The position numbers were made by a program, and so were the translations under genes. Below the pieces are notes generated by a model. It was not told where the DNA came from and searched no databases. It saw only the letters and a list, made by a program, of their open reading frames with translations. A stretch of 59,881 nucleotides of DNA, the filler included. It is 5 parts of 5 records of this genome, joined end to end, with 100 filler letters (N's around TTAATTAATTAA, not from the genome) between each part and the next. Parts side by side here need not be neighbours in the genome. Positions count along the whole stretch, not along the records: positions 40,206 to 59,881 come from SRR20825006_678; 4 more parts are not named here. One strand, written 5' to 3'. Shown one piece after another: positions 1 to 59,881 of the stretch; the stretch's first letter is position 1; each line of letters opens with the position of its first letter.

Positions 1-6
1 TGGGGC

Positions 7-759
7 TTGGCGCTGACCAGCAGCGAAAATTTAATACAGGCCTTTGAAGTGGCTCATGAGTTTATCGAGCTCACCCACAGTTTCGCGGGCCTGGAGCTGA
101 AGCTTGATGGCGACATTGCCACGGTTGAGGTGCATGCGGATTACCCGGCCGGTCCGGTGAGAAACTTCGTTATTGAGCGTGATTTAGTGATCACTTTGAT
201 TATTGCCGCGGAAGCGGCAGGTCGACGATTGCCGGTCATTGATGTGGAGATCAGTTTGCCGAGGCCAGACTACGCCGCGGAATTGGAGCGAATGGCCGGC
301 GTGCAGATTCAGTGGGCGGCGGAGCATACTCGCGCCCACATTCATCGCGAGGAATTACTGAAACCCCTGCCTCAGGCAAACCCGATTACCTGGTCCGCCT
401 GTGTGCGCCAATGCCGGGACCTGATTGCTCAGCAGCATGGTGAGCGGCCCTTCGAGATTCGCTTGCGTCAATTGATTGCCGAGAGCCATTTTGCGGGGAT
501 CAAAGTGGTGTGCCGCCGTTTGGGTGTTTCCGAGCGCACATTGCGGCGCCAACTGCGCGATGAGGGCCACAGTTTTCGCCAGCTTCAAGAAGATGTGCGC
601 CGGGAGCTGGCCGAACAATGCTTAGCCGATCCTGCACTCAGCCTGGAAGCCATTGCTGAGCGCCTTGGTTACAGTGAAACGGCGAATTTCTGCCACGCCT
701 TTCGTCGCTGGACCGGGCGTAGCCCGGGCGCCTACCGACGGGGGCTGCAGCCTTACTGA
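7..759 (+). CDS. AraC-family transcriptional regulator (arabinose-binding-like N domain plus C-terminal double HTH), probably 5'-truncated by the window edge
   Basis: C-terminal SERTLRRQL...SLEAIAERLGYSETANFCHAFRRWTGRSPGAYR is the AraC HTH signature. Confidence 0.9.
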   Translation: MALTSSENLIQAFEVAHEFIELTHSFAGLELKLDGDIATVEVHADYPAGPVRNFVIERDLVITLIIAAEAAGRRLPVIDVEISLPRPDYAAELERMAGVQIQWAAEHTRAHIHREELLKPLPQANPITWSACVRQCRDLIAQQHGERPFEIRLRQLIAESHFAGIKVVCRRLGVSERTLRRQLRDEGHSFRQLQEDVRRELAEQCLADPALSLEAIAERLGYSETANFCHAFRRWTGRSPGAYRRGLQPY

Positions 760-1098
760 CTACTTGGCGGTGAGCGCTTCGCCCTCAAAGGCGATGCCGG
801 TCCAGCCGCTGCGCATAAAATTGCGGATATTGGCGTGATCATCGCCGTCGGGGTGCTGAAGTACATCGATGCGATAATAGTCGCCGAAAGCCTGAAGTGT
901 GGCCTGCTCGCTCAGCCCTTCGCGCAGGGCAAAGGCAAAAATTTTGCAGGAACCATTATTGCTGTTGGCGGCATTGTGCGTATCGCCGTTGCGAAAAGCC
1001 GTGGGCGTAAAGTCGAAGTTCGTGTCGATATACTCGATAACATCAGTAAATTGGGCGCTGCCGGCCTCCAGGGCCGCGAGCAAAGTGTCTTTGTTCAT
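760..1098 (-). CDS. HopJ type III effector-family protein
   Basis: 112 aa; FTPTAFRNG, NNGSCKIFAFA, FGDYYR, HANIRNF..GW motifs of the HopJ family. Confidence 0.8.
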   Translation of the reverse strand: MNKDTLLAALEAGSAQFTDVIEYIDTNFDFTPTAFRNGDTHNAANSNNGSCKIFAFALREGLSEQATLQAFGDYYRIDVLQHPDGDDHANIRNFMRSGWTGIAFEGEALTAK

Positions 1099-1207
1099 GG
1101 GGGTTCCGAAATATGGCTAAACGGGGGCGGGAAGTATAGCGGGCCTGCCTCGATGAGTCAGTGCAAGGCAGGCCCGGGTCGACGTAGGACTACAGCATGA
1201 CACAGGG

Positions 1208-2857
1208 CTACAGCATTTTGCGCGCCAGTTCCTGCATCAAGGCTTCCATTGCCGCTTCGCGGTCGCCGAGCAGGTCTTTGTAACTGGCCAACAATTCGCG
1301 CTTTTCTTGCAGTTGGTTGAGCTCGCTGCCGTATTTGTTTTGAATATCAGACTTTAGCGAGGCCTCCAGCTCTTTCAGTTGGCCCTTCAACTCTTCGCCC
1401 AGAACGTCACCCAAAATGCTGTCAAGGTTGGACTTGAGCTTAACGATGGGGTCGTCGACGCTGCCATTCACGCGCATGTCCATCACCAGCTTGCTGACAC
1501 CCTCCAGCGCGCGAGCCAGGCGTTGCGCGGTTGGGTTTTCGCCGCCCGCACTGGCCACGAGAATTTTAGCTTGGTTGACCAGGCCTTTTACCGAGCCACT
1601 AAGATCGTCGCCATTGAGAGAGAAGTTCGCGGCAATATCGGCCAACCCCTGCTCGAGCTGGAGCGGCAGCTGCGGGCTTTGTGAGAGCGCGATACCTGAC
1701 AGCAGTAACTGCTTGAGGGTCATGCTTACGTTGGCGCTCATGGCATCATTTTGCTGCTTAAACAGACCGTCGATGAGCAATTGCGCCTGCTCCTCAACAC
1801 CGCCTTGCAGTTTCATGGCAATGGGCTTTTCAAGCTTGTCGGTTATGTCTTCAATTTTTCCGTTGTAAGCCAGCTTTTGCTCGCCAACCATTTGGTAACC
1901 GTCGATCAGCACTTCGCGAATCAGTATGCTGACGGGCAGTTCGTTGCTGCCGGCGGGTTCGCTGGGCGCAGAGGATTCCTTAGCGGCGAGCTCTCCCATC
2001 GTTTGCTTATAAAGCGTTAGGCCGCGCTGCACGAACTTTGTCGCATCGTCACCCAGCAGGAAGCGCAACATGCCGTCGGTGCCTTGGTCTACGCCATACT
2101 TGCTCATAATGCGCTGCGACTGTGCAGCGGGCAGCCGGGCTGCGCGTGAACTTAAGGCTTTGGCGGTATCCACGTCGGCGGAAATTTCCTTATTCAGCCC
2201 TTTGAATTGTTTGAGCTCGTCTTTGATGTCATCGCGCAGCTGTTTGGCACCGGCAATGCGCTCAAAGGTGTTCTTCTCTTTCAGTGCCTCCCAGCGCGCT
2301 TTAAATTCGTCGAGGCGCTCCTGTTGAGGAAGCGTCTTTGATTTCTCTTGCCACTTTTCCTCCAGGGTTTTGAAGCCGTTTTCGATCTCCTCCACCTCTG
2401 CCTGAATAATCGCCTGCTCTTCGGCCATAATGGCATTGGCGTCGGGCAGCTCAATGCTGGGCAATCCGCCTTCTTCTTTGGGCTTGGCGGGCGGCATGCT
2501 GCCGTCGAGGGTACCCGGCGTGCTGCGTTCGGTGGCCATCTGCAACCCGGACAATAAGACCTGATCGGCGATAAACTGACGCTTGATCAGCGCCGTGCTG
2601 TCGACGTCGGCCGACACCTTCTCGCTTTCCAGCAGGTTGCTCATCGGTTCATTGGGGTTGGCGACGGTCAATCCGTACAGGGCGACATGGGTCGGATAGA
2701 GCTGGATATCAACGTCGTCGACATTGACTTTGGCGCCGACGGCTTTGCTGCCTTCGCTCTCTATCGCCCACTTGGCGATAGGTTCCAGTGCAAAGGCCAC
2801 TGTGGCGACGATAATAACGACCAATAGTAATAGGCCGCGCAGTATCCATTTCATCAT
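1208..2857 (-). CDS. TIGR03545-like / AsmA-like membrane-anchored envelope protein
   Basis: N-terminal TM helix, AsmA-like VGAKVNVDDVDI..LTVANP segment, central and C-terminal coiled coils; GGAG RBS upstream. Confidence 0.65.
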   Translation of the reverse strand: MMKWILRGLLLLVVIIVATVAFALEPIAKWAIESEGSKAVGAKVNVDDVDIQLYPTHVALYGLTVANPNEPMSNLLESEKVSADVDSTALIKRQFIADQVLLSGLQMATERSTPGTLDGSMPPAKPKEEGGLPSIELPDANAIMAEEQAIIQAEVEEIENGFKTLEEKWQEKSKTLPQQERLDEFKARWEALKEKNTFERIAGAKQLRDDIKDELKQFKGLNKEISADVDTAKALSSRAARLPAAQSQRIMSKYGVDQGTDGMLRFLLGDDATKFVQRGLTLYKQTMGELAAKESSAPSEPAGSNELPVSILIREVLIDGYQMVGEQKLAYNGKIEDITDKLEKPIAMKLQGGVEEQAQLLIDGLFKQQNDAMSANVSMTLKQLLLSGIALSQSPQLPLQLEQGLADIAANFSLNGDDLSGSVKGLVNQAKILVASAGGENPTAQRLARALEGVSKLVMDMRVNGSVDDPIVKLKSNLDSILGDVLGEELKGQLKELEASLKSDIQNKYGSELNQLQEKRELLASYKDLLGDREAAMEALMQELARKML

Positions 2858-3019
2858 GCGCTTACACTCCTTATTGTGGTGCGGGCAGGTGTTTACCCAG
2901 TAGTGGTGACAGCATAGCGATTCCCTTGTGACCTCGAAACCGCCATTTTGCTCAATTGTGACGCGGAGATAGCCGCCGGTTCGCGGGCGTGGCGGTCAGC
3001 CAATGTGGCGGGGGGCTGC

Positions 3020-3619
3020 TTAGCTGCCGCCGAATTCGGTGGGCAGGCGCTTCACCAGTTGAGAAACGGCGAGGCCGCGGTGACTGAGGCGGTTTTTTTG
3101 CTCTGGGGGCAACTCCGCCGCGCACTTGTTTAGCGCGGGGATAAAAAAATGGGGGTCGTAGCCAAAGCCGTTGTCGCCTCGTGGTGTATCCACAACCTCA
3201 CCCAGCCAGCGGCCCTCGCAAATGATCGGGGCGGGGTCTTCCGGGTGGCGAACAAATACCAGCGCGCAGTGGAAGTGGGCTTTGCGTTGGCGGATGTCAG
3301 CCAGATCGCGCAGCAGCTTGGCATTGTTGTCGGCGTCTTTCGCGCCGGCACCGGCATAGCGGGCCGAATAGATGCCGGGTGCGCCGCCCAGCGCGTCGAC
3401 ACACAGCCCGGAGTCATCTGCCAGTGCTGGCAGGCCGGTTTGCAGGGCGGCATTGCGCGCTTTAATCAGGGCATTCTCAACAAAGCTCAGGCCGTTTTCC
3501 TCAGCCTCTTCAACCTGCAGGTCGCGCTGACTGATCAGTGAAAAACGCTCACCCAAAAGCTGGCTGAATTCGGCGAGTTTGCCAGCGTTGCCTGTGGCGA
3601 CGACAATTTTTAAGGTCAT
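3020..3619 (-). CDS. rdgB: RdgB/HAM1 non-canonical purine NTP pyrophosphatase
   Basis: ATGNAGKL, ADDSGL, GAPGIYSARY, GFGYDP, KNRLSHRG motifs. Confidence 0.95.
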   Translation of the reverse strand: MTLKIVVATGNAGKLAEFSQLLGERFSLISQRDLQVEEAEENGLSFVENALIKARNAALQTGLPALADDSGLCVDALGGAPGIYSARYAGAGAKDADNNAKLLRDLADIRQRKAHFHCALVFVRHPEDPAPIICEGRWLGEVVDTPRGDNGFGYDPHFFIPALNKCAAELPPEQKNRLSHRGLAVSQLVKRLPTEFGGS

Positions 3620-3622
3620 ACC

Positions 3623-4099
3623 TTAATTCTCTATATGCAGGGTTTTATTGAACTGAATATCGTAGGGCTGGGGGCGAGTGGCGGTGTTCACGCGCAGGCG
3701 GAAATCGCGGGTTTCCTGTTTGCCATCAATGGACAGTTCGGCGATGTAATAAATAGCATCCTGCTCGATGACTTCTCTAAAGTTCAGCGGCGTTCGGTGT
3801 ATCAGGTCTGAGCTGCTGCCACTGACTGTGGCCCGGATAGGCTCGCTTGTGCCATCGCTGGCATGTCGAACCGATACATTGACGAGGAATTTGTCCTTGC
3901 CGCGCGTAATGCCATAGCTTCGGGCAACCTCAGGGGTGAGAAAACCCGTGTTGAGAACATTGAAGTAAACGGTGTCAGCGCCGAAGGTTTGCGACGTGGG
4001 AGGCGACACCGGCGCGGCGGGGTCTTGGGCGAGGCTGGGCCATGCACACAGGCCTACAATCATCAGCATTACGAGTTGGCGGGCTGCGCTCATGTTCAT
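3623..4099 (-). CDS. DUF4426 exported protein
   Basis: Signal peptide; FLTPEVARSYGITR and AIYYIA motifs; usual position between metW and rdgB. Confidence 0.8.
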   Translation of the reverse strand: MNMSAARQLVMLMIVGLCAWPSLAQDPAAPVSPPTSQTFGADTVYFNVLNTGFLTPEVARSYGITRGKDKFLVNVSVRHASDGTSEPIRATVSGSSSDLIHRTPLNFREVIEQDAIYYIAELSIDGKQETRDFRLRVNTATRPQPYDIQFNKTLHIEN

Positions 4100-4120
4100 T
4101 TCCTTGCCGTTTGCAGTGGT

Positions 4121-4714
4121 TTATTTACTAATATGGTAGACCGCCGTCACCCCGAGCACATTGGGAAAGCGCTGGGCGAGGGCCCCTTGCGTGTTGTCTC
4201 CGCTGACTACGCTGCTGTTGAGAATGCGGATGAATTTTTCTTCGCACAGGGCTTCAAAGTCGCGCACGGTACAAAAGTGGATATTGGGCGTGTCGTACCA
4301 CGTGTAGGGTAAAAACTTACTCACCGGCATTCGTCCGCGGCCCGTGAGGTGCCAACGGCTGCGCCAGTGGCCAAAGTTCGGGAAAGTGACGATACACTCT
4401 CGGCCGACCCGCAGCATTTCGTCGATAACGAGATGCGGATAGCGCAGCGTTTGCAGGGCCAGGGTCATCACCACGACATCGAAGCTGTCGTCGCGAAAAT
4501 TCCCCAGGCCAGTGTTGAGGTCGTGCTCGATAACATCCACGCCCTTGCTCAGCGCTTCGGTAATATTATCGGGGTCGATTTCCAGGCCCAAGCCGGAAAC
4601 TTGCTTCTCTTCAGCCAGGGTTTTGAGTAGTGTGCCGTCGCCGCAGCCCAGGTCGAGAACCCGGGCGCCGGGCTTGATCCAGGGCTGGATCAGGGTCAGG
4701 TCAAAGCGCATCAC
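4121..4714 (-). CDS. metW: Methionine biosynthesis protein MetW
   Basis: [12 protein letters not shown] motif, [15 protein letters not shown]; overlaps the metX stop. Confidence 0.95.
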
Positions 4715-5862
4715 AGGCCCTCCGCTACACGTTTCATGTAGGCGTTGAATACCGCCATATAGCGCGGGATGGGAATCAAAAACGCATCGTGTCCGTGATT
4801 CGCCTCAATTTCTGCATAGCTAACGGATTTGCCCGCCGCGACTAAGGCATCGACGATTTCTCGCGACCGGTCCGGGGCAAAGCGCCAATCCGAGGTAAAT
4901 GACATCACCATAAATCGGCACTTGGCGTGGCTGAATGCCGCGACTGGATCGTCGTCGTACTCGCGGGCCAAGTCGTAGTAGTCCAGAGCCTTCGTCATCA
5001 ATAAATAGGTGTTGGCGTCGAAGCTTTCGGCAAAGCGCGAACCCTGATGGCGCAGGTAGCTTTCTACCTGAAACTCCACGGGCCCTTGGGAGCCGAGTTT
5101 CAGGTCTCCGGCCTTGAGGTCGCGGCCGAATTTTTCCTTCATGCCGTCGTCGGACAAATAGGTAACGTGACCGATCATCCTGGCCAGTGCCAGGCCCTGG
5201 CGGGGCAGCGTGTCGTGCTCTAGATAGCGGCCCTGGTGAAAGTTGGGATCGGAACAAATGGCATTGCGAGCGATCTCGTTGAAGGCGATATTCTGCGCCG
5301 ACAGCTTCATTGCCGAGGCGATCACGACGCAGTGGCGCATGGCATCGGGGTACTCCAGTGCCCAGCGCATCGCCTGCATACCGCCGAGACTGCCACCGAT
5401 AATGGCGGCCCATTGCTCAATGCCAAAGTGCGCCATCATCAGGCGTTGGCTCTCCACCCAGTCGCGACAGCGTAACGGCGGGAAGTCCGGCCCCCAGGGC
5501 TTTCCGGTTTCCGGGTTGATGGAGGTGGGTCCGGTGGAGCCGTGGCAGCCGCCGATATTGTTAATGCTGAGCACGAAGAACACATTGGTGTCGATCGGCT
5601 TTCCAGGCCCAATGCAGCTGTCCCACCAGCCGGGCTTGCGCTCATCAGGGTGGTGTCGCCCCGCGGCGTGATGATGGCCGCTGAGTGCGTGGCAGATCAG
5701 AATGGCATTGCTGCGCGCGGCATTTAGCTCGCCGTAGGTTTCAAAAACGATATCGTGTTCGGGCAGGCTGCGACCACAGGAGAGCGCCAGTGGCTGATCA
5801 AAATGCAGGGTCTGTGGCGTGACGATGCCGACGCTGTCTTGTTGCTCTGGCTGGTGTGTCAC
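4711..5862 (-). CDS. metX: Homoserine O-acyltransferase MetX
   Basis: [23 protein letters not shown] nucleophile elbow, HGHDAFL. Confidence 0.95.
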
Positions 5863-5871
5863 CTTCCTGAA

Positions 5872-6174
5872 TTACCCCTTGTTAACGGCGGTGATGTGCA
5901 AATTTTCCGGCAGCTTGCCGGGTGTTTGAATTCTAAGGGTTTTTTGTCGACTTTGCGCGCCTGACGACAGGCTGACCTGGGCTTTTTTTACCCCGAATTG
6001 GGCTGCGAGAAAGGCGCAAAGTGCCCGATTGGCTTTGCCGTCTACCGCCGCTGCCCGCAATCGCACCTTCAGGCGCTCGCCATGATGCCCGGCAAACTCT
6101 TCGCGACTGGCCCCCGGCTGCACGTGGCAGCGCAATATCAGCATATCGTCCTGCCAGGAATAAAAGTCTGCCAC
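5872..6174 (-). CDS. yggU: DUF167/YggU family protein
   Basis: VQPGASR, DGKANRAL..FLA..FGV, SGAQSRQK; synteny with yggT. Confidence 0.88.
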   Translation of the reverse strand: MADFYSWQDDMLILRCHVQPGASREEFAGHHGERLKVRLRAAAVDGKANRALCAFLAAQFGVKKAQVSLSSGAQSRQKTLRIQTPGKLPENLHITAVNKG

Positions 6175-6181
6175 TGGGCTG

Positions 6182-6769
6182 CTACAAACCCATTACCAGT
6201 GCGGGGTGAAGGCCGACAGACGCCCCCATGTGGCGGAGCAGAACTTCCAAAACATTAATACTCAGAAACACCAGTATTGGCGAAAGGTCGAGTCCGCCGA
6301 GTGGTGGTATTAACTTGCGAAACGGCGCCATAACCGGCTCGGTGATTTGGTAGAGCAATTGCGCGCCGGGGTTATAGCTACCCTGAGCCACCCAGCTAAG
6401 GATAATGCTGCCGATGATGGCGAAGAAATACAGGTTAAGAACCATCGCGCACAGGCCAATGACTGACCAGAGCAGAATTTGCGCAGGGTTTGGGAATACG
6501 CCGAACAGAATTTTGCACAGCAGCGTAATGCCTATTGCCTGCACCGCAAAGGCGAGTAGCAACGATGCGCTGTCGATGCGGCCCAGCGGCGGCAGTAAAC
6601 GGCGCAGGGGCAGCACTAGCGGGTTGCTGAGTTTCACAATGGCCTGACAGATCGGGTTGTAAAAGTCGGCCCGCACCAGCTGCAAAATTAACCGCAGCAT
6701 AAAGACCAGCAGGGTCAGGCTGATAAGCGTGTTAAGCAGTAAATAGGAAATATCATTGAATGCTGACAT
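6182..6769 (-). CDS. yggT: YggT family membrane protein
   Basis: ADFYNP and PPLGGLDLSP repeats. Confidence 0.92.
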   Translation of the reverse strand: MSAFNDISYLLLNTLISLTLLVFMLRLILQLVRADFYNPICQAIVKLSNPLVLPLRRLLPPLGRIDSASLLLAFAVQAIGITLLCKILFGVFPNPAQILLWSVIGLCAMVLNLYFFAIIGSIILSWVAQGSYNPGAQLLYQITEPVMAPFRKLIPPLGGLDLSPILVFLSINVLEVLLRHMGASVGLHPALVMGL

Positions 6770-6777
6770 GGCTGGTT

Positions 6778-7605
6778 TTATTCCCCTTCGAGCTCTCGGC
6801 CCAGTTCTTCGGCCCGCAAGGCCGCACCGCTGAGTGCGGCGTCGACGAGTTGGCGAAAGCCGCCGTCTTCAAAAATAGTGATCGCGCGCTCAGTCGTGCC
6901 CTTTGGTGAGGTGACGCGGCGGCGTAGCTCGGCGACATCCACATCGCCCTCCAGTGCCATTCTGGCGGCACCAAGGGCCGTTTGCTGGCTGAGCTTGGCG
7001 GCTAGCTCGCTGCTTAGTCCCAGCTTTTCACCGGTGGCTTGCATCGCTTCCATCAACAGGAAGAAGTAGGCCGGGCCACTACCAGACACCGCGGTAACGG
7101 CGTCCAGATCCGCTTCGCTGTCTACCCAGAGCGCCAGGCCCGTGGCCTGCATAATTTTTTCTGCCAACTGGCGCTGTTGCTCGGAGACGGCATCATTGGC
7201 ATAGAGCCCTGTTGCGCCGCAGCGAAGTAGAGCGGGGGTGTTGGGCATGCAGCGCACGATTGCTAAATCGCCGCCAAGCCAACGGTTTAGGCTTTCGCTG
7301 GTGATGCCTGCTGCAATACTGATGACCATCGGGCGATGTTGCTGCACCAGTTTGCTGATTTCGCTGGCAACGGTTTTCATAAGTTGCGGTTTGACCGCCA
7401 TAACGATCACATCACAACCGGGAATGATCGCGTGGTTGTCTTGGCTGGTTTGAATATTGCCCAGCGCTGACAGCTTGGACAGACTGTCGGCGTTGGGGTC
7501 GCCCGCGCGAATATTCTCAGCGTCGATGCCACTGGCGAGCAGTCCGCCGATAATGCTGGCAGCCATATTGCCGCCGCCAATGAATCCGATTGTTGCTGTG
7601 CTCAA
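6778..7605 (-). CDS. proC: Pyrroline-5-carboxylate reductase (TTG start)
   Basis: IGFIGGGNMA, AVKPQ, RCMPNTP, SGSGPAY, VTSPKGTT; GGAGG RBS before the TTG. Confidence 0.96.
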   Translation of the reverse strand: MSTATIGFIGGGNMAASIIGGLLASGIDAENIRAGDPNADSLSKLSALGNIQTSQDNHAIIPGCDVIVMAVKPQLMKTVASEISKLVQQHRPMVISIAAGITSESLNRWLGGDLAIVRCMPNTPALLRCGATGLYANDAVSEQQRQLAEKIMQATGLALWVDSEADLDAVTAVSGSGPAYFFLLMEAMQATGEKLGLSSELAAKLSQQTALGAARMALEGDVDVAELRRRVTSPKGTTERAITIFEDGGFRQLVDAALSGAALRAEELGRELEGE

Positions 7606-7799
7606 CGAGAACCTCCGGTGCTATCTTGCCGCGCTGGCAAGGCGAATAGGCCAGCGAGTATATCAGGCTGCAAATGGGGGCTGAAGTTAGGGGCTGTTTA
7701 CACTCACTAAATTATCGCTGCTGGCGCTGACTTTCAGCCCGGCTTACGTCCTTGACCCATTCCAAACAACGTCGGTTACGTGAAGAATGTGGGCGCGCC

Positions 7800-8510
7800 T
7801 TAATTCGTGGCGGGTGTTCGCGGGCCAAAGATGGCAGTGCCGACGCGCAGCAGGGTAGAGCCCTCGAGAATGGCGGCGTCAATATCACCGGACATCCCCA
7901 TCGACAGCGTGTCGAGGGTGAGCCCGGGTAGCGCTGATGCGATTTGATCGCGAAGTTGCCGAAGTTGCGCAAACGCTTGCCGCTGCTCGGCAAGGTCGGT
8001 GCTGGCGGCGGGGATGGCCATGAGGCCGCGGAGTGTAAGCCCCGGCAGTGCAGCGACGCCTCGGGCGAGATCCAGTGCGTCGCTGGGTAATACCCCCGAC
8101 TTTGTGGTTTCCTCGCTAATGTTGACCTGCAAGCAAATATTCAGTGGGGCTAGTGATGCTGGCCGCTGATCGCTGAGTCGACGGGCGATCTTGAGTCGGT
8201 CAACACTGTGCACCCAAGAGAAATGTTCGGCGATCTCGCGGGTTTTATTGGATTGTATCGGACCAATGAAGTGCCAGCAGATATCGAGGTGGCTCAGTGC
8301 TTGTTGTTTTTCCCTGGCCTCTTGTAGATAGTTTTCGCCGATATTATCCAGGCCGTTGGCCACCGCGTCGGCAACTTCGTCGGCATTGCGGGTTTTGCTT
8401 ACCGCTAGCAGGGTAATTTCTGCTGGATTGCGCCGTGCATCAGCGGCACATTGAGCAATGTGCGCTCGCAGGGATGCTATATTTGAAGACAGTGCCTGGG
8501 AGTGAGTCAT
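7800..8510 (-). CDS. yggS: YggS/PLP homeostasis protein (likely start at ATG 8510)
   Basis: LLAVSKT, GENYLQE, WHFIGPIQSNK, LSMGMSGD, RVGTAIFG. Confidence 0.95.
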   Translation of the reverse strand: MTHSQALSSNIASLRAHIAQCAADARRNPAEITLLAVSKTRNADEVADAVANGLDNIGENYLQEAREKQQALSHLDICWHFIGPIQSNKTREIAEHFSWVHSVDRLKIARRLSDQRPASLAPLNICLQVNISEETTKSGVLPSDALDLARGVAALPGLTLRGLMAIPAASTDLAEQRQAFAQLRQLRDQIASALPGLTLDTLSMGMSGDIDAAILEGSTLLRVGTAIFGPRTPATN

Positions 8511-8657
8511 CGCTATTTTTTGCTCCACGTCGCGTTGTGGTTGATAGGGTGCTGCCATAATAAAAGCATTGTGTTGGCGCGCTGCGGTAACGCATTATCC
8601 TACTACGCATAATAATAGAGAGCGGCAGCCTGCCCATTGCTGTAACTAAGGAGAATC

Positions 8658-8890
8658 ATGGATATTACAGAGTTGCTGGCGTTTAGCGCCAAGCAAAATG
8701 CCTCGGATTTACACTTGTCTGCCGGCCTGCCGCCGATGATTCGTGTCGATGGCGATGTGCGGCGCATCAATGTGCCGCCCATGGAGCACCGCGAAGTTCA
8801 CAGCTTGATTTACGAGATTATGAACGACCGCCAGCGGCGTGACTACGAAGAATTCCTCGAAACCGACTTCTCCTTTGAGGTGCCCGGTGT
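8658..8890 (+). CDS. pilT: Type IV pilus retraction ATPase PilT (partial, contig end)
   Basis: MDITELLAFSAKQNASDLHLSAGLPPMIRVDG is the PilT N-terminus; divergent from yggS as usual. Confidence 0.95.
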
Positions 8891-8990
8891 NNNNNNNNNN
8901 NNNNNNNNNNNNNNNNNNNNNNNNNNNNNNNNNNTTAATTAATTAANNNNNNNNNNNNNNNNNNNNNNNNNNNNNNNNNNNNNNNNNNNN
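8891..8990. other. Artificial contig linker
   Basis: 44 N + TTAATTAATTAA (stops in all six frames) + 44 N. Confidence 0.98.
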
Positions 8991-10085
8991 ATTTTCTGCT
9001 TCTATATTAAATGGAAGATGTTGTATTTCTTCTCCTTTATATTTATAAGCTGTACAAACTTTAAGATGATCAAAACCGCTAAGTACATCACCTTTCATCA
9101 TCATTAATTGTGTTACACCGTTTACTTGTACTGCATATTTAAGAGCTACAAGATCTAGCCATCCACATCGTCTTGGGCGTCCTGTTGTAGCTCCAAATTC
9201 ATTACCTACTTTAGCCATTGTTTTGCCATAGTCGTCAAATAATTCAGTTGGAAACGGGCCAGAGCCTACACGAGTAGTGTATGCTTTAAAAATTCCAAAT
9301 ACATCTTTAATCTTGTTTGGTGCAATACCTAAACCGGTGCAAGCTCCTGCGGCAGTTGTATTAGATGATGTTACGAAAGGATAGGTTCCAAAATCAATAT
9401 CTAATAAAGAGCCTTGAGCGCCTTCAGCTAATATAGATTTTCCTTCTTTTTGAGCTTGGAACAAATATTCTTCAGAATCAATAAACTGTAATGATTTTAA
9501 AACCTCTACAGCTTTAAAAAATTCTGTTTCTAGTTCAGCTAAATCATATTGAACATCTACATTATAGAAGTTAATCATAGCTTCATGCTTATCTGCTAAC
9601 TTTCTGTATTTATCTTTCCAGCCGTCTAATTCTAGATCTCCTATGCGTAAACCGTTTCTTCCAGTTTTATCCATATAGGTTGGACCAATTCCTTTAAGGG
9701 TAGACCCAATCTTTGCTTTTCCTTTTGAGGCTTCAGACGCAGCATCTAATAACCTATGTGTAGGCAGTATTATGTGAGCTTTTCTAGAAATTAAAAGTTT
9801 AGATTGTAAGTCTAAATTAAATTTTTCAAGATTGTCTAATTCTTTTTTAAATATTACAGGATCTATCACAACACCATTACCAACTAGGTTAATTGCTGTT
9901 TCATGAAAAATTCCTGAGGGTATGGTATGCAGTACATGTTTATGGCCATCAAACTCTAAGGTATGACCAGCATTTGGACCACCTTGAAAGCGAGCGATAA
10001 TATCATAATCTTTTGTAAGGACATCTACAATTTTTCCTTTTCCTTCATCGCCCCATTGTAGGCCGAGTAGCAAGTCTACTGCCAT
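8991..10085 (-). CDS. purA: Adenylosuccinate synthetase (3' partial)
   Basis: GLQWGDEGKGK, QGGPNAGHT, EGAQG, GATTGRPRRCGW. Confidence 0.97.
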
Positions 10086-10091
10086 AAGTAT

Positions 10092-10547
10092 TTATTTAGT
10101 TTGGTTTTTGGTTCCGTAAAAGTATAGTGAGTGTTTATCTATAGAAATATCAAATACTTCTTCGATAGTTTGTTTGATAGATTGAATTCTAGGATCACAA
10201 AATTCTATGACCTCACCAGTATCCGTAAGTATAACGTGATCGTGCTGTTTGTCAAAATATGATTTTTCATATTGTGCATGACCATTGCCAAATTGGTGTT
10301 TTCTTACTAAACCACAAGCCATTAAAAGCTCTATAGTATTGTAAAGTGTTGCACGGCTAACACGATATTTTTTATTTTTCATTTTAATGTAGAGTGACTC
10401 TATATCAAAATGTTCTTCACTATCGTAAATTTCTTGAAGAATGGCAAAACGCTCTGGTGTCTTACGATGACTGTTGTCTTCTAAGAACTTGGTAAAAACG
10501 TTTTTAACAACCGCTTGGTCGTTTTGGTGTGAGTTTGATATTTCCAT
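10092..10547 (-). CDS. fur: Fur-family transcriptional regulator
   Basis: [24 protein letters not shown]; Bacteroidetes -7 box TAAATTTG just upstream on the minus strand (~10558-10565). Confidence 0.9.
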
Positions 10548-10569
10548 AATAAGGACACAAATTTAGTCA

Positions 10570-12777
10570 TTATTCACGGGTAACTTTGTCGATGCCGTTA
10601 ATTTTTTTAAGGTTATCCATAAGTGCCTTGAGTATGGTTTTGTTTTTAACGACAACTGTGATTTTACCTGAGAAAATTCCATCGTCACTATCAAAACTTA
10701 TATGTTTCATGTCTACGTGCATTTCTCTGGAAATTTCTTTAGTGATAGTGTTTACAAGACCTAAATTATCTATACCAGTTAATTTTATAATTGCTCTAAA
10801 GTCTTCTTGTGTTGAGTCTATCCACTTAGCAGATATTATCCTATAGGCGTAATTACTTTGTAATTGTATTGCATTTGGACAGTTGTTTTTATGAACTTTT
10901 ATACCATCACTAACTGTAATAAACCCAAAAACAGAATCTCCAGGAATAGGATTACAACAATTTGCAATTTTGTAATCCATTTTCTCTTCTTCCTTTCCAA
11001 ATACTAATAGGTCATAATTAGTAGTGATTTCATCCTTATTAATATCTTGAGAAGAAGGTTGTCTTTTTATTTTATTTTTAAAGAATGATACTAAGGCATT
11101 ACTACGCGAAGCCGCAAATTCTTTTAAGCTATGATTATCTATACTACCATTTCCAACTCGGTAAAATAAATCTAAACTTGTTTTCAGTTTAAAAAATACA
11201 ACTAGCTCATTTATAGTTCTTTCATTTAAAGGAATTTTTTGAGCTCTAAGTTTTCTAGTTAAAACAGCTTTTCCTTCTTCGGCAAGTTCTTTTTTAGACT
11301 CTTTTAATGCGCTTTTAATTTTACTACGAGCTCTCGCTGTAGTGGCATAATCTAACCAGTTGGAGGTTGGTTTTGCACTATTAGAGGTTATAATATCTAC
11401 TTGGTCTCCACTTTTTAAGGTATGGCTTAATGGTACTAATTTACTATTTACTCGTGCGCCTCTTGTTTTTAAACCTACTTCTGTATGAATGCTGAAAGCA
11501 AAATCTAATGGAGTTGCACCTTTAGGGAGCGATTTTAAATCTCCTTTAGGCGTAAATACGAATATTTCTTTTGAGTATAGGTTAAGTTTGAACTCTTCAA
11601 CAAAATCAACAGCATTACTTTCTGTGTTTTCTAAAGCATCTTGTAATTTGTTAAGCCATTGCTCTAATTCTTGCTCATTTGTTTCACCTTGCTTGTATTT
11701 AAAGTGCGCAGCATAACCTTTTTCTGCAATCTCATTCATACGCTGGCTACGTATTTGAACTTCAACCCAACGGCCTTTAGGACCCATTACAGTAATGTGC
11801 AATGCTTCATATCCGGTAGATTTTGGTGAAGAGATCCAATCGCGAAGTCTAACAGGATTAGGTCTAAAATGGTCTGTAACTATTGAATAAATTTTCCAAG
11901 CTAAGAATTTCTCGTTGGCAGAATCACTTTTATAAATAATACGAACGGCAAACTTATCGTAAACCTCATCAAAGCTTACATTTTGTTTTTCCATCTTAAG
12001 CCTAATAGAATGTATAGATTTTGGGCGTCCTTTTATTTCGTAATTTAAACCTTCTGCATTAAGTGAATTTTCTATAATGTTTGAAAACTCTCTAATATAA
12101 TCATCCTGTTCTTCTTTAGTCTCTTTTATTTTATCGTGAATATCTTGATAAACATCTGGTTCAGTATATTTTAAACTTAAATCTTCTAATTCAGTTTTAA
12201 TTTTATATAAACCAATTCTATGTGCTAAAGGTGCATAAATGTATAAGGTTTCAGAGGCTATCTTAACTTGTTTGTCCGCTCGCATACTTTCCATAGTCTG
12301 CATATTATGTAAGCGGTCTGCTATTTTTATAATGATCACACGAACGTCATCATTAAGTGTTAACAGCATTTTTCTAAAATTTTCTGCTTGCAATGAAACG
12401 TCTGTTTCGCTTTCTAAGCTTGAGATTTTAGTTAGGCCATCTACAATACGAGCAACGGTTTCTCCAAACATTTTTTCGATGTCTTCTGAAGTATATGTAG
12501 TGTCTTCAACGACATCGTGAAGAAGAGCAGCAGCAATTGAGGTAGCATCCATACCAATCTCAGATGCAACTATTTTGGCAACGGCTATTGGATGAAAAAT
12601 ATAGGCTTCGCCAGATTTTCGGCGTTGTTCCTTATGGGCATCTACGGCAACTTCAAATGCCTGCCTAATAAGTTTCTTGTCTTCTTTGGAGAGCATTCTA
12701 TAGCTAATGCGAAGTAATTTTTTATACTCACTCGCAATTGCAATGTTCTCTTGTTCTATTTGTAAGTCTGTCATCAT
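10570..12777 (-). CDS. relA: RelA/SpoT (p)ppGpp synthetase/hydrolase
   Basis: HD hydrolase (LLHDVVEDT), synthetase (GYEALH, EVQIR), TGS (FTPKG), C-terminal ACT domain. Confidence 0.95.
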   Translation of the reverse strand: MMTDLQIEQENIAIASEYKKLLRISYRMLSKEDKKLIRQAFEVAVDAHKEQRRKSGEAYIFHPIAVAKIVASEIGMDATSIAAALLHDVVEDTTYTSEDIEKMFGETVARIVDGLTKISSLESETDVSLQAENFRKMLLTLNDDVRVIIIKIADRLHNMQTMESMRADKQVKIASETLYIYAPLAHRIGLYKIKTELEDLSLKYTEPDVYQDIHDKIKETKEEQDDYIREFSNIIENSLNAEGLNYEIKGRPKSIHSIRLKMEKQNVSFDEVYDKFAVRIIYKSDSANEKFLAWKIYSIVTDHFRPNPVRLRDWISSPKSTGYEALHITVMGPKGRWVEVQIRSQRMNEIAEKGYAAHFKYKQGETNEQELEQWLNKLQDALENTESNAVDFVEEFKLNLYSKEIFVFTPKGDLKSLPKGATPLDFAFSIHTEVGLKTRGARVNSKLVPLSHTLKSGDQVDIITSNSAKPTSNWLDYATTARARSKIKSALKESKKELAEEGKAVLTRKLRAQKIPLNERTINELVVFFKLKTSLDLFYRVGNGSIDNHSLKEFAASRSNALVSFFKNKIKRQPSSQDINKDEITTNYDLLVFGKEEEKMDYKIANCCNPIPGDSVFGFITVSDGIKVHKNNCPNAIQLQSNYAYRIISAKWIDSTQEDFRAIIKLTGIDNLGLVNTITKEISREMHVDMKHISFDSDDGIFSGKITVVVKNKTILKALMDNLKKINGIDKVTRE

Positions 12778-12809
12778 ATGCTATGACTAAGATAGCAAAC
12801 TATATAGAA

Positions 12810-14045
12810 TTATGTAGAAGAAATATTACGAAAACGCTGTAATAATGTTGGATGTGAATAATGCATAAAAACATAAGCAGGATGTGGTGTTAAATTGCTT
12901 AAACTATTTTTAGACAGTGTTTTTAATCCAGAAATTAATGGCGCTCCAGCATAGGTTTCTTTGGCAAAGTTATCTGCTTGATATTCAAAAGCTCTTGAAA
13001 TAAAATTCATAAGTAAGCTCGTGATTTCTGAGATTGGACTATATAGTATTCCAAATGCAATTAAGCCTATATGAAAACTTGGTGTAGCTACTCCTAATGC
13101 CTGTGATAATAATGGACTACCAATACACAAAGAAAGTAACCAAAGCGTAAGGCCTGTTAATGCTATGGAGGTGATTAAATTAATTATAATATGGTTTTTC
13201 TTATAATGCCCAACCTCATGTGCAAGAACTGCTACTATTTCTTCTTCTTCTAAATCATTTATTAAGGTATCGTACAGTGTAATGCGTTTTTCACGACCAA
13301 ATCCTGAGAAGTAGGCATTTGCTTTTGTACTTCTTTTAGAACCATCTATTACAAATATGTTATCTAACTTAAACCCAACTTTACTTGCATATGCTTCAAT
13401 TTTTTGTCTTAGTGAACCATCTTCTAAAGGTGTTTGTTTGTTAAATAATGGGACTATGAGTTTTGCATAAAACATATTCATCACAACAGAAAATACAGCG
13501 ATAACTGCCCAAGCATATAACCAGAATGAAGATCCTGCCCATTGGTAAAACCAGATTATTAGCGATAAAAGTGCGCCACCTACTATTATGAGCATAAACC
13601 AGCCCTTAATTTTGTCAAGCACAAAGGTTTTTTGCGTTGTTTTATTAAAACCATATTTTTCTTCGATAACAAATGTGCTGTAATATGAAAATGGTGTAGT
13701 TAGTATGTCGCTACCCAACATAATAATACCAAAAAAGATAAGCGCTATTAAAATGGGATGATCTGTATATTGTCTTGCTAACTCATCAACAAAAGCAAAG
13801 CCATCTAGGAAGAAAAAAGCTAAAAGCAATACTAAGGAAAATACACTGGAGACCATACTAAATTTAAAACGCTCTTTTTTATAAGCCTGAGATTTTAAAT
13901 ATTCCTCTGTGTCGTAAACATCTTGTAATGGTTCCGGAAGTTTATCACCATAGTGTTTAGCATTTAAAACATCTAAAGTTGTATCGATAACAAACTCTAT
14001 AATGATAATTGCAATTAGTATAAAAAATAGGGTAGTAGGAGTCAT
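12810..14045 (-). CDS. M48 (Ste24-like) membrane zinc metallopeptidase
   Basis: AHEVGH (HExxH), NAYFSG, EYQADNFA, HYSHP; multiple TM helices. Confidence 0.92.
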   Translation of the reverse strand: MTPTTLFFILIAIIIIEFVIDTTLDVLNAKHYGDKLPEPLQDVYDTEEYLKSQAYKKERFKFSMVSSVFSLVLLLAFFFLDGFAFVDELARQYTDHPILIALIFFGIIMLGSDILTTPFSYYSTFVIEEKYGFNKTTQKTFVLDKIKGWFMLIIVGGALLSLIIWFYQWAGSSFWLYAWAVIAVFSVVMNMFYAKLIVPLFNKQTPLEDGSLRQKIEAYASKVGFKLDNIFVIDGSKRSTKANAYFSGFGREKRITLYDTLINDLEEEEIVAVLAHEVGHYKKNHIIINLITSIALTGLTLWLLSLCIGSPLLSQALGVATPSFHIGLIAFGILYSPISEITSLLMNFISRAFEYQADNFAKETYAGAPLISGLKTLSKNSLSNLTPHPAYVFMHYSHPTLLQRFRNISST

Positions 14046-14056
14046 ATAGTTTTCTC

Positions 14057-14851
14057 TTATTTAAACTTGCGTTGTCGTTTGGCTTCATAAATTAAAATTC
14101 CTGCAGCTACTGAAACATTCATTGAGTCTATCTCACCTTGCATTGGGATAATAATATTTTGGGTTGCATTTTTACGCCATTCGTCACTTAATCCTGTTGC
14201 TTCTGTACCAACTACAATAGCAGTGGCTGTTGTAAAATCTTGTAAATGGTAATGTTCTGAAGCTTGTAAGGCTGCACAGTAAATATTTACTTTTTGCTTT
14301 TTTAAAAATGAGATTATTTCAGTTGTTGTGCCTACGGCCACTTGATTTGTGAAAACGCAACCAACACTACTTCTTATGATATTAGGATTGTATAAATCTG
14401 TCTTAGGGTTAGCAATTATTACAGCATCTACATTTGCAGCATCTGCAGTTCTTAGTAATGCGCCAATATTACCAGGTTTTTCAGGAGCTTCAGCTATAAG
14501 AATTAAAGGTGTTTCAGATGTTTTAATATCAACTAATTGATGTGCTTTTGTTTTAACAATTGTAATAACACCTTCTGTACTGCCTCTATATGCAACCTTT
14601 TGATAAACTTCCAAAGACAATTCAGTATAACTTATAGGCGCTTTAATTAAATTGTTTAAAGTGTCTTCAGACACTAATTCTGGGCAGAAGAAAACTTCAG
14701 ATATGTTATAGCCTCCTTTAAGGGCAAGCCTAAGCTCTCTTAAACCTTCTACTACAAAAAGACCTTCCTTACGACGGTTACGCGATTTTTCTTGTAACTG
14801 AAGTAATTTTTTTAAGGTAGGATTACTTGTGCTGGAAATAAATTTATTCAT
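14057..14851 (-). CDS. TrmH/SpoU-family RNA 2'-O-methyltransferase
   Basis: EKPGNIGALLRTADA, GTEATGL, IPMQGEIDSMNVSVAAGI. Confidence 0.92.
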   Translation of the reverse strand: MNKFISSTSNPTLKKLLQLQEKSRNRRKEGLFVVEGLRELRLALKGGYNISEVFFCPELVSEDTLNNLIKAPISYTELSLEVYQKVAYRGSTEGVITIVKTKAHQLVDIKTSETPLILIAEAPEKPGNIGALLRTADAANVDAVIIANPKTDLYNPNIIRSSVGCVFTNQVAVGTTTEIISFLKKQKVNIYCAALQASEHYHLQDFTTATAIVVGTEATGLSDEWRKNATQNIIIPMQGEIDSMNVSVAAGILIYEAKRQRKFK

Positions 14852-14904
14852 CGTGCTGCAAAATTACGTGTATTCCTCGTATTTTTAGACAAAGTACAGG
14901 TATT

Positions 14905-15762
14905 ATGAAGACACTATTTTATTTATGTACTGCAGCTTGTTGTTTATTAAGTTGTAAAAACAATGAAAACCAAAAGGAATCTGATCAAGTAGATCATTCT
15001 AAAATGAATCATGATGCAATGTCACAAAGTGATCATCAACATATGGATCATTCCGACCATAAGATGAATCATCCCAAATTACCATATCCTAAACCTGTTA
15101 AGCATATATTTAATGCTCACGGTGGCATTACGACTTGGGATGCCATGAATAACTTATGTTTTCAAATTGATGGTAAGAATGGTACAGAAACTCATACTAC
15201 AGATTTAAAAAGTAGAAAGGCAAAGATACAAGCAGAACAGTTTGCTCTTGGTTATGATGGGAATGAGTATTGGCTATCTCAAGAAGACTCAGTTTTTGAT
15301 TCTGGCAGAGTGAAGTTTTATCATAATCTTATGTTCTATTTTTATGCTATGCCATTTGTTTTAGGAGATAATGGAATCTCTTATACAGATGTTCCTGATA
15401 TTGAAATACAAGGTAAAACCTATAAGGGAATTAAGACTTTCTTTGCAATGGGTGTTGGTTTGTCTGAGAAAGATAATTACATAATGTATCTTGATAAAGT
15501 AACTAGCAGGTTAGAGTGGCTTGCCTATACCGTTACTTATGGAGAAGATAAACTCTCCAACGATTATAGTTATATAAAATATGACAAATGGCAGGATTTA
15601 AATGGGTTGCGCTTACCAAAAACACTTATTTGGTATAGTACTAAAGAAGGTAAGCCTTTTGAAGAACGAAAAGAACTTACATTTAAGAATGTTACTATTT
15701 CTGAGACTGTATTAAATGAACGTATTTTTATAGCGCCAAAAAACGCAGAAACTATAAATTAA
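14905..15762 (+). CDS. Lipoprotein, DUF6503-like, with His/Met-rich N-terminal segment
   Basis: Lipobox LLSC; DHSKMNHD...DHQHMDHSDHKMNH; AHGG..W and FYFYAMPFVLGD motifs. Confidence 0.65.
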   Translation: MKTLFYLCTAACCLLSCKNNENQKESDQVDHSKMNHDAMSQSDHQHMDHSDHKMNHPKLPYPKPVKHIFNAHGGITTWDAMNNLCFQIDGKNGTETHTTDLKSRKAKIQAEQFALGYDGNEYWLSQEDSVFDSGRVKFYHNLMFYFYAMPFVLGDNGISYTDVPDIEIQGKTYKGIKTFFAMGVGLSEKDNYIMYLDKVTSRLEWLAYTVTYGEDKLSNDYSYIKYDKWQDLNGLRLPKTLIWYSTKEGKPFEERKELTFKNVTISETVLNERIFIAPKNAETIN

Positions 15763-15858
15763 ACTTAACCTGAGTTAAATAATGACCACTTATCTTTCTA
15801 TAAATCTTAACGATTGTTAGAGAGGTAATTTCTTCCATAATATCGTATTTTTAATAAA

Positions 15859-16596
15859 ATGAAAAAGGATTTAAAAAACGGTATTGTTTTTACGCATCAT
15901 AGCCCAGAAGAGCAAACTCCTTTTGAGCGTCTTTTTGATGTGTTTCAAGAGCTTATCACACATACCTCTGGAGATTTTGATGAAGCTATGGATTGGCTGA
16001 AGCAACTAGATGACGAGTATGAGTTAACTACAGAAGATTATACCTTAGAAGATTTTGTTGAAGACCTTAAAAAGAAAGGCTACATACGAGAAGAGGTAAA
16101 GCCAGACAAAAAAGGAGGAATGGCTATTACATCAAAAACAGAACGCCTTTTACGAAAACGAGCATTAGAGCAAATTTTTGGAAAAATGCGTCGTGCCGGT
16201 CAAGGCAATCATCGTACAAAGCATAGTGGCATTGGAGATGAGCAAACGGGTGAATTTAGGAATTATCAATTTGGAGATGCTTTAGAGCGCGTATCGGTAA
16301 CAGAAAGCTTACGTAATGCACAAATTAATCATGGAATTGGCGATTTTCATTTAACAGAAAATGATCTTGTTGTAGAAGATACTACGTACAAAGCACAAAT
16401 GAGCACTGTGTTAATGATAGATATTTCTCACTCAATGATATTATATGGCGAAGACCGTATTACACCTGCTAAAAAAGTAGCTATGGCTTTAGCAGAATTA
16501 ATTACAACACGATACCCAAAAGATACCTTAGATATTTTAGTGTTCGGTAATGATGCTTGGCCTATTAAAATTGAAGATTTACCATATTTAAATGTA
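15859..16596 (+). CDS. vWA-domain protein (3' partial)
   Basis: MIDAS DISHS motif, DRITPAKKVAMAL. Confidence 0.85.
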
Positions 16597-16696
16597 NNNN
16601 NNNNNNNNNNNNNNNNNNNNNNNNNNNNNNNNNNNNNNNNTTAATTAATTAANNNNNNNNNNNNNNNNNNNNNNNNNNNNNNNNNNNNNNNNNNNN
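16597..16696. other. Artificial contig linker
   Basis: 44 N + TTAATTAATTAA + 44 N. Confidence 0.98.
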
Positions 16697-16766
16697 CTTG
16701 TATTTTTACTCGGACATTAATGTTTTGAATTATTAAATATGAATTATTTATTATTAATTTCACAGT

Positions 16767-17669
16767 ATGAAATGGAGTCATTCACTTATAGATTATCAAA
16801 ATTATTTAAGGATAGAAAGAGGGCTCTCCAAAAATTCTGTAGAGAACTATTGTTTAGATATTAAAAAATTAATTCGCTATTTAGAGCTTCACCAAATTGA
16901 AGTTTCTCCTATTAAAATTTCTTCACAAACACTACAAGATTTTATTTATCAAACGGCTAAGACAATAAATCCACGTTCTCAAGCACGACTCATATCTGGA
17001 TTAAAAAGCTTTTTTAATTATTTAATTTTTGAAGATTACAGACCAGACAACCCAATGGAACTGATAGAATCTCCAAAAACTGGTCGTAAACTTCCAGACA
17101 CGTTAGCAATTGAAGAAATAGATCAAATTATTGCAACCTTGGATTTAAGCACTCCAGAAGGCGAACGAAATCGGACCATGCTTGAAACGCTTTATAGTTG
17201 CGGACTTCGAGTTTCTGAACTTGTAAATCTCAAAATTTCTGATTTGTTTTTTGAAGAAGGTTTTATAAAAGTAAGCGGAAAAGGAGATAAGCAACGTTTT
17301 GTACCTGTAGCTCCTTCAACCAGTAAATATATTACTATTTACATTTCTGAAATTAGGCCTCATGTAAATGTTCAAAAAAATTATGAAGATTTTGTTTTCC
17401 TCAATAGAAGAGGCAAAAATCTTACACGAGCTATGGTATTTACTGTTATTAAAAAGGCTACTGAAAAAGCAGGAATTAAAAAAAATATTAGTCCGCATAC
17501 CTTCCGGCATTCTTTTGCCACCCATCTCTTACAAGGTGGTGCCGATTTACGTGCTATTCAACAAATGCTAGGTCATGAAAGTATAACAACTACAGAAGTA
17601 TATATGCATTTGGACAGGAATGACCTTGCTAAGACTATTAAAAAACACCATCCGAGAAACGATTTTTAA
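16767..17669 (+). CDS. xerD: Chromosomal tyrosine recombinase XerD
   Basis: LYSCGLRVSEL, GKGDKQR, SPHTFRHSFATHLL, LGHESITTTEVY; SAM-like N domain (ERGLSKNS). Confidence 0.88.
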   Translation: MKWSHSLIDYQNYLRIERGLSKNSVENYCLDIKKLIRYLELHQIEVSPIKISSQTLQDFIYQTAKTINPRSQARLISGLKSFFNYLIFEDYRPDNPMELIESPKTGRKLPDTLAIEEIDQIIATLDLSTPEGERNRTMLETLYSCGLRVSELVNLKISDLFFEEGFIKVSGKGDKQRFVPVAPSTSKYITIYISEIRPHVNVQKNYEDFVFLNRRGKNLTRAMVFTVIKKATEKAGIKKNISPHTFRHSFATHLLQGGADLRAIQQMLGHESITTTEVYMHLDRNDLAKTIKKHHPRNDF

Positions 17670-17840
17670 CTTTTTGTTATTGTAAATTCTGTAATATTAT
17701 TGAGAACTTTATGTGTTGTTTGAAACAAATGGAGTTTATCTCAACCCAAAGCCCTTTGATAAACTTAGGTACGCATAGAAAATTTAAGCTTTAATAAGGG
17801 ATTAGAAGTAGTTAGTATATAAAAAACTAAAAAATAAGCC

Positions 17841-18788
17841 ATGAAATTTTACACATTAAAAAATGACCTTAATCTTCCTGCTATCGGACTTGGAACATGG
17901 AAGTCGGAACCTGGAAAAGTAGGCAATGCTGTTATAGAAGCTATTAAAGCTGGTTATCGCCATATAGATTGTGCTGCAGTTTATGGAAATGAAGCAGAAG
18001 TTGGGGAGGCACTTAAAACTGCATTTGCCCAAGGCTTGGTTGAAAGAGAAGATCTATGGATTACCTCTAAACTATGGAATAATGCACATGAAAGTGATAA
18101 AGTCCTTCCTGCATTACAAAAAACCTTGGCCGATTTACAGTTAAAGTATCTCGACTTATACCTTATACATTGGCCAGTTGCTTTTAAAGCTGATGTTGGT
18201 TTTGCTAGCAAAGCAGATGAGTTTTTAAGTCCTGAAGAAGCTCCTATAATAAATACTTGGAAAAAGATGGAAGAAGCCTACAACAAAGGGATTGTAAAAA
18301 GTATTGGAGTTTCAAATTTCAGCTTAAAAAAATTAAAAGATCTTTTAGTAGATGCTACTCATCCCCCAGAAGTAAACCAAGTAGAATTACACCCTTTATT
18401 ACAACAAAAAGAGCTTTTAGAGTTTTGTGATACTAATTCCATTATCTTAACTGGTTATTCTCCGTTAGGCTCTGGAGACCGATCTCAAGACATGAAAAAG
18501 GAAGACGAACCTAGCTTGTTGGAAAATAAAGTTATTACAGAAATAGCTAAAAAACATAATTGCTCTCCTGCACAAGTATTATTAGCATGGCATCTTAGTT
18601 GTGGAACAGCTGTGATTCCTAAATCGACTAACCCAAAAAGAATAAAAGAAAATTTAGAAAGCTATAATGTTTCTTTAACCGATGAAGACCTTTTAAAAAT
18701 TAAATCTTTAGATAAAGGTTACCGTTATGTAGATGCTAAGTTTTTTGAAGTTCCTGGCGGTCCTTATAAAAATATCTATGATGAATAA
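17841..18788 (+). CDS. Aldo/keto reductase
   Basis: GLGTW, GYRHIDCAAVYGNE, LYLIHWP, IGVSNF, IPKS. Confidence 0.95.
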   Translation: MKFYTLKNDLNLPAIGLGTWKSEPGKVGNAVIEAIKAGYRHIDCAAVYGNEAEVGEALKTAFAQGLVEREDLWITSKLWNNAHESDKVLPALQKTLADLQLKYLDLYLIHWPVAFKADVGFASKADEFLSPEEAPIINTWKKMEEAYNKGIVKSIGVSNFSLKKLKDLLVDATHPPEVNQVELHPLLQQKELLEFCDTNSIILTGYSPLGSGDRSQDMKKEDEPSLLENKVITEIAKKHNCSPAQVLLAWHLSCGTAVIPKSTNPKRIKENLESYNVSLTDEDLLKIKSLDKGYRYVDAKFFEVPGGPYKNIYDE

Positions 18789-18789
18789 A

Positions 18790-18945
18790 CTTCGACAAGC
18801 TCAGTTTGACAGACTTCTTTGACAAGTTCAGTTCGACAAGTTTTACAAGCTTAATTTGACAGGCTCTATTTGACAAGTTCCTTCGACAAGCTTTGTTTGA
18901 TAGACTCCTTTGTCAAGACTAATTTTATAAGCTTAGTTTTGACTT
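18790..18945. repeat. Degenerate tandem REP-like repeat cluster (core TT(C/T)GACAAG, about 12 units)
   Basis: CTTCGACAAGCTCAGTTTGACAG followed by many degenerate copies at ~10-15 bp spacing, between convergent genes. Confidence 0.75.
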
Positions 18946-18978
18946 CTACAAATTATTTTTTAGACAGCCACTTATAAT

Positions 18979-20310
18979 TTATGACATTTCTATATCCTTA
19001 GGTTTATTGTCTAGCTCACGCAACAATGCTGCACGTTGTTTTTTGTAAGGTCTAATAATTAAACGAGCTTCTCTATCAAAACGGATGTAATTATACACCC
19101 AATTTGTAAAAACTACTACTCTATTTCTAAAACCTATCAGAAAAAATAAATGAACAAACATCCAAACAAACCAAGCAAACATTCCTTGGAACTTATATTT
19201 TGGCATGTCTACCACTGCTTTATTCCTACCAACAGTTGCCATGGTTCCTTTATCTTTGTAGGTAAAAGGCTTCATAGATTTATTTGCTTCTATAAAATTT
19301 ACTAGATTCTCTCCTAGATGTTTTCCTTGCTGAATTGCTACTTGTGCTACCATAGGGTGTCCATGCGGGTAGGCTTCAGAAGTCATACATGCCACATCTC
19401 CAATAGCAAAAATAGTATCGTACCCTTCCACTTTATTAAAATTATTTACTTTAAACCGATTGCTAAATGTTATACAATCTTTAGCATCTATTCCTTTAAC
19501 AGTTTCCCCTTTAACACCAGCTGCCCATATAAGGGTTGCGGTATTAAAATTTAAATCGGTATTTGTTGTTACAAGGTCTCCATCATATCCAGTAACGCGT
19601 GTATTTTTCCAAATATTAACTCCTAATTCTTCTAAATAATCTTCAGCTTTTTTAGAAGCTTGACTACTCATTCCTTTTAGAATCATATCGCCAGATTGAA
19701 CAATATTAATCTGCGCCCTTCTCGTGTCGAGGTCTGGATAATCTTTTGGCAGAATTCCTCTTTTTATTTCGGCTAAAGCCCCTGCTAGTTCAACTCCCGT
19801 AGGACCAGCGCCCACTATAACAAAATTCATTAAAGCATCTTGTCGGTCTATGCTATCTGTAAGTAAAGCCTCTTCAAAATTTTCAAGAATTAAACTTCTT
19901 AGATTTAATGCTTCAGGAACTGTTTTCATAATCATACTATTGGCTTCAATCTCTTTATTTCCGAAGAAATTTGTAGAAGAACCCGTTGCCAATACCAAAT
20001 AATTATATTTAAGCGGACCAATATCGGTATGAATTGTATTTTCTGCTGCGTCTACAGTTTCAACATTTGCCAATCGGAAATAAAAATTAGGGTATTTAGA
20101 AAGAATCTTCCGAATTGGATACGCTATAGAATCTGGCTCTAAACCGCCAGTAGAGACTTGATATAATAAAGGTTGAAACGTATGGTAATTATGTTTGTCT
20201 AGAAGTACTACCTGCATTTCCTGCTTTGCTAGTTTTTTTGCTAAAGCAACACCTCCAAAACCTCCGCCAATAATAACTACTCTTGGGTAGCTAGTTTGTG
20301 GTATATTCAT
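18979..20310 (-). CDS. ndh: Type II NADH dehydrogenase (likely start ATG 20310)
   Basis: IIGGGFGG, FQPLLYQV, VGAGPTGVELAG, AIGDVA, AQVAIQQG. Confidence 0.92.
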   Translation of the reverse strand: MNIPQTSYPRVVIIGGGFGGVALAKKLAKQEMQVVLLDKHNYHTFQPLLYQVSTGGLEPDSIAYPIRKILSKYPNFYFRLANVETVDAAENTIHTDIGPLKYNYLVLATGSSTNFFGNKEIEANSMIMKTVPEALNLRSLILENFEEALLTDSIDRQDALMNFVIVGAGPTGVELAGALAEIKRGILPKDYPDLDTRRAQINIVQSGDMILKGMSSQASKKAEDYLEELGVNIWKNTRVTGYDGDLVTTNTDLNFNTATLIWAAGVKGETVKGIDAKDCITFSNRFKVNNFNKVEGYDTIFAIGDVACMTSEAYPHGHPMVAQVAIQQGKHLGENLVNFIEANKSMKPFTYKDKGTMATVGRNKAVVDMPKYKFQGMFAWFVWMFVHLFFLIGFRNRVVVFTNWVYNYIRFDREARLIIRPYKKQRAALLRELDNKPKDIEMS

Positions 20311-20548
20311 ATACAATTGTTTATAGAACACAATCAAACTTTCTTGATTTCCTACAAAATGCATGAAATTATCTTACATTTCAGTTGAAAATTAAAAAGG
20401 TTGAATGAGTTGATTCTCAAATTTAAAGTTATTCTTTGAGAAAAATGAATCTGTTAGCGCTTTTTAAAAGCGAATATTAATCTTTCTAAGATAAACTTGT
20501 AACAAACTAGTATCTTTAGCTACTAATAATACACTAACTAATCCCTTT

Positions 20549-21043
20549 GTGACGAAAGAGCTTGAACATAAATTTATTATTGAACTTGAGGAAAATCAGA
20601 ATATCGTACATAAAATATGTAAGATTTATACTGATAATACTGATGCTCACAACGATTTATTTCAGGAGATAACCATACAGTTATGGAAGGCATATCCAAA
20701 ATTTAGAGGCGATGCTAAGTTTAGCACATGGATGTACAGAATTGCACTTAACACAGCTATTACGCTTTACCGAAAATCAAAACGGCAAATCCGAACACAA
20801 GATTTTGACTCGGTATTATATAAAGTAAAAGCCACAACCTATGATGATACAGAAGAACAACAGCTTAAATTAATGTACGACGCTATTAAGCAATTAAACG
20901 ACATTGAAAAAGCATTAGTGTTTTTGTATTTAGAAGATAAAAATTACAAAGAAATATCAGACACCATAGGTATTTCTGAAGTCAATGCAAGAGTGAAGAT
21001 GAATAGAGTTAAAACAAAACTTAAAAATATTTTAAACCCCTAA
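20549..21043 (+). CDS. ECF sigma-70 factor
   Basis: DLFQEITIQLW, FSTWMYRIALN, region 4 YKEISDTIGIS..NARVKMNR. Confidence 0.92.
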   Translation: MTKELEHKFIIELEENQNIVHKICKIYTDNTDAHNDLFQEITIQLWKAYPKFRGDAKFSTWMYRIALNTAITLYRKSKRQIRTQDFDSVLYKVKATTYDDTEEQQLKLMYDAIKQLNDIEKALVFLYLEDKNYKEISDTIGISEVNARVKMNRVKTKLKNILNP

Positions 21044-21660
21044 TGGACGAATTAGAATTTTTAAAAAAAGACTGGCAGAAAAAGGAAAAAGAGCTTCCTA
21101 AGCTTTCCTATGAAACTATATATGCCATGATGTTGAAGAAATCTTCATCATCTATAAAATGGATTTTCTATATCAGTTTAATAGAGTTAGGCTTCGGTAT
21201 TCTAGTTGGTATATTTTATCATCCTTCTTTTGAAAAAGGAATTCCTTTGCCTTCAATAATAGACTATGTTACATATAGCTCTATGCTCGTTACCCTATAT
21301 TTTATCTTTCGTTTTTATAAAAATTACAAAAGAGTTTCTACAACTTCTACGGTTAAAGGCTTATTAGAAAGTATTATAAAAGCCCGTAGAACTGTTCGTC
21401 AATATATCATTTTTAACCTAACTTTTGCAGGAGTTTTAATGATAGCTTGTATTATTTATATTTATGTAATGCAGCAAGGAGGATGGAATTCTTTTGTTGC
21501 CAATGCGGACATAAAAGATTACTTAATAATTTTTGGAGTTTCCATTATTAGCACCGTATTTATTATTGGATTTTTCTTAGGAATCTACTATTTACTTTAT
21601 GGAATTTTAATGAGAAGGTTAAAAAGAAACTATAACGAACTCAAAAAAATGGAAGTTTAA
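21043..21660 (+). CDS. Membrane protein, putative anti-sigma factor
   Basis: Translationally coupled to the ECF sigma; MDELEFLKKDW N-terminus; 4 TM helices. Confidence 0.65.
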   Translation: MDELEFLKKDWQKKEKELPKLSYETIYAMMLKKSSSSIKWIFYISLIELGFGILVGIFYHPSFEKGIPLPSIIDYVTYSSMLVTLYFIFRFYKNYKRVSTTSTVKGLLESIIKARRTVRQYIIFNLTFAGVLMIACIIYIYVMQQGGWNSFVANADIKDYLIIFGVSIISTVFIIGFFLGIYYLLYGILMRRLKRNYNELKKMEV

Positions 21661-22195
21661 TTATGAAATAAGCAAAGAGAATCTAATTTGACAATTATTA
21701 TACTTTTGAAGTGAAAATGTGGCTATCTAAAAGGTATTTTTCAGTTATCAAACCAAGCTTATCCAAGTTTTACAACTAACACACAAAACCATCCTTTAGC
21801 AAAAACTAGCATAAGAACTCTGGTTAGCTAATGAAAGTTATAAAACCTAAAAAACCTACAAAATTGTAAGGTTTTAAAGCATGTTTTTAATTCTGTAAAG
21901 CTTCTACATAAATAATCTACTAACTCGGGGCGAGCATAGGAAATATTCAAAGCAAACAAATTTAACTCATTTCGACACAGGGTCCTTTGGCAAACTAAGG
22001 ACAGACTTTTAGGAAATTAGCCCCTCATTAAGATTAAAATACTAAATACCCGCTACTGAGTAAATTACAACAAAAACAAGTGTAAGTAGGATAAACCATA
22101 CTCAATATGTGAAAAAATAAATCTTTCTAGATAACTTGTTACTTTTTCAGGTTGTATTTAACATCAGAATAATACAAACTAATTATTTTTTATAT

Positions 22196-22203
22196 TAAAT
22201 TTG
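22196..22203 (+). promoter_or_regulatory. Bacteroidetes -7 promoter box (TAAATTTG) for the TPR histidine kinase
   Basis: Exact TAnnTTTG match 20 bp upstream of ATG 22224. Confidence 0.6.
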
Positions 22204-22223
22204 AGGTTGATACAAGTCCCCGA

Positions 22224-24269
22224 ATGAATTACCGACTATTTATAACATTATTTTGTTTATTAATTTGCTCTGTCAGTTTTTGTCAGAAGCAAAATATAGA
22301 TAGTCTATATAAAATAGTTGCGCAACAAAAGAAACTTCCTTTAGCGCAAAAAAAAGACACCTCCTACATAAATCTTCTTAACAGATATGTACTTAGCAAC
22401 TATTATATTAGCAATGATACTATAAAACATTATGCAGAAGAAAGCTTAAAATTATCTGAGGCTATTGATTATAAAAGTGGAGAAATTGAATCTTTAATAA
22501 ATTTAGGATTTTATGAAAGTGAAATCGGAAATTACAAAGAAGCTATTAAGTATGCGGAGCGAGCCCTTGAAAAAGCTATGGCTTTAAACCAGCTTAAAAA
22601 TATACTAATAGCATACAGTAATTTAGCCACATTTTATGAATACTCCGGAGATATAAAAAAATCTGTTGAAGCCAGTTTAAAAGGAATAAGCATGGGTGAG
22701 AATGAGGCTAAAAAAACAGAAACTGAACTTTTATATTTAGGTTTGATATATGAAAATTTAGGCATCACATATGGAATGCAGCAAGAGTTTAAAAAGGCTC
22801 TAGATTTTTTATACAAAGCACAAGAAATAAACAAACATACAAATAGTGAATTAGCAAGTGCACAAACGTTAAGTAATATTGCTAGCTTTCAGTTAAAAAC
22901 CAAAGAATATACAAAAGGTATAGAAAACATAGAAAAATCTATTCTTACTTTTAAGGAGTTGGGATTTGGAGATTGGTTGGCATATGCATTAAAAGTAAAA
23001 GGACAATTATATGTTGAAATAAATAAATACGAAGAAGCACTAGATATATTTATGCAATCGCTTTCTTTATACGAAAAAATTGAAGACAAGAGAGAGAAAA
23101 CATCTTTGTTAAATGGAATTGCCAAGACCTACAATGGGATGCAAGAATATGATCTTGCAAAAATTTATGCTGAAGAAGGACTAAAATCTGCTAAAGAATT
23201 AAATTCTTTTGAAGATATTAAAGAGTGTTCCGAAACTCTTTATAAAGTTTATAAAAGAAAGCTAGATTTTGAGCATGCATTATTTTATTACGAGCAATTT
23301 AAAAGTTACAATGACAGTATTTTTAACAATGAAAACACAAAGAGTATAGCTGCTCATGAAGCTCAAATGTCTTTCATTGCTATGGAAAATGAATTGAGAT
23401 TAGACAATCAAAAGCAGCATAATAAACAACGCCTCTTTATGTATCTCTCCACAGGCGGGGTAATTATTTTATTAACCGTACTTTTCTTTACCCAGAGAAG
23501 TAGAAAAGTAGAGCGAAAATTAAATGGGTTACTGGCAAATAAGAATCACGAACTCAAAAAGAGAGAGCAAGAGCTTCAGAGTCTCAATGAAACTAAGAAT
23601 AAATTCTTTTCTGTAATTGCACACGATTTACGGGCTCCTATAGCCTCTCTAAACTCGCTTATTGATTTATTAAAAGACAATCAGATATCGCCGAAAGATT
23701 TTATGCAATTTGCTCCTAAACTAAGCGAGCAGGTAAAAAGCGTCTCTTTTACATTAAATAATTTATTGGTATGGGGACAAGCACAGATGAAAGGTGCTAT
23801 TTCCAATCCTGTAGAAAGTAAATTGGGGGCTTTTGCAAAAGATTCCAGTTCATTATTAAAAGGATTGGCACATAAAAAAGATATTACTATTAATAATAAA
23901 ATACCTGATGAAGCTAAAGTTTTTGTGGATGAAGATCAGGTAAATATGGTCTTTAGAAACCTTATTAATAACGCTATTAAATTTACACCTACAAATGGCA
24001 TTATAGAGGTTTTAGCAACAGAAAATGATAGTTTTTGGCAAGTAGAAGTCAGAGATAGTGGTGTTGGGATCTCTCAAGAAGAAATAGACAGCATCTTATC
24101 CAATAAAACACAATTCAACTCTACCTACGGAACCGATAATGAAAAAGGAACCGGATTAGGACTTAATCTTTGTAAGGAAATGATTAAGAAGAATAAGGGC
24201 AAGTTATGGATTGAATCTACAGTAAATAAAGGAACCAGCTTCTTTTTTACACTTCCTAAAATGAGTTAG
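22224..24269 (+). CDS. TPR-repeat sensor histidine kinase (orphan)
   Basis: Signal peptide, TPR repeats, TM helix, AHDLRAP H-box, NLINNAIKF N-box, DSGVG and GTGLGL G-boxes. Confidence 0.92.
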   Translation: MNYRLFITLFCLLICSVSFCQKQNIDSLYKIVAQQKKLPLAQKKDTSYINLLNRYVLSNYYISNDTIKHYAEESLKLSEAIDYKSGEIESLINLGFYESEIGNYKEAIKYAERALEKAMALNQLKNILIAYSNLATFYEYSGDIKKSVEASLKGISMGENEAKKTETELLYLGLIYENLGITYGMQQEFKKALDFLYKAQEINKHTNSELASAQTLSNIASFQLKTKEYTKGIENIEKSILTFKELGFGDWLAYALKVKGQLYVEINKYEEALDIFMQSLSLYEKIEDKREKTSLLNGIAKTYNGMQEYDLAKIYAEEGLKSAKELNSFEDIKECSETLYKVYKRKLDFEHALFYYEQFKSYNDSIFNNENTKSIAAHEAQMSFIAMENELRLDNQKQHNKQRLFMYLSTGGVIILLTVLFFTQRSRKVERKLNGLLANKNHELKKREQELQSLNETKNKFFSVIAHDLRAPIASLNSLIDLLKDNQISPKDFMQFAPKLSEQVKSVSFTLNNLLVWGQAQMKGAISNPVESKLGAFAKDSSSLLKGLAHKKDITINNKIPDEAKVFVDEDQVNMVFRNLINNAIKFTPTNGIIEVLATENDSFWQVEVRDSGVGISQEEIDSILSNKTQFNSTYGTDNEKGTGLGLNLCKEMIKKNKGKLWIESTVNKGTSFFFTLPKMS

Positions 24270-24421
24270 TTTACGGTTTAGGGCAAACTAAAAACTCTCA
24301 AAAGAATGCAAAAATCTATACTCTTTTCTCTTTATTCTATATTCTTCTCTTCTTTAACTCATTAACTTTTTGACTCAAAGTAGCAAAGGTTCAAAGGGAC
24401 AAAGATGTCAATTTGAAGATT

Positions 24422-24521
24422 NNNNNNNNNNNNNNNNNNNNNNNNNNNNNNNNNNNNNNNNNNNNTTAATTAATTAANNNNNNNNNNNNNNNNNNNNNNN
24501 NNNNNNNNNNNNNNNNNNNNN
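24422..24521. other. Artificial contig linker
   Basis: 44 N + TTAATTAATTAA + 44 N. Confidence 0.98.
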
Positions 24522-24650
24522 GGGAATAAAACCCTCAATGAGGGATTTAAACAAAATACTATTACCCCAAAATCCCTTCAATAAGCTGAGGACACTATTT
24601 AGAGTTTTAATACTTTTTAGACAGTCACATTTATAGTAGCTCTAACTATA

Positions 24651-27440
24651 TTAATATCCTTTATTATAATCTTTTTCTTTTGCAGGCCTTCCTTTTTCCA
24701 TCCATGTTGGAGCTGCTTCTCCTTTTAAATAATGATTAAAAAACTGCATCATTCTAGTAGATAAATCTTTTCTATTTCCCCAACTATCTCCTTTTAAGTT
24801 ATGAGGTTCATTATTGTAAGAAAGCATCCAAACTGGCTTGTCTAATCTTCGTAACGCAACAAAAAACTCGATTCCTTGATACCATGGTACAGCACCATCA
24901 TCATCGTTATGCATCATTAAAAGTGGCGTTGTAATATTTGGAGCTTTAAAAAGTGGGGAATTCTCTACGTATAAATCAAATTTATCCCAAAGGGTTCCGC
25001 CAATTCTACTTTGTGTATGCTCGTATTGAAACATTCTACTCATACCACTTCCCCAACGAATTCCTCCGTAAGCACTCGTCATGTTACTTACAGGCGCACC
25101 AGCCATTGCTGCTGCAAATTTATCAGTTTTAGTAATAATATAAGCTGTTTGATAACCTCCCCAGCTTTGCCCTTGTAATGCTAAATTATTGCTATCTATA
25201 AAGCTATATTTAGCCTCCATAGCTTCCACTCCACTTACTATACAGTTATAAGCACTTTCTCCTGGATGCCCTTCTTTATATATAATGTCTGGAACAAAAA
25301 CCACATAATCGTTACTTGGGTAAAACACTTTATTAATAGTAGAACGACTAGGAGTTGGACTGTAAAAACGATGGTAGGTATCTGATAATCTTTCATAGAA
25401 ATAAGACACCAATGGATATTTTTTATTGGGATCTAAATTTTCTGGAACGTACAATAAACCTTGTAATTCTACCCCATCATAATTAGTCCACTTCTCTAAA
25501 GTTACTTTTCCCCATTTATAGTTTTCTAACTGTTGTTGTCCGTTTGTTACTTGTACAGGATTTTTAAATGAAAGATCCGTTTTCCATAAATCGGGGTACA
25601 ATGTATAAGCTTCTTTTGTATAAATTAAAGTTGTTGCATTTTTTGCTTTTAGCGGATATCCAAAACTAAAATTGTCTAAAACAAGAACTTCTGGAGCTTT
25701 CTCTTTTTGCAAATTTGTATACGCATATCCAGCTTTTTTATCTGTTTCATTAAATACGGACAAAAGTGCCTTTTTAGTATCTATAAATTCTTCTTCTCTA
25801 TCCAATTGTAGGTATCTATACTCTGTAGTATTTATCCTTCCGTTTTTTGTTACATTTTTTGGCTTGTCTTTTCCTGAAGGATCAATCTTCCAAATATCAT
25901 ATCGATCATAAATAAACACAGCTTCATCGTCTTCCGACCAACCTGCTACTCCGTATGGTCTTGGGTCATTTGGAGAATCGTTTAGCTCATCATAAAAAGC
26001 AACGTCAATATTTTTGGTAAGCGGCAAATGCTTCTGAGTAACAATATCAATAGAATAATACACACTATCTTTTCTGTTGTAATACACAGCATACTTTTGA
26101 GAAGGTCCTAACCAAATTCGGTTTTGCGCTTCCAACATTTTAGTTTTGGTTCCTTCTTCTGTATCTACTAAATAAAAATCGTTTAAAAATAAAGCCGACC
26201 AAGAAGAGGCTCTTTTGTACTTATCATCGGTACTACCGATAGCATATTTTGGATTTCCATCTTCATAAATTCTTAAATCTGGAACCAAAGTATCTGCTAA
26301 CTGAACAGCCTTATTTTTCTCAAAATCATATACTGCTAAATACGTTTTTTTCTGGTCTTTCTTTACATTTAACTTCTGCATAGGTTGCAATTCGGTATCT
26401 GTCCAAGACCAAACATCCAATCGTTCCCTTTCCGCATTCAAAAGCGTATCTTTTTTATGGATAACCTTTGCTTCGGCAGTTCCAAAATACATTCGCTTAC
26501 TGTCGTCAGAAAAATAAATATTTTGATTTTCTGAAGGAAGCCAACCTTTTGGCAATCCTTTTATACTAGCTTCATTAAAAGACTTTACATTATCTTGCTT
26601 TCCAACAAACAACTCATAGTTTTTAATATCGGTAGTGTCCTTAGAAAGTAAAAACGCCAAACGAGTTCCTTTTTTATCTAAAACTGTCTGTTTAATTATT
26701 CCTTCTGAAGAAAAAATAGTATCTGCTTTTTTAGTCTCCCCATCAAAATTTACTAAAGTAGAATGAGTCCCTATTGAATCTTTTTCTTCCTGACTAATTA
26801 ATAATTTGTTAGCAGATTTTGACCAAGTATATGCTACTACATTTTTAAAAACAATACTGTCTTTTTCTAACGGATTAAAAACTACCAAAATGGTATCATT
26901 TTTAGTCTTTTCTTTCTTCTTTATTTTTTTTCCAGAAGTAAGACTATCGTTTTCTACTGAAAGGGTATCTTTTATTGCCTTGACAATTGTTTTGTATGCT
27001 AACCAATTTCCTCCTTCTTCAGGAAGTTTAAAACCGTTATTATTAGCATATTTTATTGTTTTTTGAGATTGCAATAAATACACTCCTAAAGAATCTTTAA
27101 GTAGCTTGCTCTTTTTTGTTTTCTCGGTCTCTTCTTTTCGGCGGATATCTATAGGTGCTTTTATTTTAAAAGCAACAAAATTACTATTCCCATTTATAGT
27201 GGCATTATAACCTCTCGGAATAGAATCTGTTTTTCCTGTTTTTAGATTTGTAATTACCAGTGTTCCATCTCCCATTCCTGGGTTGTATTCGTACACTAAA
27301 TAATTTCCATTTTCTGAAATTTCTCTATTATCTATTTGTTTCCAGGTATCAAAATCGGCAATTGTAATTGATTTTTTTTGCGCAGTGAGGGAAACGGTTA
27401 ATAGGAATACTGATACTAAGGAGAGTAGGTTTTTTATCAT
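24651..27440 (-). CDS. S9 family (prolyl oligopeptidase-like) exported peptidase
   Basis: Signal peptide, beta-propeller region, GQSWGGY nucleophile, DDDGAV, EPH. Confidence 0.92.
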   Translation of the reverse strand: MIKNLLSLVSVFLLTVSLTAQKKSITIADFDTWKQIDNREISENGNYLVYEYNPGMGDGTLVITNLKTGKTDSIPRGYNATINGNSNFVAFKIKAPIDIRRKEETEKTKKSKLLKDSLGVYLLQSQKTIKYANNNGFKLPEEGGNWLAYKTIVKAIKDTLSVENDSLTSGKKIKKKEKTKNDTILVVFNPLEKDSIVFKNVVAYTWSKSANKLLISQEEKDSIGTHSTLVNFDGETKKADTIFSSEGIIKQTVLDKKGTRLAFLLSKDTTDIKNYELFVGKQDNVKSFNEASIKGLPKGWLPSENQNIYFSDDSKRMYFGTAEAKVIHKKDTLLNAERERLDVWSWTDTELQPMQKLNVKKDQKKTYLAVYDFEKNKAVQLADTLVPDLRIYEDGNPKYAIGSTDDKYKRASSWSALFLNDFYLVDTEEGTKTKMLEAQNRIWLGPSQKYAVYYNRKDSVYYSIDIVTQKHLPLTKNIDVAFYDELNDSPNDPRPYGVAGWSEDDEAVFIYDRYDIWKIDPSGKDKPKNVTKNGRINTTEYRYLQLDREEEFIDTKKALLSVFNETDKKAGYAYTNLQKEKAPEVLVLDNFSFGYPLKAKNATTLIYTKEAYTLYPDLWKTDLSFKNPVQVTNGQQQLENYKWGKVTLEKWTNYDGVELQGLLYVPENLDPNKKYPLVSYFYERLSDTYHRFYSPTPSRSTINKVFYPSNDYVVFVPDIIYKEGHPGESAYNCIVSGVEAMEAKYSFIDSNNLALQGQSWGGYQTAYIITKTDKFAAAMAGAPVSNMTSAYGGIRWGSGMSRMFQYEHTQSRIGGTLWDKFDLYVENSPLFKAPNITTPLLMMHNDDDGAVPWYQGIEFFVALRRLDKPVWMLSYNNEPHNLKGDSWGNRKDLSTRMMQFFNHYLKGEAAPTWMEKGRPAKEKDYNKGY

Positions 27441-27587
27441 GAAACTTTTTTTTTAAAATACTTGAATAGCGCACAAGATACCTAAATTAGGAATAATGGT
27501 CAATCGTAAAAAAATAATTCCTAGTAGGTATTTTTATGAAATACTCATTAACATTTTTATCAAATCAACTTATTTGATAATTGGGAA

Positions 27588-28391
27588 TTAATATTCCCAT
27601 TGCCTTGTTTTATTAAGGTCTTCCATTTCTGCAATAGCTTGTTCTGGAATTACCTTTAAGAAAGAAGGATGCTGCTCAATTGCATATTCAATTTTTTCGA
27701 CAATCTCATTTATAGATTCATTTTCATAATCTATTTCCAAAGGCTCTTTAATAACCATCGACTGAAGAATTCCTTTTTTCTTAACACGAAGTCCTTTTTT
27801 ATCAAAAGACCTTCTAAATCCGTCTATAACAACAGGAATTACAATAGGTTTATATTGTTTTATAATATGTGCAGTTCCCTTCCGAATGGGTTTCCAAGGT
27901 TTTGTAGTCCCTTGCGGGAAGGTTATTACCCAGCCATCGTCTAAGGCTTTTTTTATATTAGAAATATCACTAAACTTTACCTGTCTGTTTACCTCTTTCC
28001 CATCTGCTCTCCAAGTACGTTCAATACTTATAGATCCTGCATATGCCAATATTTTTGGTAGAAATCCAGATTTCATGGTTTCTTTTGCTGCCACATAATA
28101 AATATTCAATTTAGGCTGCCACAAATAAGTAACATCTTTTATAGAATCTCCACGACCGCTCAAGCTTGCATTAAAAACATGAAACATAGCTACAACATCT
28201 GCAAAGTATGTTTGATGATTTGAAATAAATAAAACCCCTGTTTCAGGAAGATTTTTAATAATTTCCGACCCTTCAATTTGCAACTCATTAAACCCACGAT
28301 AACGACGGTGGGTTAATAAACCTGCAATACGAATAAGCCATTTTTTTAAAAATAATATATGTCCGAAAGGATTTTTCTTAAACAATCCCAT
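27588..28391 (-). CDS. PlsC-family lysophospholipid acyltransferase
   Basis: NHQTYFAD (HxxxxD) and FPQGT motifs. Confidence 0.88.
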   Translation of the reverse strand: MGLFKKNPFGHILFLKKWLIRIAGLLTHRRYRGFNELQIEGSEIIKNLPETGVLFISNHQTYFADVVAMFHVFNASLSGRGDSIKDVTYLWQPKLNIYYVAAKETMKSGFLPKILAYAGSISIERTWRADGKEVNRQVKFSDISNIKKALDDGWVITFPQGTTKPWKPIRKGTAHIIKQYKPIVIPVVIDGFRRSFDKKGLRVKKKGILQSMVIKEPLEIDYENESINEIVEKIEYAIEQHPSFLKVIPEQAIAEMEDLNKTRQWEY

Positions 28392-28446
28392 TACTAATAG
28401 TTATATGCTAGTGTTAACAAAGTTTCAAAAATACAAAATCTTAACC

Positions 28447-29088
28447 TTAGATTAGCTTTTTAAACATTTCTTTAACCTCATTAAGCATCATTGCAGTAGC
28501 ACCCCATACCGTATAATTGTTTAATTTAAAGGCAGGTACGTTTATATTTTTAGCATAAGAAGTGGTTAAATTTTCTTCAAAAAGAGCCTTATCATTCATA
28601 AAGTCAGAAAATGAAACTTCAATAATCTCTTCTACCTCATCTTCTTGTAATGTAAATTCTAATTTTTCTGTAGAAATCCCCACAAATGGTTGTACTAAAA
28701 AATTACTTGGAGGGATATATATTTCTGACATTCTCTTAATCAACTCTATTTTATTTGGAGATACTCCTACTTCTTCCCAAGTTTCTCTTAATGCAGTTTC
28801 TTCAATATTTTTATCTGAAAGCTCTACTTTTCCTCCTGGAAAACCTACTTGATTAGAATGTACGCCATTATAGGTTTTACGAAGAATTAATAAAAGTCTA
28901 GTTTTTAACGCATCATCTGGATAAAAAAGACTTACAACTCCTGCTCTTCTCGGGTTTTTATCTTCAATATTTATAGTATCTAATGTCTCCATTCTAGTTA
29001 AAGGAGCCATTTTATAATGAGATTCTTGCCCTGGTAGTGGCAGATTTTTTATTTTTGGAACTAAATCGTAAAAATCAGCAAATTTCAT
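28447..29088 (-). CDS. Nudix CoA pyrophosphatase (likely start ATG 29088)
   Basis: HSNQVGFPGGK, ALRETWEEVG Nudix box, VWGATA. Confidence 0.92.
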   Translation of the reverse strand: MKFADFYDLVPKIKNLPLPGQESHYKMAPLTRMETLDTINIEDKNPRRAGVVSLFYPDDALKTRLLLILRKTYNGVHSNQVGFPGGKVELSDKNIEETALRETWEEVGVSPNKIELIKRMSEIYIPPSNFLVQPFVGISTEKLEFTLQEDEVEEIIEVSFSDFMNDKALFEENLTTSYAKNINVPAFKLNNYTVWGATAMMLNEVKEMFKKLI

Positions 29089-29817
29089 ATGCAATATTAT
29101 ACAGTTCGAGCATTTACAATAATACTATTATTTATTTTATCTAGTTGTGGAGATTCAGCAAAAAAAACTAAGAGCTCTTCAGCAGAAAAAGTCAAAGATA
29201 CCACTGTAATAGATTCAGCAAAAATAAAAGAAACGCAACAAAAAAAAGAAGAAGAAAAGCCATTTGTACTGACAGAAGATAATGCTATTCCATTTTTCTT
29301 TGAATATCAAAAAGAACATACAGAACACATAGTTAAAATAAACACTTCTATGGGAAGTTTTGTTGTGGATTTATACAACCAAACGCCCTACCACAGAGCT
29401 AATTTTATTTATCTAACCAAGAAAAAATATTTTAATAATACCTATTTCCACCGTGTAGTTAAGAATTTTATTATTCAAGGAGGAAATACAGATATGATGT
29501 CTACCGCTAAAAAAAGAGATAGCATTGGGTTTTATTTGCTTCCTCCAGATACTAAAAAGGGACTAAAACACAACCGCGGAGTTATGTCTATGCCTAGTAG
29601 TGATGATGTTGCAAACCCTCATAAACTAGCATCTCCATTTGAGTTTTTTATAGTTACTGCTAAGAATGGGGCACACCATTTAGATGGTAAATATACTGCT
29701 TTCGGAAGGGTAATCTCTGGAATGGATGTTGTAGATAAAATTAATAATGTTCCTGCTGGAAAAGACGAATGGCCTCTAAAAAATGTACTTATTAAATCGG
29801 TTGAAATTTTGGAATAA
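29089..29817 (+). CDS. Cyclophilin-type peptidylprolyl isomerase lipoprotein
   Basis: Lipobox LSSC; FHRVVKNFIIQGG, HLDGKYTAFGRV. Confidence 0.9.
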   Translation: MQYYTVRAFTIILLFILSSCGDSAKKTKSSSAEKVKDTTVIDSAKIKETQQKKEEEKPFVLTEDNAIPFFFEYQKEHTEHIVKINTSMGSFVVDLYNQTPYHRANFIYLTKKKYFNNTYFHRVVKNFIIQGGNTDMMSTAKKRDSIGFYLLPPDTKKGLKHNRGVMSMPSSDDVANPHKLASPFEFFIVTAKNGAHHLDGKYTAFGRVISGMDVVDKINNVPAGKDEWPLKNVLIKSVEILE

Positions 29818-29954
29818 GCTGCCTCGATATAAGCACACAAAGTATTTTAAAAAAAGCATTGTGGTTTTGAGAAAGCCTCGTAGCATTTATACCTCGATAC
29901 CCATTCAAGCAAAGTCGGGTAAATAAATCCTTTTGGTATTCAAATAAAATACAT

Positions 29955-30560
29955 TTATTTTTTATAAACGGTAGGCAATTCTAATTTGTATTTAACTGCT
30001 AACAAACGCACCACAATTACAACAATAATTGGAATGGCAAAAACAATATTACTTTTAATATCAAAAAGTGTCAATATAAAATAACTTACTCCACCAAGAA
30101 TACATGCGGTGGCATAGATTTCTTTTCTAAATATAACGGGAATTTCATTACAAAGTATGTCTCTTAATACTCCTCCAAAACATGCACTTATTGTTCCTAA
30201 AGCAATGCACATAATTGGATGAAGACCAGCCGCTACACCTTTTTCAACACCTACAACTGTATACAAACCAATTCCAATAGTATCAAATAAAAAAAGAGAA
30301 AGATTAAAATATTTTAATTTACTTCTAAAAATTATAGCTAATATAACGGTTCCTATAACTACAAACATATAGGTGGTATTAATTAACCAAGTTACAGGAG
30401 AAATTCCTAATAATACATCTCGAATAGTTCCGCCGCCCAGTGCTGTTACAAAACCTATAATAAAAATCCCAAAGGGATCCAGTCGCTTATTCATGGCTAC
30501 CATAACTCCTGATATTGCAAAAGCAACTGTTCCTAATAAATCTATTAAATAATAAAACAT
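29955..30560 (-). CDS. Trimeric intracellular cation channel (UPF0126) family membrane protein
   Basis: GTVAFAISG, GGGTIRD, GGVLRD repeats. Confidence 0.9.
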   Translation of the reverse strand: MFYYLIDLLGTVAFAISGVMVAMNKRLDPFGIFIIGFVTALGGGTIRDVLLGISPVTWLINTTYMFVVIGTVILAIIFRSKLKYFNLSLFLFDTIGIGLYTVVGVEKGVAAGLHPIMCIALGTISACFGGVLRDILCNEIPVIFRKEIYATACILGGVSYFILTLFDIKSNIVFAIPIIVVIVVRLLAVKYKLELPTVYKK

Positions 30561-31303
30561 TACATGTGTTGGGTAAAGTAGTTATAATCTTTTAAAACAG
30601 TTTTCACAAAGGCATGGGTATTATTGTGAACGGATTGTATGCCTGTTACTTCTTCTATCTTACTTTTTAGCTTTAGCATAGTTTGATGGTCGGATGCCTT
30701 TCTAGCTACTTCATAAGTTTCTTTTATAATTCTAGCATCATTGTCGGATAACTTAATAACCATTGGATATGTTGGTTTATAGTCTTCTGATAAATTTTCT
30801 AAAATAGTATGATTAATAGTTACCTTATTTTTTAAGGTAATTACAGAAGTTCCCGCAGTAATATCTCCCAATCGCTGACTCTTATCACTTACAATTATAG
30901 AAATCAATCCTATAATTCCACTCATCATATTAATGTCTATAATTCTAAAAAACCATCGCACTACATAATCTGGAAAAGATGCTTGATATCCATCTATTTT
31001 TACCACTTTTATTTTTAAGGCTCTCTTTCCTATAGTTTGACCTTCTAATAACGATTCAAAAAGTAAGGTATAAAATACTACAGGAAGTAAAAACAATAAT
31101 ATAATTGCCATTTGCGACCAATCGTCCATAGCCTGCATTGTTTCCCACAACCCTGATAAATGAAAAATAAAATAAGCTATGGTAGAAACATAGGCTATTT
31201 TAATAAGAAAGTCTGTTGCATATGCCAGAATTCGTTCTCCCACCGATGCTGCTGTAAACATTATGTTTACATTTTGTGTTGTGTTAATTTGTAACTCTGA
31301 CAT
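30560..31303 (-). CDS. RDD family protein
   Basis: ERILAYATD, GQTIGK, QRLGD motifs. Confidence 0.9.
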   Translation of the reverse strand: MSELQINTTQNVNIMFTAASVGERILAYATDFLIKIAYVSTIAYFIFHLSGLWETMQAMDDWSQMAIILLFLLPVVFYTLLFESLLEGQTIGKRALKIKVVKIDGYQASFPDYVVRWFFRIIDINMMSGIIGLISIIVSDKSQRLGDITAGTSVITLKNKVTINHTILENLSEDYKPTYPMVIKLSDNDARIIKETYEVARKASDHQTMLKLKSKIEEVTGIQSVHNNTHAFVKTVLKDYNYFTQHM

Positions 31304-31334
31304 TTTCTTACTTAATTTAAACTTTTTATTCTAC

Positions 31335-32312
31335 ATGAGAGAAGTTGCATTTATCAAACAAAATAAAGAAAAATGGCTCAATTTTGAAAAGGCTATTTTC
31401 CATAATCAATTTAAAGACCCAGACGACCTTGCTTCTCAGTACATTCATTTAATTAATGATTTGTCTTTTGCGCAAACCTATTACCCCAAAAGTAAAATAA
31501 TAAACTATTTAAATCAGCTTGCTGCAAAAGCATTTCAAAAAATATATCGGACAAAAAGGCAAGATACTAATAGAATTTTATCTTTTTGGAAAACAGAAGC
31601 TCCTCTTATAGTATTTCAATACCGAAGATATATTGCTTACGCTTTTATTATTTTTTTCTGTTTTGTTACTATCGGAGTTATTTCCGCAGCAAACGACACT
31701 ACTTTTGTTAGACTTATTTTAGGAGAAGATTATGTAAATAGAACTCTAGAGAACATTCAAAAAGGAGATCCTGTTGCTATTTATAAAACAGGAAGTAATT
31801 GGGGTGGGTTTTTAGCTATTACATTTAACAACCTCTTTGTTGGTATAAAATCTTTTATTTATGGCATTTTTGGGGGATTAGGAACAGGGTTTGTACTCAT
31901 GCAAAATGGAATTATGTTGGGCGCATTTCAATATATGTTTCAGCAAGAAGGTGTTTTCTGGGAGAGTGTACGTGGTATTTGGATCCACGGAGCTATGGAA
32001 ATTTTTGCAATTGTAATTGAAGGAGCTGCAGGCTTACTTCTAGGCGCTAATATTTTGTTTCCAAAAACTTTTACCAGAATAGAATCTTTTAAAATTGGAG
32101 TGAAAGATGGAGTGAAAATTTTAATAAGCACCTTCCCTTTTACCATTGCAGCAGGTTTTTTGGAGGGTTTTGTAACTCGCTATTCTAATGCTATGCCACA
32201 TTTTCTCTCTGTAGGAATTATATTAATTACTTTGAGTATTATTTCTTATTACTTTTTAATTTATCCAACTATTGTTTTTAAAAAAATAACCAAAAATTAT
32301 GCAGCTCTATAA
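31335..32312 (+). CDS. SpoIIM-family membrane protein (likely start ATG 31335)
   Basis: MREVAFIKQN N-terminus, NN...NG...IHGAMEI...AGFLEGFVT. Confidence 0.85.
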   Translation: MREVAFIKQNKEKWLNFEKAIFHNQFKDPDDLASQYIHLINDLSFAQTYYPKSKIINYLNQLAAKAFQKIYRTKRQDTNRILSFWKTEAPLIVFQYRRYIAYAFIIFFCFVTIGVISAANDTTFVRLILGEDYVNRTLENIQKGDPVAIYKTGSNWGGFLAITFNNLFVGIKSFIYGIFGGLGTGFVLMQNGIMLGAFQYMFQQEGVFWESVRGIWIHGAMEIFAIVIEGAAGLLLGANILFPKTFTRIESFKIGVKDGVKILISTFPFTIAAGFLEGFVTRYSNAMPHFLSVGIILITLSIISYYFLIYPTIVFKKITKNYAAL

Positions 32313-33231
32313 ATCCAGATCTTTTGGAGACTTTTTTTCTGATACATTTACTTTTCTAAAAGAAAACGGAAAACACTTTTATAAAAACTACTTTATCATC
32401 AATGGGATCTTTATTATTCTATTAATGGTAATGATATTTTTCTTTTTTCGCTTTTATAACAATATAATATTCTCAGATTTTACAACTGGTTCTGGAGATC
32501 CATTTACCAATTATATCGACGAAAATATAGGCACTGTTTTAATATTTGGTTCTTTATTTTTTATACTTGGACTCTTACTAGGAGTTATTAATTATGCATA
32601 TACTCCAATTTATTTTCTTCTATTTGAAAAGCACGGCGGCAAGAATTTTACTAAAAATGATCTTATAAATGAATTAAAAACACAGTTAGGAAAGATTTTT
32701 ATCTTTTTATTAGCAGGGTTTTTAATTTCGATTCCTACATTTATTGCAACCTTAATTATTTGTGGGATTCTAGCCGTAACTATTATAGGAATTCCATTAC
32801 TTTTAATTGTTTTTGCATGGCTAGCTCAGTTTTACTTTATAGCTTTTATAGCCTATTTACAAACAGACAAAGGAGTATTTGATTGTTTCTCGTACAGTTT
32901 TAATCTTTCCTTCAAAAAGTTTTGGTCTGCAAATGGTTGTGTAGCATTATTTTATATAATTATTCAAACAGTACAAACTATCATAACAATAATTCCTTAT
33001 AGCTTTTTAATTGGCTCCTTTGTTTTAGGTGCTGAAAACGGTTCTAACACAAACGAACAAACACTAACTGCAATTACTTTAATGACAATTACCTATATGG
33101 TTGCCTTCTTTATAAACCTAATAATGGTTACTGTTTTACAAATGAATGAAAGCATTATCTACTTTAGCTTAAAAGAAGAAACCGAAAACATTAATACAAA
33201 AAGTGTGATAGACGAAATAGGAAGTTATTAA
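32299..33231 (+). CDS. Conserved membrane protein of the MoxR cluster
   Basis: RSFGDFFSDTF.F N-terminus, multiple TM helices, overlaps the upstream gene. Confidence 0.7.
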   Translation: MQLYKSRSFGDFFSDTFTFLKENGKHFYKNYFIINGIFIILLMVMIFFFFRFYNNIIFSDFTTGSGDPFTNYIDENIGTVLIFGSLFFILGLLLGVINYAYTPIYFLLFEKHGGKNFTKNDLINELKTQLGKIFIFLLAGFLISIPTFIATLIICGILAVTIIGIPLLLIVFAWLAQFYFIAFIAYLQTDKGVFDCFSYSFNLSFKKFWSANGCVALFYIIIQTVQTIITIIPYSFLIGSFVLGAENGSNTNEQTLTAITLMTITYMVAFFINLIMVTVLQMNESIIYFSLKEETENINTKSVIDEIGSY

Positions 33232-33232
33232 T

Positions 33233-33982
33233 ATGCGATTAAAACGATTACTCTTTTTTTTATTATTTCTCACGCTTACTTTTAGTTTTGGACAAACAGC
33301 TGCCAATAAAAAAAGTATTGGAGACACACTTACTATTGATAGAAATTCCGCTATAGAAAAACGTAGTTATACAGAAGGTTTTAAAGACAATTATACTGCT
33401 GAAAAATATCAATATGAAGTGGATGCCGCGCCAAATGGTTGGTTTTCTAGACTGAAACAATGGTTTAAAGACCTTTTTATAAAGTTATTTCAGCTAAACA
33501 ATGATGTCGAAGCAAATAAGTTAATAGATATTATTTCTCGGATTGTCTATTTACTCATTATTATTGTTGTAATCTACATCATTGTAAAAGCTATTTTAAA
33601 TAAAGAAGGAAGATGGATTTTTGGTCGCTATTCTGATAAAAAAAGTCTTAACATTCAAGACATAGAAGCCAATATCCATAAAACCGATTTCAAAACTCTA
33701 ATTGAGCAAGCATCTAAAGAAGAAAATTATAGACTAGCCATTCGTTATTATTATTTATGGCTTTTAAAAGAACTTTCAGAAAGAGAATATATAGATTATG
33801 ACGTTGAAAAAACTAATAGCGATTATATAAATGAACTTAATGATGCTAACTTAAAAACAAAATTCTCATACACTTCTTACCTTTATAATTATATCTGGTA
33901 TGGAGAGTTTCCTATTGAAAAATTGGCTTATACAGAGGCAGTAGATCGTTTTGAAAACCTTTTAAATTTGGTTAGAAAATGA
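33233..33982 (+). CDS. DUF4129 domain protein
   Basis: YRLAIRYYYL, EKTNSDY, YIWYGEF. Confidence 0.8.
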   Translation: MRLKRLLFFLLFLTLTFSFGQTAANKKSIGDTLTIDRNSAIEKRSYTEGFKDNYTAEKYQYEVDAAPNGWFSRLKQWFKDLFIKLFQLNNDVEANKLIDIISRIVYLLIIIVVIYIIVKAILNKEGRWIFGRYSDKKSLNIQDIEANIHKTDFKTLIEQASKEENYRLAIRYYYLWLLKELSEREYIDYDVEKTNSDYINELNDANLKTKFSYTSYLYNYIWYGEFPIEKLAYTEAVDRFENLLNLVRK

Positions 33983-35175
33983 ACAGGACTTTAAAAATAT
34001 ACGTAAGCGTTTTGGTTTTACTGTTTATTGGAGCTATTATTTTTGAAGTTTCAAGACCCAAACCTGTTGATTGGACTCCTTCTTTTAGTGAAAAACATAC
34101 CATTCCCTATGGGCTTAAAGTTTTCCGAGATGAGTTACCGAGTCTCTTTCCAAACGATTCTATTGTAAATTTACATCGAACTGCATATGAGTTTTTAAAC
34201 GACCATTATAATTGGGAAGATTCTACCTATTCTATAAAAGGGAGTTATCTAAAAATTAATCCAAACTTCACTATTGATGCGGTTTCAGTAGAAAAAATAT
34301 TAGAATTTGCCAGCCAAGGAAATACTGTTTTTATTGCTTCGGAACAATTTCCACAAATATTACAAGATACGCTTCAATTTAAATTAAAAAATAACTATAG
34401 TTTTAGTGGAAGCGCTACTTTTAAATTATCTAATAACGCTTTTAAAGGAGATTCTATTGTTGCATCTAAAGGAAGTAGTAATTATTATTTCCACGAATTA
34501 AATAAAGAAAATACTACTGTTTTAGGCTCTCAAAAATTTAAAGAAGAACATATTAATTTCGTTAAAATAAAATTTAAAAAAGGAGCTATTCTCTTACATA
34601 CACAGCCTTATGCGTTTACCAATTATTATCTTTTAAAAGACACTAATTACAACTATGTTTCAGATGTTTTAACGTATTTACCAAATGGAACTGTGCTTTT
34701 TGACTCAGATTATAAGGAAGGGACGTATGTCTCCGACTCTCCTTTACGCTTTATTTTCTCACAACCTTCTTTAAAGTGGGCATGGCTTTTAGCGCTATTT
34801 TTTATTATTACTTTTATGCTTTTTAATGCAAAAAGGAGGCAAAGAGCTATAAAAATTATAACTCCATTACGCAATACTACCGTACAGTTTACAAAAACAG
34901 TAGCCAATTTATATTACGAGTCTAAAGACCACACAAATATTATTGATAAAAAAATAACCTATTTCTTTGAACAAATCCGGAGAGATTATCATTTAAATAC
35001 AGAACTTTTAGATGACAAATTTATAAGCAGATTAGCATCCAAAACTGGAGTCAGTAAAAATAAAGTACAAAAACTTATTCAATATATTCTGGCTTTAAGA
35101 ACTAAAACTATACATACCGAAAAAGACCTTGTAGATTTAAATAAATTAATTGAAGAATTTTATCAGAAAAAATAA
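33979..35175 (+). CDS. DUF4350 domain protein
   Basis: DWTPSF..PYG, GNTVFIAS, KRRQR.I...N....F...VANLY. Confidence 0.75.
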   Translation: MNRTLKIYVSVLVLLFIGAIIFEVSRPKPVDWTPSFSEKHTIPYGLKVFRDELPSLFPNDSIVNLHRTAYEFLNDHYNWEDSTYSIKGSYLKINPNFTIDAVSVEKILEFASQGNTVFIASEQFPQILQDTLQFKLKNNYSFSGSATFKLSNNAFKGDSIVASKGSSNYYFHELNKENTTVLGSQKFKEEHINFVKIKFKKGAILLHTQPYAFTNYYLLKDTNYNYVSDVLTYLPNGTVLFDSDYKEGTYVSDSPLRFIFSQPSLKWAWLLALFFIITFMLFNAKRRQRAIKIITPLRNTTVQFTKTVANLYYESKDHTNIIDKKITYFFEQIRRDYHLNTELLDDKFISRLASKTGVSKNKVQKLIQYILALRTKTIHTEKDLVDLNKLIEEFYQKK

Positions 35176-35177
35176 AT

Positions 35178-36236
35178 ATGGACACACCGATAGAAAATCA
35201 ATCTGAAGAACAAAATAACGATCTAAATAGCGACCAAAACAATGAGCAGAATCCGCAACCTAAGGATTTAGCTTTTACAAATAGAATAGATCTTACAGAA
35301 CTCCAAACTGCAATTAATGGCATAAAAACAGAAATAGGAAAAGTTATTGTTGGTCAGAAACACATGATTGATATGCTCCTAACAGCGCTGCTAGCCAATG
35401 GTCATGTTTTAATTGAAGGAGTTCCAGGAATTGCAAAAACCATTACGGCAAAATTATTAGCTAAAACACTTACTGTAGATTTTAGTAGAATCCAATTTAC
35501 GCCAGATTTAATGCCTTCTGATATTTTAGGAACTTCAATTTTCGACCTTAAAAAATCTGAATTCGAGTTTAAAAAAGGCCCTGTTTTTACCAATATGCTA
35601 CTTATAGATGAAATTAATAGAGCTCCAGCAAAAACTCAAGCTGCACTTTTTGAAGTAATGGAAGAAAAACAAATAACCATGGACGGAACACGCTACTTAT
35701 TACCGCCTCCATTTATGGTTCTTGCCACTCAAAATCCAATAGAACAAGAAGGAACCTACCGATTGCCAGAGGCACAACTAGACCGTTTTTTATTTAAAAT
35801 AGACATCCATTACCCTACTTTAGAAGAAGAAGTTGAAATTATTTTAAGAGAACATCAATTAAAAGAAAATAAAAAAATTGACCAAGTAACTTCTTTCTTA
35901 ACACAAGAAGAAATTATTAAATACCAAGAATTGGTAAACGAAATTATTATAGAGCCCAACCTCATTAAATATATTGCTGAAATTGTAAGTCAAACACGTA
36001 GCAATGAGTTTTTATATATGGGAGCTTCTCCTAGAGCATCCATTGCTATATTAAAGGCATCAAAGGCTTTTGCCGCTATTAATGGTCGTGATTTTGTAAC
36101 TCCAGAAGATATTAAAACAGTGGCTTTACCAGTAATTCAACACCGAATTATTATTACTCCAGAACGAGAAATGGAAGGTATTACTGCTAAGCAAATAGTA
36201 AATCAATTAATTCAAAGTATCGAAATTCCACGATAA
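35178..36236 (+). CDS. MoxR-family AAA+ ATPase
   Basis: GVPGIAKT, RIQFTPDLMPSD, DEINRAPAKTQ, ATQNPIEQEGTY. Confidence 0.95.
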   Translation: MDTPIENQSEEQNNDLNSDQNNEQNPQPKDLAFTNRIDLTELQTAINGIKTEIGKVIVGQKHMIDMLLTALLANGHVLIEGVPGIAKTITAKLLAKTLTVDFSRIQFTPDLMPSDILGTSIFDLKKSEFEFKKGPVFTNMLLIDEINRAPAKTQAALFEVMEEKQITMDGTRYLLPPPFMVLATQNPIEQEGTYRLPEAQLDRFLFKIDIHYPTLEEEVEIILREHQLKENKKIDQVTSFLTQEEIIKYQELVNEIIIEPNLIKYIAEIVSQTRSNEFLYMGASPRASIAILKASKAFAAINGRDFVTPEDIKTVALPVIQHRIIITPEREMEGITAKQIVNQLIQSIEIPR

Positions 36237-36260
36237 AACACTTTTGAAAAAACATTTTTT

Positions 36261-37592
36261 ATGAAACTCATCAAGCAACTTTATATCGAAAATCGATTTT
36301 ATTATTTCGCTTCAGGGATAGTTGTATTATTTCTGTTGAGTTTTATTTTAGAATGGTTATTTTTTATTGCACAAATAGCTTTCTTTAGCTTTATAGCTTT
36401 TTTTGTTTTGGATGTTTTAGTGTTATTCTTTGTAAAAAAAGGGTTGATAGCTTCAAGAGAAGCACCAGATAAATTCTCTAACGGCGATCAAAATATCATC
36501 CTTATTCATCTAGAAAACCAATATAATTTTCCAGTAAACGTCATTATTATTGATGAAATCCCAGAGCAATTTCAAATTCGTAATTTCAAAATTTCTAAAG
36601 CGTTAAAAGCTTCAGAGAAGTCAACATTACAATATGAACTCAGACCAACAAAGCGTGGAGAATATTATTTTGGAAGACTCAACATATACATTTCTAGCTT
36701 TATAGGTTTTGTTAGTAAGCGTTATTTATTTTCAGAAAATAAAATGGTTCCTACATATCCTGCCTTTCTTCAGTTAAAAAAATACGATTTACTGGCCATT
36801 TCAAACAGTTTACATCAATATGGAATAAAAAAAATACGAAGAATTGGACATACCATGGAATTCGAGCAAATAAAAGAATATGTTCAAGGAGACGATTTAA
36901 GAACAATTAATTGGAAAGCCACAGCTAAGAGAAACCAATTAATGGTAAATCAATTTCAAGATGAAAAATCGCAACCAGTATACGCTGTTATAGACAAAGG
37001 GCGTGTAATGAAAATGCCTTTTAATGATTTAAGTTTATTAGATTATGCCATTAATGCTACTTTGGTAATTAGCAATGTTGTTTTAAAAAAGCAAGACAAA
37101 GCTGGAATGTTTACCTTTTCTAAGAAAGTAGAAAATACTGTAATTGCCGAACGTAGAAACAGTCAGATGAATCTTATTTTAGAAACGCTATACAATGTAG
37201 AAACTGATTTTTTTGAAAGTGATTTCGGACGACTTTATGCAGATATAAAAACGCATATTAACCAACGTAGTTTGCTTTTTTTATATACCAATTTTGAAAC
37301 TTTAGATGCGCTTCACAGACAAATTCCATACTTAAAAGCCATTGCTAAAAACCATTTACTTGTAGTTGTATTTTTTGATAATACAGAATTAGATTCGCTC
37401 ATCAAAAATCCTGCGAATTCTATTCAAGAGGTCTATGATAAAGTAATTGCAGAAAAGTTTGCTTTTGAAAAACGATTAATTGTTAATGAATTAAAGAAAT
37501 ACGGAATCTATTCAATCCTTACTTCGCCAGAAAACCTTACTATCGACACCATTAATAAGTATCTAGAAATAAAGGCACGCGGACTCATATAA
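36261..37592 (+). CDS. DUF58 domain protein
   Basis: EFEQIKEYVQGDDLRTINWKATA. Confidence 0.92.
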   Translation: MKLIKQLYIENRFYYFASGIVVLFLLSFILEWLFFIAQIAFFSFIAFFVLDVLVLFFVKKGLIASREAPDKFSNGDQNIILIHLENQYNFPVNVIIIDEIPEQFQIRNFKISKALKASEKSTLQYELRPTKRGEYYFGRLNIYISSFIGFVSKRYLFSENKMVPTYPAFLQLKKYDLLAISNSLHQYGIKKIRRIGHTMEFEQIKEYVQGDDLRTINWKATAKRNQLMVNQFQDEKSQPVYAVIDKGRVMKMPFNDLSLLDYAINATLVISNVVLKKQDKAGMFTFSKKVENTVIAERRNSQMNLILETLYNVETDFFESDFGRLYADIKTHINQRSLLFLYTNFETLDALHRQIPYLKAIAKNHLLVVVFFDNTELDSLIKNPANSIQEVYDKVIAEKFAFEKRLIVNELKKYGIYSILTSPENLTIDTINKYLEIKARGLI

Positions 37593-37695
37593 TACAATTC
37601 ATCCATTATAAACAACAACTCAGTAACTAATAATAGTTTTTATCTGTTTTTGTTAAGTTCTTTGGTTTACTAATCAATTTTAAAAGAATTTAATC

Positions 37696-38124
37696 ATGAA
37701 AACAGCATCCTTATTAATCGCATTTTTGCTACTTCAAACAATCAATGCACAAGAAATTACTAAAGACAACACTGGAATTAGTATAGACGTTATTATAGAC
37801 AATATAACCAACAACAACGGAAAAGTATTGCTATCTCTTAATACGGAAGAAACCTTTATGAAAGGAAAAGGTATTATGAATCTGCAAAGTGAAATTGAAA
37901 ATGGTAAAATCCACGTCACTTTTAACAATGTACCCCCTGGAAAATATGCAATCTTAGCTTTGCATGATGCAAATGATAATAAACGTATGGATTTTGACAC
38001 CTCGGGGATGCCAATGGAGAGTTATGGAATGTCTAATAACGAGATGAGCTATGGGCCACCACAATTTAGTGATGCATCATTTACAGTTGGAAAAGAAAAT
38101 TTGTCGTTCAATATTCGATTTTAA
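37696..38124 (+). CDS. DUF2141 exported protein
   Basis: PGKYAILALHDAN.N..MD...GMPMESYGMSNN...GPPQF. Confidence 0.88.
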   Translation: MKTASLLIAFLLLQTINAQEITKDNTGISIDVIIDNITNNNGKVLLSLNTEETFMKGKGIMNLQSEIENGKIHVTFNNVPPGKYAILALHDANDNKRMDFDTSGMPMESYGMSNNEMSYGPPQFSDASFTVGKENLSFNIRF

Positions 38125-38245
38125 TCTATTCCTAGAATCTAAGTTTACTATCATATTAGCTTAATAATCAGATTTTTAAATCAATTCCTTATCTACTATA
38201 AAATTTTCTAATAGTTTTGTATTTTTATGGCTTAAATAATAAAAA

Positions 38246-39187
38246 ATGACCATTACACAATTACAATATGTTTTGGCTGTAGCCGAATATCAAAATTTTA
38301 CACATGCTGCGGAAAAAAGCTTTGTTACACAGCCTACATTAAGCATGCAAATACAAAAGTTGGAAGATGAGCTAGATATTTTAATTTTTGACAGAAGTAA
38401 AAAACCCATTCAACTAACACAAGTAGGAGAAAAAATAGTTGAACAAGCTAAGAATATTGTTAATGAATCTTACCGAATAAAAGATATTGTAGACCAACAA
38501 AAAGGTTATATAGGTGGAGAATACCGATTGGGGATTATTCCTACAATAATGCCTACATTACTCCCTCTTTTTCTGAAAAATTTTGTAAATAAATACCCTA
38601 AAGTAAATCTTAAAATAGAAGAGCAAAATACAGAAACTCTTATAGAAAAGCTTGAAGATGGTTATTTGGATGCTGCCATTGCCGCTACCCCACTTGATAA
38701 TGAGAATATAAAAGAACGGGCGCTTTATTATGAGCCATTTGTGGCATACGTTCCAGAAAACCACCGATTAAATAAATTAGATAAAATAAGCGTTAATGAT
38801 TTAGATCTCGACGATATATTATTATTAGAAGATGGCCATTGTTTTCGAGATGGGGTTATTAATTTATGTAAATCGAAAAAAGGGTTTAGAGATGAACAAT
38901 TTCAATTGGAAAGCGGCAGCTTCGAAACTATGATGAAATTGGCAGATGAAGGGCTTGGAATGACTTTACTTCCATATTTACACACCTTGAATATGAGTGA
39001 AACTCAAAAAAAGCATTTACGTTATTTTACAGAACCTAATCCTGCAAGAGAAGTAAGTTTAATTTATCATAAAAGTGAATTAAAAATCCATATTACAGAC
39101 GCTTTAAAAGATATTATTTCTGGAGTTGTAAGAGGAGCAATTGCATTTCAAAATGTAAAAATAGTGAGCCCTCTCCATAAAAAATAG
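38246..39187 (+). CDS. oxyR: OxyR, H2O2-responsive LysR regulator
   Basis: LysR HTH (VTQPTLSMQI) and GHCFRDGVINLC carrying both redox cysteines. Confidence 0.9.
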   Translation: MTITQLQYVLAVAEYQNFTHAAEKSFVTQPTLSMQIQKLEDELDILIFDRSKKPIQLTQVGEKIVEQAKNIVNESYRIKDIVDQQKGYIGGEYRLGIIPTIMPTLLPLFLKNFVNKYPKVNLKIEEQNTETLIEKLEDGYLDAAIAATPLDNENIKERALYYEPFVAYVPENHRLNKLDKISVNDLDLDDILLLEDGHCFRDGVINLCKSKKGFRDEQFQLESGSFETMMKLADEGLGMTLLPYLHTLNMSETQKKHLRYFTEPNPAREVSLIYHKSELKIHITDALKDIISGVVRGAIAFQNVKIVSPLHKK

Positions 39188-39201
39188 AAGTTTTGTAAAA
39201 C

Positions 39202-39230
39202 AAAAAAATCCGCATTTAGCGGATTTTTTT
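39202..39230. terminator. Bidirectional intrinsic terminator
   Basis: AAAAAAATCCGC-ATTTA-GCGGATTTTTTT between convergent genes. Confidence 0.85.
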
Positions 39231-39233
39231 ATG

Positions 39234-39431
39234 TTATTGTTTAAAATAAATTAATGATTTAGATAATTCGGGTTTCCCTTGAATGTAAAAATTAAGCCAT
39301 ATTCTTAACTCATCCAATTCATAGGGTAACAACCTTTTAGCAGCTTTCTCCAATTCTTTACAAAATAGTTTAGGATCAAAACTTACTTTTTGTAACACCG
39401 TTTTGGTGTATTCAAACATAGCTCTTGCCAT
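39234..39431 (-). CDS. Small conserved Flavobacteriia hypothetical protein
   Basis: 65 aa, MARAMFEYTKTVLQKVSFD..LFCKELEKA; ends at the terminator. Confidence 0.75.
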   Translation of the reverse strand: MARAMFEYTKTVLQKVSFDPKLFCKELEKAAKRLLPYELDELRIWLNFYIQGKPELSKSLIYFKQ

Positions 39432-39527
39432 TGTCTTATAGGTTTAATAATTGGTTGTCTAAAATTAACGTTAGATTCAATATAAAATTGTTGGCTAACC
39501 GTTAAAATCAAATTTTAAATGTTAAAG

Positions 39528-39899
39528 TTAAGAAGCGCTTCTAATTTCGGATAGCTCTTCATAACGATGTATTTCTTTTGGATTTTGTCCGTATTCATTT
39601 ACTCCTTCTTGTCCTTCAGCAAATAAAAGCCAAAAACCATAAAAAGGAATCAATTGGTACCATCCTGTATGTCCTAAGTCGTGACATCTTTTAGTATTCT
39701 GTGCAACATTAAAATAAAAAACAGGTAAAAGAAAAACCCAAAACAACAAACTCATTCCTGTTGCATCGGTTTCTATTAAATTAACTGATAAGGTTGTAAG
39801 AAAAATTGCTATACAATAGCCAATGGCGGAAAAAATTAGACTCAAGCCATATTCTGTTCGTCTAATTCTGCCTTCGTAGGTAAAAGGGTTTTTAAACAT
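39528..39899 (-). CDS. DUF805 membrane protein
   Basis: GRIRRTEY, KRCHDLG..GW, GVNEYGQNP. Confidence 0.9.
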   Translation of the reverse strand: MFKNPFTYEGRIRRTEYGLSLIFSAIGYCIAIFLTTLSVNLIETDATGMSLLFWVFLLPVFYFNVAQNTKRCHDLGHTGWYQLIPFYGFWLLFAEGQEGVNEYGQNPKEIHRYEELSEIRSAS

Positions 39900-40105
39900 A
39901 GGTTGATTATTAAAGATTTAGGTTTTATCAAATATAACAATTTTTAAAATATTCAAAATTAATAATATCAAAATCTCATACTTTTTCGACAAAAGGTTAA
40001 GTATTTATTAATAATTAGCGATTTTTATACTTATTTTGAATTTTAAATTATTGTTGTCCGATAAAAGTTAAACGGAATTTATTGGACTCCAATTATATAA
40101 AGGTT

Positions 40106-40205
40106 NNNNNNNNNNNNNNNNNNNNNNNNNNNNNNNNNNNNNNNNNNNNTTAATTAATTAANNNNNNNNNNNNNNNNNNNNNNNNNNNNNNNNNNNNNNN
40201 NNNNN
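40106..40205. other. Artificial contig linker
   Basis: 44 N + TTAATTAATTAA + 44 N. Confidence 0.98.
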
Positions 40206-40213
40206 AATGGTAT

Positions 40214-40255
40214 AAAATGAAAAATCCCGTAAACATTGATGGTTTACGGGGTTTT
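40214..40255 (-). terminator. Hairpin/intrinsic terminator next to the putative att core
   Basis: AAAATCCCGTAAAC-n7-GTTTACGGGGTTTT; T-tract on the minus strand. Confidence 0.65.
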
Positions 40256-40277
40256 GTTGGAGCTTATTCCGCTCTCA

Positions 40278-40290
40278 GCGGAGAAAGAGG
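40278..40290 (-). mobile_element. Putative att core: duplicated 3' end of a tRNA-Ser
   Basis: Minus strand reads CCTCTTTCTCCGC, like a tRNA-Ser acceptor end (...GTTCGAATCCCTCTTTCTCCGC), but with no T-arm upstream. Confidence 0.55.
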
Positions 40291-40501
40291 AACTACATCT
40301 TTTTGGATTTTTTGAGGATTTATAATGTCTTGAAGAGGGTTGAAAATTGACTGACACCTAATTGGACAAACTTTAACATTTTTAACATTTTACAGTTATA
40401 TTTTGCTCATAAATAAACTATTATGTTCTAAGATTGGAATATTAAGTCTAATATTATTTAATCTATGAATAAAAGTCGAATAGGAGGTTTAAGTCTTTTA
40501 A

Positions 40502-42049
40502 CTAACTATTTTTAAAAATATCATGAAATGCGCTCTCTATCATTTTAATCTCATCATCTTTTAATTCCTCAAAATGTTTCTCTCGTTTATTTTTTGAAAG
40601 TTTCCCTTGATTTTGATTTAAAAATTTAATTAATAAATCTACTTCATGGTCTGGTAGGGTTATATGGTTGTTTATAAACTGTGTCAAGTGGTCATATTTC
40701 TCCAAATAATCCAATTCTTCGGGAATAATTTTTTCAATAGTGTCTGCTACACAACTATATATAAACTCCGCTTGTTTTGTAAGATCAAAATAACGGTAAA
40801 GATCCCCAGTTTCATTTAGTATTTCTACATTATGATTAGGCGTTTCTTTCCATTGGATTAAATCGATTCTAGGTGATGAGAAATCTTCTAATATATCTTG
40901 ATATTCGTCGATACGTTCCAAAATAGCTGATGATACTGGAAAAATAACGCCTCTTTTTGTGTACCCCATTCTAGTGAGTATATGATGGATAAAATAACGA
41001 TGAATTCTACCATTACCATCTGACAAAGGGTGGATAAAAACAAAACCAAAAGCTATGGTTGCTGCTGCTAATACAGGGTCATATCCCGCCGCCTGTAAAA
41101 CTGCATTCGTTTCAAGTAAACCATCCACCAAAGAAGGTAAGTCTTTAGCGCTGGCAGATATATGATCCGGCATTGGCGTAAAGGTTTCTCTATCGTGTTC
41201 ACCTATAAAACCTTCCCCTTTTCTTATACCCATATTGCGTAGCTTTTTATTTCCAATTACAATATCTTGCAAACGTTCGATTTCCTCAAGGCTAAGAGGT
41301 GTTTTACCCGACAATCCAATTGCTTTACCCCAATTTCGAGCTCGCATATTTGGAGGATATTCTCCTTCAATGGCAAAAGAAGCCTTGGAATCCTTCAATA
41401 ATAAAAATGCGGCAGTCCTTCGTACCAAATCTTTATTTCTTTTCCCTAAGCCTGTTTCAATAGCTTCGGATAACCTCTTTTGCAGATAATGTTCAATTGT
41501 TTTCGTTTTACGTATCATCGGACAAAAACCTGGTGTTCCCGGTAAATTGTTTTTGACACGATGTCTCGTTGAATTTGTGGCTGCTATGGTAAACTGCAAG
41601 GTATCATCAACAATAGCAACATAACTTCCTTTCTTGAGGTCTGGTATGTTTAATTTTTCTCCTAATAGCCATTCATATAAGAACCATGCCTTTCTAGTGT
41701 ATTGACTTGTAGGTTCTTCTTCCCACATGGTTATAATGATCTCTTTTCCTAATGTTTCAAAAAATTTCTTTAAGATATAAAGATCTAGTGCTTCATATTT
41801 TAGCGCAAAAACCAAATGACTTTTCAAATCATTGCTTGGTTTGTGTCTAACGGTAAATACTTTCCAGTTTTCTGTATCATACCGTTGATGTTTTTCGGTT
41901 GCCATGGCAAGGGTATCTGGTAAGGGAATAGCTAGCCCACATTGGCTTTCAAGTACTTTTATCAATAAAGTATACCCCACTAAAAAACCTTGTTCGGGTA
42001 ATGTTCGGCCGTGAAAAACAGTTACTTGCTGTGAAAAATAATTACTCAT
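40502..42049 (-). CDS. Fic family protein (class II, internal inhibitory helix)
   Basis: HPLSDGNGRIHR Fic motif; SFAIEG matches the (S/T)xxxE(G/N) inhibition motif. Confidence 0.92.
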   Translation of the reverse strand: MSNYFSQQVTVFHGRTLPEQGFLVGYTLLIKVLESQCGLAIPLPDTLAMATEKHQRYDTENWKVFTVRHKPSNDLKSHLVFALKYEALDLYILKKFFETLGKEIIITMWEEEPTSQYTRKAWFLYEWLLGEKLNIPDLKKGSYVAIVDDTLQFTIAATNSTRHRVKNNLPGTPGFCPMIRKTKTIEHYLQKRLSEAIETGLGKRNKDLVRRTAAFLLLKDSKASFAIEGEYPPNMRARNWGKAIGLSGKTPLSLEEIERLQDIVIGNKKLRNMGIRKGEGFIGEHDRETFTPMPDHISASAKDLPSLVDGLLETNAVLQAAGYDPVLAAATIAFGFVFIHPLSDGNGRIHRYFIHHILTRMGYTKRGVIFPVSSAILERIDEYQDILEDFSSPRIDLIQWKETPNHNVEILNETGDLYRYFDLTKQAEFIYSCVADTIEKIIPEELDYLEKYDHLTQFINNHITLPDHEVDLLIKFLNQNQGKLSKNKREKHFEELKDDEIKMIESAFHDIFKNS

Positions 42050-42150
42050 AGATAATTTTATGAAAAATGATATACAAATATAGCATGAAAAGCAATTACT
42101 TTACATGAAAAGTAGTTATTTTTTAATAAACAACATGAAATTTGATTATT
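42011..42150. repeat. Six 16-bp direct repeats (RTGAAAAnnRnTTAYT) over the fic promoter and first codons
   Basis: Copies at 42011, 42031, 42060, 42085, 42105, 42135; minus-strand -7 box TATATTTG at 42075-42082. Confidence 0.75.
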
Positions 42151-42226
42151 CCTGACGAGATTATAAACTTTAGTTAATTTAACCAAATAGGATTGTGCAT
42201 TCATACGAAATCTTATTAGTATATAG

Positions 42227-42310
42227 CTATCCAATATTCTCGAAAATTAAACTCGCAAAATATTTCTCGAAAAAGGGACGGCATAAAGCCGTTCCGCTGT
42301 CTCTTTTTAT
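42227..42310 (+). repeat. 84-bp structured direct repeat, copy 1
   Basis: 79/84 identical to 57964-58047. Confidence 0.92.
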
Positions 42311-42348
42311 ATACGTTTGCCATCACGTTCCTCAGCTACTACATCGAA

Positions 42349-42567
42349 TTAGCCCATAGCAGAAGGCCAAATATTGTTTTTGATACAGTCTTTGATTTTA
42401 AGCATATCACCGTCAATATCATCTACGCCAAGTACTTTCCCATACTTATCAATGCCAATATAGATTAGACCACCTTCAAAATAATTGAGAAAAGCAATTA
42501 CTTCCTTTTCCATATCCAGATCTTTGGTGAGTTTCTCTTTGTATTCTATACGATTTGTTTCGGGCAT
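42349..42567 (-). pseudogene. Truncated Schlafen/AlbA_2-domain (ATP-binding protein) gene
   Basis: ETNRIEYKE, KEVIAFLN..GGLIYIGIDK.G.VLGV is an AlbA_2 N-terminus; stops after 72 aa. Confidence 0.8.
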
Positions 42568-42895
42568 TATCAGTAATTTAGCGTAAAAATAATCTTTTCA
42601 GGTAAAAATAGAAGCCTTTTCTAAAAAAGCTGCCATATAATTATGGGGTTTAATCACGGTTTTCTTTTTGTATACTCCTAGTGCAGTCTTTATAGGTGAA
42701 TACTTTTTGGAAGTCTATTTATAATATCTGTTATATATGTAGTGATTTTCAATAAATCTATTTTTTAAATATTTATAAAAGATTTTTTAGGAGCATTTTT
42801 AAATGGCAGGTGTGCCTGCTGCACAAGTTAGAAAAAATTTGACGTAGGATTGCTATTAATTTTTTATTGGATTCATAACTTGAAGTATTCTACAG

Positions 42896-42930
42896 CTTTA
42901 AATTAACTTTAGAATTCCCAAATACATTTG
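42896..42930 (+). promoter_or_regulatory. Regulon promoter 1 (PAP2): tandem box plus -7 element
   Basis: CTTTAAA-ttaa-CTTTAGA-n9-TACATTTG. Confidence 0.8.
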
Positions 42931-42994
42931 ACATAAAATAAGAAAATCACAATAAACTATGTAATGTGATTTCAATGATATTATACTTATAAAA

Positions 42995-43774
42995 ATGTAT
43001 ATGACTCTTAGAAAGAAAGAATTAACTTTTGTAATGCTCCTCTTTTTGTTTGCTGGTTTTAGTCAAAAGAAAATAGACAAAGATTCCTTATCAGTTAAGG
43101 ATACATCGAATATCAATTTTCAATATAAATCACTTATTATCCCTTCTGCCCTTATTGGTTATGGTCTTTTGGCCACTGAAAGTCATACTTTGATTGATTT
43201 CAATGGAGAAATTAAAGAAGAAGTAAATGAACATATTGATAAGAAGTTTACTATTGACGATATCTCTCAGTATGCTCCAGCTGTGGCAGTGTATGGTATA
43301 AATTTAGCTGGAGTTAAGGGGAGAAATAATTTAAGGGATAGAACTATTATCTTGGGGACTGCCTATTTGATTATGGGATCGAGTGTTACTGGGTTAAAAG
43401 CTATTACTAGAATAGAGAGACCCGATGGGACTTCTCGAAATTCATTCCCTTCAGGCCATACTGCCACAGCGTTTATGGGTGCTGAATTTTTATATCAAGA
43501 GTATAAAGACGTTTCTATTTGGTATGGAATTGCGGGCTATGCTGTGGCAACAGGAACAGGTTTTTTTAGGATCTATAACGACAGACATTGGTTTAGTGAT
43601 GTTATAGCTGGGGCTGGGATAGGGATTCTTAGTACTAAAATCGCTTATTGGATTCATCCCTTTATTAATAAAAAAATATTTCTCAATCATACTAAAGAAA
43701 AAAGATTTGATAAAGCATTTGCTCCATTTTACAATGGTAGGGAGATGGGTGTGGGAGCTGTGATTCGATTTTAA
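42995..43774 (+). CDS. PAP2-family phosphatase with signal peptide
   Basis: K-x6-RP, SFPSGHT, RIYNDRHWFSD. Confidence 0.92.
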   Translation: MYMTLRKKELTFVMLLFLFAGFSQKKIDKDSLSVKDTSNINFQYKSLIIPSALIGYGLLATESHTLIDFNGEIKEEVNEHIDKKFTIDDISQYAPAVAVYGINLAGVKGRNNLRDRTIILGTAYLIMGSSVTGLKAITRIERPDGTSRNSFPSGHTATAFMGAEFLYQEYKDVSIWYGIAGYAVATGTGFFRIYNDRHWFSDVIAGAGIGILSTKIAYWIHPFINKKIFLNHTKEKRFDKAFAPFYNGREMGVGAVIRF

Positions 43775-43829
43775 CTAATAAACCCGTTATACTATTTCGT
43801 TATTTCTTGAGCTTCTTGAATAGTACGCT

Positions 43830-43864
43830 CTTTAAAATAACTTTAGAATTGAGAGATATATTTG
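43830..43864 (+). promoter_or_regulatory. Regulon promoter 2 (TolC-MFP-RND operon)
   Basis: CTTTAAA-ataa-CTTTAGA-n9-TATATTTG. Confidence 0.8.
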
Positions 43865-43885
43865 TTTATCCTATAAAGTAAATTT

Positions 43886-45166
43886 GTGCGAACTATTCTT
43901 TTTTATAGCTTTTTGTTTTTGTGTACTAGTTCTATAATAGGACAAGAACAAAAGAACCTGGAATATTTTATTAATCAAGCAAAGGAACATTTGCCAAGTG
44001 TAAAGGAAATTGAAAACCTCAAACGGATAGGGGAGTTACAATATGAGGTTATCAAGGCTCAAAACAATGCATTTCAGGTCAACGCTACAACAGATGTATT
44101 AGTAGCTCCTTATTTTAATAATGATGGAAAGTTTATTGACATTACTACAAATCCTTCTAATAATGCCTATGGTTATGATGTGGGCATTACAAATGGAGGA
44201 CTTTATTCTGCACAAGTTAATATTACCAAATCCTTATTTAATAAAAAATTGTTGGATGGACTCTTATTACAAAGTAAACTAACCAATGAAGGAGTATTAC
44301 TTTCATCGGAGGCCATAGTGCATACTTTAATTAAAAACATTACTGACACCTATATACTGGCTTATCAACAACAATTAAAAATCGAATTTGCCGATGAGAT
44401 TTTAGCGGTACTTAGACAAAGACTTGATGTGGTTGCGGTATTGGTTAAAAACGGAATTCTTTCCAGTAGTGACTATTTATTGTTAAAACTTGATTTAGAT
44501 ACAAAAAATATTGAACTTCAGCAATATAGTACAGCTTTCAATACTACTATAATTCAACTGTATTCCCTATGTGGAATTACAGCTGAAAAAACAGAAAGTT
44601 TGCTCCCTCCAATATTGGATTACAAAGAGAATCCAAAAACTTTCTTTTACCTGAAAAAATATCGAAATGACAGTTTACAACTCAAGTCTGATGAGCAGGT
44701 TTTATTGAATCGGTATAAACCAAATTTGTCATTTTATGGAAATACAGGTGTTAATGCGGTGGAACTTTCACATATTAATCATAAAATTGGAGCCAGTGTG
44801 GGTTTACATCTTGACATTCCTATCTATGATGGGAACAGGCGAAAGTATATGCTGGATCAATATAAATTGAAAAAGGAAAATTTAGAAAGGTATAAGAAAA
44901 ATGATGCCGTTAAGCTGAATAATGATCTAAAGGCATTGCATAATCAGGTAGACGCCTTACAGAATCAAATGATTCTGCTTAATAAACAATTGGATCAGTA
45001 TGCCCATATCCAAGAAATCTATAAAGAAAAGTTCGTGCAGGGACAGGTTTCTATTGTTGATTATTTAAATGTGATTCAGAATTATAAATCGAACATGTAT
45101 ACCAAATTACAAGCACAAACAAATTTATGGCTTTTAAAAAGTCAGTTTAACTATACAAATTGGTAA
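43886..45166 (+). CDS. TolC-family outer membrane efflux protein
   Basis: Signal peptide, helical repeats, LDIPIYDG motif; first gene of an RND operon. Confidence 0.82.
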   Translation: MRTILFYSFLFLCTSSIIGQEQKNLEYFINQAKEHLPSVKEIENLKRIGELQYEVIKAQNNAFQVNATTDVLVAPYFNNDGKFIDITTNPSNNAYGYDVGITNGGLYSAQVNITKSLFNKKLLDGLLLQSKLTNEGVLLSSEAIVHTLIKNITDTYILAYQQQLKIEFADEILAVLRQRLDVVAVLVKNGILSSSDYLLLKLDLDTKNIELQQYSTAFNTTIIQLYSLCGITAEKTESLLPPILDYKENPKTFFYLKKYRNDSLQLKSDEQVLLNRYKPNLSFYGNTGVNAVELSHINHKIGASVGLHLDIPIYDGNRRKYMLDQYKLKKENLERYKKNDAVKLNNDLKALHNQVDALQNQMILLNKQLDQYAHIQEIYKEKFVQGQVSIVDYLNVIQNYKSNMYTKLQAQTNLWLLKSQFNYTNW

Positions 45167-45168
45167 TT

Positions 45169-46092
45169 ATGAAGATAGATATCTCAAAATTCTATTTGGT
45201 ATTCATTTTTTTGATAATAGCGATTGGATGCAATACACCTCCTGTACCTCAAAATAAAGCTAAGACCTTTGTTAGGGTTCAAACAACAACAGTTAAAAAA
45301 GGTACTATTGATCAATATCGTTTATTTAATGGAGTTACCAAATATCAGCGAAAGGAAGCTATCCGAGCCAACGTAACTGGATATATTTCTACAATCAATT
45401 TTGAGGTTGGTAATTCTATTAATAAAGGGCAAGTTTTATGCTACATAAGAACAAAAGAACAACAAGCTCTTGGAGCTGCTGTAAAAATAGATAGTTCTCT
45501 GGCAAAACTTACCATTCCTATGGATATAAAAAGTAAGGCGACTGGGGTAGTTTCCATTATAAATTATAATGAGAATAGTTATGTTTCAGAAGGGGCTATT
45601 ATAGCCACTGTTACACAACCAAATTCGTTGACTATACAAGTAAGTATTCCTTTCGATCAAAGTAAAGAAATAAACAAGGGAATGCCTTGTGAGGTTATTT
45701 TAAAAGACACCACCATCAATGCTAAAATTAGTCAACAATTGCCCATAATTGAACCTTTGACCCAAAATCAACAATTTTTAATTGAAATGCCAAAGATTGT
45801 TTTACCAGAAAGCTTAAAAGTACAGATTCGAATGTTGGGAAAAATAGCTATGAATGCGATGGTACTTCCCAAATCTGCCATACAGACTAATGAACTGCAA
45901 AATAAGTTTTGGGTTATGAAAGTTTTAAATGATTCTTTAGCTGTAAAAATTAATGTAATTCCATTATTGGAAAATGATTCTTTGGTTCAAATAAAATCAA
46001 CTATGTTAGATTATAAAGATACTATTATTATTAAGGGAGCATATCAATTACAAGATACTACTGTAGTCCGTATTGAAAATCCAGCGCCATGA
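45169..46092 (+). CDS. RND periplasmic adaptor (MFP) lipoprotein (likely start ATG 45169)
   Basis: Lipobox IAIGC, lipoyl-like half motifs, VLPKSAI; between TolC and RND genes. Confidence 0.82.
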   Translation: MKIDISKFYLVFIFLIIAIGCNTPPVPQNKAKTFVRVQTTTVKKGTIDQYRLFNGVTKYQRKEAIRANVTGYISTINFEVGNSINKGQVLCYIRTKEQQALGAAVKIDSSLAKLTIPMDIKSKATGVVSIINYNENSYVSEGAIIATVTQPNSLTIQVSIPFDQSKEINKGMPCEVILKDTTINAKISQQLPIIEPLTQNQQFLIEMPKIVLPESLKVQIRMLGKIAMNAMVLPKSAIQTNELQNKFWVMKVLNDSLAVKINVIPLLENDSLVQIKSTMLDYKDTIIIKGAYQLQDTTVVRIENPAP

Positions 46093-49000
46093 ATGTTAAC
46101 TTCGTAAAATACAAATATCCTTTTTTGATTTTGGCAATACTCATCTTAGCTGGTGGGCTTTTTTCTTACCAAAAATTAAAAACAGGATTGTTTCCGGATA
46201 TCACTTTTCCAAAGATCAAAGTAATTGCTGATGCAGGACAACAACCAGTGGATAAAATGATGACAGCGGTTACCATTCCTCTAGAAAATGCATTGAGACG
46301 AACAGAAGGATTACAATATATTAAAAGTACTACCTCTCGTGGAAGTTGTGAGATTTCCGTATTTCTAGATTGGGATATGGATATTAATATAGCTAAATCT
46401 CAAATAGAATCCTATATTAATCAATCACAGGGAAGTATTCTCCCAAACACCAATTTTTTAGTAGAGAAAATGAACCCTTCCATATTGCCAGTTATAGGCT
46501 ATTCTTTGGAAGGAGATAATTACTCTTTGGTAGATTTAAAGAAAATAGCTAAATATCAAATAAAGCCCTATTTGGCTGCAAGTCCAGGAGTTGCAGATGT
46601 GGTGGTGGTTGGGGGGAAGGAAAAAGAGTATCAGGTGGTATTGGATCCTGTAAAGTTCAATAAGTTTGGAATTGGTATTTCTACAGTTAAGAATGCTATT
46701 GTCAATGCCAATATTCTTCAATCCAATGGGTATATTGCAGATCATAATCGTTTGTATCTAACACTTACTGATAATGCCATAACTCAAAGAACCGATTTGG
46801 AAAATATCCCAATTATTAATACTTCCAGTGGATTTATTCGCTTAAAGGATATTGCTTCTATTGATATTAAAGAGGTAAAAGAATATGTTAGAATTTTGGC
46901 CAATGGGAAAAATACACCTCTTATTGCCATAGTGAAACAATCAACAGCCAATTTAATGGAGGTTACCACTGAAACAGAGAAAAAAATTGATGAATTGGCA
47001 AGCATTTTGCCCAAAGGAATTTATCTAAAACCTTGCTATAAGCAAGCCGATTTTGTAGGTGAAAGCATTCGTAGTATAAAAGATGTCCTATGGATTGGAC
47101 TTTTATTAGCATTGTTTGTTGTTGTTTATTTTTTAAAATCAATTTCAGCAAGTTTATTGGTGCTGTTTTCCATTCCTATTTCTTTATCGCTTACCTTGAT
47201 TGGTTTAGATATTATGGGTTACTCGTTTAATATTATGACCCTTGGAGCTATTGCAGCTGCAATAGGCCTGATGATAGATGACGTGGTAATTGTGATAGAA
47301 CAAATCCATAAAATTAGAGAGGAAAATCTTGAAGAATCTATTGGAGGGATTGTTCACAGAAGTATTCAATATTTATTTCCAGCAATGATAGGGTCATCTC
47401 TTAGCACATTAGTTATATTCATCCCTTTTATACTTATGACAGGAGTAGCAGGGGCTTATTTCAAAGTAATGGCCTTTACAATGGTTATTGCGCTCATTGC
47501 TTCCTTTGTCGTTTCGTGGTTGGTGTTACCCGTTTTAGCGATTTTTTTATCCAAGGGATCTCATAAAAAGAATATAAAGAGACAAAGTACCAAATGGATA
47601 CACTTTATTTTAAGGCGTCCAATTATTGGAGTTTTATTTGCTTTTTTATGTGTTTTAATTCTACTGGCTGTTCCTTCTAGATTAACCACGGGTTTTTTAC
47701 CCGAAATGGACGAGGGGAGTATTGTGTTGGATTTTAATAGTCCACCTGGTACAACCTTGGAGGAAACCAACCGAATGCTTTCAGAGGTTAATCATATATT
47801 GAACAATCAAGAAGAGGTGGAGGCGTACTCTGCTCGTATGGGAACTCAAATGGGCTTTTTTATTACGGAACCAAACCGTGGGGATTACCTCATAAAATTA
47901 AAAGATTCTAAAAATAAAACTACAACAGCCGTAGCCGATGAAATAAGACAAAAATTAGAGATGTCAATTCCGCAACTTACGGTAGATTTTGGCCAGGTTA
48001 TTGGTGATATGTTGGGAGATTTAATGAGTTCTGTACAACCAATAGAAATAAAAGTATTTGGATCGGATGTGAAAACACTTCAAATACTTTCAAAACAAAT
48101 TGCTGCTGAGATAAAACAGGTGGATGGAACTGTTGATGTAAATGATGGAGTAATTGTTGCCGGACCTACGCTCTCAATAATACCAAATACCTATACACTT
48201 TCTCAATTGGGACTTACAGCAAATGATTTACAATTACAATTACAAACCCAAATAGAAGGGATGGTAGTGAGTACTATATATGAAAACGAACAAATAGTGC
48301 CTATTCGTTTGATATATTCCAATATTAAAAATTTAGACATTGATAATATCAGGAATACTAAAATAATATTACCAAATGGATCATCAATTGCTATTGATAA
48401 AGTAGCTTCCATAACTTTAGGAAAAGGAGTGGCTGAAATTAATAGAGAAAACCAAAAATCCATGGGGGTAATTACTGCACGATTGGATCAGCGTGATCTA
48501 GGATCTGCCGTAGTGGAAATCAAGAATCTAATAACCGAAAAAATCAGTATTCCAAGTGGATATCACATAGCTTATGGGGGAGCTTATAAAGAACAACAAC
48601 AGGCATTTCAGGAATTGTTATTAATTCTAATTAGTGCTTTTTTATTAGTCTTTATGATTATTCTCTGTTTGTTTCGAAAGCTTATTATTGCTATTATGAT
48701 ACTCATTATAGGAGTGCTCGGGGTTGCAGGTTGTTTGTTAAGTCTTTTTATTACAGGAACCCCATTGAATGTTGGAAGTTATACAGGGATTATCATGATT
48801 GTTGGGATTTTAGGGGAGAACAGCATCTTTACCTATTTACAGTTTTTAGAGACAGATACAAAGTGGTCTGTTTTAAAAAGGATCGAATATGCCATAGCTG
48901 AAAGGTTGCGACCAAAGCTAATGACAACTACCGCCGCAATGATGGCTTTGATTCCTTTGGCACTTGGTATCGGAACGGGTGCACAATTACATCAACCATT

Positions 49001-49097
49001 AGCTATTGCGGTTATTGGAGGGCTACTATTTGCTTTGCCACTTTTATTAGTGGTATTGCCTACAATGCTTGAATACATTGAAAAAAAGAGAAAGTGA
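46089..49097 (+). CDS. RND efflux permease (AcrB/CusA superfamily)
   Basis: LFPDITFP, GLMIDD (TM4), FLPEMDEG, RLRPKLMT, QPLAIAVIGG; 1002 aa. Confidence 0.93.
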   Translation: MNVNFVKYKYPFLILAILILAGGLFSYQKLKTGLFPDITFPKIKVIADAGQQPVDKMMTAVTIPLENALRRTEGLQYIKSTTSRGSCEISVFLDWDMDINIAKSQIESYINQSQGSILPNTNFLVEKMNPSILPVIGYSLEGDNYSLVDLKKIAKYQIKPYLAASPGVADVVVVGGKEKEYQVVLDPVKFNKFGIGISTVKNAIVNANILQSNGYIADHNRLYLTLTDNAITQRTDLENIPIINTSSGFIRLKDIASIDIKEVKEYVRILANGKNTPLIAIVKQSTANLMEVTTETEKKIDELASILPKGIYLKPCYKQADFVGESIRSIKDVLWIGLLLALFVVVYFLKSISASLLVLFSIPISLSLTLIGLDIMGYSFNIMTLGAIAAAIGLMIDDVVIVIEQIHKIREENLEESIGGIVHRSIQYLFPAMIGSSLSTLVIFIPFILMTGVAGAYFKVMAFTMVIALIASFVVSWLVLPVLAIFLSKGSHKKNIKRQSTKWIHFILRRPIIGVLFAFLCVLILLAVPSRLTTGFLPEMDEGSIVLDFNSPPGTTLEETNRMLSEVNHILNNQEEVEAYSARMGTQMGFFITEPNRGDYLIKLKDSKNKTTTAVADEIRQKLEMSIPQLTVDFGQVIGDMLGDLMSSVQPIEIKVFGSDVKTLQILSKQIAAEIKQVDGTVDVNDGVIVAGPTLSIIPNTYTLSQLGLTANDLQLQLQTQIEGMVVSTIYENEQIVPIRLIYSNIKNLDIDNIRNTKIILPNGSSIAIDKVASITLGKGVAEINRENQKSMGVITARLDQRDLGSAVVEIKNLITEKISIPSGYHIAYGGAYKEQQQAFQELLLILISAFLLVFMIILCLFRKLIIAIMILIIGVLGVAGCLLSLFITGTPLNVGSYTGIIMIVGILGENSIFTYLQFLETDTKWSVLKRIEYAIAERLRPKLMTTTAAMMALIPLALGIGTGAQLHQPLAIAVIGGLLFALPLLLVVLPTMLEYIEKKRK

Positions 49098-49143
49098 TAA
49101 AAGGAATATTGATTTTTAAATTGAAAGAACTAACTTTAATACT

Positions 49144-49821
49144 ATGAAAATATTAATTGCAGAGGATGAATTTTCTTTACAGCAGTCTATTGCCATTTAT
49201 CTTGAAAAGCAAGGGAATGTGTGCGAAGTGGCTTCAGATTTTAATGAAGCGTCTTATAAGGTGTCACTATATGATTATGATATTGTTATACTGGATCTCA
49301 ATTTGTTGACTGGGAGTGGGATTGATATCTTGAAGCAGTTGAAGAAGGAACAGGATGCTAATACCGCTGTTATTATTATATCTGCAAATAATTCTTTGGA
49401 TGATAAATTAAAAGGTTTGGATCTCGGAGCAGATGATTATTTAACAAAACCATTTCATTTAGCGGAGCTTAATTCCCGAGTAAAGGCCATCTTAAGAAGG
49501 CAAAAGTTTGGAGGAGGTACAATTGTTGTTTTTAACGAGATTAAAATAGATACTGATGGACATTTGGTTACAGTGGGAGAAAAAGTGATTGTACTCACTA
49601 AAAAAGAATATGATTTGTTACTTTTTTTTGTAACCAATAAAAATAGGGTACTATCCAAGGAAATTATAGCAGAACACCTCTGGGGAGACAACAGTGATTT
49701 AATTGACAATTTTGATTTTATTTATGTGCATGTCAATAATTTACGAAAAAAACTCACGAAAGAAGGAGCAAAATATATTAAAACAGCCTATGGAAGTGGG
49801 TACAAATTCATAGATGATTAA
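49144..49821 (+). CDS. OmpR/PhoB-family response regulator
   Basis: ILIAED, ILDLNL phospho-Asp, GADDYLTKPF, winged helix VHVNNLRKKL...TAYGSGY. Confidence 0.95.
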   Translation: MKILIAEDEFSLQQSIAIYLEKQGNVCEVASDFNEASYKVSLYDYDIVILDLNLLTGSGIDILKQLKKEQDANTAVIIISANNSLDDKLKGLDLGADDYLTKPFHLAELNSRVKAILRRQKFGGGTIVVFNEIKIDTDGHLVTVGEKVIVLTKKEYDLLLFFVTNKNRVLSKEIIAEHLWGDNSDLIDNFDFIYVHVNNLRKKLTKEGAKYIKTAYGSGYKFIDD

Positions 49822-51078
49822 ATGAATAAGAATAGGAAAAAGGTAGGTCTCATACAAAAGACTTCCAATATTTTTATAATGGTAAGCTTACTGTTAATGT
49901 CTTTAAGTTCAATTGCGCTTTATTTTTATTTACGAAATATTTTGGAAGTGGAAATTGAGGAGCAGTTGTATTCTACAGCTGCTAGGATTGAAAGTTCACT
50001 GGAAGCGGGTAAAAATCCATATTCATTGCCGCCAGTAGTAGAAGTAGCTACTTCCAATAAATCTCTTCCTGATATTTTGAAAGATACCTTAATTTATGAC
50101 CCTTCACAAGATGAGATAGAACTTTTTAGGGAACTTTCAAGTTTTAAAAAAATCAATAATATTAATTATAAAATCACAGTGCGTGATCTTGTAGTGGAAT
50201 CTGAAAATATATTGATGGCCATAATTATTTCCTATTTATTAATTATTATAACGGTATTTGTAGTGTTGTATTACTTTAACAAAGTAGGAAATTCCTATTT
50301 GTGGAAACCATTTTTTAATACGTTGGAACAAATAAAAGAATTTTCTCTATCCACTAAAGAACCAGTAGCACTGTCAATCTCTAATATTAGAGAGTTTAGT
50401 GAACTGAATACCCAAGTAAAAATACTTACTGATAAAGTAAGGGGAGATTATAACAATCTAAAGCAATTTACAGAGGATGTTTCCCATGAATTACAAACTC
50501 CCTTGGCCATCATGCAGGTTAAAATAGAGAGTGTTATAAATGATGCACCATTAAGCAACCAACAATATGATCAGTTGACATCCATTCAAAAAGATATTAA
50601 GCGAGTAACTCAAATGAATAAGGGATTGACACTGCTTACAAAAATAGAGAACAATCAATTTATAAACCCAAAACAAGTTTCATTGACTTCTATCGTAGAG
50701 GGGAATATTGCTAATTTTAAAGAGATATTCCAACAAGATATTCAGTTCGTAAATGAAAATGAGCTTTTGGTGACTATGGATTACCATTTGGCAGAAATTC
50801 TATGTAATAATTTAATTTCCAATGCTATTAAGCATCACATAGGTAGTGGGGATATAGTTATTGAAATTACTAAAGAGCATTTATCTGTATGTAATAAGGG
50901 GGAGAAACCAATTTTACATGCAGATCGGATATTCAATCGTTTTTATAAAGAAAATGAGAGTGTGAAATCCACTGGTTTAGGGCTTGCCATTGCAAAGAAG
51001 ATTTGCGATATGTATAATTTTAAGCTTACCTATACATTCGAAAAAGGATTCCATATATTTTTAGTTCAATTTTCATAA
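49822..51078 (+). CDS. Sensor histidine kinase (2 TM, short periplasmic domain)
   Basis: SHELQTPL H-box, NLISNAIKH N-box, IFNRFY, TGLGLAI. Confidence 0.93.
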   Translation: MNKNRKKVGLIQKTSNIFIMVSLLLMSLSSIALYFYLRNILEVEIEEQLYSTAARIESSLEAGKNPYSLPPVVEVATSNKSLPDILKDTLIYDPSQDEIELFRELSSFKKINNINYKITVRDLVVESENILMAIIISYLLIIITVFVVLYYFNKVGNSYLWKPFFNTLEQIKEFSLSTKEPVALSISNIREFSELNTQVKILTDKVRGDYNNLKQFTEDVSHELQTPLAIMQVKIESVINDAPLSNQQYDQLTSIQKDIKRVTQMNKGLTLLTKIENNQFINPKQVSLTSIVEGNIANFKEIFQQDIQFVNENELLVTMDYHLAEILCNNLISNAIKHHIGSGDIVIEITKEHLSVCNKGEKPILHADRIFNRFYKENESVKSTGLGLAIAKKICDMYNFKLTYTFEKGFHIFLVQFS

Positions 51079-51119
51079 ATAACTAAGTGTTAACCACTAA
51101 GTAATAATTTAATTTTCCA

Positions 51120-51154
51120 CTTTAAACCATCTTTAAATTTGCTTTTTAAGTTTA
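51120..51154 (+). promoter_or_regulatory. Regulon promoter 3 (OM barrel)
   Basis: CTTTAAA-ccat-CTTTAAA-n9-TAAGTTTA. Confidence 0.75.
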
Positions 51155-51171
51155 TCCAAAATTCAGACATA

Positions 51172-53595
51172 ATGGATAAAATAAAGATACGATTGTTGTC
51201 TTCCTTTTTGGCAATATTTGGTGTTTGCGAAGCGCAGGAAAAAATAACAATTTCTGGAAAAGTAAAAGATAATCAAACCAATGAAGTATTACCTTTTACT
51301 TCTGTAACAGTAAATAAAGAAACTTCTGAGACGTTTGTAGTAGGAACAATTACAGATGAAGCGGGTAATTTTCAGATAGAAGGATTGGCATTGGGAAATT
51401 ATAGTATAAACATCTCTTTTGTAGGCTATGAGCAATCGCAACGGATGATTTATGCAAGCGGAATAAATACCACTTTTAATCTAGGAGTAATTCCGTTGAA
51501 TCCCACATCCGAAACTTTGGAAGCGGTGGAGGTTTCAGTAAAAAGAGAAGTGACCAATGCTGCATTAAGTAAAAAAAGTTTTTCACTTACCGATAATATT
51601 GCTAATTCTGGTGGCTCGGTATTGGAAGCTATGAAATCAATGCCCGGGGTTACTTTTGATCAAGATGGAAAAGTGTTGTTGAGAGGGAGTGATAAGGTTA
51701 CTGTGCTTATAGATGGAAAACAGTCCAGTTTAACTGGGTTTGGAAACCAAAAAGGATTGGGAAATATTCCAGTTTCAAATATTGATAGGATAGAGATCAT
51801 TAATAATCCTTCGGCTAAGTATGATGCCAATGGCTTGGCGGGAATTATTAATATCATCTATAAAGATGAGCAAGAAAGAGGATTAAATGGAACTGTAGGA
51901 CTTTCATCTGGGATAGGGGCTTTCAGTAAGCGAAAGGAGGATCTCCCGATCGATCTGGGTTCTTATTATATGAATCCGAAATTAATTCCAAGCATAGATT
52001 TTAACTATAGAACTAAAAAGTTCAATTACTTTTTTCAGTCAGAATTTATCATTCAAGAAGCGCTTCCCAATAATGAGTATACCACTAGATTCTATAATGA
52101 TGGAAGGAAGATTACATCCCAAGTTCCTGAGAACAGAAAACAGTTCAGGGTTATCTTAAAAGGAGGTATTGATTGGAATTTTAATGAGAATAATAGGTTT
52201 ACTTTTTCAGGGATGTACGATAGAGAAAAACATATAGATACCTCTCAAGTAGCTTTTATCAACCTAGCCTCCAGTCAAAGAGAACGCTATTATAACTGGA
52301 AAGAAGAAGAGATAACAAGTAACATTAATGTGGTAGCAGATTATGAACATTCATTTTCGCAGCCTGGGCAAACCTTTAATGCAAACCTACAATATACAAG
52401 AGGTTTGGAGGATGAAAGTTATTTTTTGAATGATAGTTCTTCCATTCGGTTGGGGAGGGATGTTACGCATATAAAAGCGGTAGAACATACCCTGGGAGTG
52501 TCAGCTAATTACGCACAGGCACTAGCAGCTGGGAAGTTGGAGGTGGGCACCAAAGTTAGAGTTCGCCGTCTTCCTGTGGATTATATTGTTGAAAGAGGAA
52601 ATAATTCAATTATTTATGAAGGGCTCGGGGATTATTCCGATTGGGGAGAGAATCTCTTTGCAGGGTATGCAAACTTTGTATATGAAAGAGCACATTTTGA
52701 AATAGAAGCAGGTTTAAGAGCTGAGTATACCGAGGTTTTTTATACTCTCGACCCTACAAATATCTACTACAATTCCAACGACGATTACGACTATTTTAAA
52801 TTTTTTCCAAGTGTACGATATACTCAAAAGCTGAACCAAAATAACAATATATCCCTTTTTTATAATCGTCGAATTGATCGTCCTGGAGAAGCAGAACTCA
52901 GGATTTTTCCAAAGTATGATGACCCTGAACTCTTAAAAGTAGGGAATCCCTATTTACGTCCTCAATACACAGAATCTATAGAATTGGCACATAAATTTTC
53001 ATGGACCACAGGTTCTTTATTTTCCGCTTTATATCACAAAAAGATAACCGATGAATATCGAAGAATTTATAGTATTGATGATTCGAATCCAACGTATGAT
53101 ATTATCAATAGAATATATCAAAATACAGGAAAGACGTTGTCAAGCGGAATAGAAATACTTTTTAATCAGGATATTTCCTCTTATTGGGAATTGGGTATGA
53201 GTGCAAATTTTTTTAGAAATAAGGTAGCAGCTTATACTGGAACTGTCTTGTTTCCCTATGAAAGATCCTTTTATATAGAAGAATCTAAGGCAAATGCTAC
53301 TATTTTAAAACTAACCAATGAATTTCAGCTGCCTTGGGAGTTACAATTTCAAGTGGTAGGGCTTTATTATTCACCAAAAAATATACCGCAAGGAAAGGAG
53401 CTTTCTCGTTCTTCGGTAGATATTGGAGTGAAGAAAGTCGTATGGAATAAAAAAGGAGAGGTTGCTTTTTCAATGAGTGATATTTTTAATACTTATGGCA
53501 TTCGACAAGAAATAAACGAAAGCGATTTTACTGCCTTATATCAGAATTATTATGAGACACAGATTGCGAGAATATCTTTTAAATATAAGTTCTAA
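51172..53595 (+). CDS. TonB-dependent-receptor-like outer membrane beta-barrel (likely start ATG 51172)
   Basis: Signal peptide, carboxypeptidase-regulatory-like domain, plug (IDRIEIINNPSAKYDA.G.AGIINI), GNPYLRP, terminal Phe. Confidence 0.88.
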   Translation: MDKIKIRLLSSFLAIFGVCEAQEKITISGKVKDNQTNEVLPFTSVTVNKETSETFVVGTITDEAGNFQIEGLALGNYSINISFVGYEQSQRMIYASGINTTFNLGVIPLNPTSETLEAVEVSVKREVTNAALSKKSFSLTDNIANSGGSVLEAMKSMPGVTFDQDGKVLLRGSDKVTVLIDGKQSSLTGFGNQKGLGNIPVSNIDRIEIINNPSAKYDANGLAGIINIIYKDEQERGLNGTVGLSSGIGAFSKRKEDLPIDLGSYYMNPKLIPSIDFNYRTKKFNYFFQSEFIIQEALPNNEYTTRFYNDGRKITSQVPENRKQFRVILKGGIDWNFNENNRFTFSGMYDREKHIDTSQVAFINLASSQRERYYNWKEEEITSNINVVADYEHSFSQPGQTFNANLQYTRGLEDESYFLNDSSSIRLGRDVTHIKAVEHTLGVSANYAQALAAGKLEVGTKVRVRRLPVDYIVERGNNSIIYEGLGDYSDWGENLFAGYANFVYERAHFEIEAGLRAEYTEVFYTLDPTNIYYNSNDDYDYFKFFPSVRYTQKLNQNNNISLFYNRRIDRPGEAELRIFPKYDDPELLKVGNPYLRPQYTESIELAHKFSWTTGSLFSALYHKKITDEYRRIYSIDDSNPTYDIINRIYQNTGKTLSSGIEILFNQDISSYWELGMSANFFRNKVAAYTGTVLFPYERSFYIEESKANATILKLTNEFQLPWELQFQVVGLYYSPKNIPQGKELSRSSVDIGVKKVVWNKKGEVAFSMSDIFNTYGIRQEINESDFTALYQNYYETQIARISFKYKF

Positions 53596-53598
53596 CCA

Positions 53599-53633
53599 CT
53601 TAAACATTCCTTTAGAATTAGTTCCTAATTTTA
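53599..53633 (+). promoter_or_regulatory. Regulon promoter 4 (PepSY-like)
   Basis: CTTAAAC-attc-CTTTAGA-n9-TAATTTTA. Confidence 0.7.
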
Positions 53634-53661
53634 ATATTATTAACTAAAAATAAAACTTATA

Positions 53662-54114
53662 ATGAAAGTATTAAAGTTATTATTTATGGTGGTCTCAGTA
53701 ACAGGGTTAAGTGCCTTTGCCATTAAAAAAGAGGTGCCAGAAAAAGTAGAAGAAGCATTTAATAAAAAATTCCCTGAAGCTAAGGCCGTACATTGGGATC
53801 AGGAATCTGATCATGAATGGGAAGCAGCATTTAAATATGGTGGACATCGGTATTCAGCCAATTTCATGGATGATGGTACGTGGAAAGAAACAGAACATGA
53901 CATTAAGTTGAAGCAATTACCAGACAGGGTTCGAATTTCCTTATTTCAAAAGTTCCAAAATTATAAAATTAAAGAGCAAGAAATTTCGGAAACAACTAAT
54001 GGTATTCTATACGAATGTGAAATTAAAAAAGGAAAATCCAAATTGGAAGTAGCTTTTGATGAAAAAGGAGAATTAAAGAAAAAAGAAGTGTTAACAGGAG
54101 AAGATGAAGATTAG
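53662..54114 (+). CDS. PepSY-like (BLIP-like) periplasmic protein
   Basis: Signal peptide; VPEKVEEAFNKKFP.A..V.W and LPDRV tandem repeats; F...G motifs. Confidence 0.85.
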   Translation: MKVLKLLFMVVSVTGLSAFAIKKEVPEKVEEAFNKKFPEAKAVHWDQESDHEWEAAFKYGGHRYSANFMDDGTWKETEHDIKLKQLPDRVRISLFQKFQNYKIKEQEISETTNGILYECEIKKGKSKLEVAFDEKGELKKKEVLTGEDED

Positions 54115-54134
54115 GTTTTGATTGTTTCGTATTG

Positions 54135-54170
54135 ATGGGATTTGAATTTATTTTCAAATCCCATTTTTTT
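54135..54170 (+). terminator. Intrinsic terminator
   Basis: ATGGGATTTGAA-loop-TTCAAATCCCAT-TTTTTT. Confidence 0.85.
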
Positions 54171-54194
54171 GCAATAATCGGAATGAAATACAAA

Positions 54195-54229
54195 CTTTAA
54201 TTTTCCTTTAGATTCTGGTACTAATTTTA
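54195..54229 (+). promoter_or_regulatory. Regulon promoter 5 (LTA synthase-DAG kinase)
   Basis: CTTTAAT-tttc-CTTTAGA-n9-TAATTTTA. Confidence 0.75.
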
Positions 54230-54256
54230 CCGCTTAAATTTAGATGCAGTAATTTT

Positions 54257-56236
54257 ATGTGGTATTGTCCCCCTAAACGTTTTGAATTATTGAAGGTTTT
54301 TGTTCTTTTTTTTATAAGCCTTTCATTTGTTGTAAGATCAATTTTTTTATTGTGGAATTTAGGTGAGGTGGATGTACATTTTATTGATATAATACGAATT
54401 TTTATAACAGGTTTGTTTTATGACTTGGGAACAATTTCGTTTTTTACCCTTCCGTATTTGCTGTATTTAATGATTATTCCTAATAAATGGATTGGGAGTT
54501 TATTTGATCGAATAGCTACCTATACAGGTTTTACCATAGGAATATTGATGCTCTATTTTTCATTTTTTGCAGAAATTACATTCTGGGATGAATTCCATAG
54601 AAGATTTAATTTTATAGCAGTAGATTATCTAATCTATACCTATGAGGTAGTTCAAAATATAAATGAGTCCTATCCCTTACCGATTTTAATTTCTAGCATC
54701 TTGTTATTGGCTATTGGTACCTTATATTTAATATATAAATGCAAGGTTTTTAAACATATATTTCTGACGCAAATAACATTTAAAAAGAAAGTATTATTTT
54801 CTTTACCTTGGATTGTAATAGCCATTTGTTTTAGCATGTTTGTTTCCAATGAAGGTGCTGATTGGTCTAGAAACCGGTACAATAATGAACTTTCTAAGGC
54901 GGGGATTTATTCCTTTTTTGCCGCCTTTAGAAATAATGCACTTTCTTACACGGAATTTTACAAAACCCTTACAGAAAAAGAATCTCATGCTTTGGTTAGC
55001 AAACAATACGAAGCTTCTGGAAAATTGATTAATCCGAAAAAAAATCCAATATATAGAAATATTTCACGGCATGATTCACTTCAAAGTGAAATAACCCCCA
55101 ATGTTATATTTATTTGTGTGGAGAGTTTAAGTGCAAAATTCTTAGGAGTATTTGGCAATGAAAAGGGGCTTACTCCGAACTTGGATAAGCTTTCTAAGGA
55201 TGGGGTTTTGTTTTCAAATCTATATGCTACAGGAACCAGGACGGTTCGTGGAATGGAAGCCATAACCTTATCGATTCCACCAACACCTGGACGAAGTATT
55301 GTGAAAAGAGAACGGAATACGGGAATGTTTACTATTGGTGAAGTGTTTAAAAATAAAGGGTATACCCGTAACTTCTATTATGGGGGAGATGGCTATTTCG
55401 ATAATATGAATACGTATTTTAGTGGTAATGGTTTTAATATTATAGATAGAGGAAGAAATTTTTTGATTGGAGATGAGATAGAAACCATTAGGACGAATAT
55501 TAATGATGAAGAAGTAAGTTTTGAAAATGCTTGGGGTGTATGCGATGAGGATCTTTTTAGTAAAGTCTTACAACAAGCAGATTTGCAGACTGTTAATGGA
55601 ACACCTTTTTTTGACTTTATCATGACTACTTCTAATCATAAACCTTATACCTATCCTAATGGAAAAATAGACATCCCGTCGGGGAGTGGTCGCGATGGAG
55701 CCGTTAAATATACAGATTATGCGATTGGAAAGTTTATTGAAAAAGCTAAAACAAAGCCGTGGTTTAAAAATACTGTATTTGTGATTATGAGTGATCATTG
55801 TGCCAGTAGTGCTGGAAGGTGGGAATTAGATGTTAAGAATTATCATATTCCTGCTATTATCTACAACCTGCCTAATAAACACTCAGAAAAGGTTGAGAAA
55901 CTCTGTTCTCAAATCGATCTTTTCCCAACACTATTCGGTTATTTTAATTGGGAGTATAGTTCAAACTTCTTTGGGCAGGATATCACAAATAAAGCTTCAG
56001 ATAGGGAAAGGGCTTTTATTGGAAATTATAGAAAACTTGGACTTTTAAAAGGAAATGATGTAATGATCCTTGGAGACCAAAAAACTGCTAATTTTTATAC
56101 ATGGGATGATAAAACCAATGAACTGACGAAACAAACATTATCCAATGACTATTTAAATCAGACCATATCTTTTTATCAAACTGCCGATGATTTATATACC
56201 AGCGGTAAGCTCACTTTAAAAAGTTTAAACAAATGA
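54257..56236 (+). CDS. LTA synthase/phosphoglycerol transferase-family protein (sulfatase fold)
   Basis: N-terminal TM helices; VESLS, GTRTVRGMEA (catalytic Thr), SNHKPY, SDH. Confidence 0.88.
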   Translation: MWYCPPKRFELLKVFVLFFISLSFVVRSIFLLWNLGEVDVHFIDIIRIFITGLFYDLGTISFFTLPYLLYLMIIPNKWIGSLFDRIATYTGFTIGILMLYFSFFAEITFWDEFHRRFNFIAVDYLIYTYEVVQNINESYPLPILISSILLLAIGTLYLIYKCKVFKHIFLTQITFKKKVLFSLPWIVIAICFSMFVSNEGADWSRNRYNNELSKAGIYSFFAAFRNNALSYTEFYKTLTEKESHALVSKQYEASGKLINPKKNPIYRNISRHDSLQSEITPNVIFICVESLSAKFLGVFGNEKGLTPNLDKLSKDGVLFSNLYATGTRTVRGMEAITLSIPPTPGRSIVKRERNTGMFTIGEVFKNKGYTRNFYYGGDGYFDNMNTYFSGNGFNIIDRGRNFLIGDEIETIRTNINDEEVSFENAWGVCDEDLFSKVLQQADLQTVNGTPFFDFIMTTSNHKPYTYPNGKIDIPSGSGRDGAVKYTDYAIGKFIEKAKTKPWFKNTVFVIMSDHCASSAGRWELDVKNYHIPAIIYNLPNKHSEKVEKLCSQIDLFPTLFGYFNWEYSSNFFGQDITNKASDRERAFIGNYRKLGLLKGNDVMILGDQKTANFYTWDDKTNELTKQTLSNDYLNQTISFYQTADDLYTSGKLTLKSLNK

Positions 56237-57114
56237 AAAAAATTCATTTCATTGTAAATCCAATTGCAGGAAAAGGGAATAAACATATTGATGAAACGCT
56301 TTTGAGCAGCTATTTTTCAAAAGACCATTATGAGGTGAGAGTTAAGAGTACAAAGTATAAAGGTGAGGCTGTAGTGCTGACCCAAGAATCTGTTAGCCAA
56401 GGTGCCACTATTATTGTAGCATGTGGTGGTGATGGAACCGTTAATGAGGTAGCTTCTGTCTTAGTGAATTCTCAATGCATCTTAGGGATTGTACCCATTG
56501 GTTCTGGAAATGGATTGGCTTCTCATTTGAAAATACCTAAAGATATTGAAAAGGCACTTTTACTGATTCAGCATGAGATAACAACCAGAATTGATGTAGG
56601 AAGCTGCAATGGCACTTATTTTTTTAGTAATACAGGCTTTGGATTTGATGCAAAAGTAATACGAAGGTATGAAGGTTTTACTGGGCGTACCCTTAATAGT
56701 TATTTAAAAGCTTGTGTTGTTACTTTTTTTAATAATAAGAATGAAGATTCTCTTGTAGTAACCATTAACGGAACAAAAAAGTATAAAGACCCATTTTTAA
56801 TTTTTGCATCAAACTCCAATGAATTGGGCTATAATTTTAGTCTTACGCCAAAAGCATCACTACAAGATGGTCTTTTGGATGTTCTTATAATCCCAAAGAT
56901 GCAGAAGCTACAGTTAGTATGGTTTGGGGTAATGTTAATTTTTAAAAGACATCTAGGTTTAAATGGAGTGGTTAGTTATCAAACAAATAAGCTAGATATA
57001 ATAAGAAATGAAGGAAGGTATTTTGAATCTCAAATGGATGGTGAATATAAAACTTTAGAAGAAATAGAGGTATCTATTGAATTATTGAAAGACTCAATTA
57101 TAGTAATCAATTAA
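56233..57114 (+). CDS. Diacylglycerol/lipid kinase (YegS/DgkB family)
   Basis: NPIAG, GGDGTVNEV, GSGNGLA, DGE; overlaps the LTA synthase stop. Confidence 0.92.
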   Translation: MKKIHFIVNPIAGKGNKHIDETLLSSYFSKDHYEVRVKSTKYKGEAVVLTQESVSQGATIIVACGGDGTVNEVASVLVNSQCILGIVPIGSGNGLASHLKIPKDIEKALLLIQHEITTRIDVGSCNGTYFFSNTGFGFDAKVIRRYEGFTGRTLNSYLKACVVTFFNNKNEDSLVVTINGTKKYKDPFLIFASNSNELGYNFSLTPKASLQDGLLDVLIIPKMQKLQLVWFGVMLIFKRHLGLNGVVSYQTNKLDIIRNEGRYFESQMDGEYKTLEEIEVSIELLKDSIIVIN

Positions 57115-57126
57115 TATTCACTTAAA

Positions 57127-57161
57127 CTTTAGAATGTCTTTAGAATCAAGATTTACTTTTA
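57127..57161 (+). promoter_or_regulatory. Regulon promoter 6 (second PAP2)
   Basis: CTTTAGA-atgt-CTTTAGA-n9-TACTTTTA. Confidence 0.8.
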
Positions 57162-57227
57162 GTAGCTTAATCCTAAGAAATACTCATGCCTATACTATTA
57201 AAACTACATAACTGATAGCGTAAATTT

Positions 57228-57812
57228 ATGTGTTCTCTTTTTAATTCCCCTACCAAAACCTTCCATTTTAAAATTCAGAGGTGCTTTATATTTTTTGTTT
57301 GTCTTATTTGCTTTTGGAATTTGAGATTGTATTCACAAGAAAAAGCGATTGAAATCTCAGGAGATATTCTTTTGTATGCTATGCCTACTATTTCATTAGG
57401 ATCTACCCTTGTCATTGGTGATAAACAAGGAACTTGGCAGTTTCTAAAAGGTTTTGCCGTAAACGAAGCCATGACTTTTGGGTTAAAACTAGCCATTAGT
57501 AAGCCACGACCCAATGAAGCTAATAATAATTCTTTTCCATCAGGGCATACCTCCACGACATTTCAGAGTGCGGCTTTTATTCAAAAACGATATGGCTGGA
57601 AATATGGAATACCTGCTTATGCATTAGCTGGGTTCACTGGATTTAGTAGGATTTACGCCGATCAGCATGATATACTGGATGTTTTAGCGGGAGCAGTCAT
57701 AGGTGTTGGAAGTAGTTATTTATTTACGACTGAATATCAAAAGAAACATATGGAAGTTACATTTACTTCCAATCGAGATAACATATTACTGGGATTTAAT
57801 TATAAGTTTTAA
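57228..57812 (+). CDS. PAP2-family phosphatase (LpxE-like)
   Basis: KLAISKPRP, SFPSGHT, SRIYADQHDILD; ends YKF. Confidence 0.88.
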   Translation: MCSLFNSPTKTFHFKIQRCFIFFVCLICFWNLRLYSQEKAIEISGDILLYAMPTISLGSTLVIGDKQGTWQFLKGFAVNEAMTFGLKLAISKPRPNEANNNSFPSGHTSTTFQSAAFIQKRYGWKYGIPAYALAGFTGFSRIYADQHDILDVLAGAVIGVGSSYLFTTEYQKKHMEVTFTSNRDNILLGFNYKF

Positions 57813-57963
57813 CACCAATTTAGCCATATAAATAAGGTAGAATATTTAAAACCAATACTATATATTTAACATATTAGTTTAATATAAATTCATCCAATCT
57901 TATGATGTGGGTCACTTATTCCTTTTTAGCATCAAATTATACATGACAACATATTAAATATAT

Positions 57964-58047
57964 CTATCCAATATTTCCGAAAGTTAAACTCGCAAAATAT
58001 TTCTCGGAAAAGGGACGGCATAAAGCCGTTCCGTTGTCTCTTTTTAT
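57964..58047 (+). repeat. 84-bp structured direct repeat, copy 2 (5' part of a long hairpin)
   Basis: 79/84 identical to 42227-42310. Confidence 0.92.
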
Positions 58048-58108
58048 TCCGTTTCCTTTCCACTCCAAAATTTTGCCTTCCGTTTGGGTTATGCTCAAAT
58101 ATTGTTTA

Positions 58109-58130
58109 ACCTGCCTGTCGGTAGACAGGT
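58109..58130. repeat. Short palindromic REP-like element
   Basis: ACCTGCCTG-TCGG-TAGACAGGT, resembling the CCTGCCTGCCGGCAGGCAGG-type Bacteroidetes repeat. Confidence 0.55.
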
Positions 58131-58147
58131 CTAAAAATTTCATTATT

Positions 58148-58555
58148 ATGGAAACAAAAACAAAAGCAAGCGGTGTAGCAAAAAAACAAAGTGCTACCGT
58201 TAAAAAGGACGTTCAAAAGAAATTGACCCAAGAGGCAGTTGAGAAAACTGTAAAAGCTGAAACGAAGGTTGTTTCTCAAAAGCCTGAAATTAGTCTGGAT
58301 GATCGCATCCAGAAGTTTGAAAAGTTACGAGGTTTGGCAACGCAGCGGGAACGCTTGGCAGAGACCTTAACCGAACTCACCAAATTCAATTACAATCAGG
58401 ATGGTTCGAGTAGTTTCTTTATTCGAGATTCCCGTCATCTGGAATTTAAAACCACCAATTCAAATCTTATCAAATTGGTGACCTCGCATTTACAATCCAC
58501 TTTAGAACAGCGTAAAGCGGAAATTGAACAGCAGATTGTTCAATTTGAGTTGTAA
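58148..58555 (+). CDS. Hypothetical mobile-element protein (135 aa, likely start ATG 58148)
   Basis: Lys-rich N-terminus, coiled coil, FKTTNSNLI; A-rich translation-initiation region; followed by a terminator. Confidence 0.7.
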   Translation: METKTKASGVAKKQSATVKKDVQKKLTQEAVEKTVKAETKVVSQKPEISLDDRIQKFEKLRGLATQRERLAETLTELTKFNYNQDGSSSFFIRDSRHLEFKTTNSNLIKLVTSHLQSTLEQRKAEIEQQIVQFEL

Positions 58556-58576
58556 AACTTAATTTTCTATTTATTA

Positions 58577-58612
58577 AAAAGCCTACTCGCAAGAGTGGGC
58601 TTTTCTTTTTTT
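58577..58612 (+). terminator. Intrinsic terminator
   Basis: AAAAGCCTACTC-GCAA-GAGTGGGCTTTT then CTTTTTTT. Confidence 0.85.
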
Positions 58613-58631
58613 AATCTAAAATTTTAACATT

Positions 58632-59429
58632 ATGTATTTAAATCATTTACAACAGGACGAGATTTTTATTCCATCAGCAATAAAATCTTTTGAAAGTATT
58701 ACAGGAATTAAGTCCCGTAGAGGGCTTGAAAATGTCATTGTATCAAATGGCAAAATTGTTAATGTGGTATCCAAAAGTTATGGGCATATTCCCAATGAAC
58801 TATTTTTTCATAAAGCAGAACAACTTCTGGTAGATGCCAATCTAAAGTATCGTAAACGAACCATCAATCGAAATGACAGGTCGTTTGTGATGGATTTTAT
58901 CATCGACAATGACAATCTATTTGAACTTAAAAATAAACAAGACCAAATACTACCCATGCTCCGTTTTAAGAATTCTTACGATGGGAGTGAAAAAACGTCG
59001 GGACATTTTGGATTTTTTAGACAAATTTGTTCAAATGGACTTCATATAGCCCAGTCAAAAATTGCCTTTTCCATTAGACACACTAAAAACAGTACGGATT
59101 TGATCATGCCTGAATTGGAATGGCTCTTTGAGAAGTTTATGGATAATGAGTTTTATAGTATTTCAAATCAATTTCTACAAATGAGCGCTGCTTCCATAAA
59201 TGATGAAGAAGCCTTTGTTTTCGAAGTGCTGAATCGTATAAAATTATTTCAGTATGCGTGTAGTGCTAAAAACAATAATCCTTCAAAAAAAGCAAGAATG
59301 GTACTAGATACCCTGTATAAAGAATCCATACGCCTTGGTGAATCACCAAATTTATGGCTTGGCTTGTGTCAGCTATTAGCAGAAAAGAAGCAGAATTACA
59401 AAAAGTCATTTCAAAAATGGCAGATTTAA
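58632..59429 (+). CDS. DUF932 domain protein, C-terminus probably replaced
   Basis: VVSKSYGHIPN, FKNSYDGS, GFFRQICSNGL, IRH motifs typical of DUF932. Confidence 0.82.
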   Translation: MYLNHLQQDEIFIPSAIKSFESITGIKSRRGLENVIVSNGKIVNVVSKSYGHIPNELFFHKAEQLLVDANLKYRKRTINRNDRSFVMDFIIDNDNLFELKNKQDQILPMLRFKNSYDGSEKTSGHFGFFRQICSNGLHIAQSKIAFSIRHTKNSTDLIMPELEWLFEKFMDNEFYSISNQFLQMSAASINDEEAFVFEVLNRIKLFQYACSAKNNNPSKKARMVLDTLYKESIRLGESPNLWLGLCQLLAEKKQNYKKSFQKWQI

Positions 59430-59603
59430 AAGTGTCATATATTCAAAGTTTATTTCATAAAAAGCAAAATCGGGCAACAAAGGGCAACAAAAACCTAATC
59501 AATCTATTAGCATAGAATTTGCCATATATTACTTGTGTTGGTGAAAGGCTATACCAAGTCCGTACCAACTCCGAATAAGTAGTAATTTTAAATTTTATAT
59601 GTT

Positions 59604-59873
59604 ATGGGTGTAATTTCACAAGGAATCCTGGGCGGTGTATCAGGAAAAGTAGGAAACGTAGTCGGTGCTTCTTGGAAAGGTATTGACTATTTGAGAATTA
59701 AGCCTTCAAATGTGGCAAATCCACGAACAGAAGGACAAGTTAACCAAAGAAACAAGTTTACTGTTACTTTGGAGTATCTTCAACCGAATTTAGGTTTTAT
59801 CAAGAAAGGGTATAAATCTTATGCGGTGCAAAAAACAGAGTTTAATGCTGCAAGTAGCGAACAAAGGTTGTAA
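59604..59873 (+). pseudogene. DUF6266 family protein, apparently truncated
   Basis: GILGGVSGKVGNVVGASWKGIDYLR..P...NPRT..Q..QR.KF signature; stops after 89 aa, 8 bp from the window end. Confidence 0.7.
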
Positions 59874-59881
59874 AACAGCCA

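Follow-up and report, generated by a model that had tools for sequence, protein, structure and literature searches.

The window, that is, the whole 59,881-nucleotide stretch of DNA analysed here, consists of five contigs concatenated with linkers of the form N44-TTAATTAATTAA-N44 (window positions 8891-8990, 16597-16696, 24422-24521 and 40106-40205), and genes to the left of 40206 are therefore not true neighbours of those discussed below. The contig at 40206-59881, which contains no N, encloses an entire 11-gene cassette from a marine flavobacterium. ORF calling and profile searches recovered the co-oriented block that had been described in the original prediction, with 11/11 genes on the + strand and a spacing of 0-142 nt or small overlaps; several genes that this prediction may have counted as island context fall on other contigs. 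The block comprises the following features.

42995..43774, +, PAP2 phosphatase a, 259 aa (Pfam PAP2, 60.6 bits)
43886..45166, +, TolC-like outer membrane factor, 426 aa (Pfam OEP, 82 bits)
45160..46092, +, HlyD-type periplasmic adaptor, 310 aa (HlyD_3, HlyD_D23; TIGR01730, 76 bits)
46089..49097, +, RND permease, 1002 aa (ACR_tran, 648.7 bits)
49144..49821, +, OmpR/PhoB-type response regulator (RR), 225 aa (Response_reg and Trans_reg_C)
49822..51078, +, sensor histidine kinase (HK), 418 aa (HisKA and HATPase_c)
51139..53595, +, TonB-dependent-receptor-like outer membrane (OM) barrel, likely start ATG 51172 (OMP_b-brl_3, 255 bits; Plug, CarboxypepD_reg)
53662..54114, +, PepSY-like periplasmic protein, 150 aa, with a signal-like N-terminus (Pfam PepSY_like, 45 bits)
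54134..54165, +, terminator-like hairpin after the PepSY-like gene (13-pair stem, then a T run)
54257..56236, +, LtaS/OpgB-like membrane phospho-head-group transferase, 659 aa (multi-TM and Sulfatase domain, 159 bits)
56233..57114, +, soluble DgkB/YegS/BmrU-type lipid kinase, 293 aa (DAGK_cat, 102 bits)
57228..57812, +, PAP2 phosphatase b, 194 aa (Pfam PAP2, 49 bits)

The 19.4-kb insertion

The cassette is accessory DNA, whose contexts differ between species. It lies in a 19.4-kb segment defined by flank comparison with the nearest genome, G001, in which flanks X and Y directly adjoin (...GGAATATTA|TTAGCGAAC...) instead of lying 19.4 kb apart as in the window.

40206..40444, no strand, left flank X of the insertion site (94% identical to G001:C2:510268-510506)
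40445..59854, no strand, 19.4-kb segment absent from the matching G001 site
40502..42049, -, Fic-domain protein, 515 aa (Pfam Fic, E 5.4e-10)
42221..42310, +, repeat D1 copy a, 90 nt (93% identical to 57958-58047)
42349..42567, -, truncated Schlafen/AlbA_2 fragment, 72 aa (Pfam SLFN_AlbA_2, profile positions 1-69 of 118)
57958..58047, +, repeat D1 copy b; the 173-aa ORF and the DUF932 gene follow it, an order shared with G001:C1:3668 kb
58034..58555, +, ORF, 173 aa, likely start 58148 (no Pfam or NCBIfam match)
58632..59429, +, DUF932 protein, 265 aa, ICE-type gene (Pfam DUF932, 57 bits)
59604..59873, +, truncated DUF6266 gene, 89 aa (Pfam DUF6266, profile positions 2-75 of 198)
59855..59881, no strand, right flank Y of the insertion site (27/27 identical to G001:C2:510508-510534)

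The insertion is a decayed fragment, containing a truncated AlbA_2 gene, a truncated DUF6266 gene and an ICE-type DUF932 module. The 173-aa ORF has a 95% identical copy in G001:C1, a homologue of the DUF932 protein (62%) and a TraG gene are separated by ~17 kb in G009:C15, and TraG matches are 16-25 kb away from the other D1 copies that G001 and G009 carry. No Fic gene was found beside the cassette in G001:C2. In G001, the TolC-like gene is interrupted by an IS21 at aa 281. The cassette had been proposed to be island cargo, which holds in a weak sense only, since it does sit in the insertion but no integrase, transposase or transfer gene was found within these 19.4 kb; its distribution across the genomes surveyed is patchy.

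Six putative promoters and the sensor pair

An 18-bp box composed of two 7-bp direct repeats, 11 bp apart (CTTWAR-N5-CTTTARA), has six matches in the 59.9-kb window, against a mean of 0.15 in shuffled windows (0/100 shuffles reach six), a pattern that was composed after the six sites had been seen and whose support comes from independent loci, not from the window count alone. All six boxes are on the + strand, intergenic and inside the cassette, and at 6/6 sites a TAnnTTT[GA] element, an octamer with 39 occurrences in 19,676 nt, follows exactly 9 nt after the box. The six putative promoters, found by pattern match, are listed below.

42896..42930, +, promoter P1: 18-bp box, 9-nt spacer, TACATTTG (kept in G009, with a diverged spacer)
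43830..43864, +, promoter P2: box, 9 nt, TATATTTG
51120..51154, +, promoter P3: box, 9 nt, TAAGTTTA
53599..53633, +, promoter P4: box, 9 nt, TAATTTTA
54195..54229, +, promoter P5: box, 9 nt, TAATTTTA
57127..57161, +, promoter P6: box, 9 nt, TACTTTTA

Six boxes of identical geometry, where 0.15 would be expected, therefore point to a single regulon and co-regulated unit, the box being a direct repeat of OmpR/PhoB type. Box and geometry are kept at 6/6 sites in G009 despite diverged spacers and at 2/2 in G004, and their conservation extends to Maribacter and Arenibacter. In 1.78 Mb of loci scanned, 28/28 exact matches fall in such clusters, and of the 78 loci where a transferase ORF was recognised, 21 have a looser box (at most one mismatch) no more than 150 nt upstream of that gene, among them loci of Chryseobacterium, Pedobacter, Flavipsychrobacter and Ferruginibacter. 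Genome-wide, match counts are near those of reversed-pattern controls (14 vs 10 in G001, 14 vs 11 in G004) and only the clustering of matches is informative.

The RR reaches the cut-off of no named NCBIfam equivalog, while the HK scores 407.7 bits with an NCBIfam PorY-family subfamily (cut-off 350) and has two hydrophobic segments (14-37 and 123-157) that bracket a loop of ~85 aa. Together they appear to switch on the six matching promoters. The HK, through this acidic and presumably periplasmic loop, would sense an envelope signal and phosphorylate the RR, which would bind the box and drive six units, (i) PAP2a, (ii) TolC-adaptor-RND with RR-HK, (iii) the OM barrel, (iv) the PepSY-like protein, (v) the transferase with the kinase and (vi) PAP2b. 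The position of RR-HK within the second unit would result in autoregulation.

The box layout, which we take to be that of the Pho box, also suits lipid turnover under phosphate starvation, with a PhoB-like regulator inducing the stripping of phosphate-bearing head groups. PAP2 and alkaline-phosphatase-superfamily enzymes liberate phosphate, and the RR scores 161.5 bits with PhoB and 156 bits with a Bacteroidota PhoB model. However, both scores are under the cut-offs (296 and 270 bits), the HK agrees with the PorY-family model and not with PhoR (78.6 vs 334 bits), re-phosphorylation of diacylglycerol by the kinase would oppose phosphate saving, and neither a phosphate transporter nor a phosphorus-free-lipid synthase was found nearby, which leaves this explanation very improbable.

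Lipid enzymes, pump and gene neighbourhoods

The transferase, whose N-terminus has about five hydrophobic segments, is closest among solved structures to 3LXQ (237 bits), the uncharacterised Vibrio protein VP1736, followed by LtaS (2W8D) and LtaP (4UOP), and no match to EptA/MCR was found among its solved relatives or in the fold search. In an alignment with LtaS, metal ligands E289, D513 and H514 are conserved and T329 is invariant, one column off the LtaS nucleophile. Its best named NCBIfam matches are two OpgB-type phosphoglycerol transferases (69 and 64 bits) and LtaS (36 bits), far under the respective cut-offs of 572, 574 and 970 bits, and no cassette protein reaches the curated LtaS or OpgB cut-off. 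PbgA/YejM (6XLP, 6V8Q) likewise combines a five-helix membrane domain with an alkaline-phosphatase-type periplasmic domain, and 6XLP, an LPS complex, ranks third in the fold search; however, identity is 14%, the comparison comes from a moderate-confidence model (mean pLDDT 66.7) and the cassette enzyme retains LtaS-type catalytic residues.

The kinase passes the TIGR00147 cut-off (125.5 vs 118.65 bits) and matches DgkB (2QV7) with 65.8 bits. Its gene overlaps that of the transferase by 4 nt, and the pairing of the two is both tight and conserved, as described below. In Gram-positives LtaS is paired with DgkB, and in E. coli OpgB with DgkA, the transferase leaving diacylglycerol that the kinase recycles; LtaS enzymology is the subject of PMC3089822. 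The cassette has the same pairing, with a transferase sharing the LtaS fold and catalytic residues and a kinase of the DgkB/YegS/BmrU family, but the bacterium that carries it possesses an outer membrane and is not a known producer of lipoteichoic acid. By this logic the transferase would take a glycerol phosphate or phosphoethanolamine head group off a glycerophospholipid of the membrane and pass it to a periplasmic-side acceptor, leaving diacylglycerol, which the translationally coupled kinase would convert to phosphatidic acid; the kinase family also includes enzymes for other lipids, and diacylglycerol is therefore a putative substrate. The PAP2 enzymes may take phosphate off the same or a related lipid. 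PAP2a displays KX6RP, PSGH and SRX5HX3D motifs, and LpxE (6EBU) is the best solved relative of both PAP2a (E 0.07) and PAP2b (E 4.9e-5), but neither reaches the curated NCBIfam LpxE cut-off (28 and 46.5 bits, respectively, vs 177).

Neighbourhoods were counted at 53 loci whose transferase gene is flanked by 6 kb or more on either side. RR and HK lie within 6 kb in 24/53 (upstream on the same strand in 21/53), PAP2 is nearby in 25/53, the kinase in 13/53 (12 of these at most 100 nt downstream), an OM barrel in 13/53, and an RND gene within 10 kb in 12/53. The box and the core arrangement RR-HK-(OMP)-LtaS-like-(kinase)-PAP2 recur in other Bacteroidota, and the proposed check for co-occurrence thus found the core in many genera; PepSY-like homologues adjoin the same kind of sensor pair at L110, L020, L045, L075, L081, L082 and L093. 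That these genes are merely adjacent and form no functional system could be argued from the gene content around the transferase, which differs between genomes, and from the 16/53 well-flanked loci with no RR+HK, PAP2 or kinase within 6 kb. We find this barely credible in view of the box and geometry common to six promoters, their conservation in G009, G004, Maribacter and Arenibacter, and the recurrence of the same gene set in shuffled order in the distant G031 (L020/L029; RR-HK-transferase-DUF347-PepSY-like-TolC-adaptor-RND-PAP2-PAP2). The arrangement exceeds chance, the whole block being conserved in G009, another species, at 87% nt identity, and the core in many genera.

The pump raises the prospect of a heavy-metal resistance unit, in which a Czc/Cus-like pump and a metal-sensing two-component system would carry the lipid enzymes as secondary passengers. 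The RND permease scores 462.8 bits with the CusA/CzcA family model, and the HK and RR 86.8 and 141.9 bits with heavy-metal sensor and regulator models; in G004, RR-HK-transferase-kinase stand back to back with a CzcA-like RND, DUF3347 and an HMA-domain P-type ATPase, the G001:C1 paralogue adjoins a CusB-like adaptor and a VIT1 protein, and a P-type ATPase lies beyond the G001 insertion site. These metal-model scores are nevertheless under their cut-offs, a multidrug model does equally well for the RND permease (467.5 bits), and the pump is missing from most core-bearing loci. Moreover, TM4 (GLMIDDVVIVIEQ) contains a DD pair, which we take to mark amphiphile exporters, not the DFG...DGA...VEN of metal exporters. 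A metal-resistance unit is thus improbable, and the pump would be of amphiphile type, an optional add-on to the conserved core. A metal could still be the inducing signal, a role that metals play for PmrAB and ColRS.

Probable acceptor and likeness to known systems

In G001, the genome-wide scan revealed five boxes within 6.1 kb, marking a paralogous cluster. There, paralogues of the cassette RR (70% identity), HK (49%) and PepSY-like protein (46%) are accompanied by an ArnC-like GT2, LAB_N, an ArnT-like protein (177 bits to the NCBIfam ArnT model, 97 bits to PDB 5EZM), an LmtA-like protein (202 bits to TIGR04571), HD, PAP2 and TolC-adaptor-RND. Elsewhere, transferase genes adjoin ArnT/GT2/LAB_N (L038, L040) or LmtA-like genes (L049, L054, L056, L096). 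The regulator family is therefore tied to lipid A chemistry, through association with the paralogous cluster, and the PmrAB-type analogy drawn in the original prediction is reasonable because the same regulator family and box would control this ArnC/ArnT/LmtA-like cluster.

On balance, the cassette is probably a self-contained envelope-remodelling regulon with its own two-component system, lipid A or LPS being the most likely acceptor, and the overall interpretation originally offered is partly supported. An acceptor other than lipid A, such as periplasmic glucans (which OpgB decorates), an LTA-like glycerol-phosphate polymer that is built or primed, another glycolipid, capsule or protein, would leave regulon and recycling unchanged. 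The OpgB-type and LtaS models that best match the transferase, its solved relatives LtaS and LtaP, and the loci in which it stands without sensor pair, PAP2 or kinase are all compatible with this. We consider it rather unlikely, though, given how far those scores fall under the cut-offs, the finding of no glucan-synthesis or glycolipid-anchor gene in the annotated neighbourhoods, and the ties of regulator family, box and several transferase loci to ArnT-, ArnC- and LmtA-like enzymes and to LpxE-like PAP2 proteins.

With lipid A or LPS as the favoured acceptor, the cassette appears to work like enterobacterial polymyxin-resistance circuits, but from different protein families. As in PmrAB/PhoPQ of Salmonella and E. 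coli (eptA/pmrC, arnBCADTEF), an OmpR-family regulator and a membrane kinase would control head-group enzymes, with a direct-repeat regulator site and autoregulation (both predicted from sequence here), and the G001 cluster likewise has ArnC- and ArnT-like genes. In contrast, no cassette protein reaches the curated NCBIfam cut-offs for PmrA/PmrB or PhoP/PhoQ, the transferase is LtaS-like and not EptA-like, and the whole regulon shares a single cassette with genes for an OM barrel, a PepSY-like protein and an RND pump.

The same gene logic (sensor pair, transferase, diacylglycerol kinase, PAP2, PepSY-type protein) is found in the Vibrio environments rstAB-dgkA-eptA, cytB-pepSY-eptA-dgkA and PAP2-dgkA-eptA, described alongside mcr-1-pap2 in one report, according to which some copies are mobile and eptA-mediated colistin resistance required dgkA (PMC12064563). 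Every cassette enzyme is from another family: the transferase lacks the EptA N-terminal domain and any EptA/MCR match, the kinase is a soluble DAGK_cat and not a membrane DgkA, and the PepSY-type protein is PepSY_like (PF11396). In Helicobacter pylori and in Capnocytophaga canimorsus (Flavobacteriaceae), LpxE-EptA pairs place a PAP2 lipid A 1-phosphatase beside a head-group transferase, a model of 'dephosphorylate, then decorate' (PMC4730577). Compared with these pairs, the cassette has PAP2 proteins well below the LpxE cut-off, a transferase of a different family and a dedicated sensor pair.

Gene order and predicted promoters of the cassette

The window consists of five concatenated contigs (A to E), joined through four N44-TTAATTAATTAA-N44 linkers, which contribute 352 N in total. 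Contig A finds no match in the three nearest (flavobacterial) genomes, contigs C to E are 99% identical to G001, the nearest genome, and the assembly looks mixed, with more than one organism in it. The contig ends at 40031-40106 and 40207-40291 carry elements of ~60-85 nt that have dozens of copies in G001 at 83-96% identity, and are probably members of a dispersed repeat family at which short-read assemblies break. The features needed here are as follows.

Features of the window
8891-8990, 16597-16696, 24422-24521, 40106-40205: linkers, recognised from their N runs
1-8890: contig A, ~57% GC, with proteobacteria-like housekeeping genes (proC, yggS, yggT, metX/W, rdgB-like)
8991-16596: contig B, 70-77% identity to the nearest genomes
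40206-59881: contig E, 0 N, carries the cassette
42995-57812, + strand: cassette of eleven genes
42995-43774, + strand: first PAP2 protein (PAP2a)
54257-56236, + strand: LtaS/OpgB-like Sulfatase-domain protein (the transferase)
56233-57114, + strand: DgkB/YegS-type kinase
57228-57812, + strand: second PAP2 protein (PAP2b)

The original prediction of eleven co-oriented genes with named domains between 42995 and 57812 is borne out by ORF calls and domain searches. The order is PAP2a, TolC-adaptor-RND, a response regulator (RR) and sensor histidine kinase (HK), an outer membrane (OM) barrel, a PepSY-like protein, the transferase, the kinase and PAP2b, and the transferase and kinase genes overlap by 4 nt.

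Two 7-bp direct repeats with a spacing of 11 bp recur in the intergenic regions of the cassette. This box, written as CTTWAR-N5-CTTTARA, has six matches in the entire window, all on the + strand, which precede PAP2a, TolC, the OM barrel, the PepSY-like gene, the transferase and PAP2b. Shuffles gave a mean of 0.15 matches and none of 100 attained six, but the count in the window alone is circular, because the pattern was written from those six sites. All six boxes are followed, exactly 9 nt downstream, by TAnnTTT[GA], an octamer with only 39 occurrences in contig E (19,676 nt), and in the relative G009 all six sites retain box and spacing with diverged 9-nt spacers. By the strict test the box is also retained at two of two sites in the relative G004 and two of three in Maribacter, and the exact boxes found in 1.78 Mb of compared loci lie, 28 out of 28, within clusters of the cassette kind. 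A looser form (TTYWRAA-N4-TTYWRAA) has 76 exact matches in 1.41 Mb, 10 of them within 150 nt upstream of a transferase gene; with one mismatch allowed, 22 of 526 matches lie that close. They fall in 21 loci out of the 78 in which a transferase ORF was recognised, those of Chryseobacterium, Pedobacter, Flavipsychrobacter and Ferruginibacter among them.

There is thus computational support for the cassette as one co-regulated unit of the OmpR/PhoB class, with the direct repeat as candidate operator. The RR has a receiver and a winged-helix output domain, and the tandem 7-bp repeats, one helical turn apart, adjoin the core promoter. We take a tandem repeat of 18 bp set directly against the core promoter to be the layout of the Pho box, and TAnnTTTG to be the -7 element of Bacteroidota promoters; the cassette as a phosphate-starvation response is a reading that we rank low. 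In the window the RR gene has no box of its own, so transcription of RR and HK probably starts at the TolC promoter; G004 and Maribacter do have a box immediately before the regulator gene. A scan for the sigma-70 consensus (74 sites against 88.6 expected) is uninformative for this organism, and the literature covered, with few subscription journals among it, yielded no paper describing a two-component regulon of this sort from Bacteroidota.

The encoded proteins

The transferase has hydrophobic segments within residues 8-198 followed by a Sulfatase domain (281-563, Pfam), which is the architecture of COG1368, that is, an N-terminal multi-helix membrane domain and an extracytoplasmic domain of the alkaline-phosphatase/sulfatase type; Pfam otherwise gives only a weak Phosphodiest match. 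Its closest solved relative by sequence is the unassigned Vibrio protein 3LXQ (237 bits), then LtaS and LtaP. The structural model, of moderate confidence (pLDDT 66.7), consists of helices followed by an alpha/beta domain and retrieves 3LXQ first (TM 0.85), then full-length PbgA in complex with LPS, LtaP and LtaS. In the alignment to Bacillus subtilis LtaS, E289, D513 and H514 pair with LESL and GDH and are invariant in nine of nine homologues, and T329, also invariant, falls one column off the LtaS Thr, where the alignment is of low confidence; the catalytic set of LtaS is presumably made of the metal ligands Glu and Asp-His plus a Thr nucleophile. The protein is not an orthologue of LtaS (36.4 bits against an equivalog cut-off of 970) or of OpgB by two OpgB-type models (69.2 against 572 and 64.1 against 574 bits). 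The protein does not resemble the EptA/MCR phosphoethanolamine transferases: Pfam gives no EptA-type N-terminal domain, and no EptA/MCR chain occurs among 38 sequence matches (E up to 0.01) or among the fold-search matches listed to rank 50. A single observation, the coupled kinase gene, suggests that the donor would be a glycerophospholipid and that diacylglycerol would be released. The literature covered, with few subscription journals among it, yielded nothing on the transferase clade or on 3LXQ/VP1736.

The kinase passes TIGR00147 (YegS/Rv2252/BmrU; 125.5 bits against a cut-off of 118.65), a family whose members vary in lipid substrate. It contains DAGK_cat (102 bits) and YegS_C (46 bits) domains by Pfam, has no hydrophobic segment, matches DgkB 2QV7 at 65.8 bits and falls below the named diacylglycerol kinase equivalogs (94.8 against 385 and 93.5 against 342 bits). 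Both PAP2 proteins contain all three defining PAP2 motifs (KX6RP, PSGH and SRX5HX3D), with Pfam PAP2 scores of 60.6 bits for PAP2a and 49.1 for PAP2b. For both, the top solved relative is LpxE 6EBU, a weak match (E 0.07 for PAP2a, 4.9e-5 for PAP2b), and scores of 28 and 46.5 bits, respectively, lie below the LpxE equivalog cut-off of 177. PAP2a and PAP2b have short strand-like C-termini closing with Phe (…AVIRF and …FNYKF), and in PAP2a no segment counts as strongly hydrophobic by the threshold applied.

OEP, HlyD_3 and ACR_tran domains in overlapping genes make up the gene set of a tripartite RND efflux pump, none of whose proteins attains a named-pump cut-off in NCBIfam. TM4 of the RND permease has a DD pair, which we take to be a trait of amphiphile exporters; the cassette as a heavy-metal resistance unit is likewise ranked low. 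The RR and HK differ from PmrAB/PhoPQ in not being orthologous to them, since all scores fall below the cut-offs (PmrA 157.7/330, PhoP 126.1/336, PmrB 58.6/314, PhoQ 45/497 bits, score/cut-off). The HK scores 407.7 bits against a cut-off of 350 for the PorY-family model NF052314, a subfamily label only, its partner here being an OmpR-type RR; the original PorY has a partner of another kind. Complex prediction for the HK loop (residues 38-124) and the mature PepSY-like protein (23-150) scored 0.00 in both runs, made without alignments, and has no bearing on binding.

Recurrence of the gene set and a possible link to lipid A

Close orthologues of the transferase (at least 49% identity, near full length) occur in 7 of 41 related genomes, including 3 of 10 of the nearest genus, in different surroundings.

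Cassette genes in related genomes
G009: all 11 cassette genes, at 83-96% amino-acid identity
G001, contig C2: block at 99.9% nucleotide identity from mid-TolC onward, IS21 interrupting TolC at residue 281
G004: RR-HK-transferase-kinase only
G001, contig C1: a second transferase-kinase pair
G031: RR-HK-transferase-DUF347-PepSY-like-TolC-adaptor-RND-PAP2-PAP2-EamA

The second pair of G001 (63% and 55% identity, no exact box; positions 8197-18197 of locus L016, G001:C1:268000-287500) adjoins IS21, a truncated OEP gene, a CusB-like adaptor, and VIT1, HD, thioredoxin-like and ApbE genes.

A wider scan for the transferase, with one genome per species, gave at least 590 related loci, of which 80 were kept and 53 have at least 6 kb on either side.

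Neighbours of the transferase in 53 loci
RR and HK within 6 kb: 24/53, of which 21 upstream on the same strand
PAP2: 25/53
Kinase: 13/53, of which 12 within 100 nt downstream
OM barrel: 13/53
RND within 10 kb: 12/53
No RR and HK, PAP2 or kinase neighbour: 16/53

Neighbours were detected with phmmer and few queries, so that the counts are lower bounds, those for TolC, PepSY-like and PAP2 neighbours probably being too low. They outline a conserved core made of the sensor pair, (barrel), transferase, (kinase) and PAP2, to which the pump is an optional addition. The neighbourhood survey proposed with the original prediction shows a recurring core (RR and HK in 24, PAP2 in 25 of the 53 loci) and a patchy transferase (7 of 41 genomes).

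A paralogous cluster in G001 bears on what the transferase would modify. A genome-wide scan for the box gave an unremarkable total (14 matches against 10 for the reversed control), and these matches cluster, with four in the cassette and five within 6.1 kb on another contig, at positions 5752, 7821, 8674, 10065 and 11806 of locus L110 (G001:C1:2043000-2062000). Gene order in this locus is RR-HK-PepSY-like-ArnC-like-LAB_N-ArnT-like-LmtA-like-HD-PAP2-TolC-adaptor-RND, and its RR, HK (also PorY-family) and PepSY-like protein are 70%, 49% and 46% identical to those of the cassette. The ArnC-like GT2 protein scores 95 bits and shares the cluster with the LAB_N protein, the ArnT-like GT-C enzyme scores 177 bits to the ArnT model and 97 bits to PDB 5EZM, and the LmtA-like methyltransferase scores 202 bits to a lipid A 1-phosphate methyltransferase model with a cut-off of 325. 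Like the cassette, this cluster is rare: the ArnT-like gene occurs in only 2 of 41 related genomes (E up to 1e-30). Elsewhere, the transferase itself adjoins ArnT/GT2/LAB_N genes (loci L038 and L040) or LmtA-like genes (L049, L054, L056 and L096). The G001 cluster thus joins the same kind of sensor, box, PepSY-like protein, PAP2 and pump to unmistakable lipid A enzymes. Together with the other loci, this gene association favours lipid A or LPS as acceptor of the transferase, which is not proof.

The original prediction had read the cassette as an inducible lipid-remodelling regulon. This reading is partly supported: co-regulation, the coupling of transferase and kinase, a PmrAB-like logic and accessory status have computational support; the acceptor, the effect on charge, the signal and the pump substrate are what we infer. 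The nearest published analogues are the rstAB-dgkA-eptA and PAP2-dgkA-eptA environments of Vibrio, where the enzymes are unrelated ones (PMC12064563).

A broader proposal, which we make tentatively and would not bet on, is that VP1736-clade LtaS-type enzymes form a second family of lipid A/LPS phospho-head-group transferases, independent of EptA. In Bacteroidota a two-component system dedicated to them would induce these enzymes, which would be accompanied by LpxE-like phosphatases and by a DgkB-type kinase of their own for diacylglycerol salvage. One regulator family and one Pho-box-like promoter design would then drive interchangeable modules (LtaS-type here, ArnT/LmtA-type in the paralogue) and an amphiphile pump, as movable polymyxin-type resistance modules in marine flavobacteria.

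Inducible modification of lipid A is well understood in Proteobacteria; in Bacteroidota, to our knowledge, it is hardly understood, and descriptions are limited to constitutive phosphatases and a single LpxE-EptA pair. The parts of the cassette are defined well enough for its circuit to be tested: an operator and six promoters, all predicted, a sensor pair, and two alternative enzyme modules that share this control. If the transferase acts on lipid A/LPS, this would (i) add a new enzyme family to the routes of cationic-peptide resistance, (ii) assign a role to an uncharacterised and widespread clade (at least 590 related loci) that includes 3LXQ, a solved protein with no assigned function, and (iii) mean that the transferase-kinase-PAP2-sensor logic of eptA/mcr contexts arose twice from unrelated parts.

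In two unrelated genomes, a two-component cluster of this type has as its direct neighbour a fluoride riboswitch with CLC and DUF190 genes (L110 5286-5346, - strand; locus L020 9761-9826, + strand), in L110 within an operon that also has pyrophosphatase, enolase and PAP2 genes; this may be chance, or it may hint at the signal or a shared stress.

The cassette as accessory DNA

The cassette is accessory DNA that has moved, and it sits here in a decayed fragment and not in an intact element. The sequences bracketing the insertion 40445-59854 match G001 on both sides (40206-40444 to G001:C2:510268-510506 at 94%, 59855-59881 to 510508-510534 at 27/27) and are contiguous there, so that G001 has the empty site where the window has 19.4 kb. 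The insertion contains Fic, a truncated AlbA_2, the cassette, an ORF of no known family, DUF932 and a truncated DUF6266 gene, which is cut by the right end of the insertion. A 90-nt direct repeat (D1; 42221-42310 and 57958-58047, 93% identical copies) brackets the cassette. Rfam searches of contig E (E up to 1) gave three matches only, far below gathering scores, and D1 is no known RNA family. Elsewhere in G001 and G009, TraG genes are found 16-25 kb away from other D1 copies and from the repeat-ORF-DUF932 module; TraG genes are not near the cassette in either genome, where its flanks carry IS21 and IS3 copies.

The DNA shared with G009 is confined to 42892-42941 and 43118-57821, so that it opens with the first box and closes shortly after the final stop codon, and the G009 flanks, IS3 copies among them, are unrelated to those of the window. 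This shared DNA is 87% identical against a chromosomal background of 72-77%, and the proteins of the cassette have a median identity of 86.8% to those of G009, against 81.3% for background proteins; G004 is closer than G009 in background (85.9%) and more distant in its module (65-87%). The cassette has 31-35% GC, not distinct from adjoining low-GC contigs. A tRNA scan found none in the window, hence no tRNA-linked island end, and no integrase, transposase or transfer gene occurs among the scanned ORFs of 40445-59854. The earlier view that the cassette is island cargo is borne out as regards presence/absence polymorphism at a defined site, and not as regards mobility genes and defined ends within the segment. 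Even if the transferase acts elsewhere than on lipid A/LPS, the cassette would be a clean example of a compact regulon able to move between genomes.

At least half of the sampled words of 51000-58000 occur in 13 public runs (19 rows, from 12 studies), all stored as contigs, which include seawater metagenomes and several different organism labels. Contigs of the runs X4, X2 and X10 have the same, near-identical context, none of them with the empty insertion site, and a single X4 contig spans the whole stretch with 0 differences, X4 being perhaps the run it came from.

In G001:C2, two IS21 copies (IstA/IstB) in direct orientation (L013 2360-4750 and L024 2926-6268) bracket ~38 kb, a span that takes in SSB and RadC genes and a locus for fructan utilisation besides the truncated cassette. 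A DDE transposase interrupts the second copy, which stops ~1 nt short of the sequence with which contig E opens. Just upstream of the first box, at 42807-42888, lies an element of ~80 nt that recurs in G001 (91-93%) and G004 and at the ends of several small G009 contigs (76-78%), and the runs X2, X4 and X8 each have a contig departing from the stretch at 42888.

Follow-up and report, generated by a model that had tools for sequence, protein, structure and literature searches.

Single-stranded promoters explain how enterobacterial plasmids express their anti-defence and establishment genes before the incoming strand has been copied. The best comparison for the element described here is with Frpo1, Frpo2 and Frpo3 of the F plasmid and ssi of ColIb-P9, which are likewise long imperfect hairpins in the template strand of the downstream genes, with the promoter boxes (TTGACA and TATAAT) rebuilt by the stem. 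Hairpins with promoter-like boxes are also found in ssoA and ssoU, the single-strand origins of rolling-circle plasmids, on which RNA polymerase makes RNA, but there the product is a short primer and no genes follow. According to excerpts of PMC9849209, Frpo2 precedes ssb, yfjA and yfjB, and the Frpo1 and Frpo2 copies are possible recombination substrates. Single-stranded promoters have so far been defined via similarity to Frpo and the sigma-70 consensus. In its main text, Samuel et al. 2024 (PMC11541004), whose data set included MOB type B, describes candidate Frpo-like hairpin promoters upstream of leading-region genes in the transferred strand, found by BLAST to five known sequences combined with the sigma-70 consensus. 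A Bacteroidota family such as the one reported below would be undetectable by this approach, and that main text contains no word beginning with "Bacteroid". As far as titles, abstract openings and term counts reveal, none of the papers matching Frpo or single-stranded promoters together with Bacteroidota terms describes such an element in the phylum.

We analyzed a stretch of DNA of 59,881 nucleotides (the window), in which an original prediction, made from the letters alone, had placed a nested hairpin with a switchable core at 57964-58104. This hairpin was proposed to be either a single-stranded DNA promoter or priming signal, or a leader RNA or attenuator. The interval is flanked by a PAP2 gene (ending at 57812) and a 135-aa ORF (starting at 58148), and the element as a whole measures ~155 nt (57957-58112). 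The locus consists of the following features.

57957..58112, minus strand: the element in its full extent, a long imperfect hairpin (span of the BLAST and nhmmer matches, alignments A2 and A3)
58148..58555, plus strand: first downstream gene, 135 aa, without a family match
58632..59429, plus strand: DUF932 gene (Pfam PF06067, E 2.5e-15)
42221..42310, plus strand: copy 1, left arm and apex only, 93% identical to 57958-58047 and without a right arm

In the window copy (copy 2), the pairings that had been proposed are all present. CAATATTT (57969-76) is complementary to AAATATTG (58097-104), GCAAAAT (57992-98) to ATTTTGC (58070-76) and CGGAA (58005-09) to TTCCG (58047-51), while AACTC (57987-91) pairs with GGGTT (58086-90) through one G.T and AAGGGACGGC (58010-19) with GTTGTCTCTT (58033-42) through three. 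The alternative pairing of GGGACGGC with GCCGTTCC (58025-32), on which the idea of a switchable core was based, exists as well. When compared with shuffled sequences, this copy alone folds only marginally better than chance. As RNA, its plus strand reaches -27.7 kcal/mol (z -2.31, 3/200 shuffles as good) and its minus strand a z of -1.12 (23/200 as good); as single-stranded DNA, the values are -15.6 kcal/mol for the plus strand (z -2.07, 5/200) and -16.0 kcal/mol for the minus strand (z -1.43, 17/200). A distant Chitinophagaceae-type member of the family has a fold z of -6.95, with 0/200 shuffles as good.

Comparison with its relatives establishes that the element has a conserved structure, promoter boxes, a characteristic box geometry and a recurrent gene context. 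In G001, the nearest genome, at least 10 copies span window positions ~57957-58112 with 74-100% identity, and the element is present in 22 of 151 genomes from the window's family (one per genus), where copies are often paired, ~2.05 kb apart on the same strand. Scanning the collection with a 15-nt motif, consisting of the right core and two further bases, returned at least 126 loci, and nhmmer confirmed 68 among the 126 motif loci listed, across several named orders. The titles of the confirmed loci name Flavobacteriaceae genera, Chryseobacterium, Epilithonimonas, Sphingobacterium, Chitinophagaceae, Dyadobacter, Prolixibacteraceae, Paludibacteraceae and one Chlorobiota bin, and the named records come from marine, soil, aquatic and clinical-culture-collection isolates as well as from varied metagenome bins. 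Of 401 genomes drawn from the whole phylum, 11 match a strict two-block pattern, none of the ~300 from other classes does, and a reversed two-block control pattern gave 0 matches. A blastn search of the 72,556 plasmids in PLSDB (E <= 1e-5), F-type plasmids being assumed to be among them, returned no match, and the element, having no sequence homology to Frpo or ssi, would thus be their analogue rather than their homologue. It represents a widespread and apparently undescribed DNA family of Bacteroidota conjugative elements.

Two blocks, ACGGCATAA and TTATTCCGTTTCC, are invariant in all members and flank an apical segment that varies across the family in both sequence and length. ACGG in the first block pairs with CCGT in the second, and ATAA with TTAT, leaving a fixed C.T mismatch and an adjoining fixed three-base bubble, and a CAAAAG/CTTTTG helix lies next to the paired blocks. 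Outside this core, the arms are wholly different among lineages and yet remain complementary, which amounts to covariation. In the window copy, the hairpin is made up of the following parts (helix and core segments are given without a strand).

57969..57974: left side of helix P1, CAATAT, pairing with 58099-58104 (A3 pairs 18-24/162-171 are 90-98% paired, with one-sided changes only)
57979..57986, minus strand: -7-like box TAACTTTC, matching 5/6 specified positions of TAnnTTTG
57985..57989: left side of helix P2, TAAAC, pairing with GTTTG at 58082-58086 in the RNAalifold consensus
57993..58002: left side of helix P3, CAAAAT .. TTT, pairing with 58067-58075
58006..58012: left side of helix P4, pairing with 58056-58062, the duplex that bears the -33 element
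58007..58010, minus strand: -33-like element, TTTC here (A3 columns 59-62), 20 nt from the -7-like box
58015..58023: left core ACGG-C-ATAA, pairing with TTAT-T-CCGT at 58044-58052 around the fixed C.T mismatch
58024..58043: apical segment, variable, containing the two alternative inner hairpins of the original prediction
58044..58056: right core TTATTCCGTTTCC, invariant in A3
58093..58104, plus strand: putative mRNA start region, opposite the stretch just 3' of the -7 box, placed from the fold geometry

The left core is invariant in 53/53 sequences and is found in distant relatives too, and the apical segment ranges from ~15 to ~75 nt across the family. For 53 alignable copies, RNAalifold returned five helices in which 7 of 25 pairs are compensatory. 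Two-sided changes affect seven of the nine pairs of P3 (for example UA in 36 and CG in 16, or CG in 36 and UA in 16), pair 39/144 of P2 is AU (n=49), GC (n=3) or CG (n=1), and in P4 pair 59/122 is CG (n=43) or GC (n=8) and pair 61/120 is AU (n=49) or CG (n=3). A structure of 36 pairs, written by hand from the alignment of the 53 sequences, is paired in 96.1% of the cells, against 30-52% when the partners are slid by 1-3 columns. It contains 75 double-change cells, compared with 20.6 +/- 5.4 after shuffling (0/500 shuffles reach 75) and 4-19 in the slid versions, counts that overstate independence, since the copies share ancestry and the structure itself came from these 53 sequences. Furthermore, among 62 representatives, the left and right arms of one lineage form duplexes of -18.5 kcal/mol on average, against -10.3 for arms taken from different lineages, and arms pair best with the partner from their own lineage in 24/62 cases, a partner that ranks among the top three in 33/62. 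Poor ranks are found mostly for Flavobacteriaceae-type copies, which have similar, weaker arms in common.

The arms thus covary across the family copies, and the family consensus revises the predicted helices only in part. It backs GCAAAAT/ATTTTGC and conserves the outer CAATAT/ATATTG helix, the latter with one-sided changes only. AACTC/GGGTT survives in shifted form, as TAAAC (57985-89) paired with GTTTG (58082-86), while CGGAA/TTCCG gives way to GGAAAAG (58006-12) with CTTTCCA (58056-62) and ACGG (58015-18) with CCGT (58049-52). The two mutually exclusive inner folds are specific to the sub-lineage of the window and are not conserved in the family.

Excerpts of PMC7366714 give the sites of the Bacteroidetes primary sigma factor as TTTG near -33 and TAnnTTTG near -7. 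The core CAAAAG reads CTTTTG on the minus strand, and the -33-like element is TTTG (or TTG) in 93/101 instances. Past this TTTG, the left arm displays a perfect TAnnTTTG on the minus strand in 43/101 instances and a 5-of-6 match in 21 more, while the equivalent plus-strand arm has a perfect one in 0/101. When ~95 nt to the left and right of the core were scanned without bias in 64 lineage representatives, perfect -7 boxes turned up in 30/64 on the left arm's minus strand, in 3/64 on the same strand of the right flank, and nowhere on the plus strand (0/64). The free positions of the box vary (TACC, TATC, TAAC, TACA, TAAA, TATT, TAAT and others), so that it resembles a protein-recognized box rather than a paired RNA segment. 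In the predicted folds, the box often forms an internal loop between helices, with position 2 unpaired in 70% and the flanks paired in 70% upstream and 58% downstream. The prediction had pointed to a minus-strand TAnnTTTC in both window copies, which is borne out by TAACTTTC at 57979-86 and TAATTTTC in copy 1. Copy 2 reads TTTC-N20-TAACTTTC, with C replacing the consensus G in both boxes, and since TAnnTTTC is also found in its close relatives, the window copy may be a weak member of the family.

The distance between the boxes depends on how it is measured. Along the arm that bears the -7 box, the spacer extends over 19-43 nt and falls within 17-22 nt in 17/41 evaluable lineages. Along the opposite, paired arm of the predicted minus-strand DNA fold, it measures 16-22 nt in 33/41 and 19-20 nt in 18/41. 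In the predicted fold, the box-bearing arm accommodates its surplus bases as bulges, of 6-20 nt in many lineages, and the spacer would therefore be unusable in duplex DNA for many lineages and canonical only in the hairpin. This sets the element apart from Frpo and ssi, and the bulge-corrected spacing yields a rule for the reading of folded templates by RNA polymerase that can be tested directly.

Downstream of the element, a same-strand ORF starts within 200 nt past the core in 53/64 lineages (median 69 nt), as against 15/64 in the opposite direction. Pfam was used to scan 46 of these ORF pieces, the other 7/53 being omitted because their first ATG lies inside the arm. They comprise eight ParB_N, six SSB, five DUF6943, two DUF932 and one GIY-YIG protein, one weak RadC match and 23 without a match. 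The arrangement is clearest in G028, in which tRNA-Leu is followed by the element, a ParB-like gene, a second element, DUF932, SSB, DUF6876, a small ORF, a MobB relaxase (NF041495, 406 bits) and the MobC coupling protein. Everything from tRNA-Leu to MobC lies on one strand, and cargo, tra genes and an integrase come after it. In G001, a third copy precedes two SSB genes, after a cargo insertion. Across the elements there are up to three copies each, every one before a gene.

A MobB relaxase lies downstream on the same strand in 23/23 element clusters (same contig, within 40 kb), a count that omits seven genomes: three without a MobB match, one with the two on different contigs and three with partial element matches and no MobB match. 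The tra operon of a Dyadobacter-type transposon faces the element and its DUF932 gene, which converge on it. A small mobilizable element of the Flavobacterium type carries the hairpin 1.2 kb upstream of, and on the same strand as, a MobC_2 gene that precedes the relaxase gene, with no ORF directly past the hairpin. Text excerpts of PMC11541004 and PMC9849209 state that in F-type systems the relaxase gene enters last and the transferred strand is the template of the leading genes, which means that these genes are co-oriented with the relaxase operon. By analogy to elements of other MOB families, the minus strand would be the transferred one here. On nicking and transfer direction in Bacteroides conjugative transposons, excerpts of PMC5729914 contain no usable statement about the transferred strand.

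The element is therefore similar to Frpo and ssi in being present in several copies per element, before ssb and a ParB-like gene, and in its co-orientation with the relaxase operon. It differs from them in its boxes, which are of the Bacteroidetes type, in being shorter and AT-rich, with an apical core and fixed mismatches that are invariant throughout the phylum, and in residing on integrative elements with MobB relaxases instead of plasmids, where it is known from sequence alone. Unlike ssoA and ssoU, it is not part of a rolling-circle replicon, and start codons follow within tens of nucleotides in the 53/64 lineages mentioned above.

We consider it probable that the element is a Frpo-like single-stranded DNA promoter, belonging to a hairpin family that would extend across the Bacteroidota. 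In the course of conjugation, the recipient would receive, in single-stranded form, the complementary strand of the downstream genes (here the minus strand of 57957-58112), which would fold into the hairpin. The 3' arm would serve as the non-template strand of a sigma-ABfr-type promoter, with the -33 TTTG within the invariant paired core and the -7 TAnnTTTG in a mismatched bubble, and the 5' arm as the template, along which RNA polymerase would travel from apex to base and then out along the template strand. The product would be an mRNA of the adjacent downstream genes (ParB-like, DUF932, SSB, DUF6943). In the window, this mRNA would cover the 135-aa gene and then DUF932, starting near 58093-58104, which would leave a 5' untranslated region of ~45-55 nt. 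A possible second product is a primer for synthesis of the complementary strand. Conversion to duplex by second-strand synthesis would dissolve the hairpin and end this route of expression. The promoter would hence be active in single-stranded DNA alone and turn on "arrival" genes as soon as the DNA has reached a new cell.

Between the two options left by the original prediction, the comparative evidence favors the single-stranded DNA promoter or priming signal. The covarying hairpin, the minus-strand -33 and -7 boxes, the fold-dependent spacing, the SSB, ParB and DUF932 genes downstream and the co-oriented relaxase all point to it, and the leader RNA or attenuator is not supported. A broader proposal, for which we see about even chances, is that these hairpins constitute a phylum-wide class of single-stranded DNA promoters in which the sigma-ABfr -33 and -7 boxes are split across a hairpin, depend on a bulge in many lineages and act, on integrative conjugative and mobilizable elements, as an entry-only switch for ParB-like, DUF932, SSB and DUF6943 genes, with the core docking a further factor. 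If so, no such system would have been known before beyond the Proteobacteria-type sigma-70 promoters, and the main conjugative elements of a major phylum would have arrived at the same strategy by independent evolution. It would supply a sequence and structure signature by which to locate leading regions and the transferred strand, and a compact entry-only expression part for Bacteroidota genetics. It would also make DUF932, DUF6943, DUF6876 and ParB-like proteins candidates for early establishment or anti-defence functions.

The rival that survives best, although we regard it as unlikely, is that the element is a priming signal only, similar to ssi or sso, recruiting RNA polymerase or primase to make a short primer without being a promoter for mRNA. 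A hairpin, boxes and a position in the leading region would be equally expected of such a signal, and 11/64 lineages lack an ORF directly downstream. Among these is G152, where a DUF3408 gene on the opposite strand stands between the element and the relaxase operon to which the element points. Frpo itself reportedly makes primer RNA, a finding ascribed to Masai and Arai in 1997. What a primer alone leaves unexplained is the same-strand ORF at a median of 69 nt past the core in 53/64 lineages, the recurrence of a few gene families at that position and the presence of up to three copies per element, each before a gene.

It is quite unlikely that the plus strand is the functional one, in the form of a structured RNA, i.e., a leader or intercistronic element controlling stability, processing, termination or translation of the ParB, DUF932 and SSB transcripts. 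Covariation is blind to strand, the plus strand of the window copy has the slightly better score, start codons follow 20-50 nt after the element and read-through from an upstream ParB-like gene could include it. However, no lineage (0/64) has a perfect sense-strand -7 box within ~95 nt to either side of the core, while the antisense box is conserved and has free "n" positions. The bulges that restore the spacing have no obvious meaning in RNA, and the end-most copy, ~200 nt from a tRNA gene, has no gene of the element upstream. Rfam returned no match to the element in 20 diverse relative loci, 0 matches for the whole window at the gathering score and, for 57800-58300 at E <= 10, only chance matches to unrelated families. 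The energies point the same way, since with RNA parameters the plus strand is less stable in 79/101 instances. With DNA parameters the minus strand is stabler in 88/101 instances and 57/64 lineages. This preference is due to purine-purine mismatches (186, against 29 pyrimidine-pyrimidine), many of which lie in the shared core and are hence not independent, and not to wobble pairs, for which there is no asymmetry between the strands (8 G.T against 7 A.C single mismatches) and which are thus uninformative on the functional strand.

We judge it very unlikely that the boxes form an ordinary leftward promoter on the minus strand of double-stranded DNA, producing antisense RNA or reading across the joint of the excised circle, with the palindromic core as an operator. 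Flavobacteriaceae-type copies keep a 20-nt spacer even as duplex (TTTG-N20-TAnnTTTG), so that their boxes could fire leftwards in double-stranded DNA, and the end-most copy points outwards from the end of its element. Against this, the duplex spacer of many lineages, at 25-43 nt, is beyond the canonical range, the long lineage-specific complementarity of the arms would be unneeded, a leftward ORF is present in only 15/64 lineages and the internal copies would run antisense to ParB.

That the element serves as a folded recombination site in single-stranded DNA, as attC does, or is merely a recombination hot spot capturing cargo, is extremely improbable, for while 15.7 kb of cargo lies between the two window copies and in G001 a cargo block with three tyrosine recombinase genes directly precedes the third copy, no recombinase or integrase is consistently adjacent, the G028 element has two copies with no cargo between them, the promoter boxes and downstream start codons are left unexplained and homologous recombination between conserved copies suffices for the pattern. 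In a test for attC-like boundaries, one truncated copy, copy 1, ends at the hairpin apex. Two further candidates were rejected. Lack of conservation in the apical stem rules against rho-independent termination of the upstream PAP2 gene, and the presence of two or three copies in each element against an oriT. Conserved copies naturally lend themselves to recombination between elements, which would explain the cargo found between them.

As for the window itself, it consists of contigs chained by runs of N, and the piece that bears the element begins near 40214, after a join at 40086-40213. A 112-nt dispersed repeat family, "D1", was rejected, as the single copy inspected consists of N runs around a short linker. 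Among four sequencing runs recorded or presumed to be RNA, a metatranscriptome has one contig of 167 nt (depth 2) that spans 57858-58021, and a contig from compost represents a diverged relative of the element; neither contig is informative on start, strand or transcription. A locus in G001 (G001:C2) is near-identical to the window, diverging beyond 59364 and before 44740, with no relaxase nearby. Copies 1 and 2 form a 90-nt direct repeat (42221-42310 and 57958-58047, 93% identity), and their loci are unrelated 3' of 42310. Both inner folds are kept in copy 1, where one G.U becomes G-C as had been noted, but the right arm is not conserved and the nested hairpin is therefore unable to form; copy 1 is a truncated remnant, a dead half-copy. 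The 15.7-kb block between the copies includes a truncated AlbA_2 gene fragment (42349-42567, minus strand), and its cargo encodes PAP2, an RND efflux pump, a two-component system, an outer-membrane barrel, a PepSY-like protein, a sulfatase-family transferase, a diacylglycerol kinase and a second PAP2.

In the hairpin of the window (copy 2, 57957-58112), the outer helix (57969-57974 with 58099-58104) has a competitor. The stretch GTTTAAC, just beyond this helix at 58104-58110, perfectly complements GTTAAAC in the left arm (57983-57989), which overlaps the -7-like box (57979-57986, minus strand), and in the structure predicted for this copy's minus-strand DNA, this pairing replaces the outer helix. 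As can be seen in the alignment, the GTTTAA stretch is almost invariant among hairpin copies of the Flavobacteriaceae type.

Between this hairpin and its truncated remnant (copy 1, 42221-42310) lies a 15-kb block of cargo, which is a module for envelope remodelling and efflux. The features of this region, together with a set of repeats found elsewhere in the window, are as follows.

Features of the window
42349-42567, minus strand: AlbA_2/Schlafen-type gene fragment (N-terminal, 72 aa), adjoining copy 1
42995-57812: cargo, with PAP2, an OEP/HlyD/AcrB efflux pump, and a response regulator plus histidine kinase
42995-57812, further genes: an outer-membrane beta-barrel, a PepSY-like protein, diacylglycerol kinase and a second PAP2
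42995-57812, also: a 659-aa sulfatase-family protein that weakly resembles phosphoglycerol transferases
18790-18934: degenerate direct repeats, four overlapping 54-nt copies with 65-76% identity to the reference copy

As for the AlbA_2/Schlafen type, a full-length gene (456 aa) is found within the complete element of the genome G028. The 12-mer CAAATATTGTTT from the right end of copy 2 occurs again at 42369-42380, at about the right spacing from the left arm of copy 1, yet inside the AlbA_2 coding fragment. This second occurrence could be due to chance, could be microhomology at a recombination junction, or could be all that is left of a right arm.

In G001, the genome nearest to the window, there are at least 10 hairpin copies, and the MobB relaxase model matches 11 times; this genome thus carries many related integrative elements. 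In one of its loci, three tyrosine recombinase genes follow each other within the cargo (L047:2334-5577, that is, G001:C1 212334-215577), with the DUF932 gene on one side and the third hairpin copy on the other. A DUF6943 gene directly follows the hairpin in five lineages (L090, L114, L142, L162 and L170), which places DUF6943 with DUF932 and DUF6876 among the candidate families for early establishment or anti-defence. In the L172 variant, each half of the core is the exact reverse complement of the other half, and the profile consequently matches this locus on both strands.

A short TTAATTAATTAA linker flanked by runs of N is present at 40086-40213, and the D1 repeat family places similar N-flanked linkers at 8871-8998, 16577-16704 and 24402-24529. 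D1 was rejected as a true repeat, being an artefact of the N runs and the TTAATTAATTAA linker. The window consists of separate contigs chained together (or contains masked stretches), so the housekeeping genes at 1-40 kb need not be neighbours of the mobile-element piece. The direct repeats at 18790-18934 have an aldo/keto reductase gene on one side and a gene of the NADH dehydrogenase type on the other.
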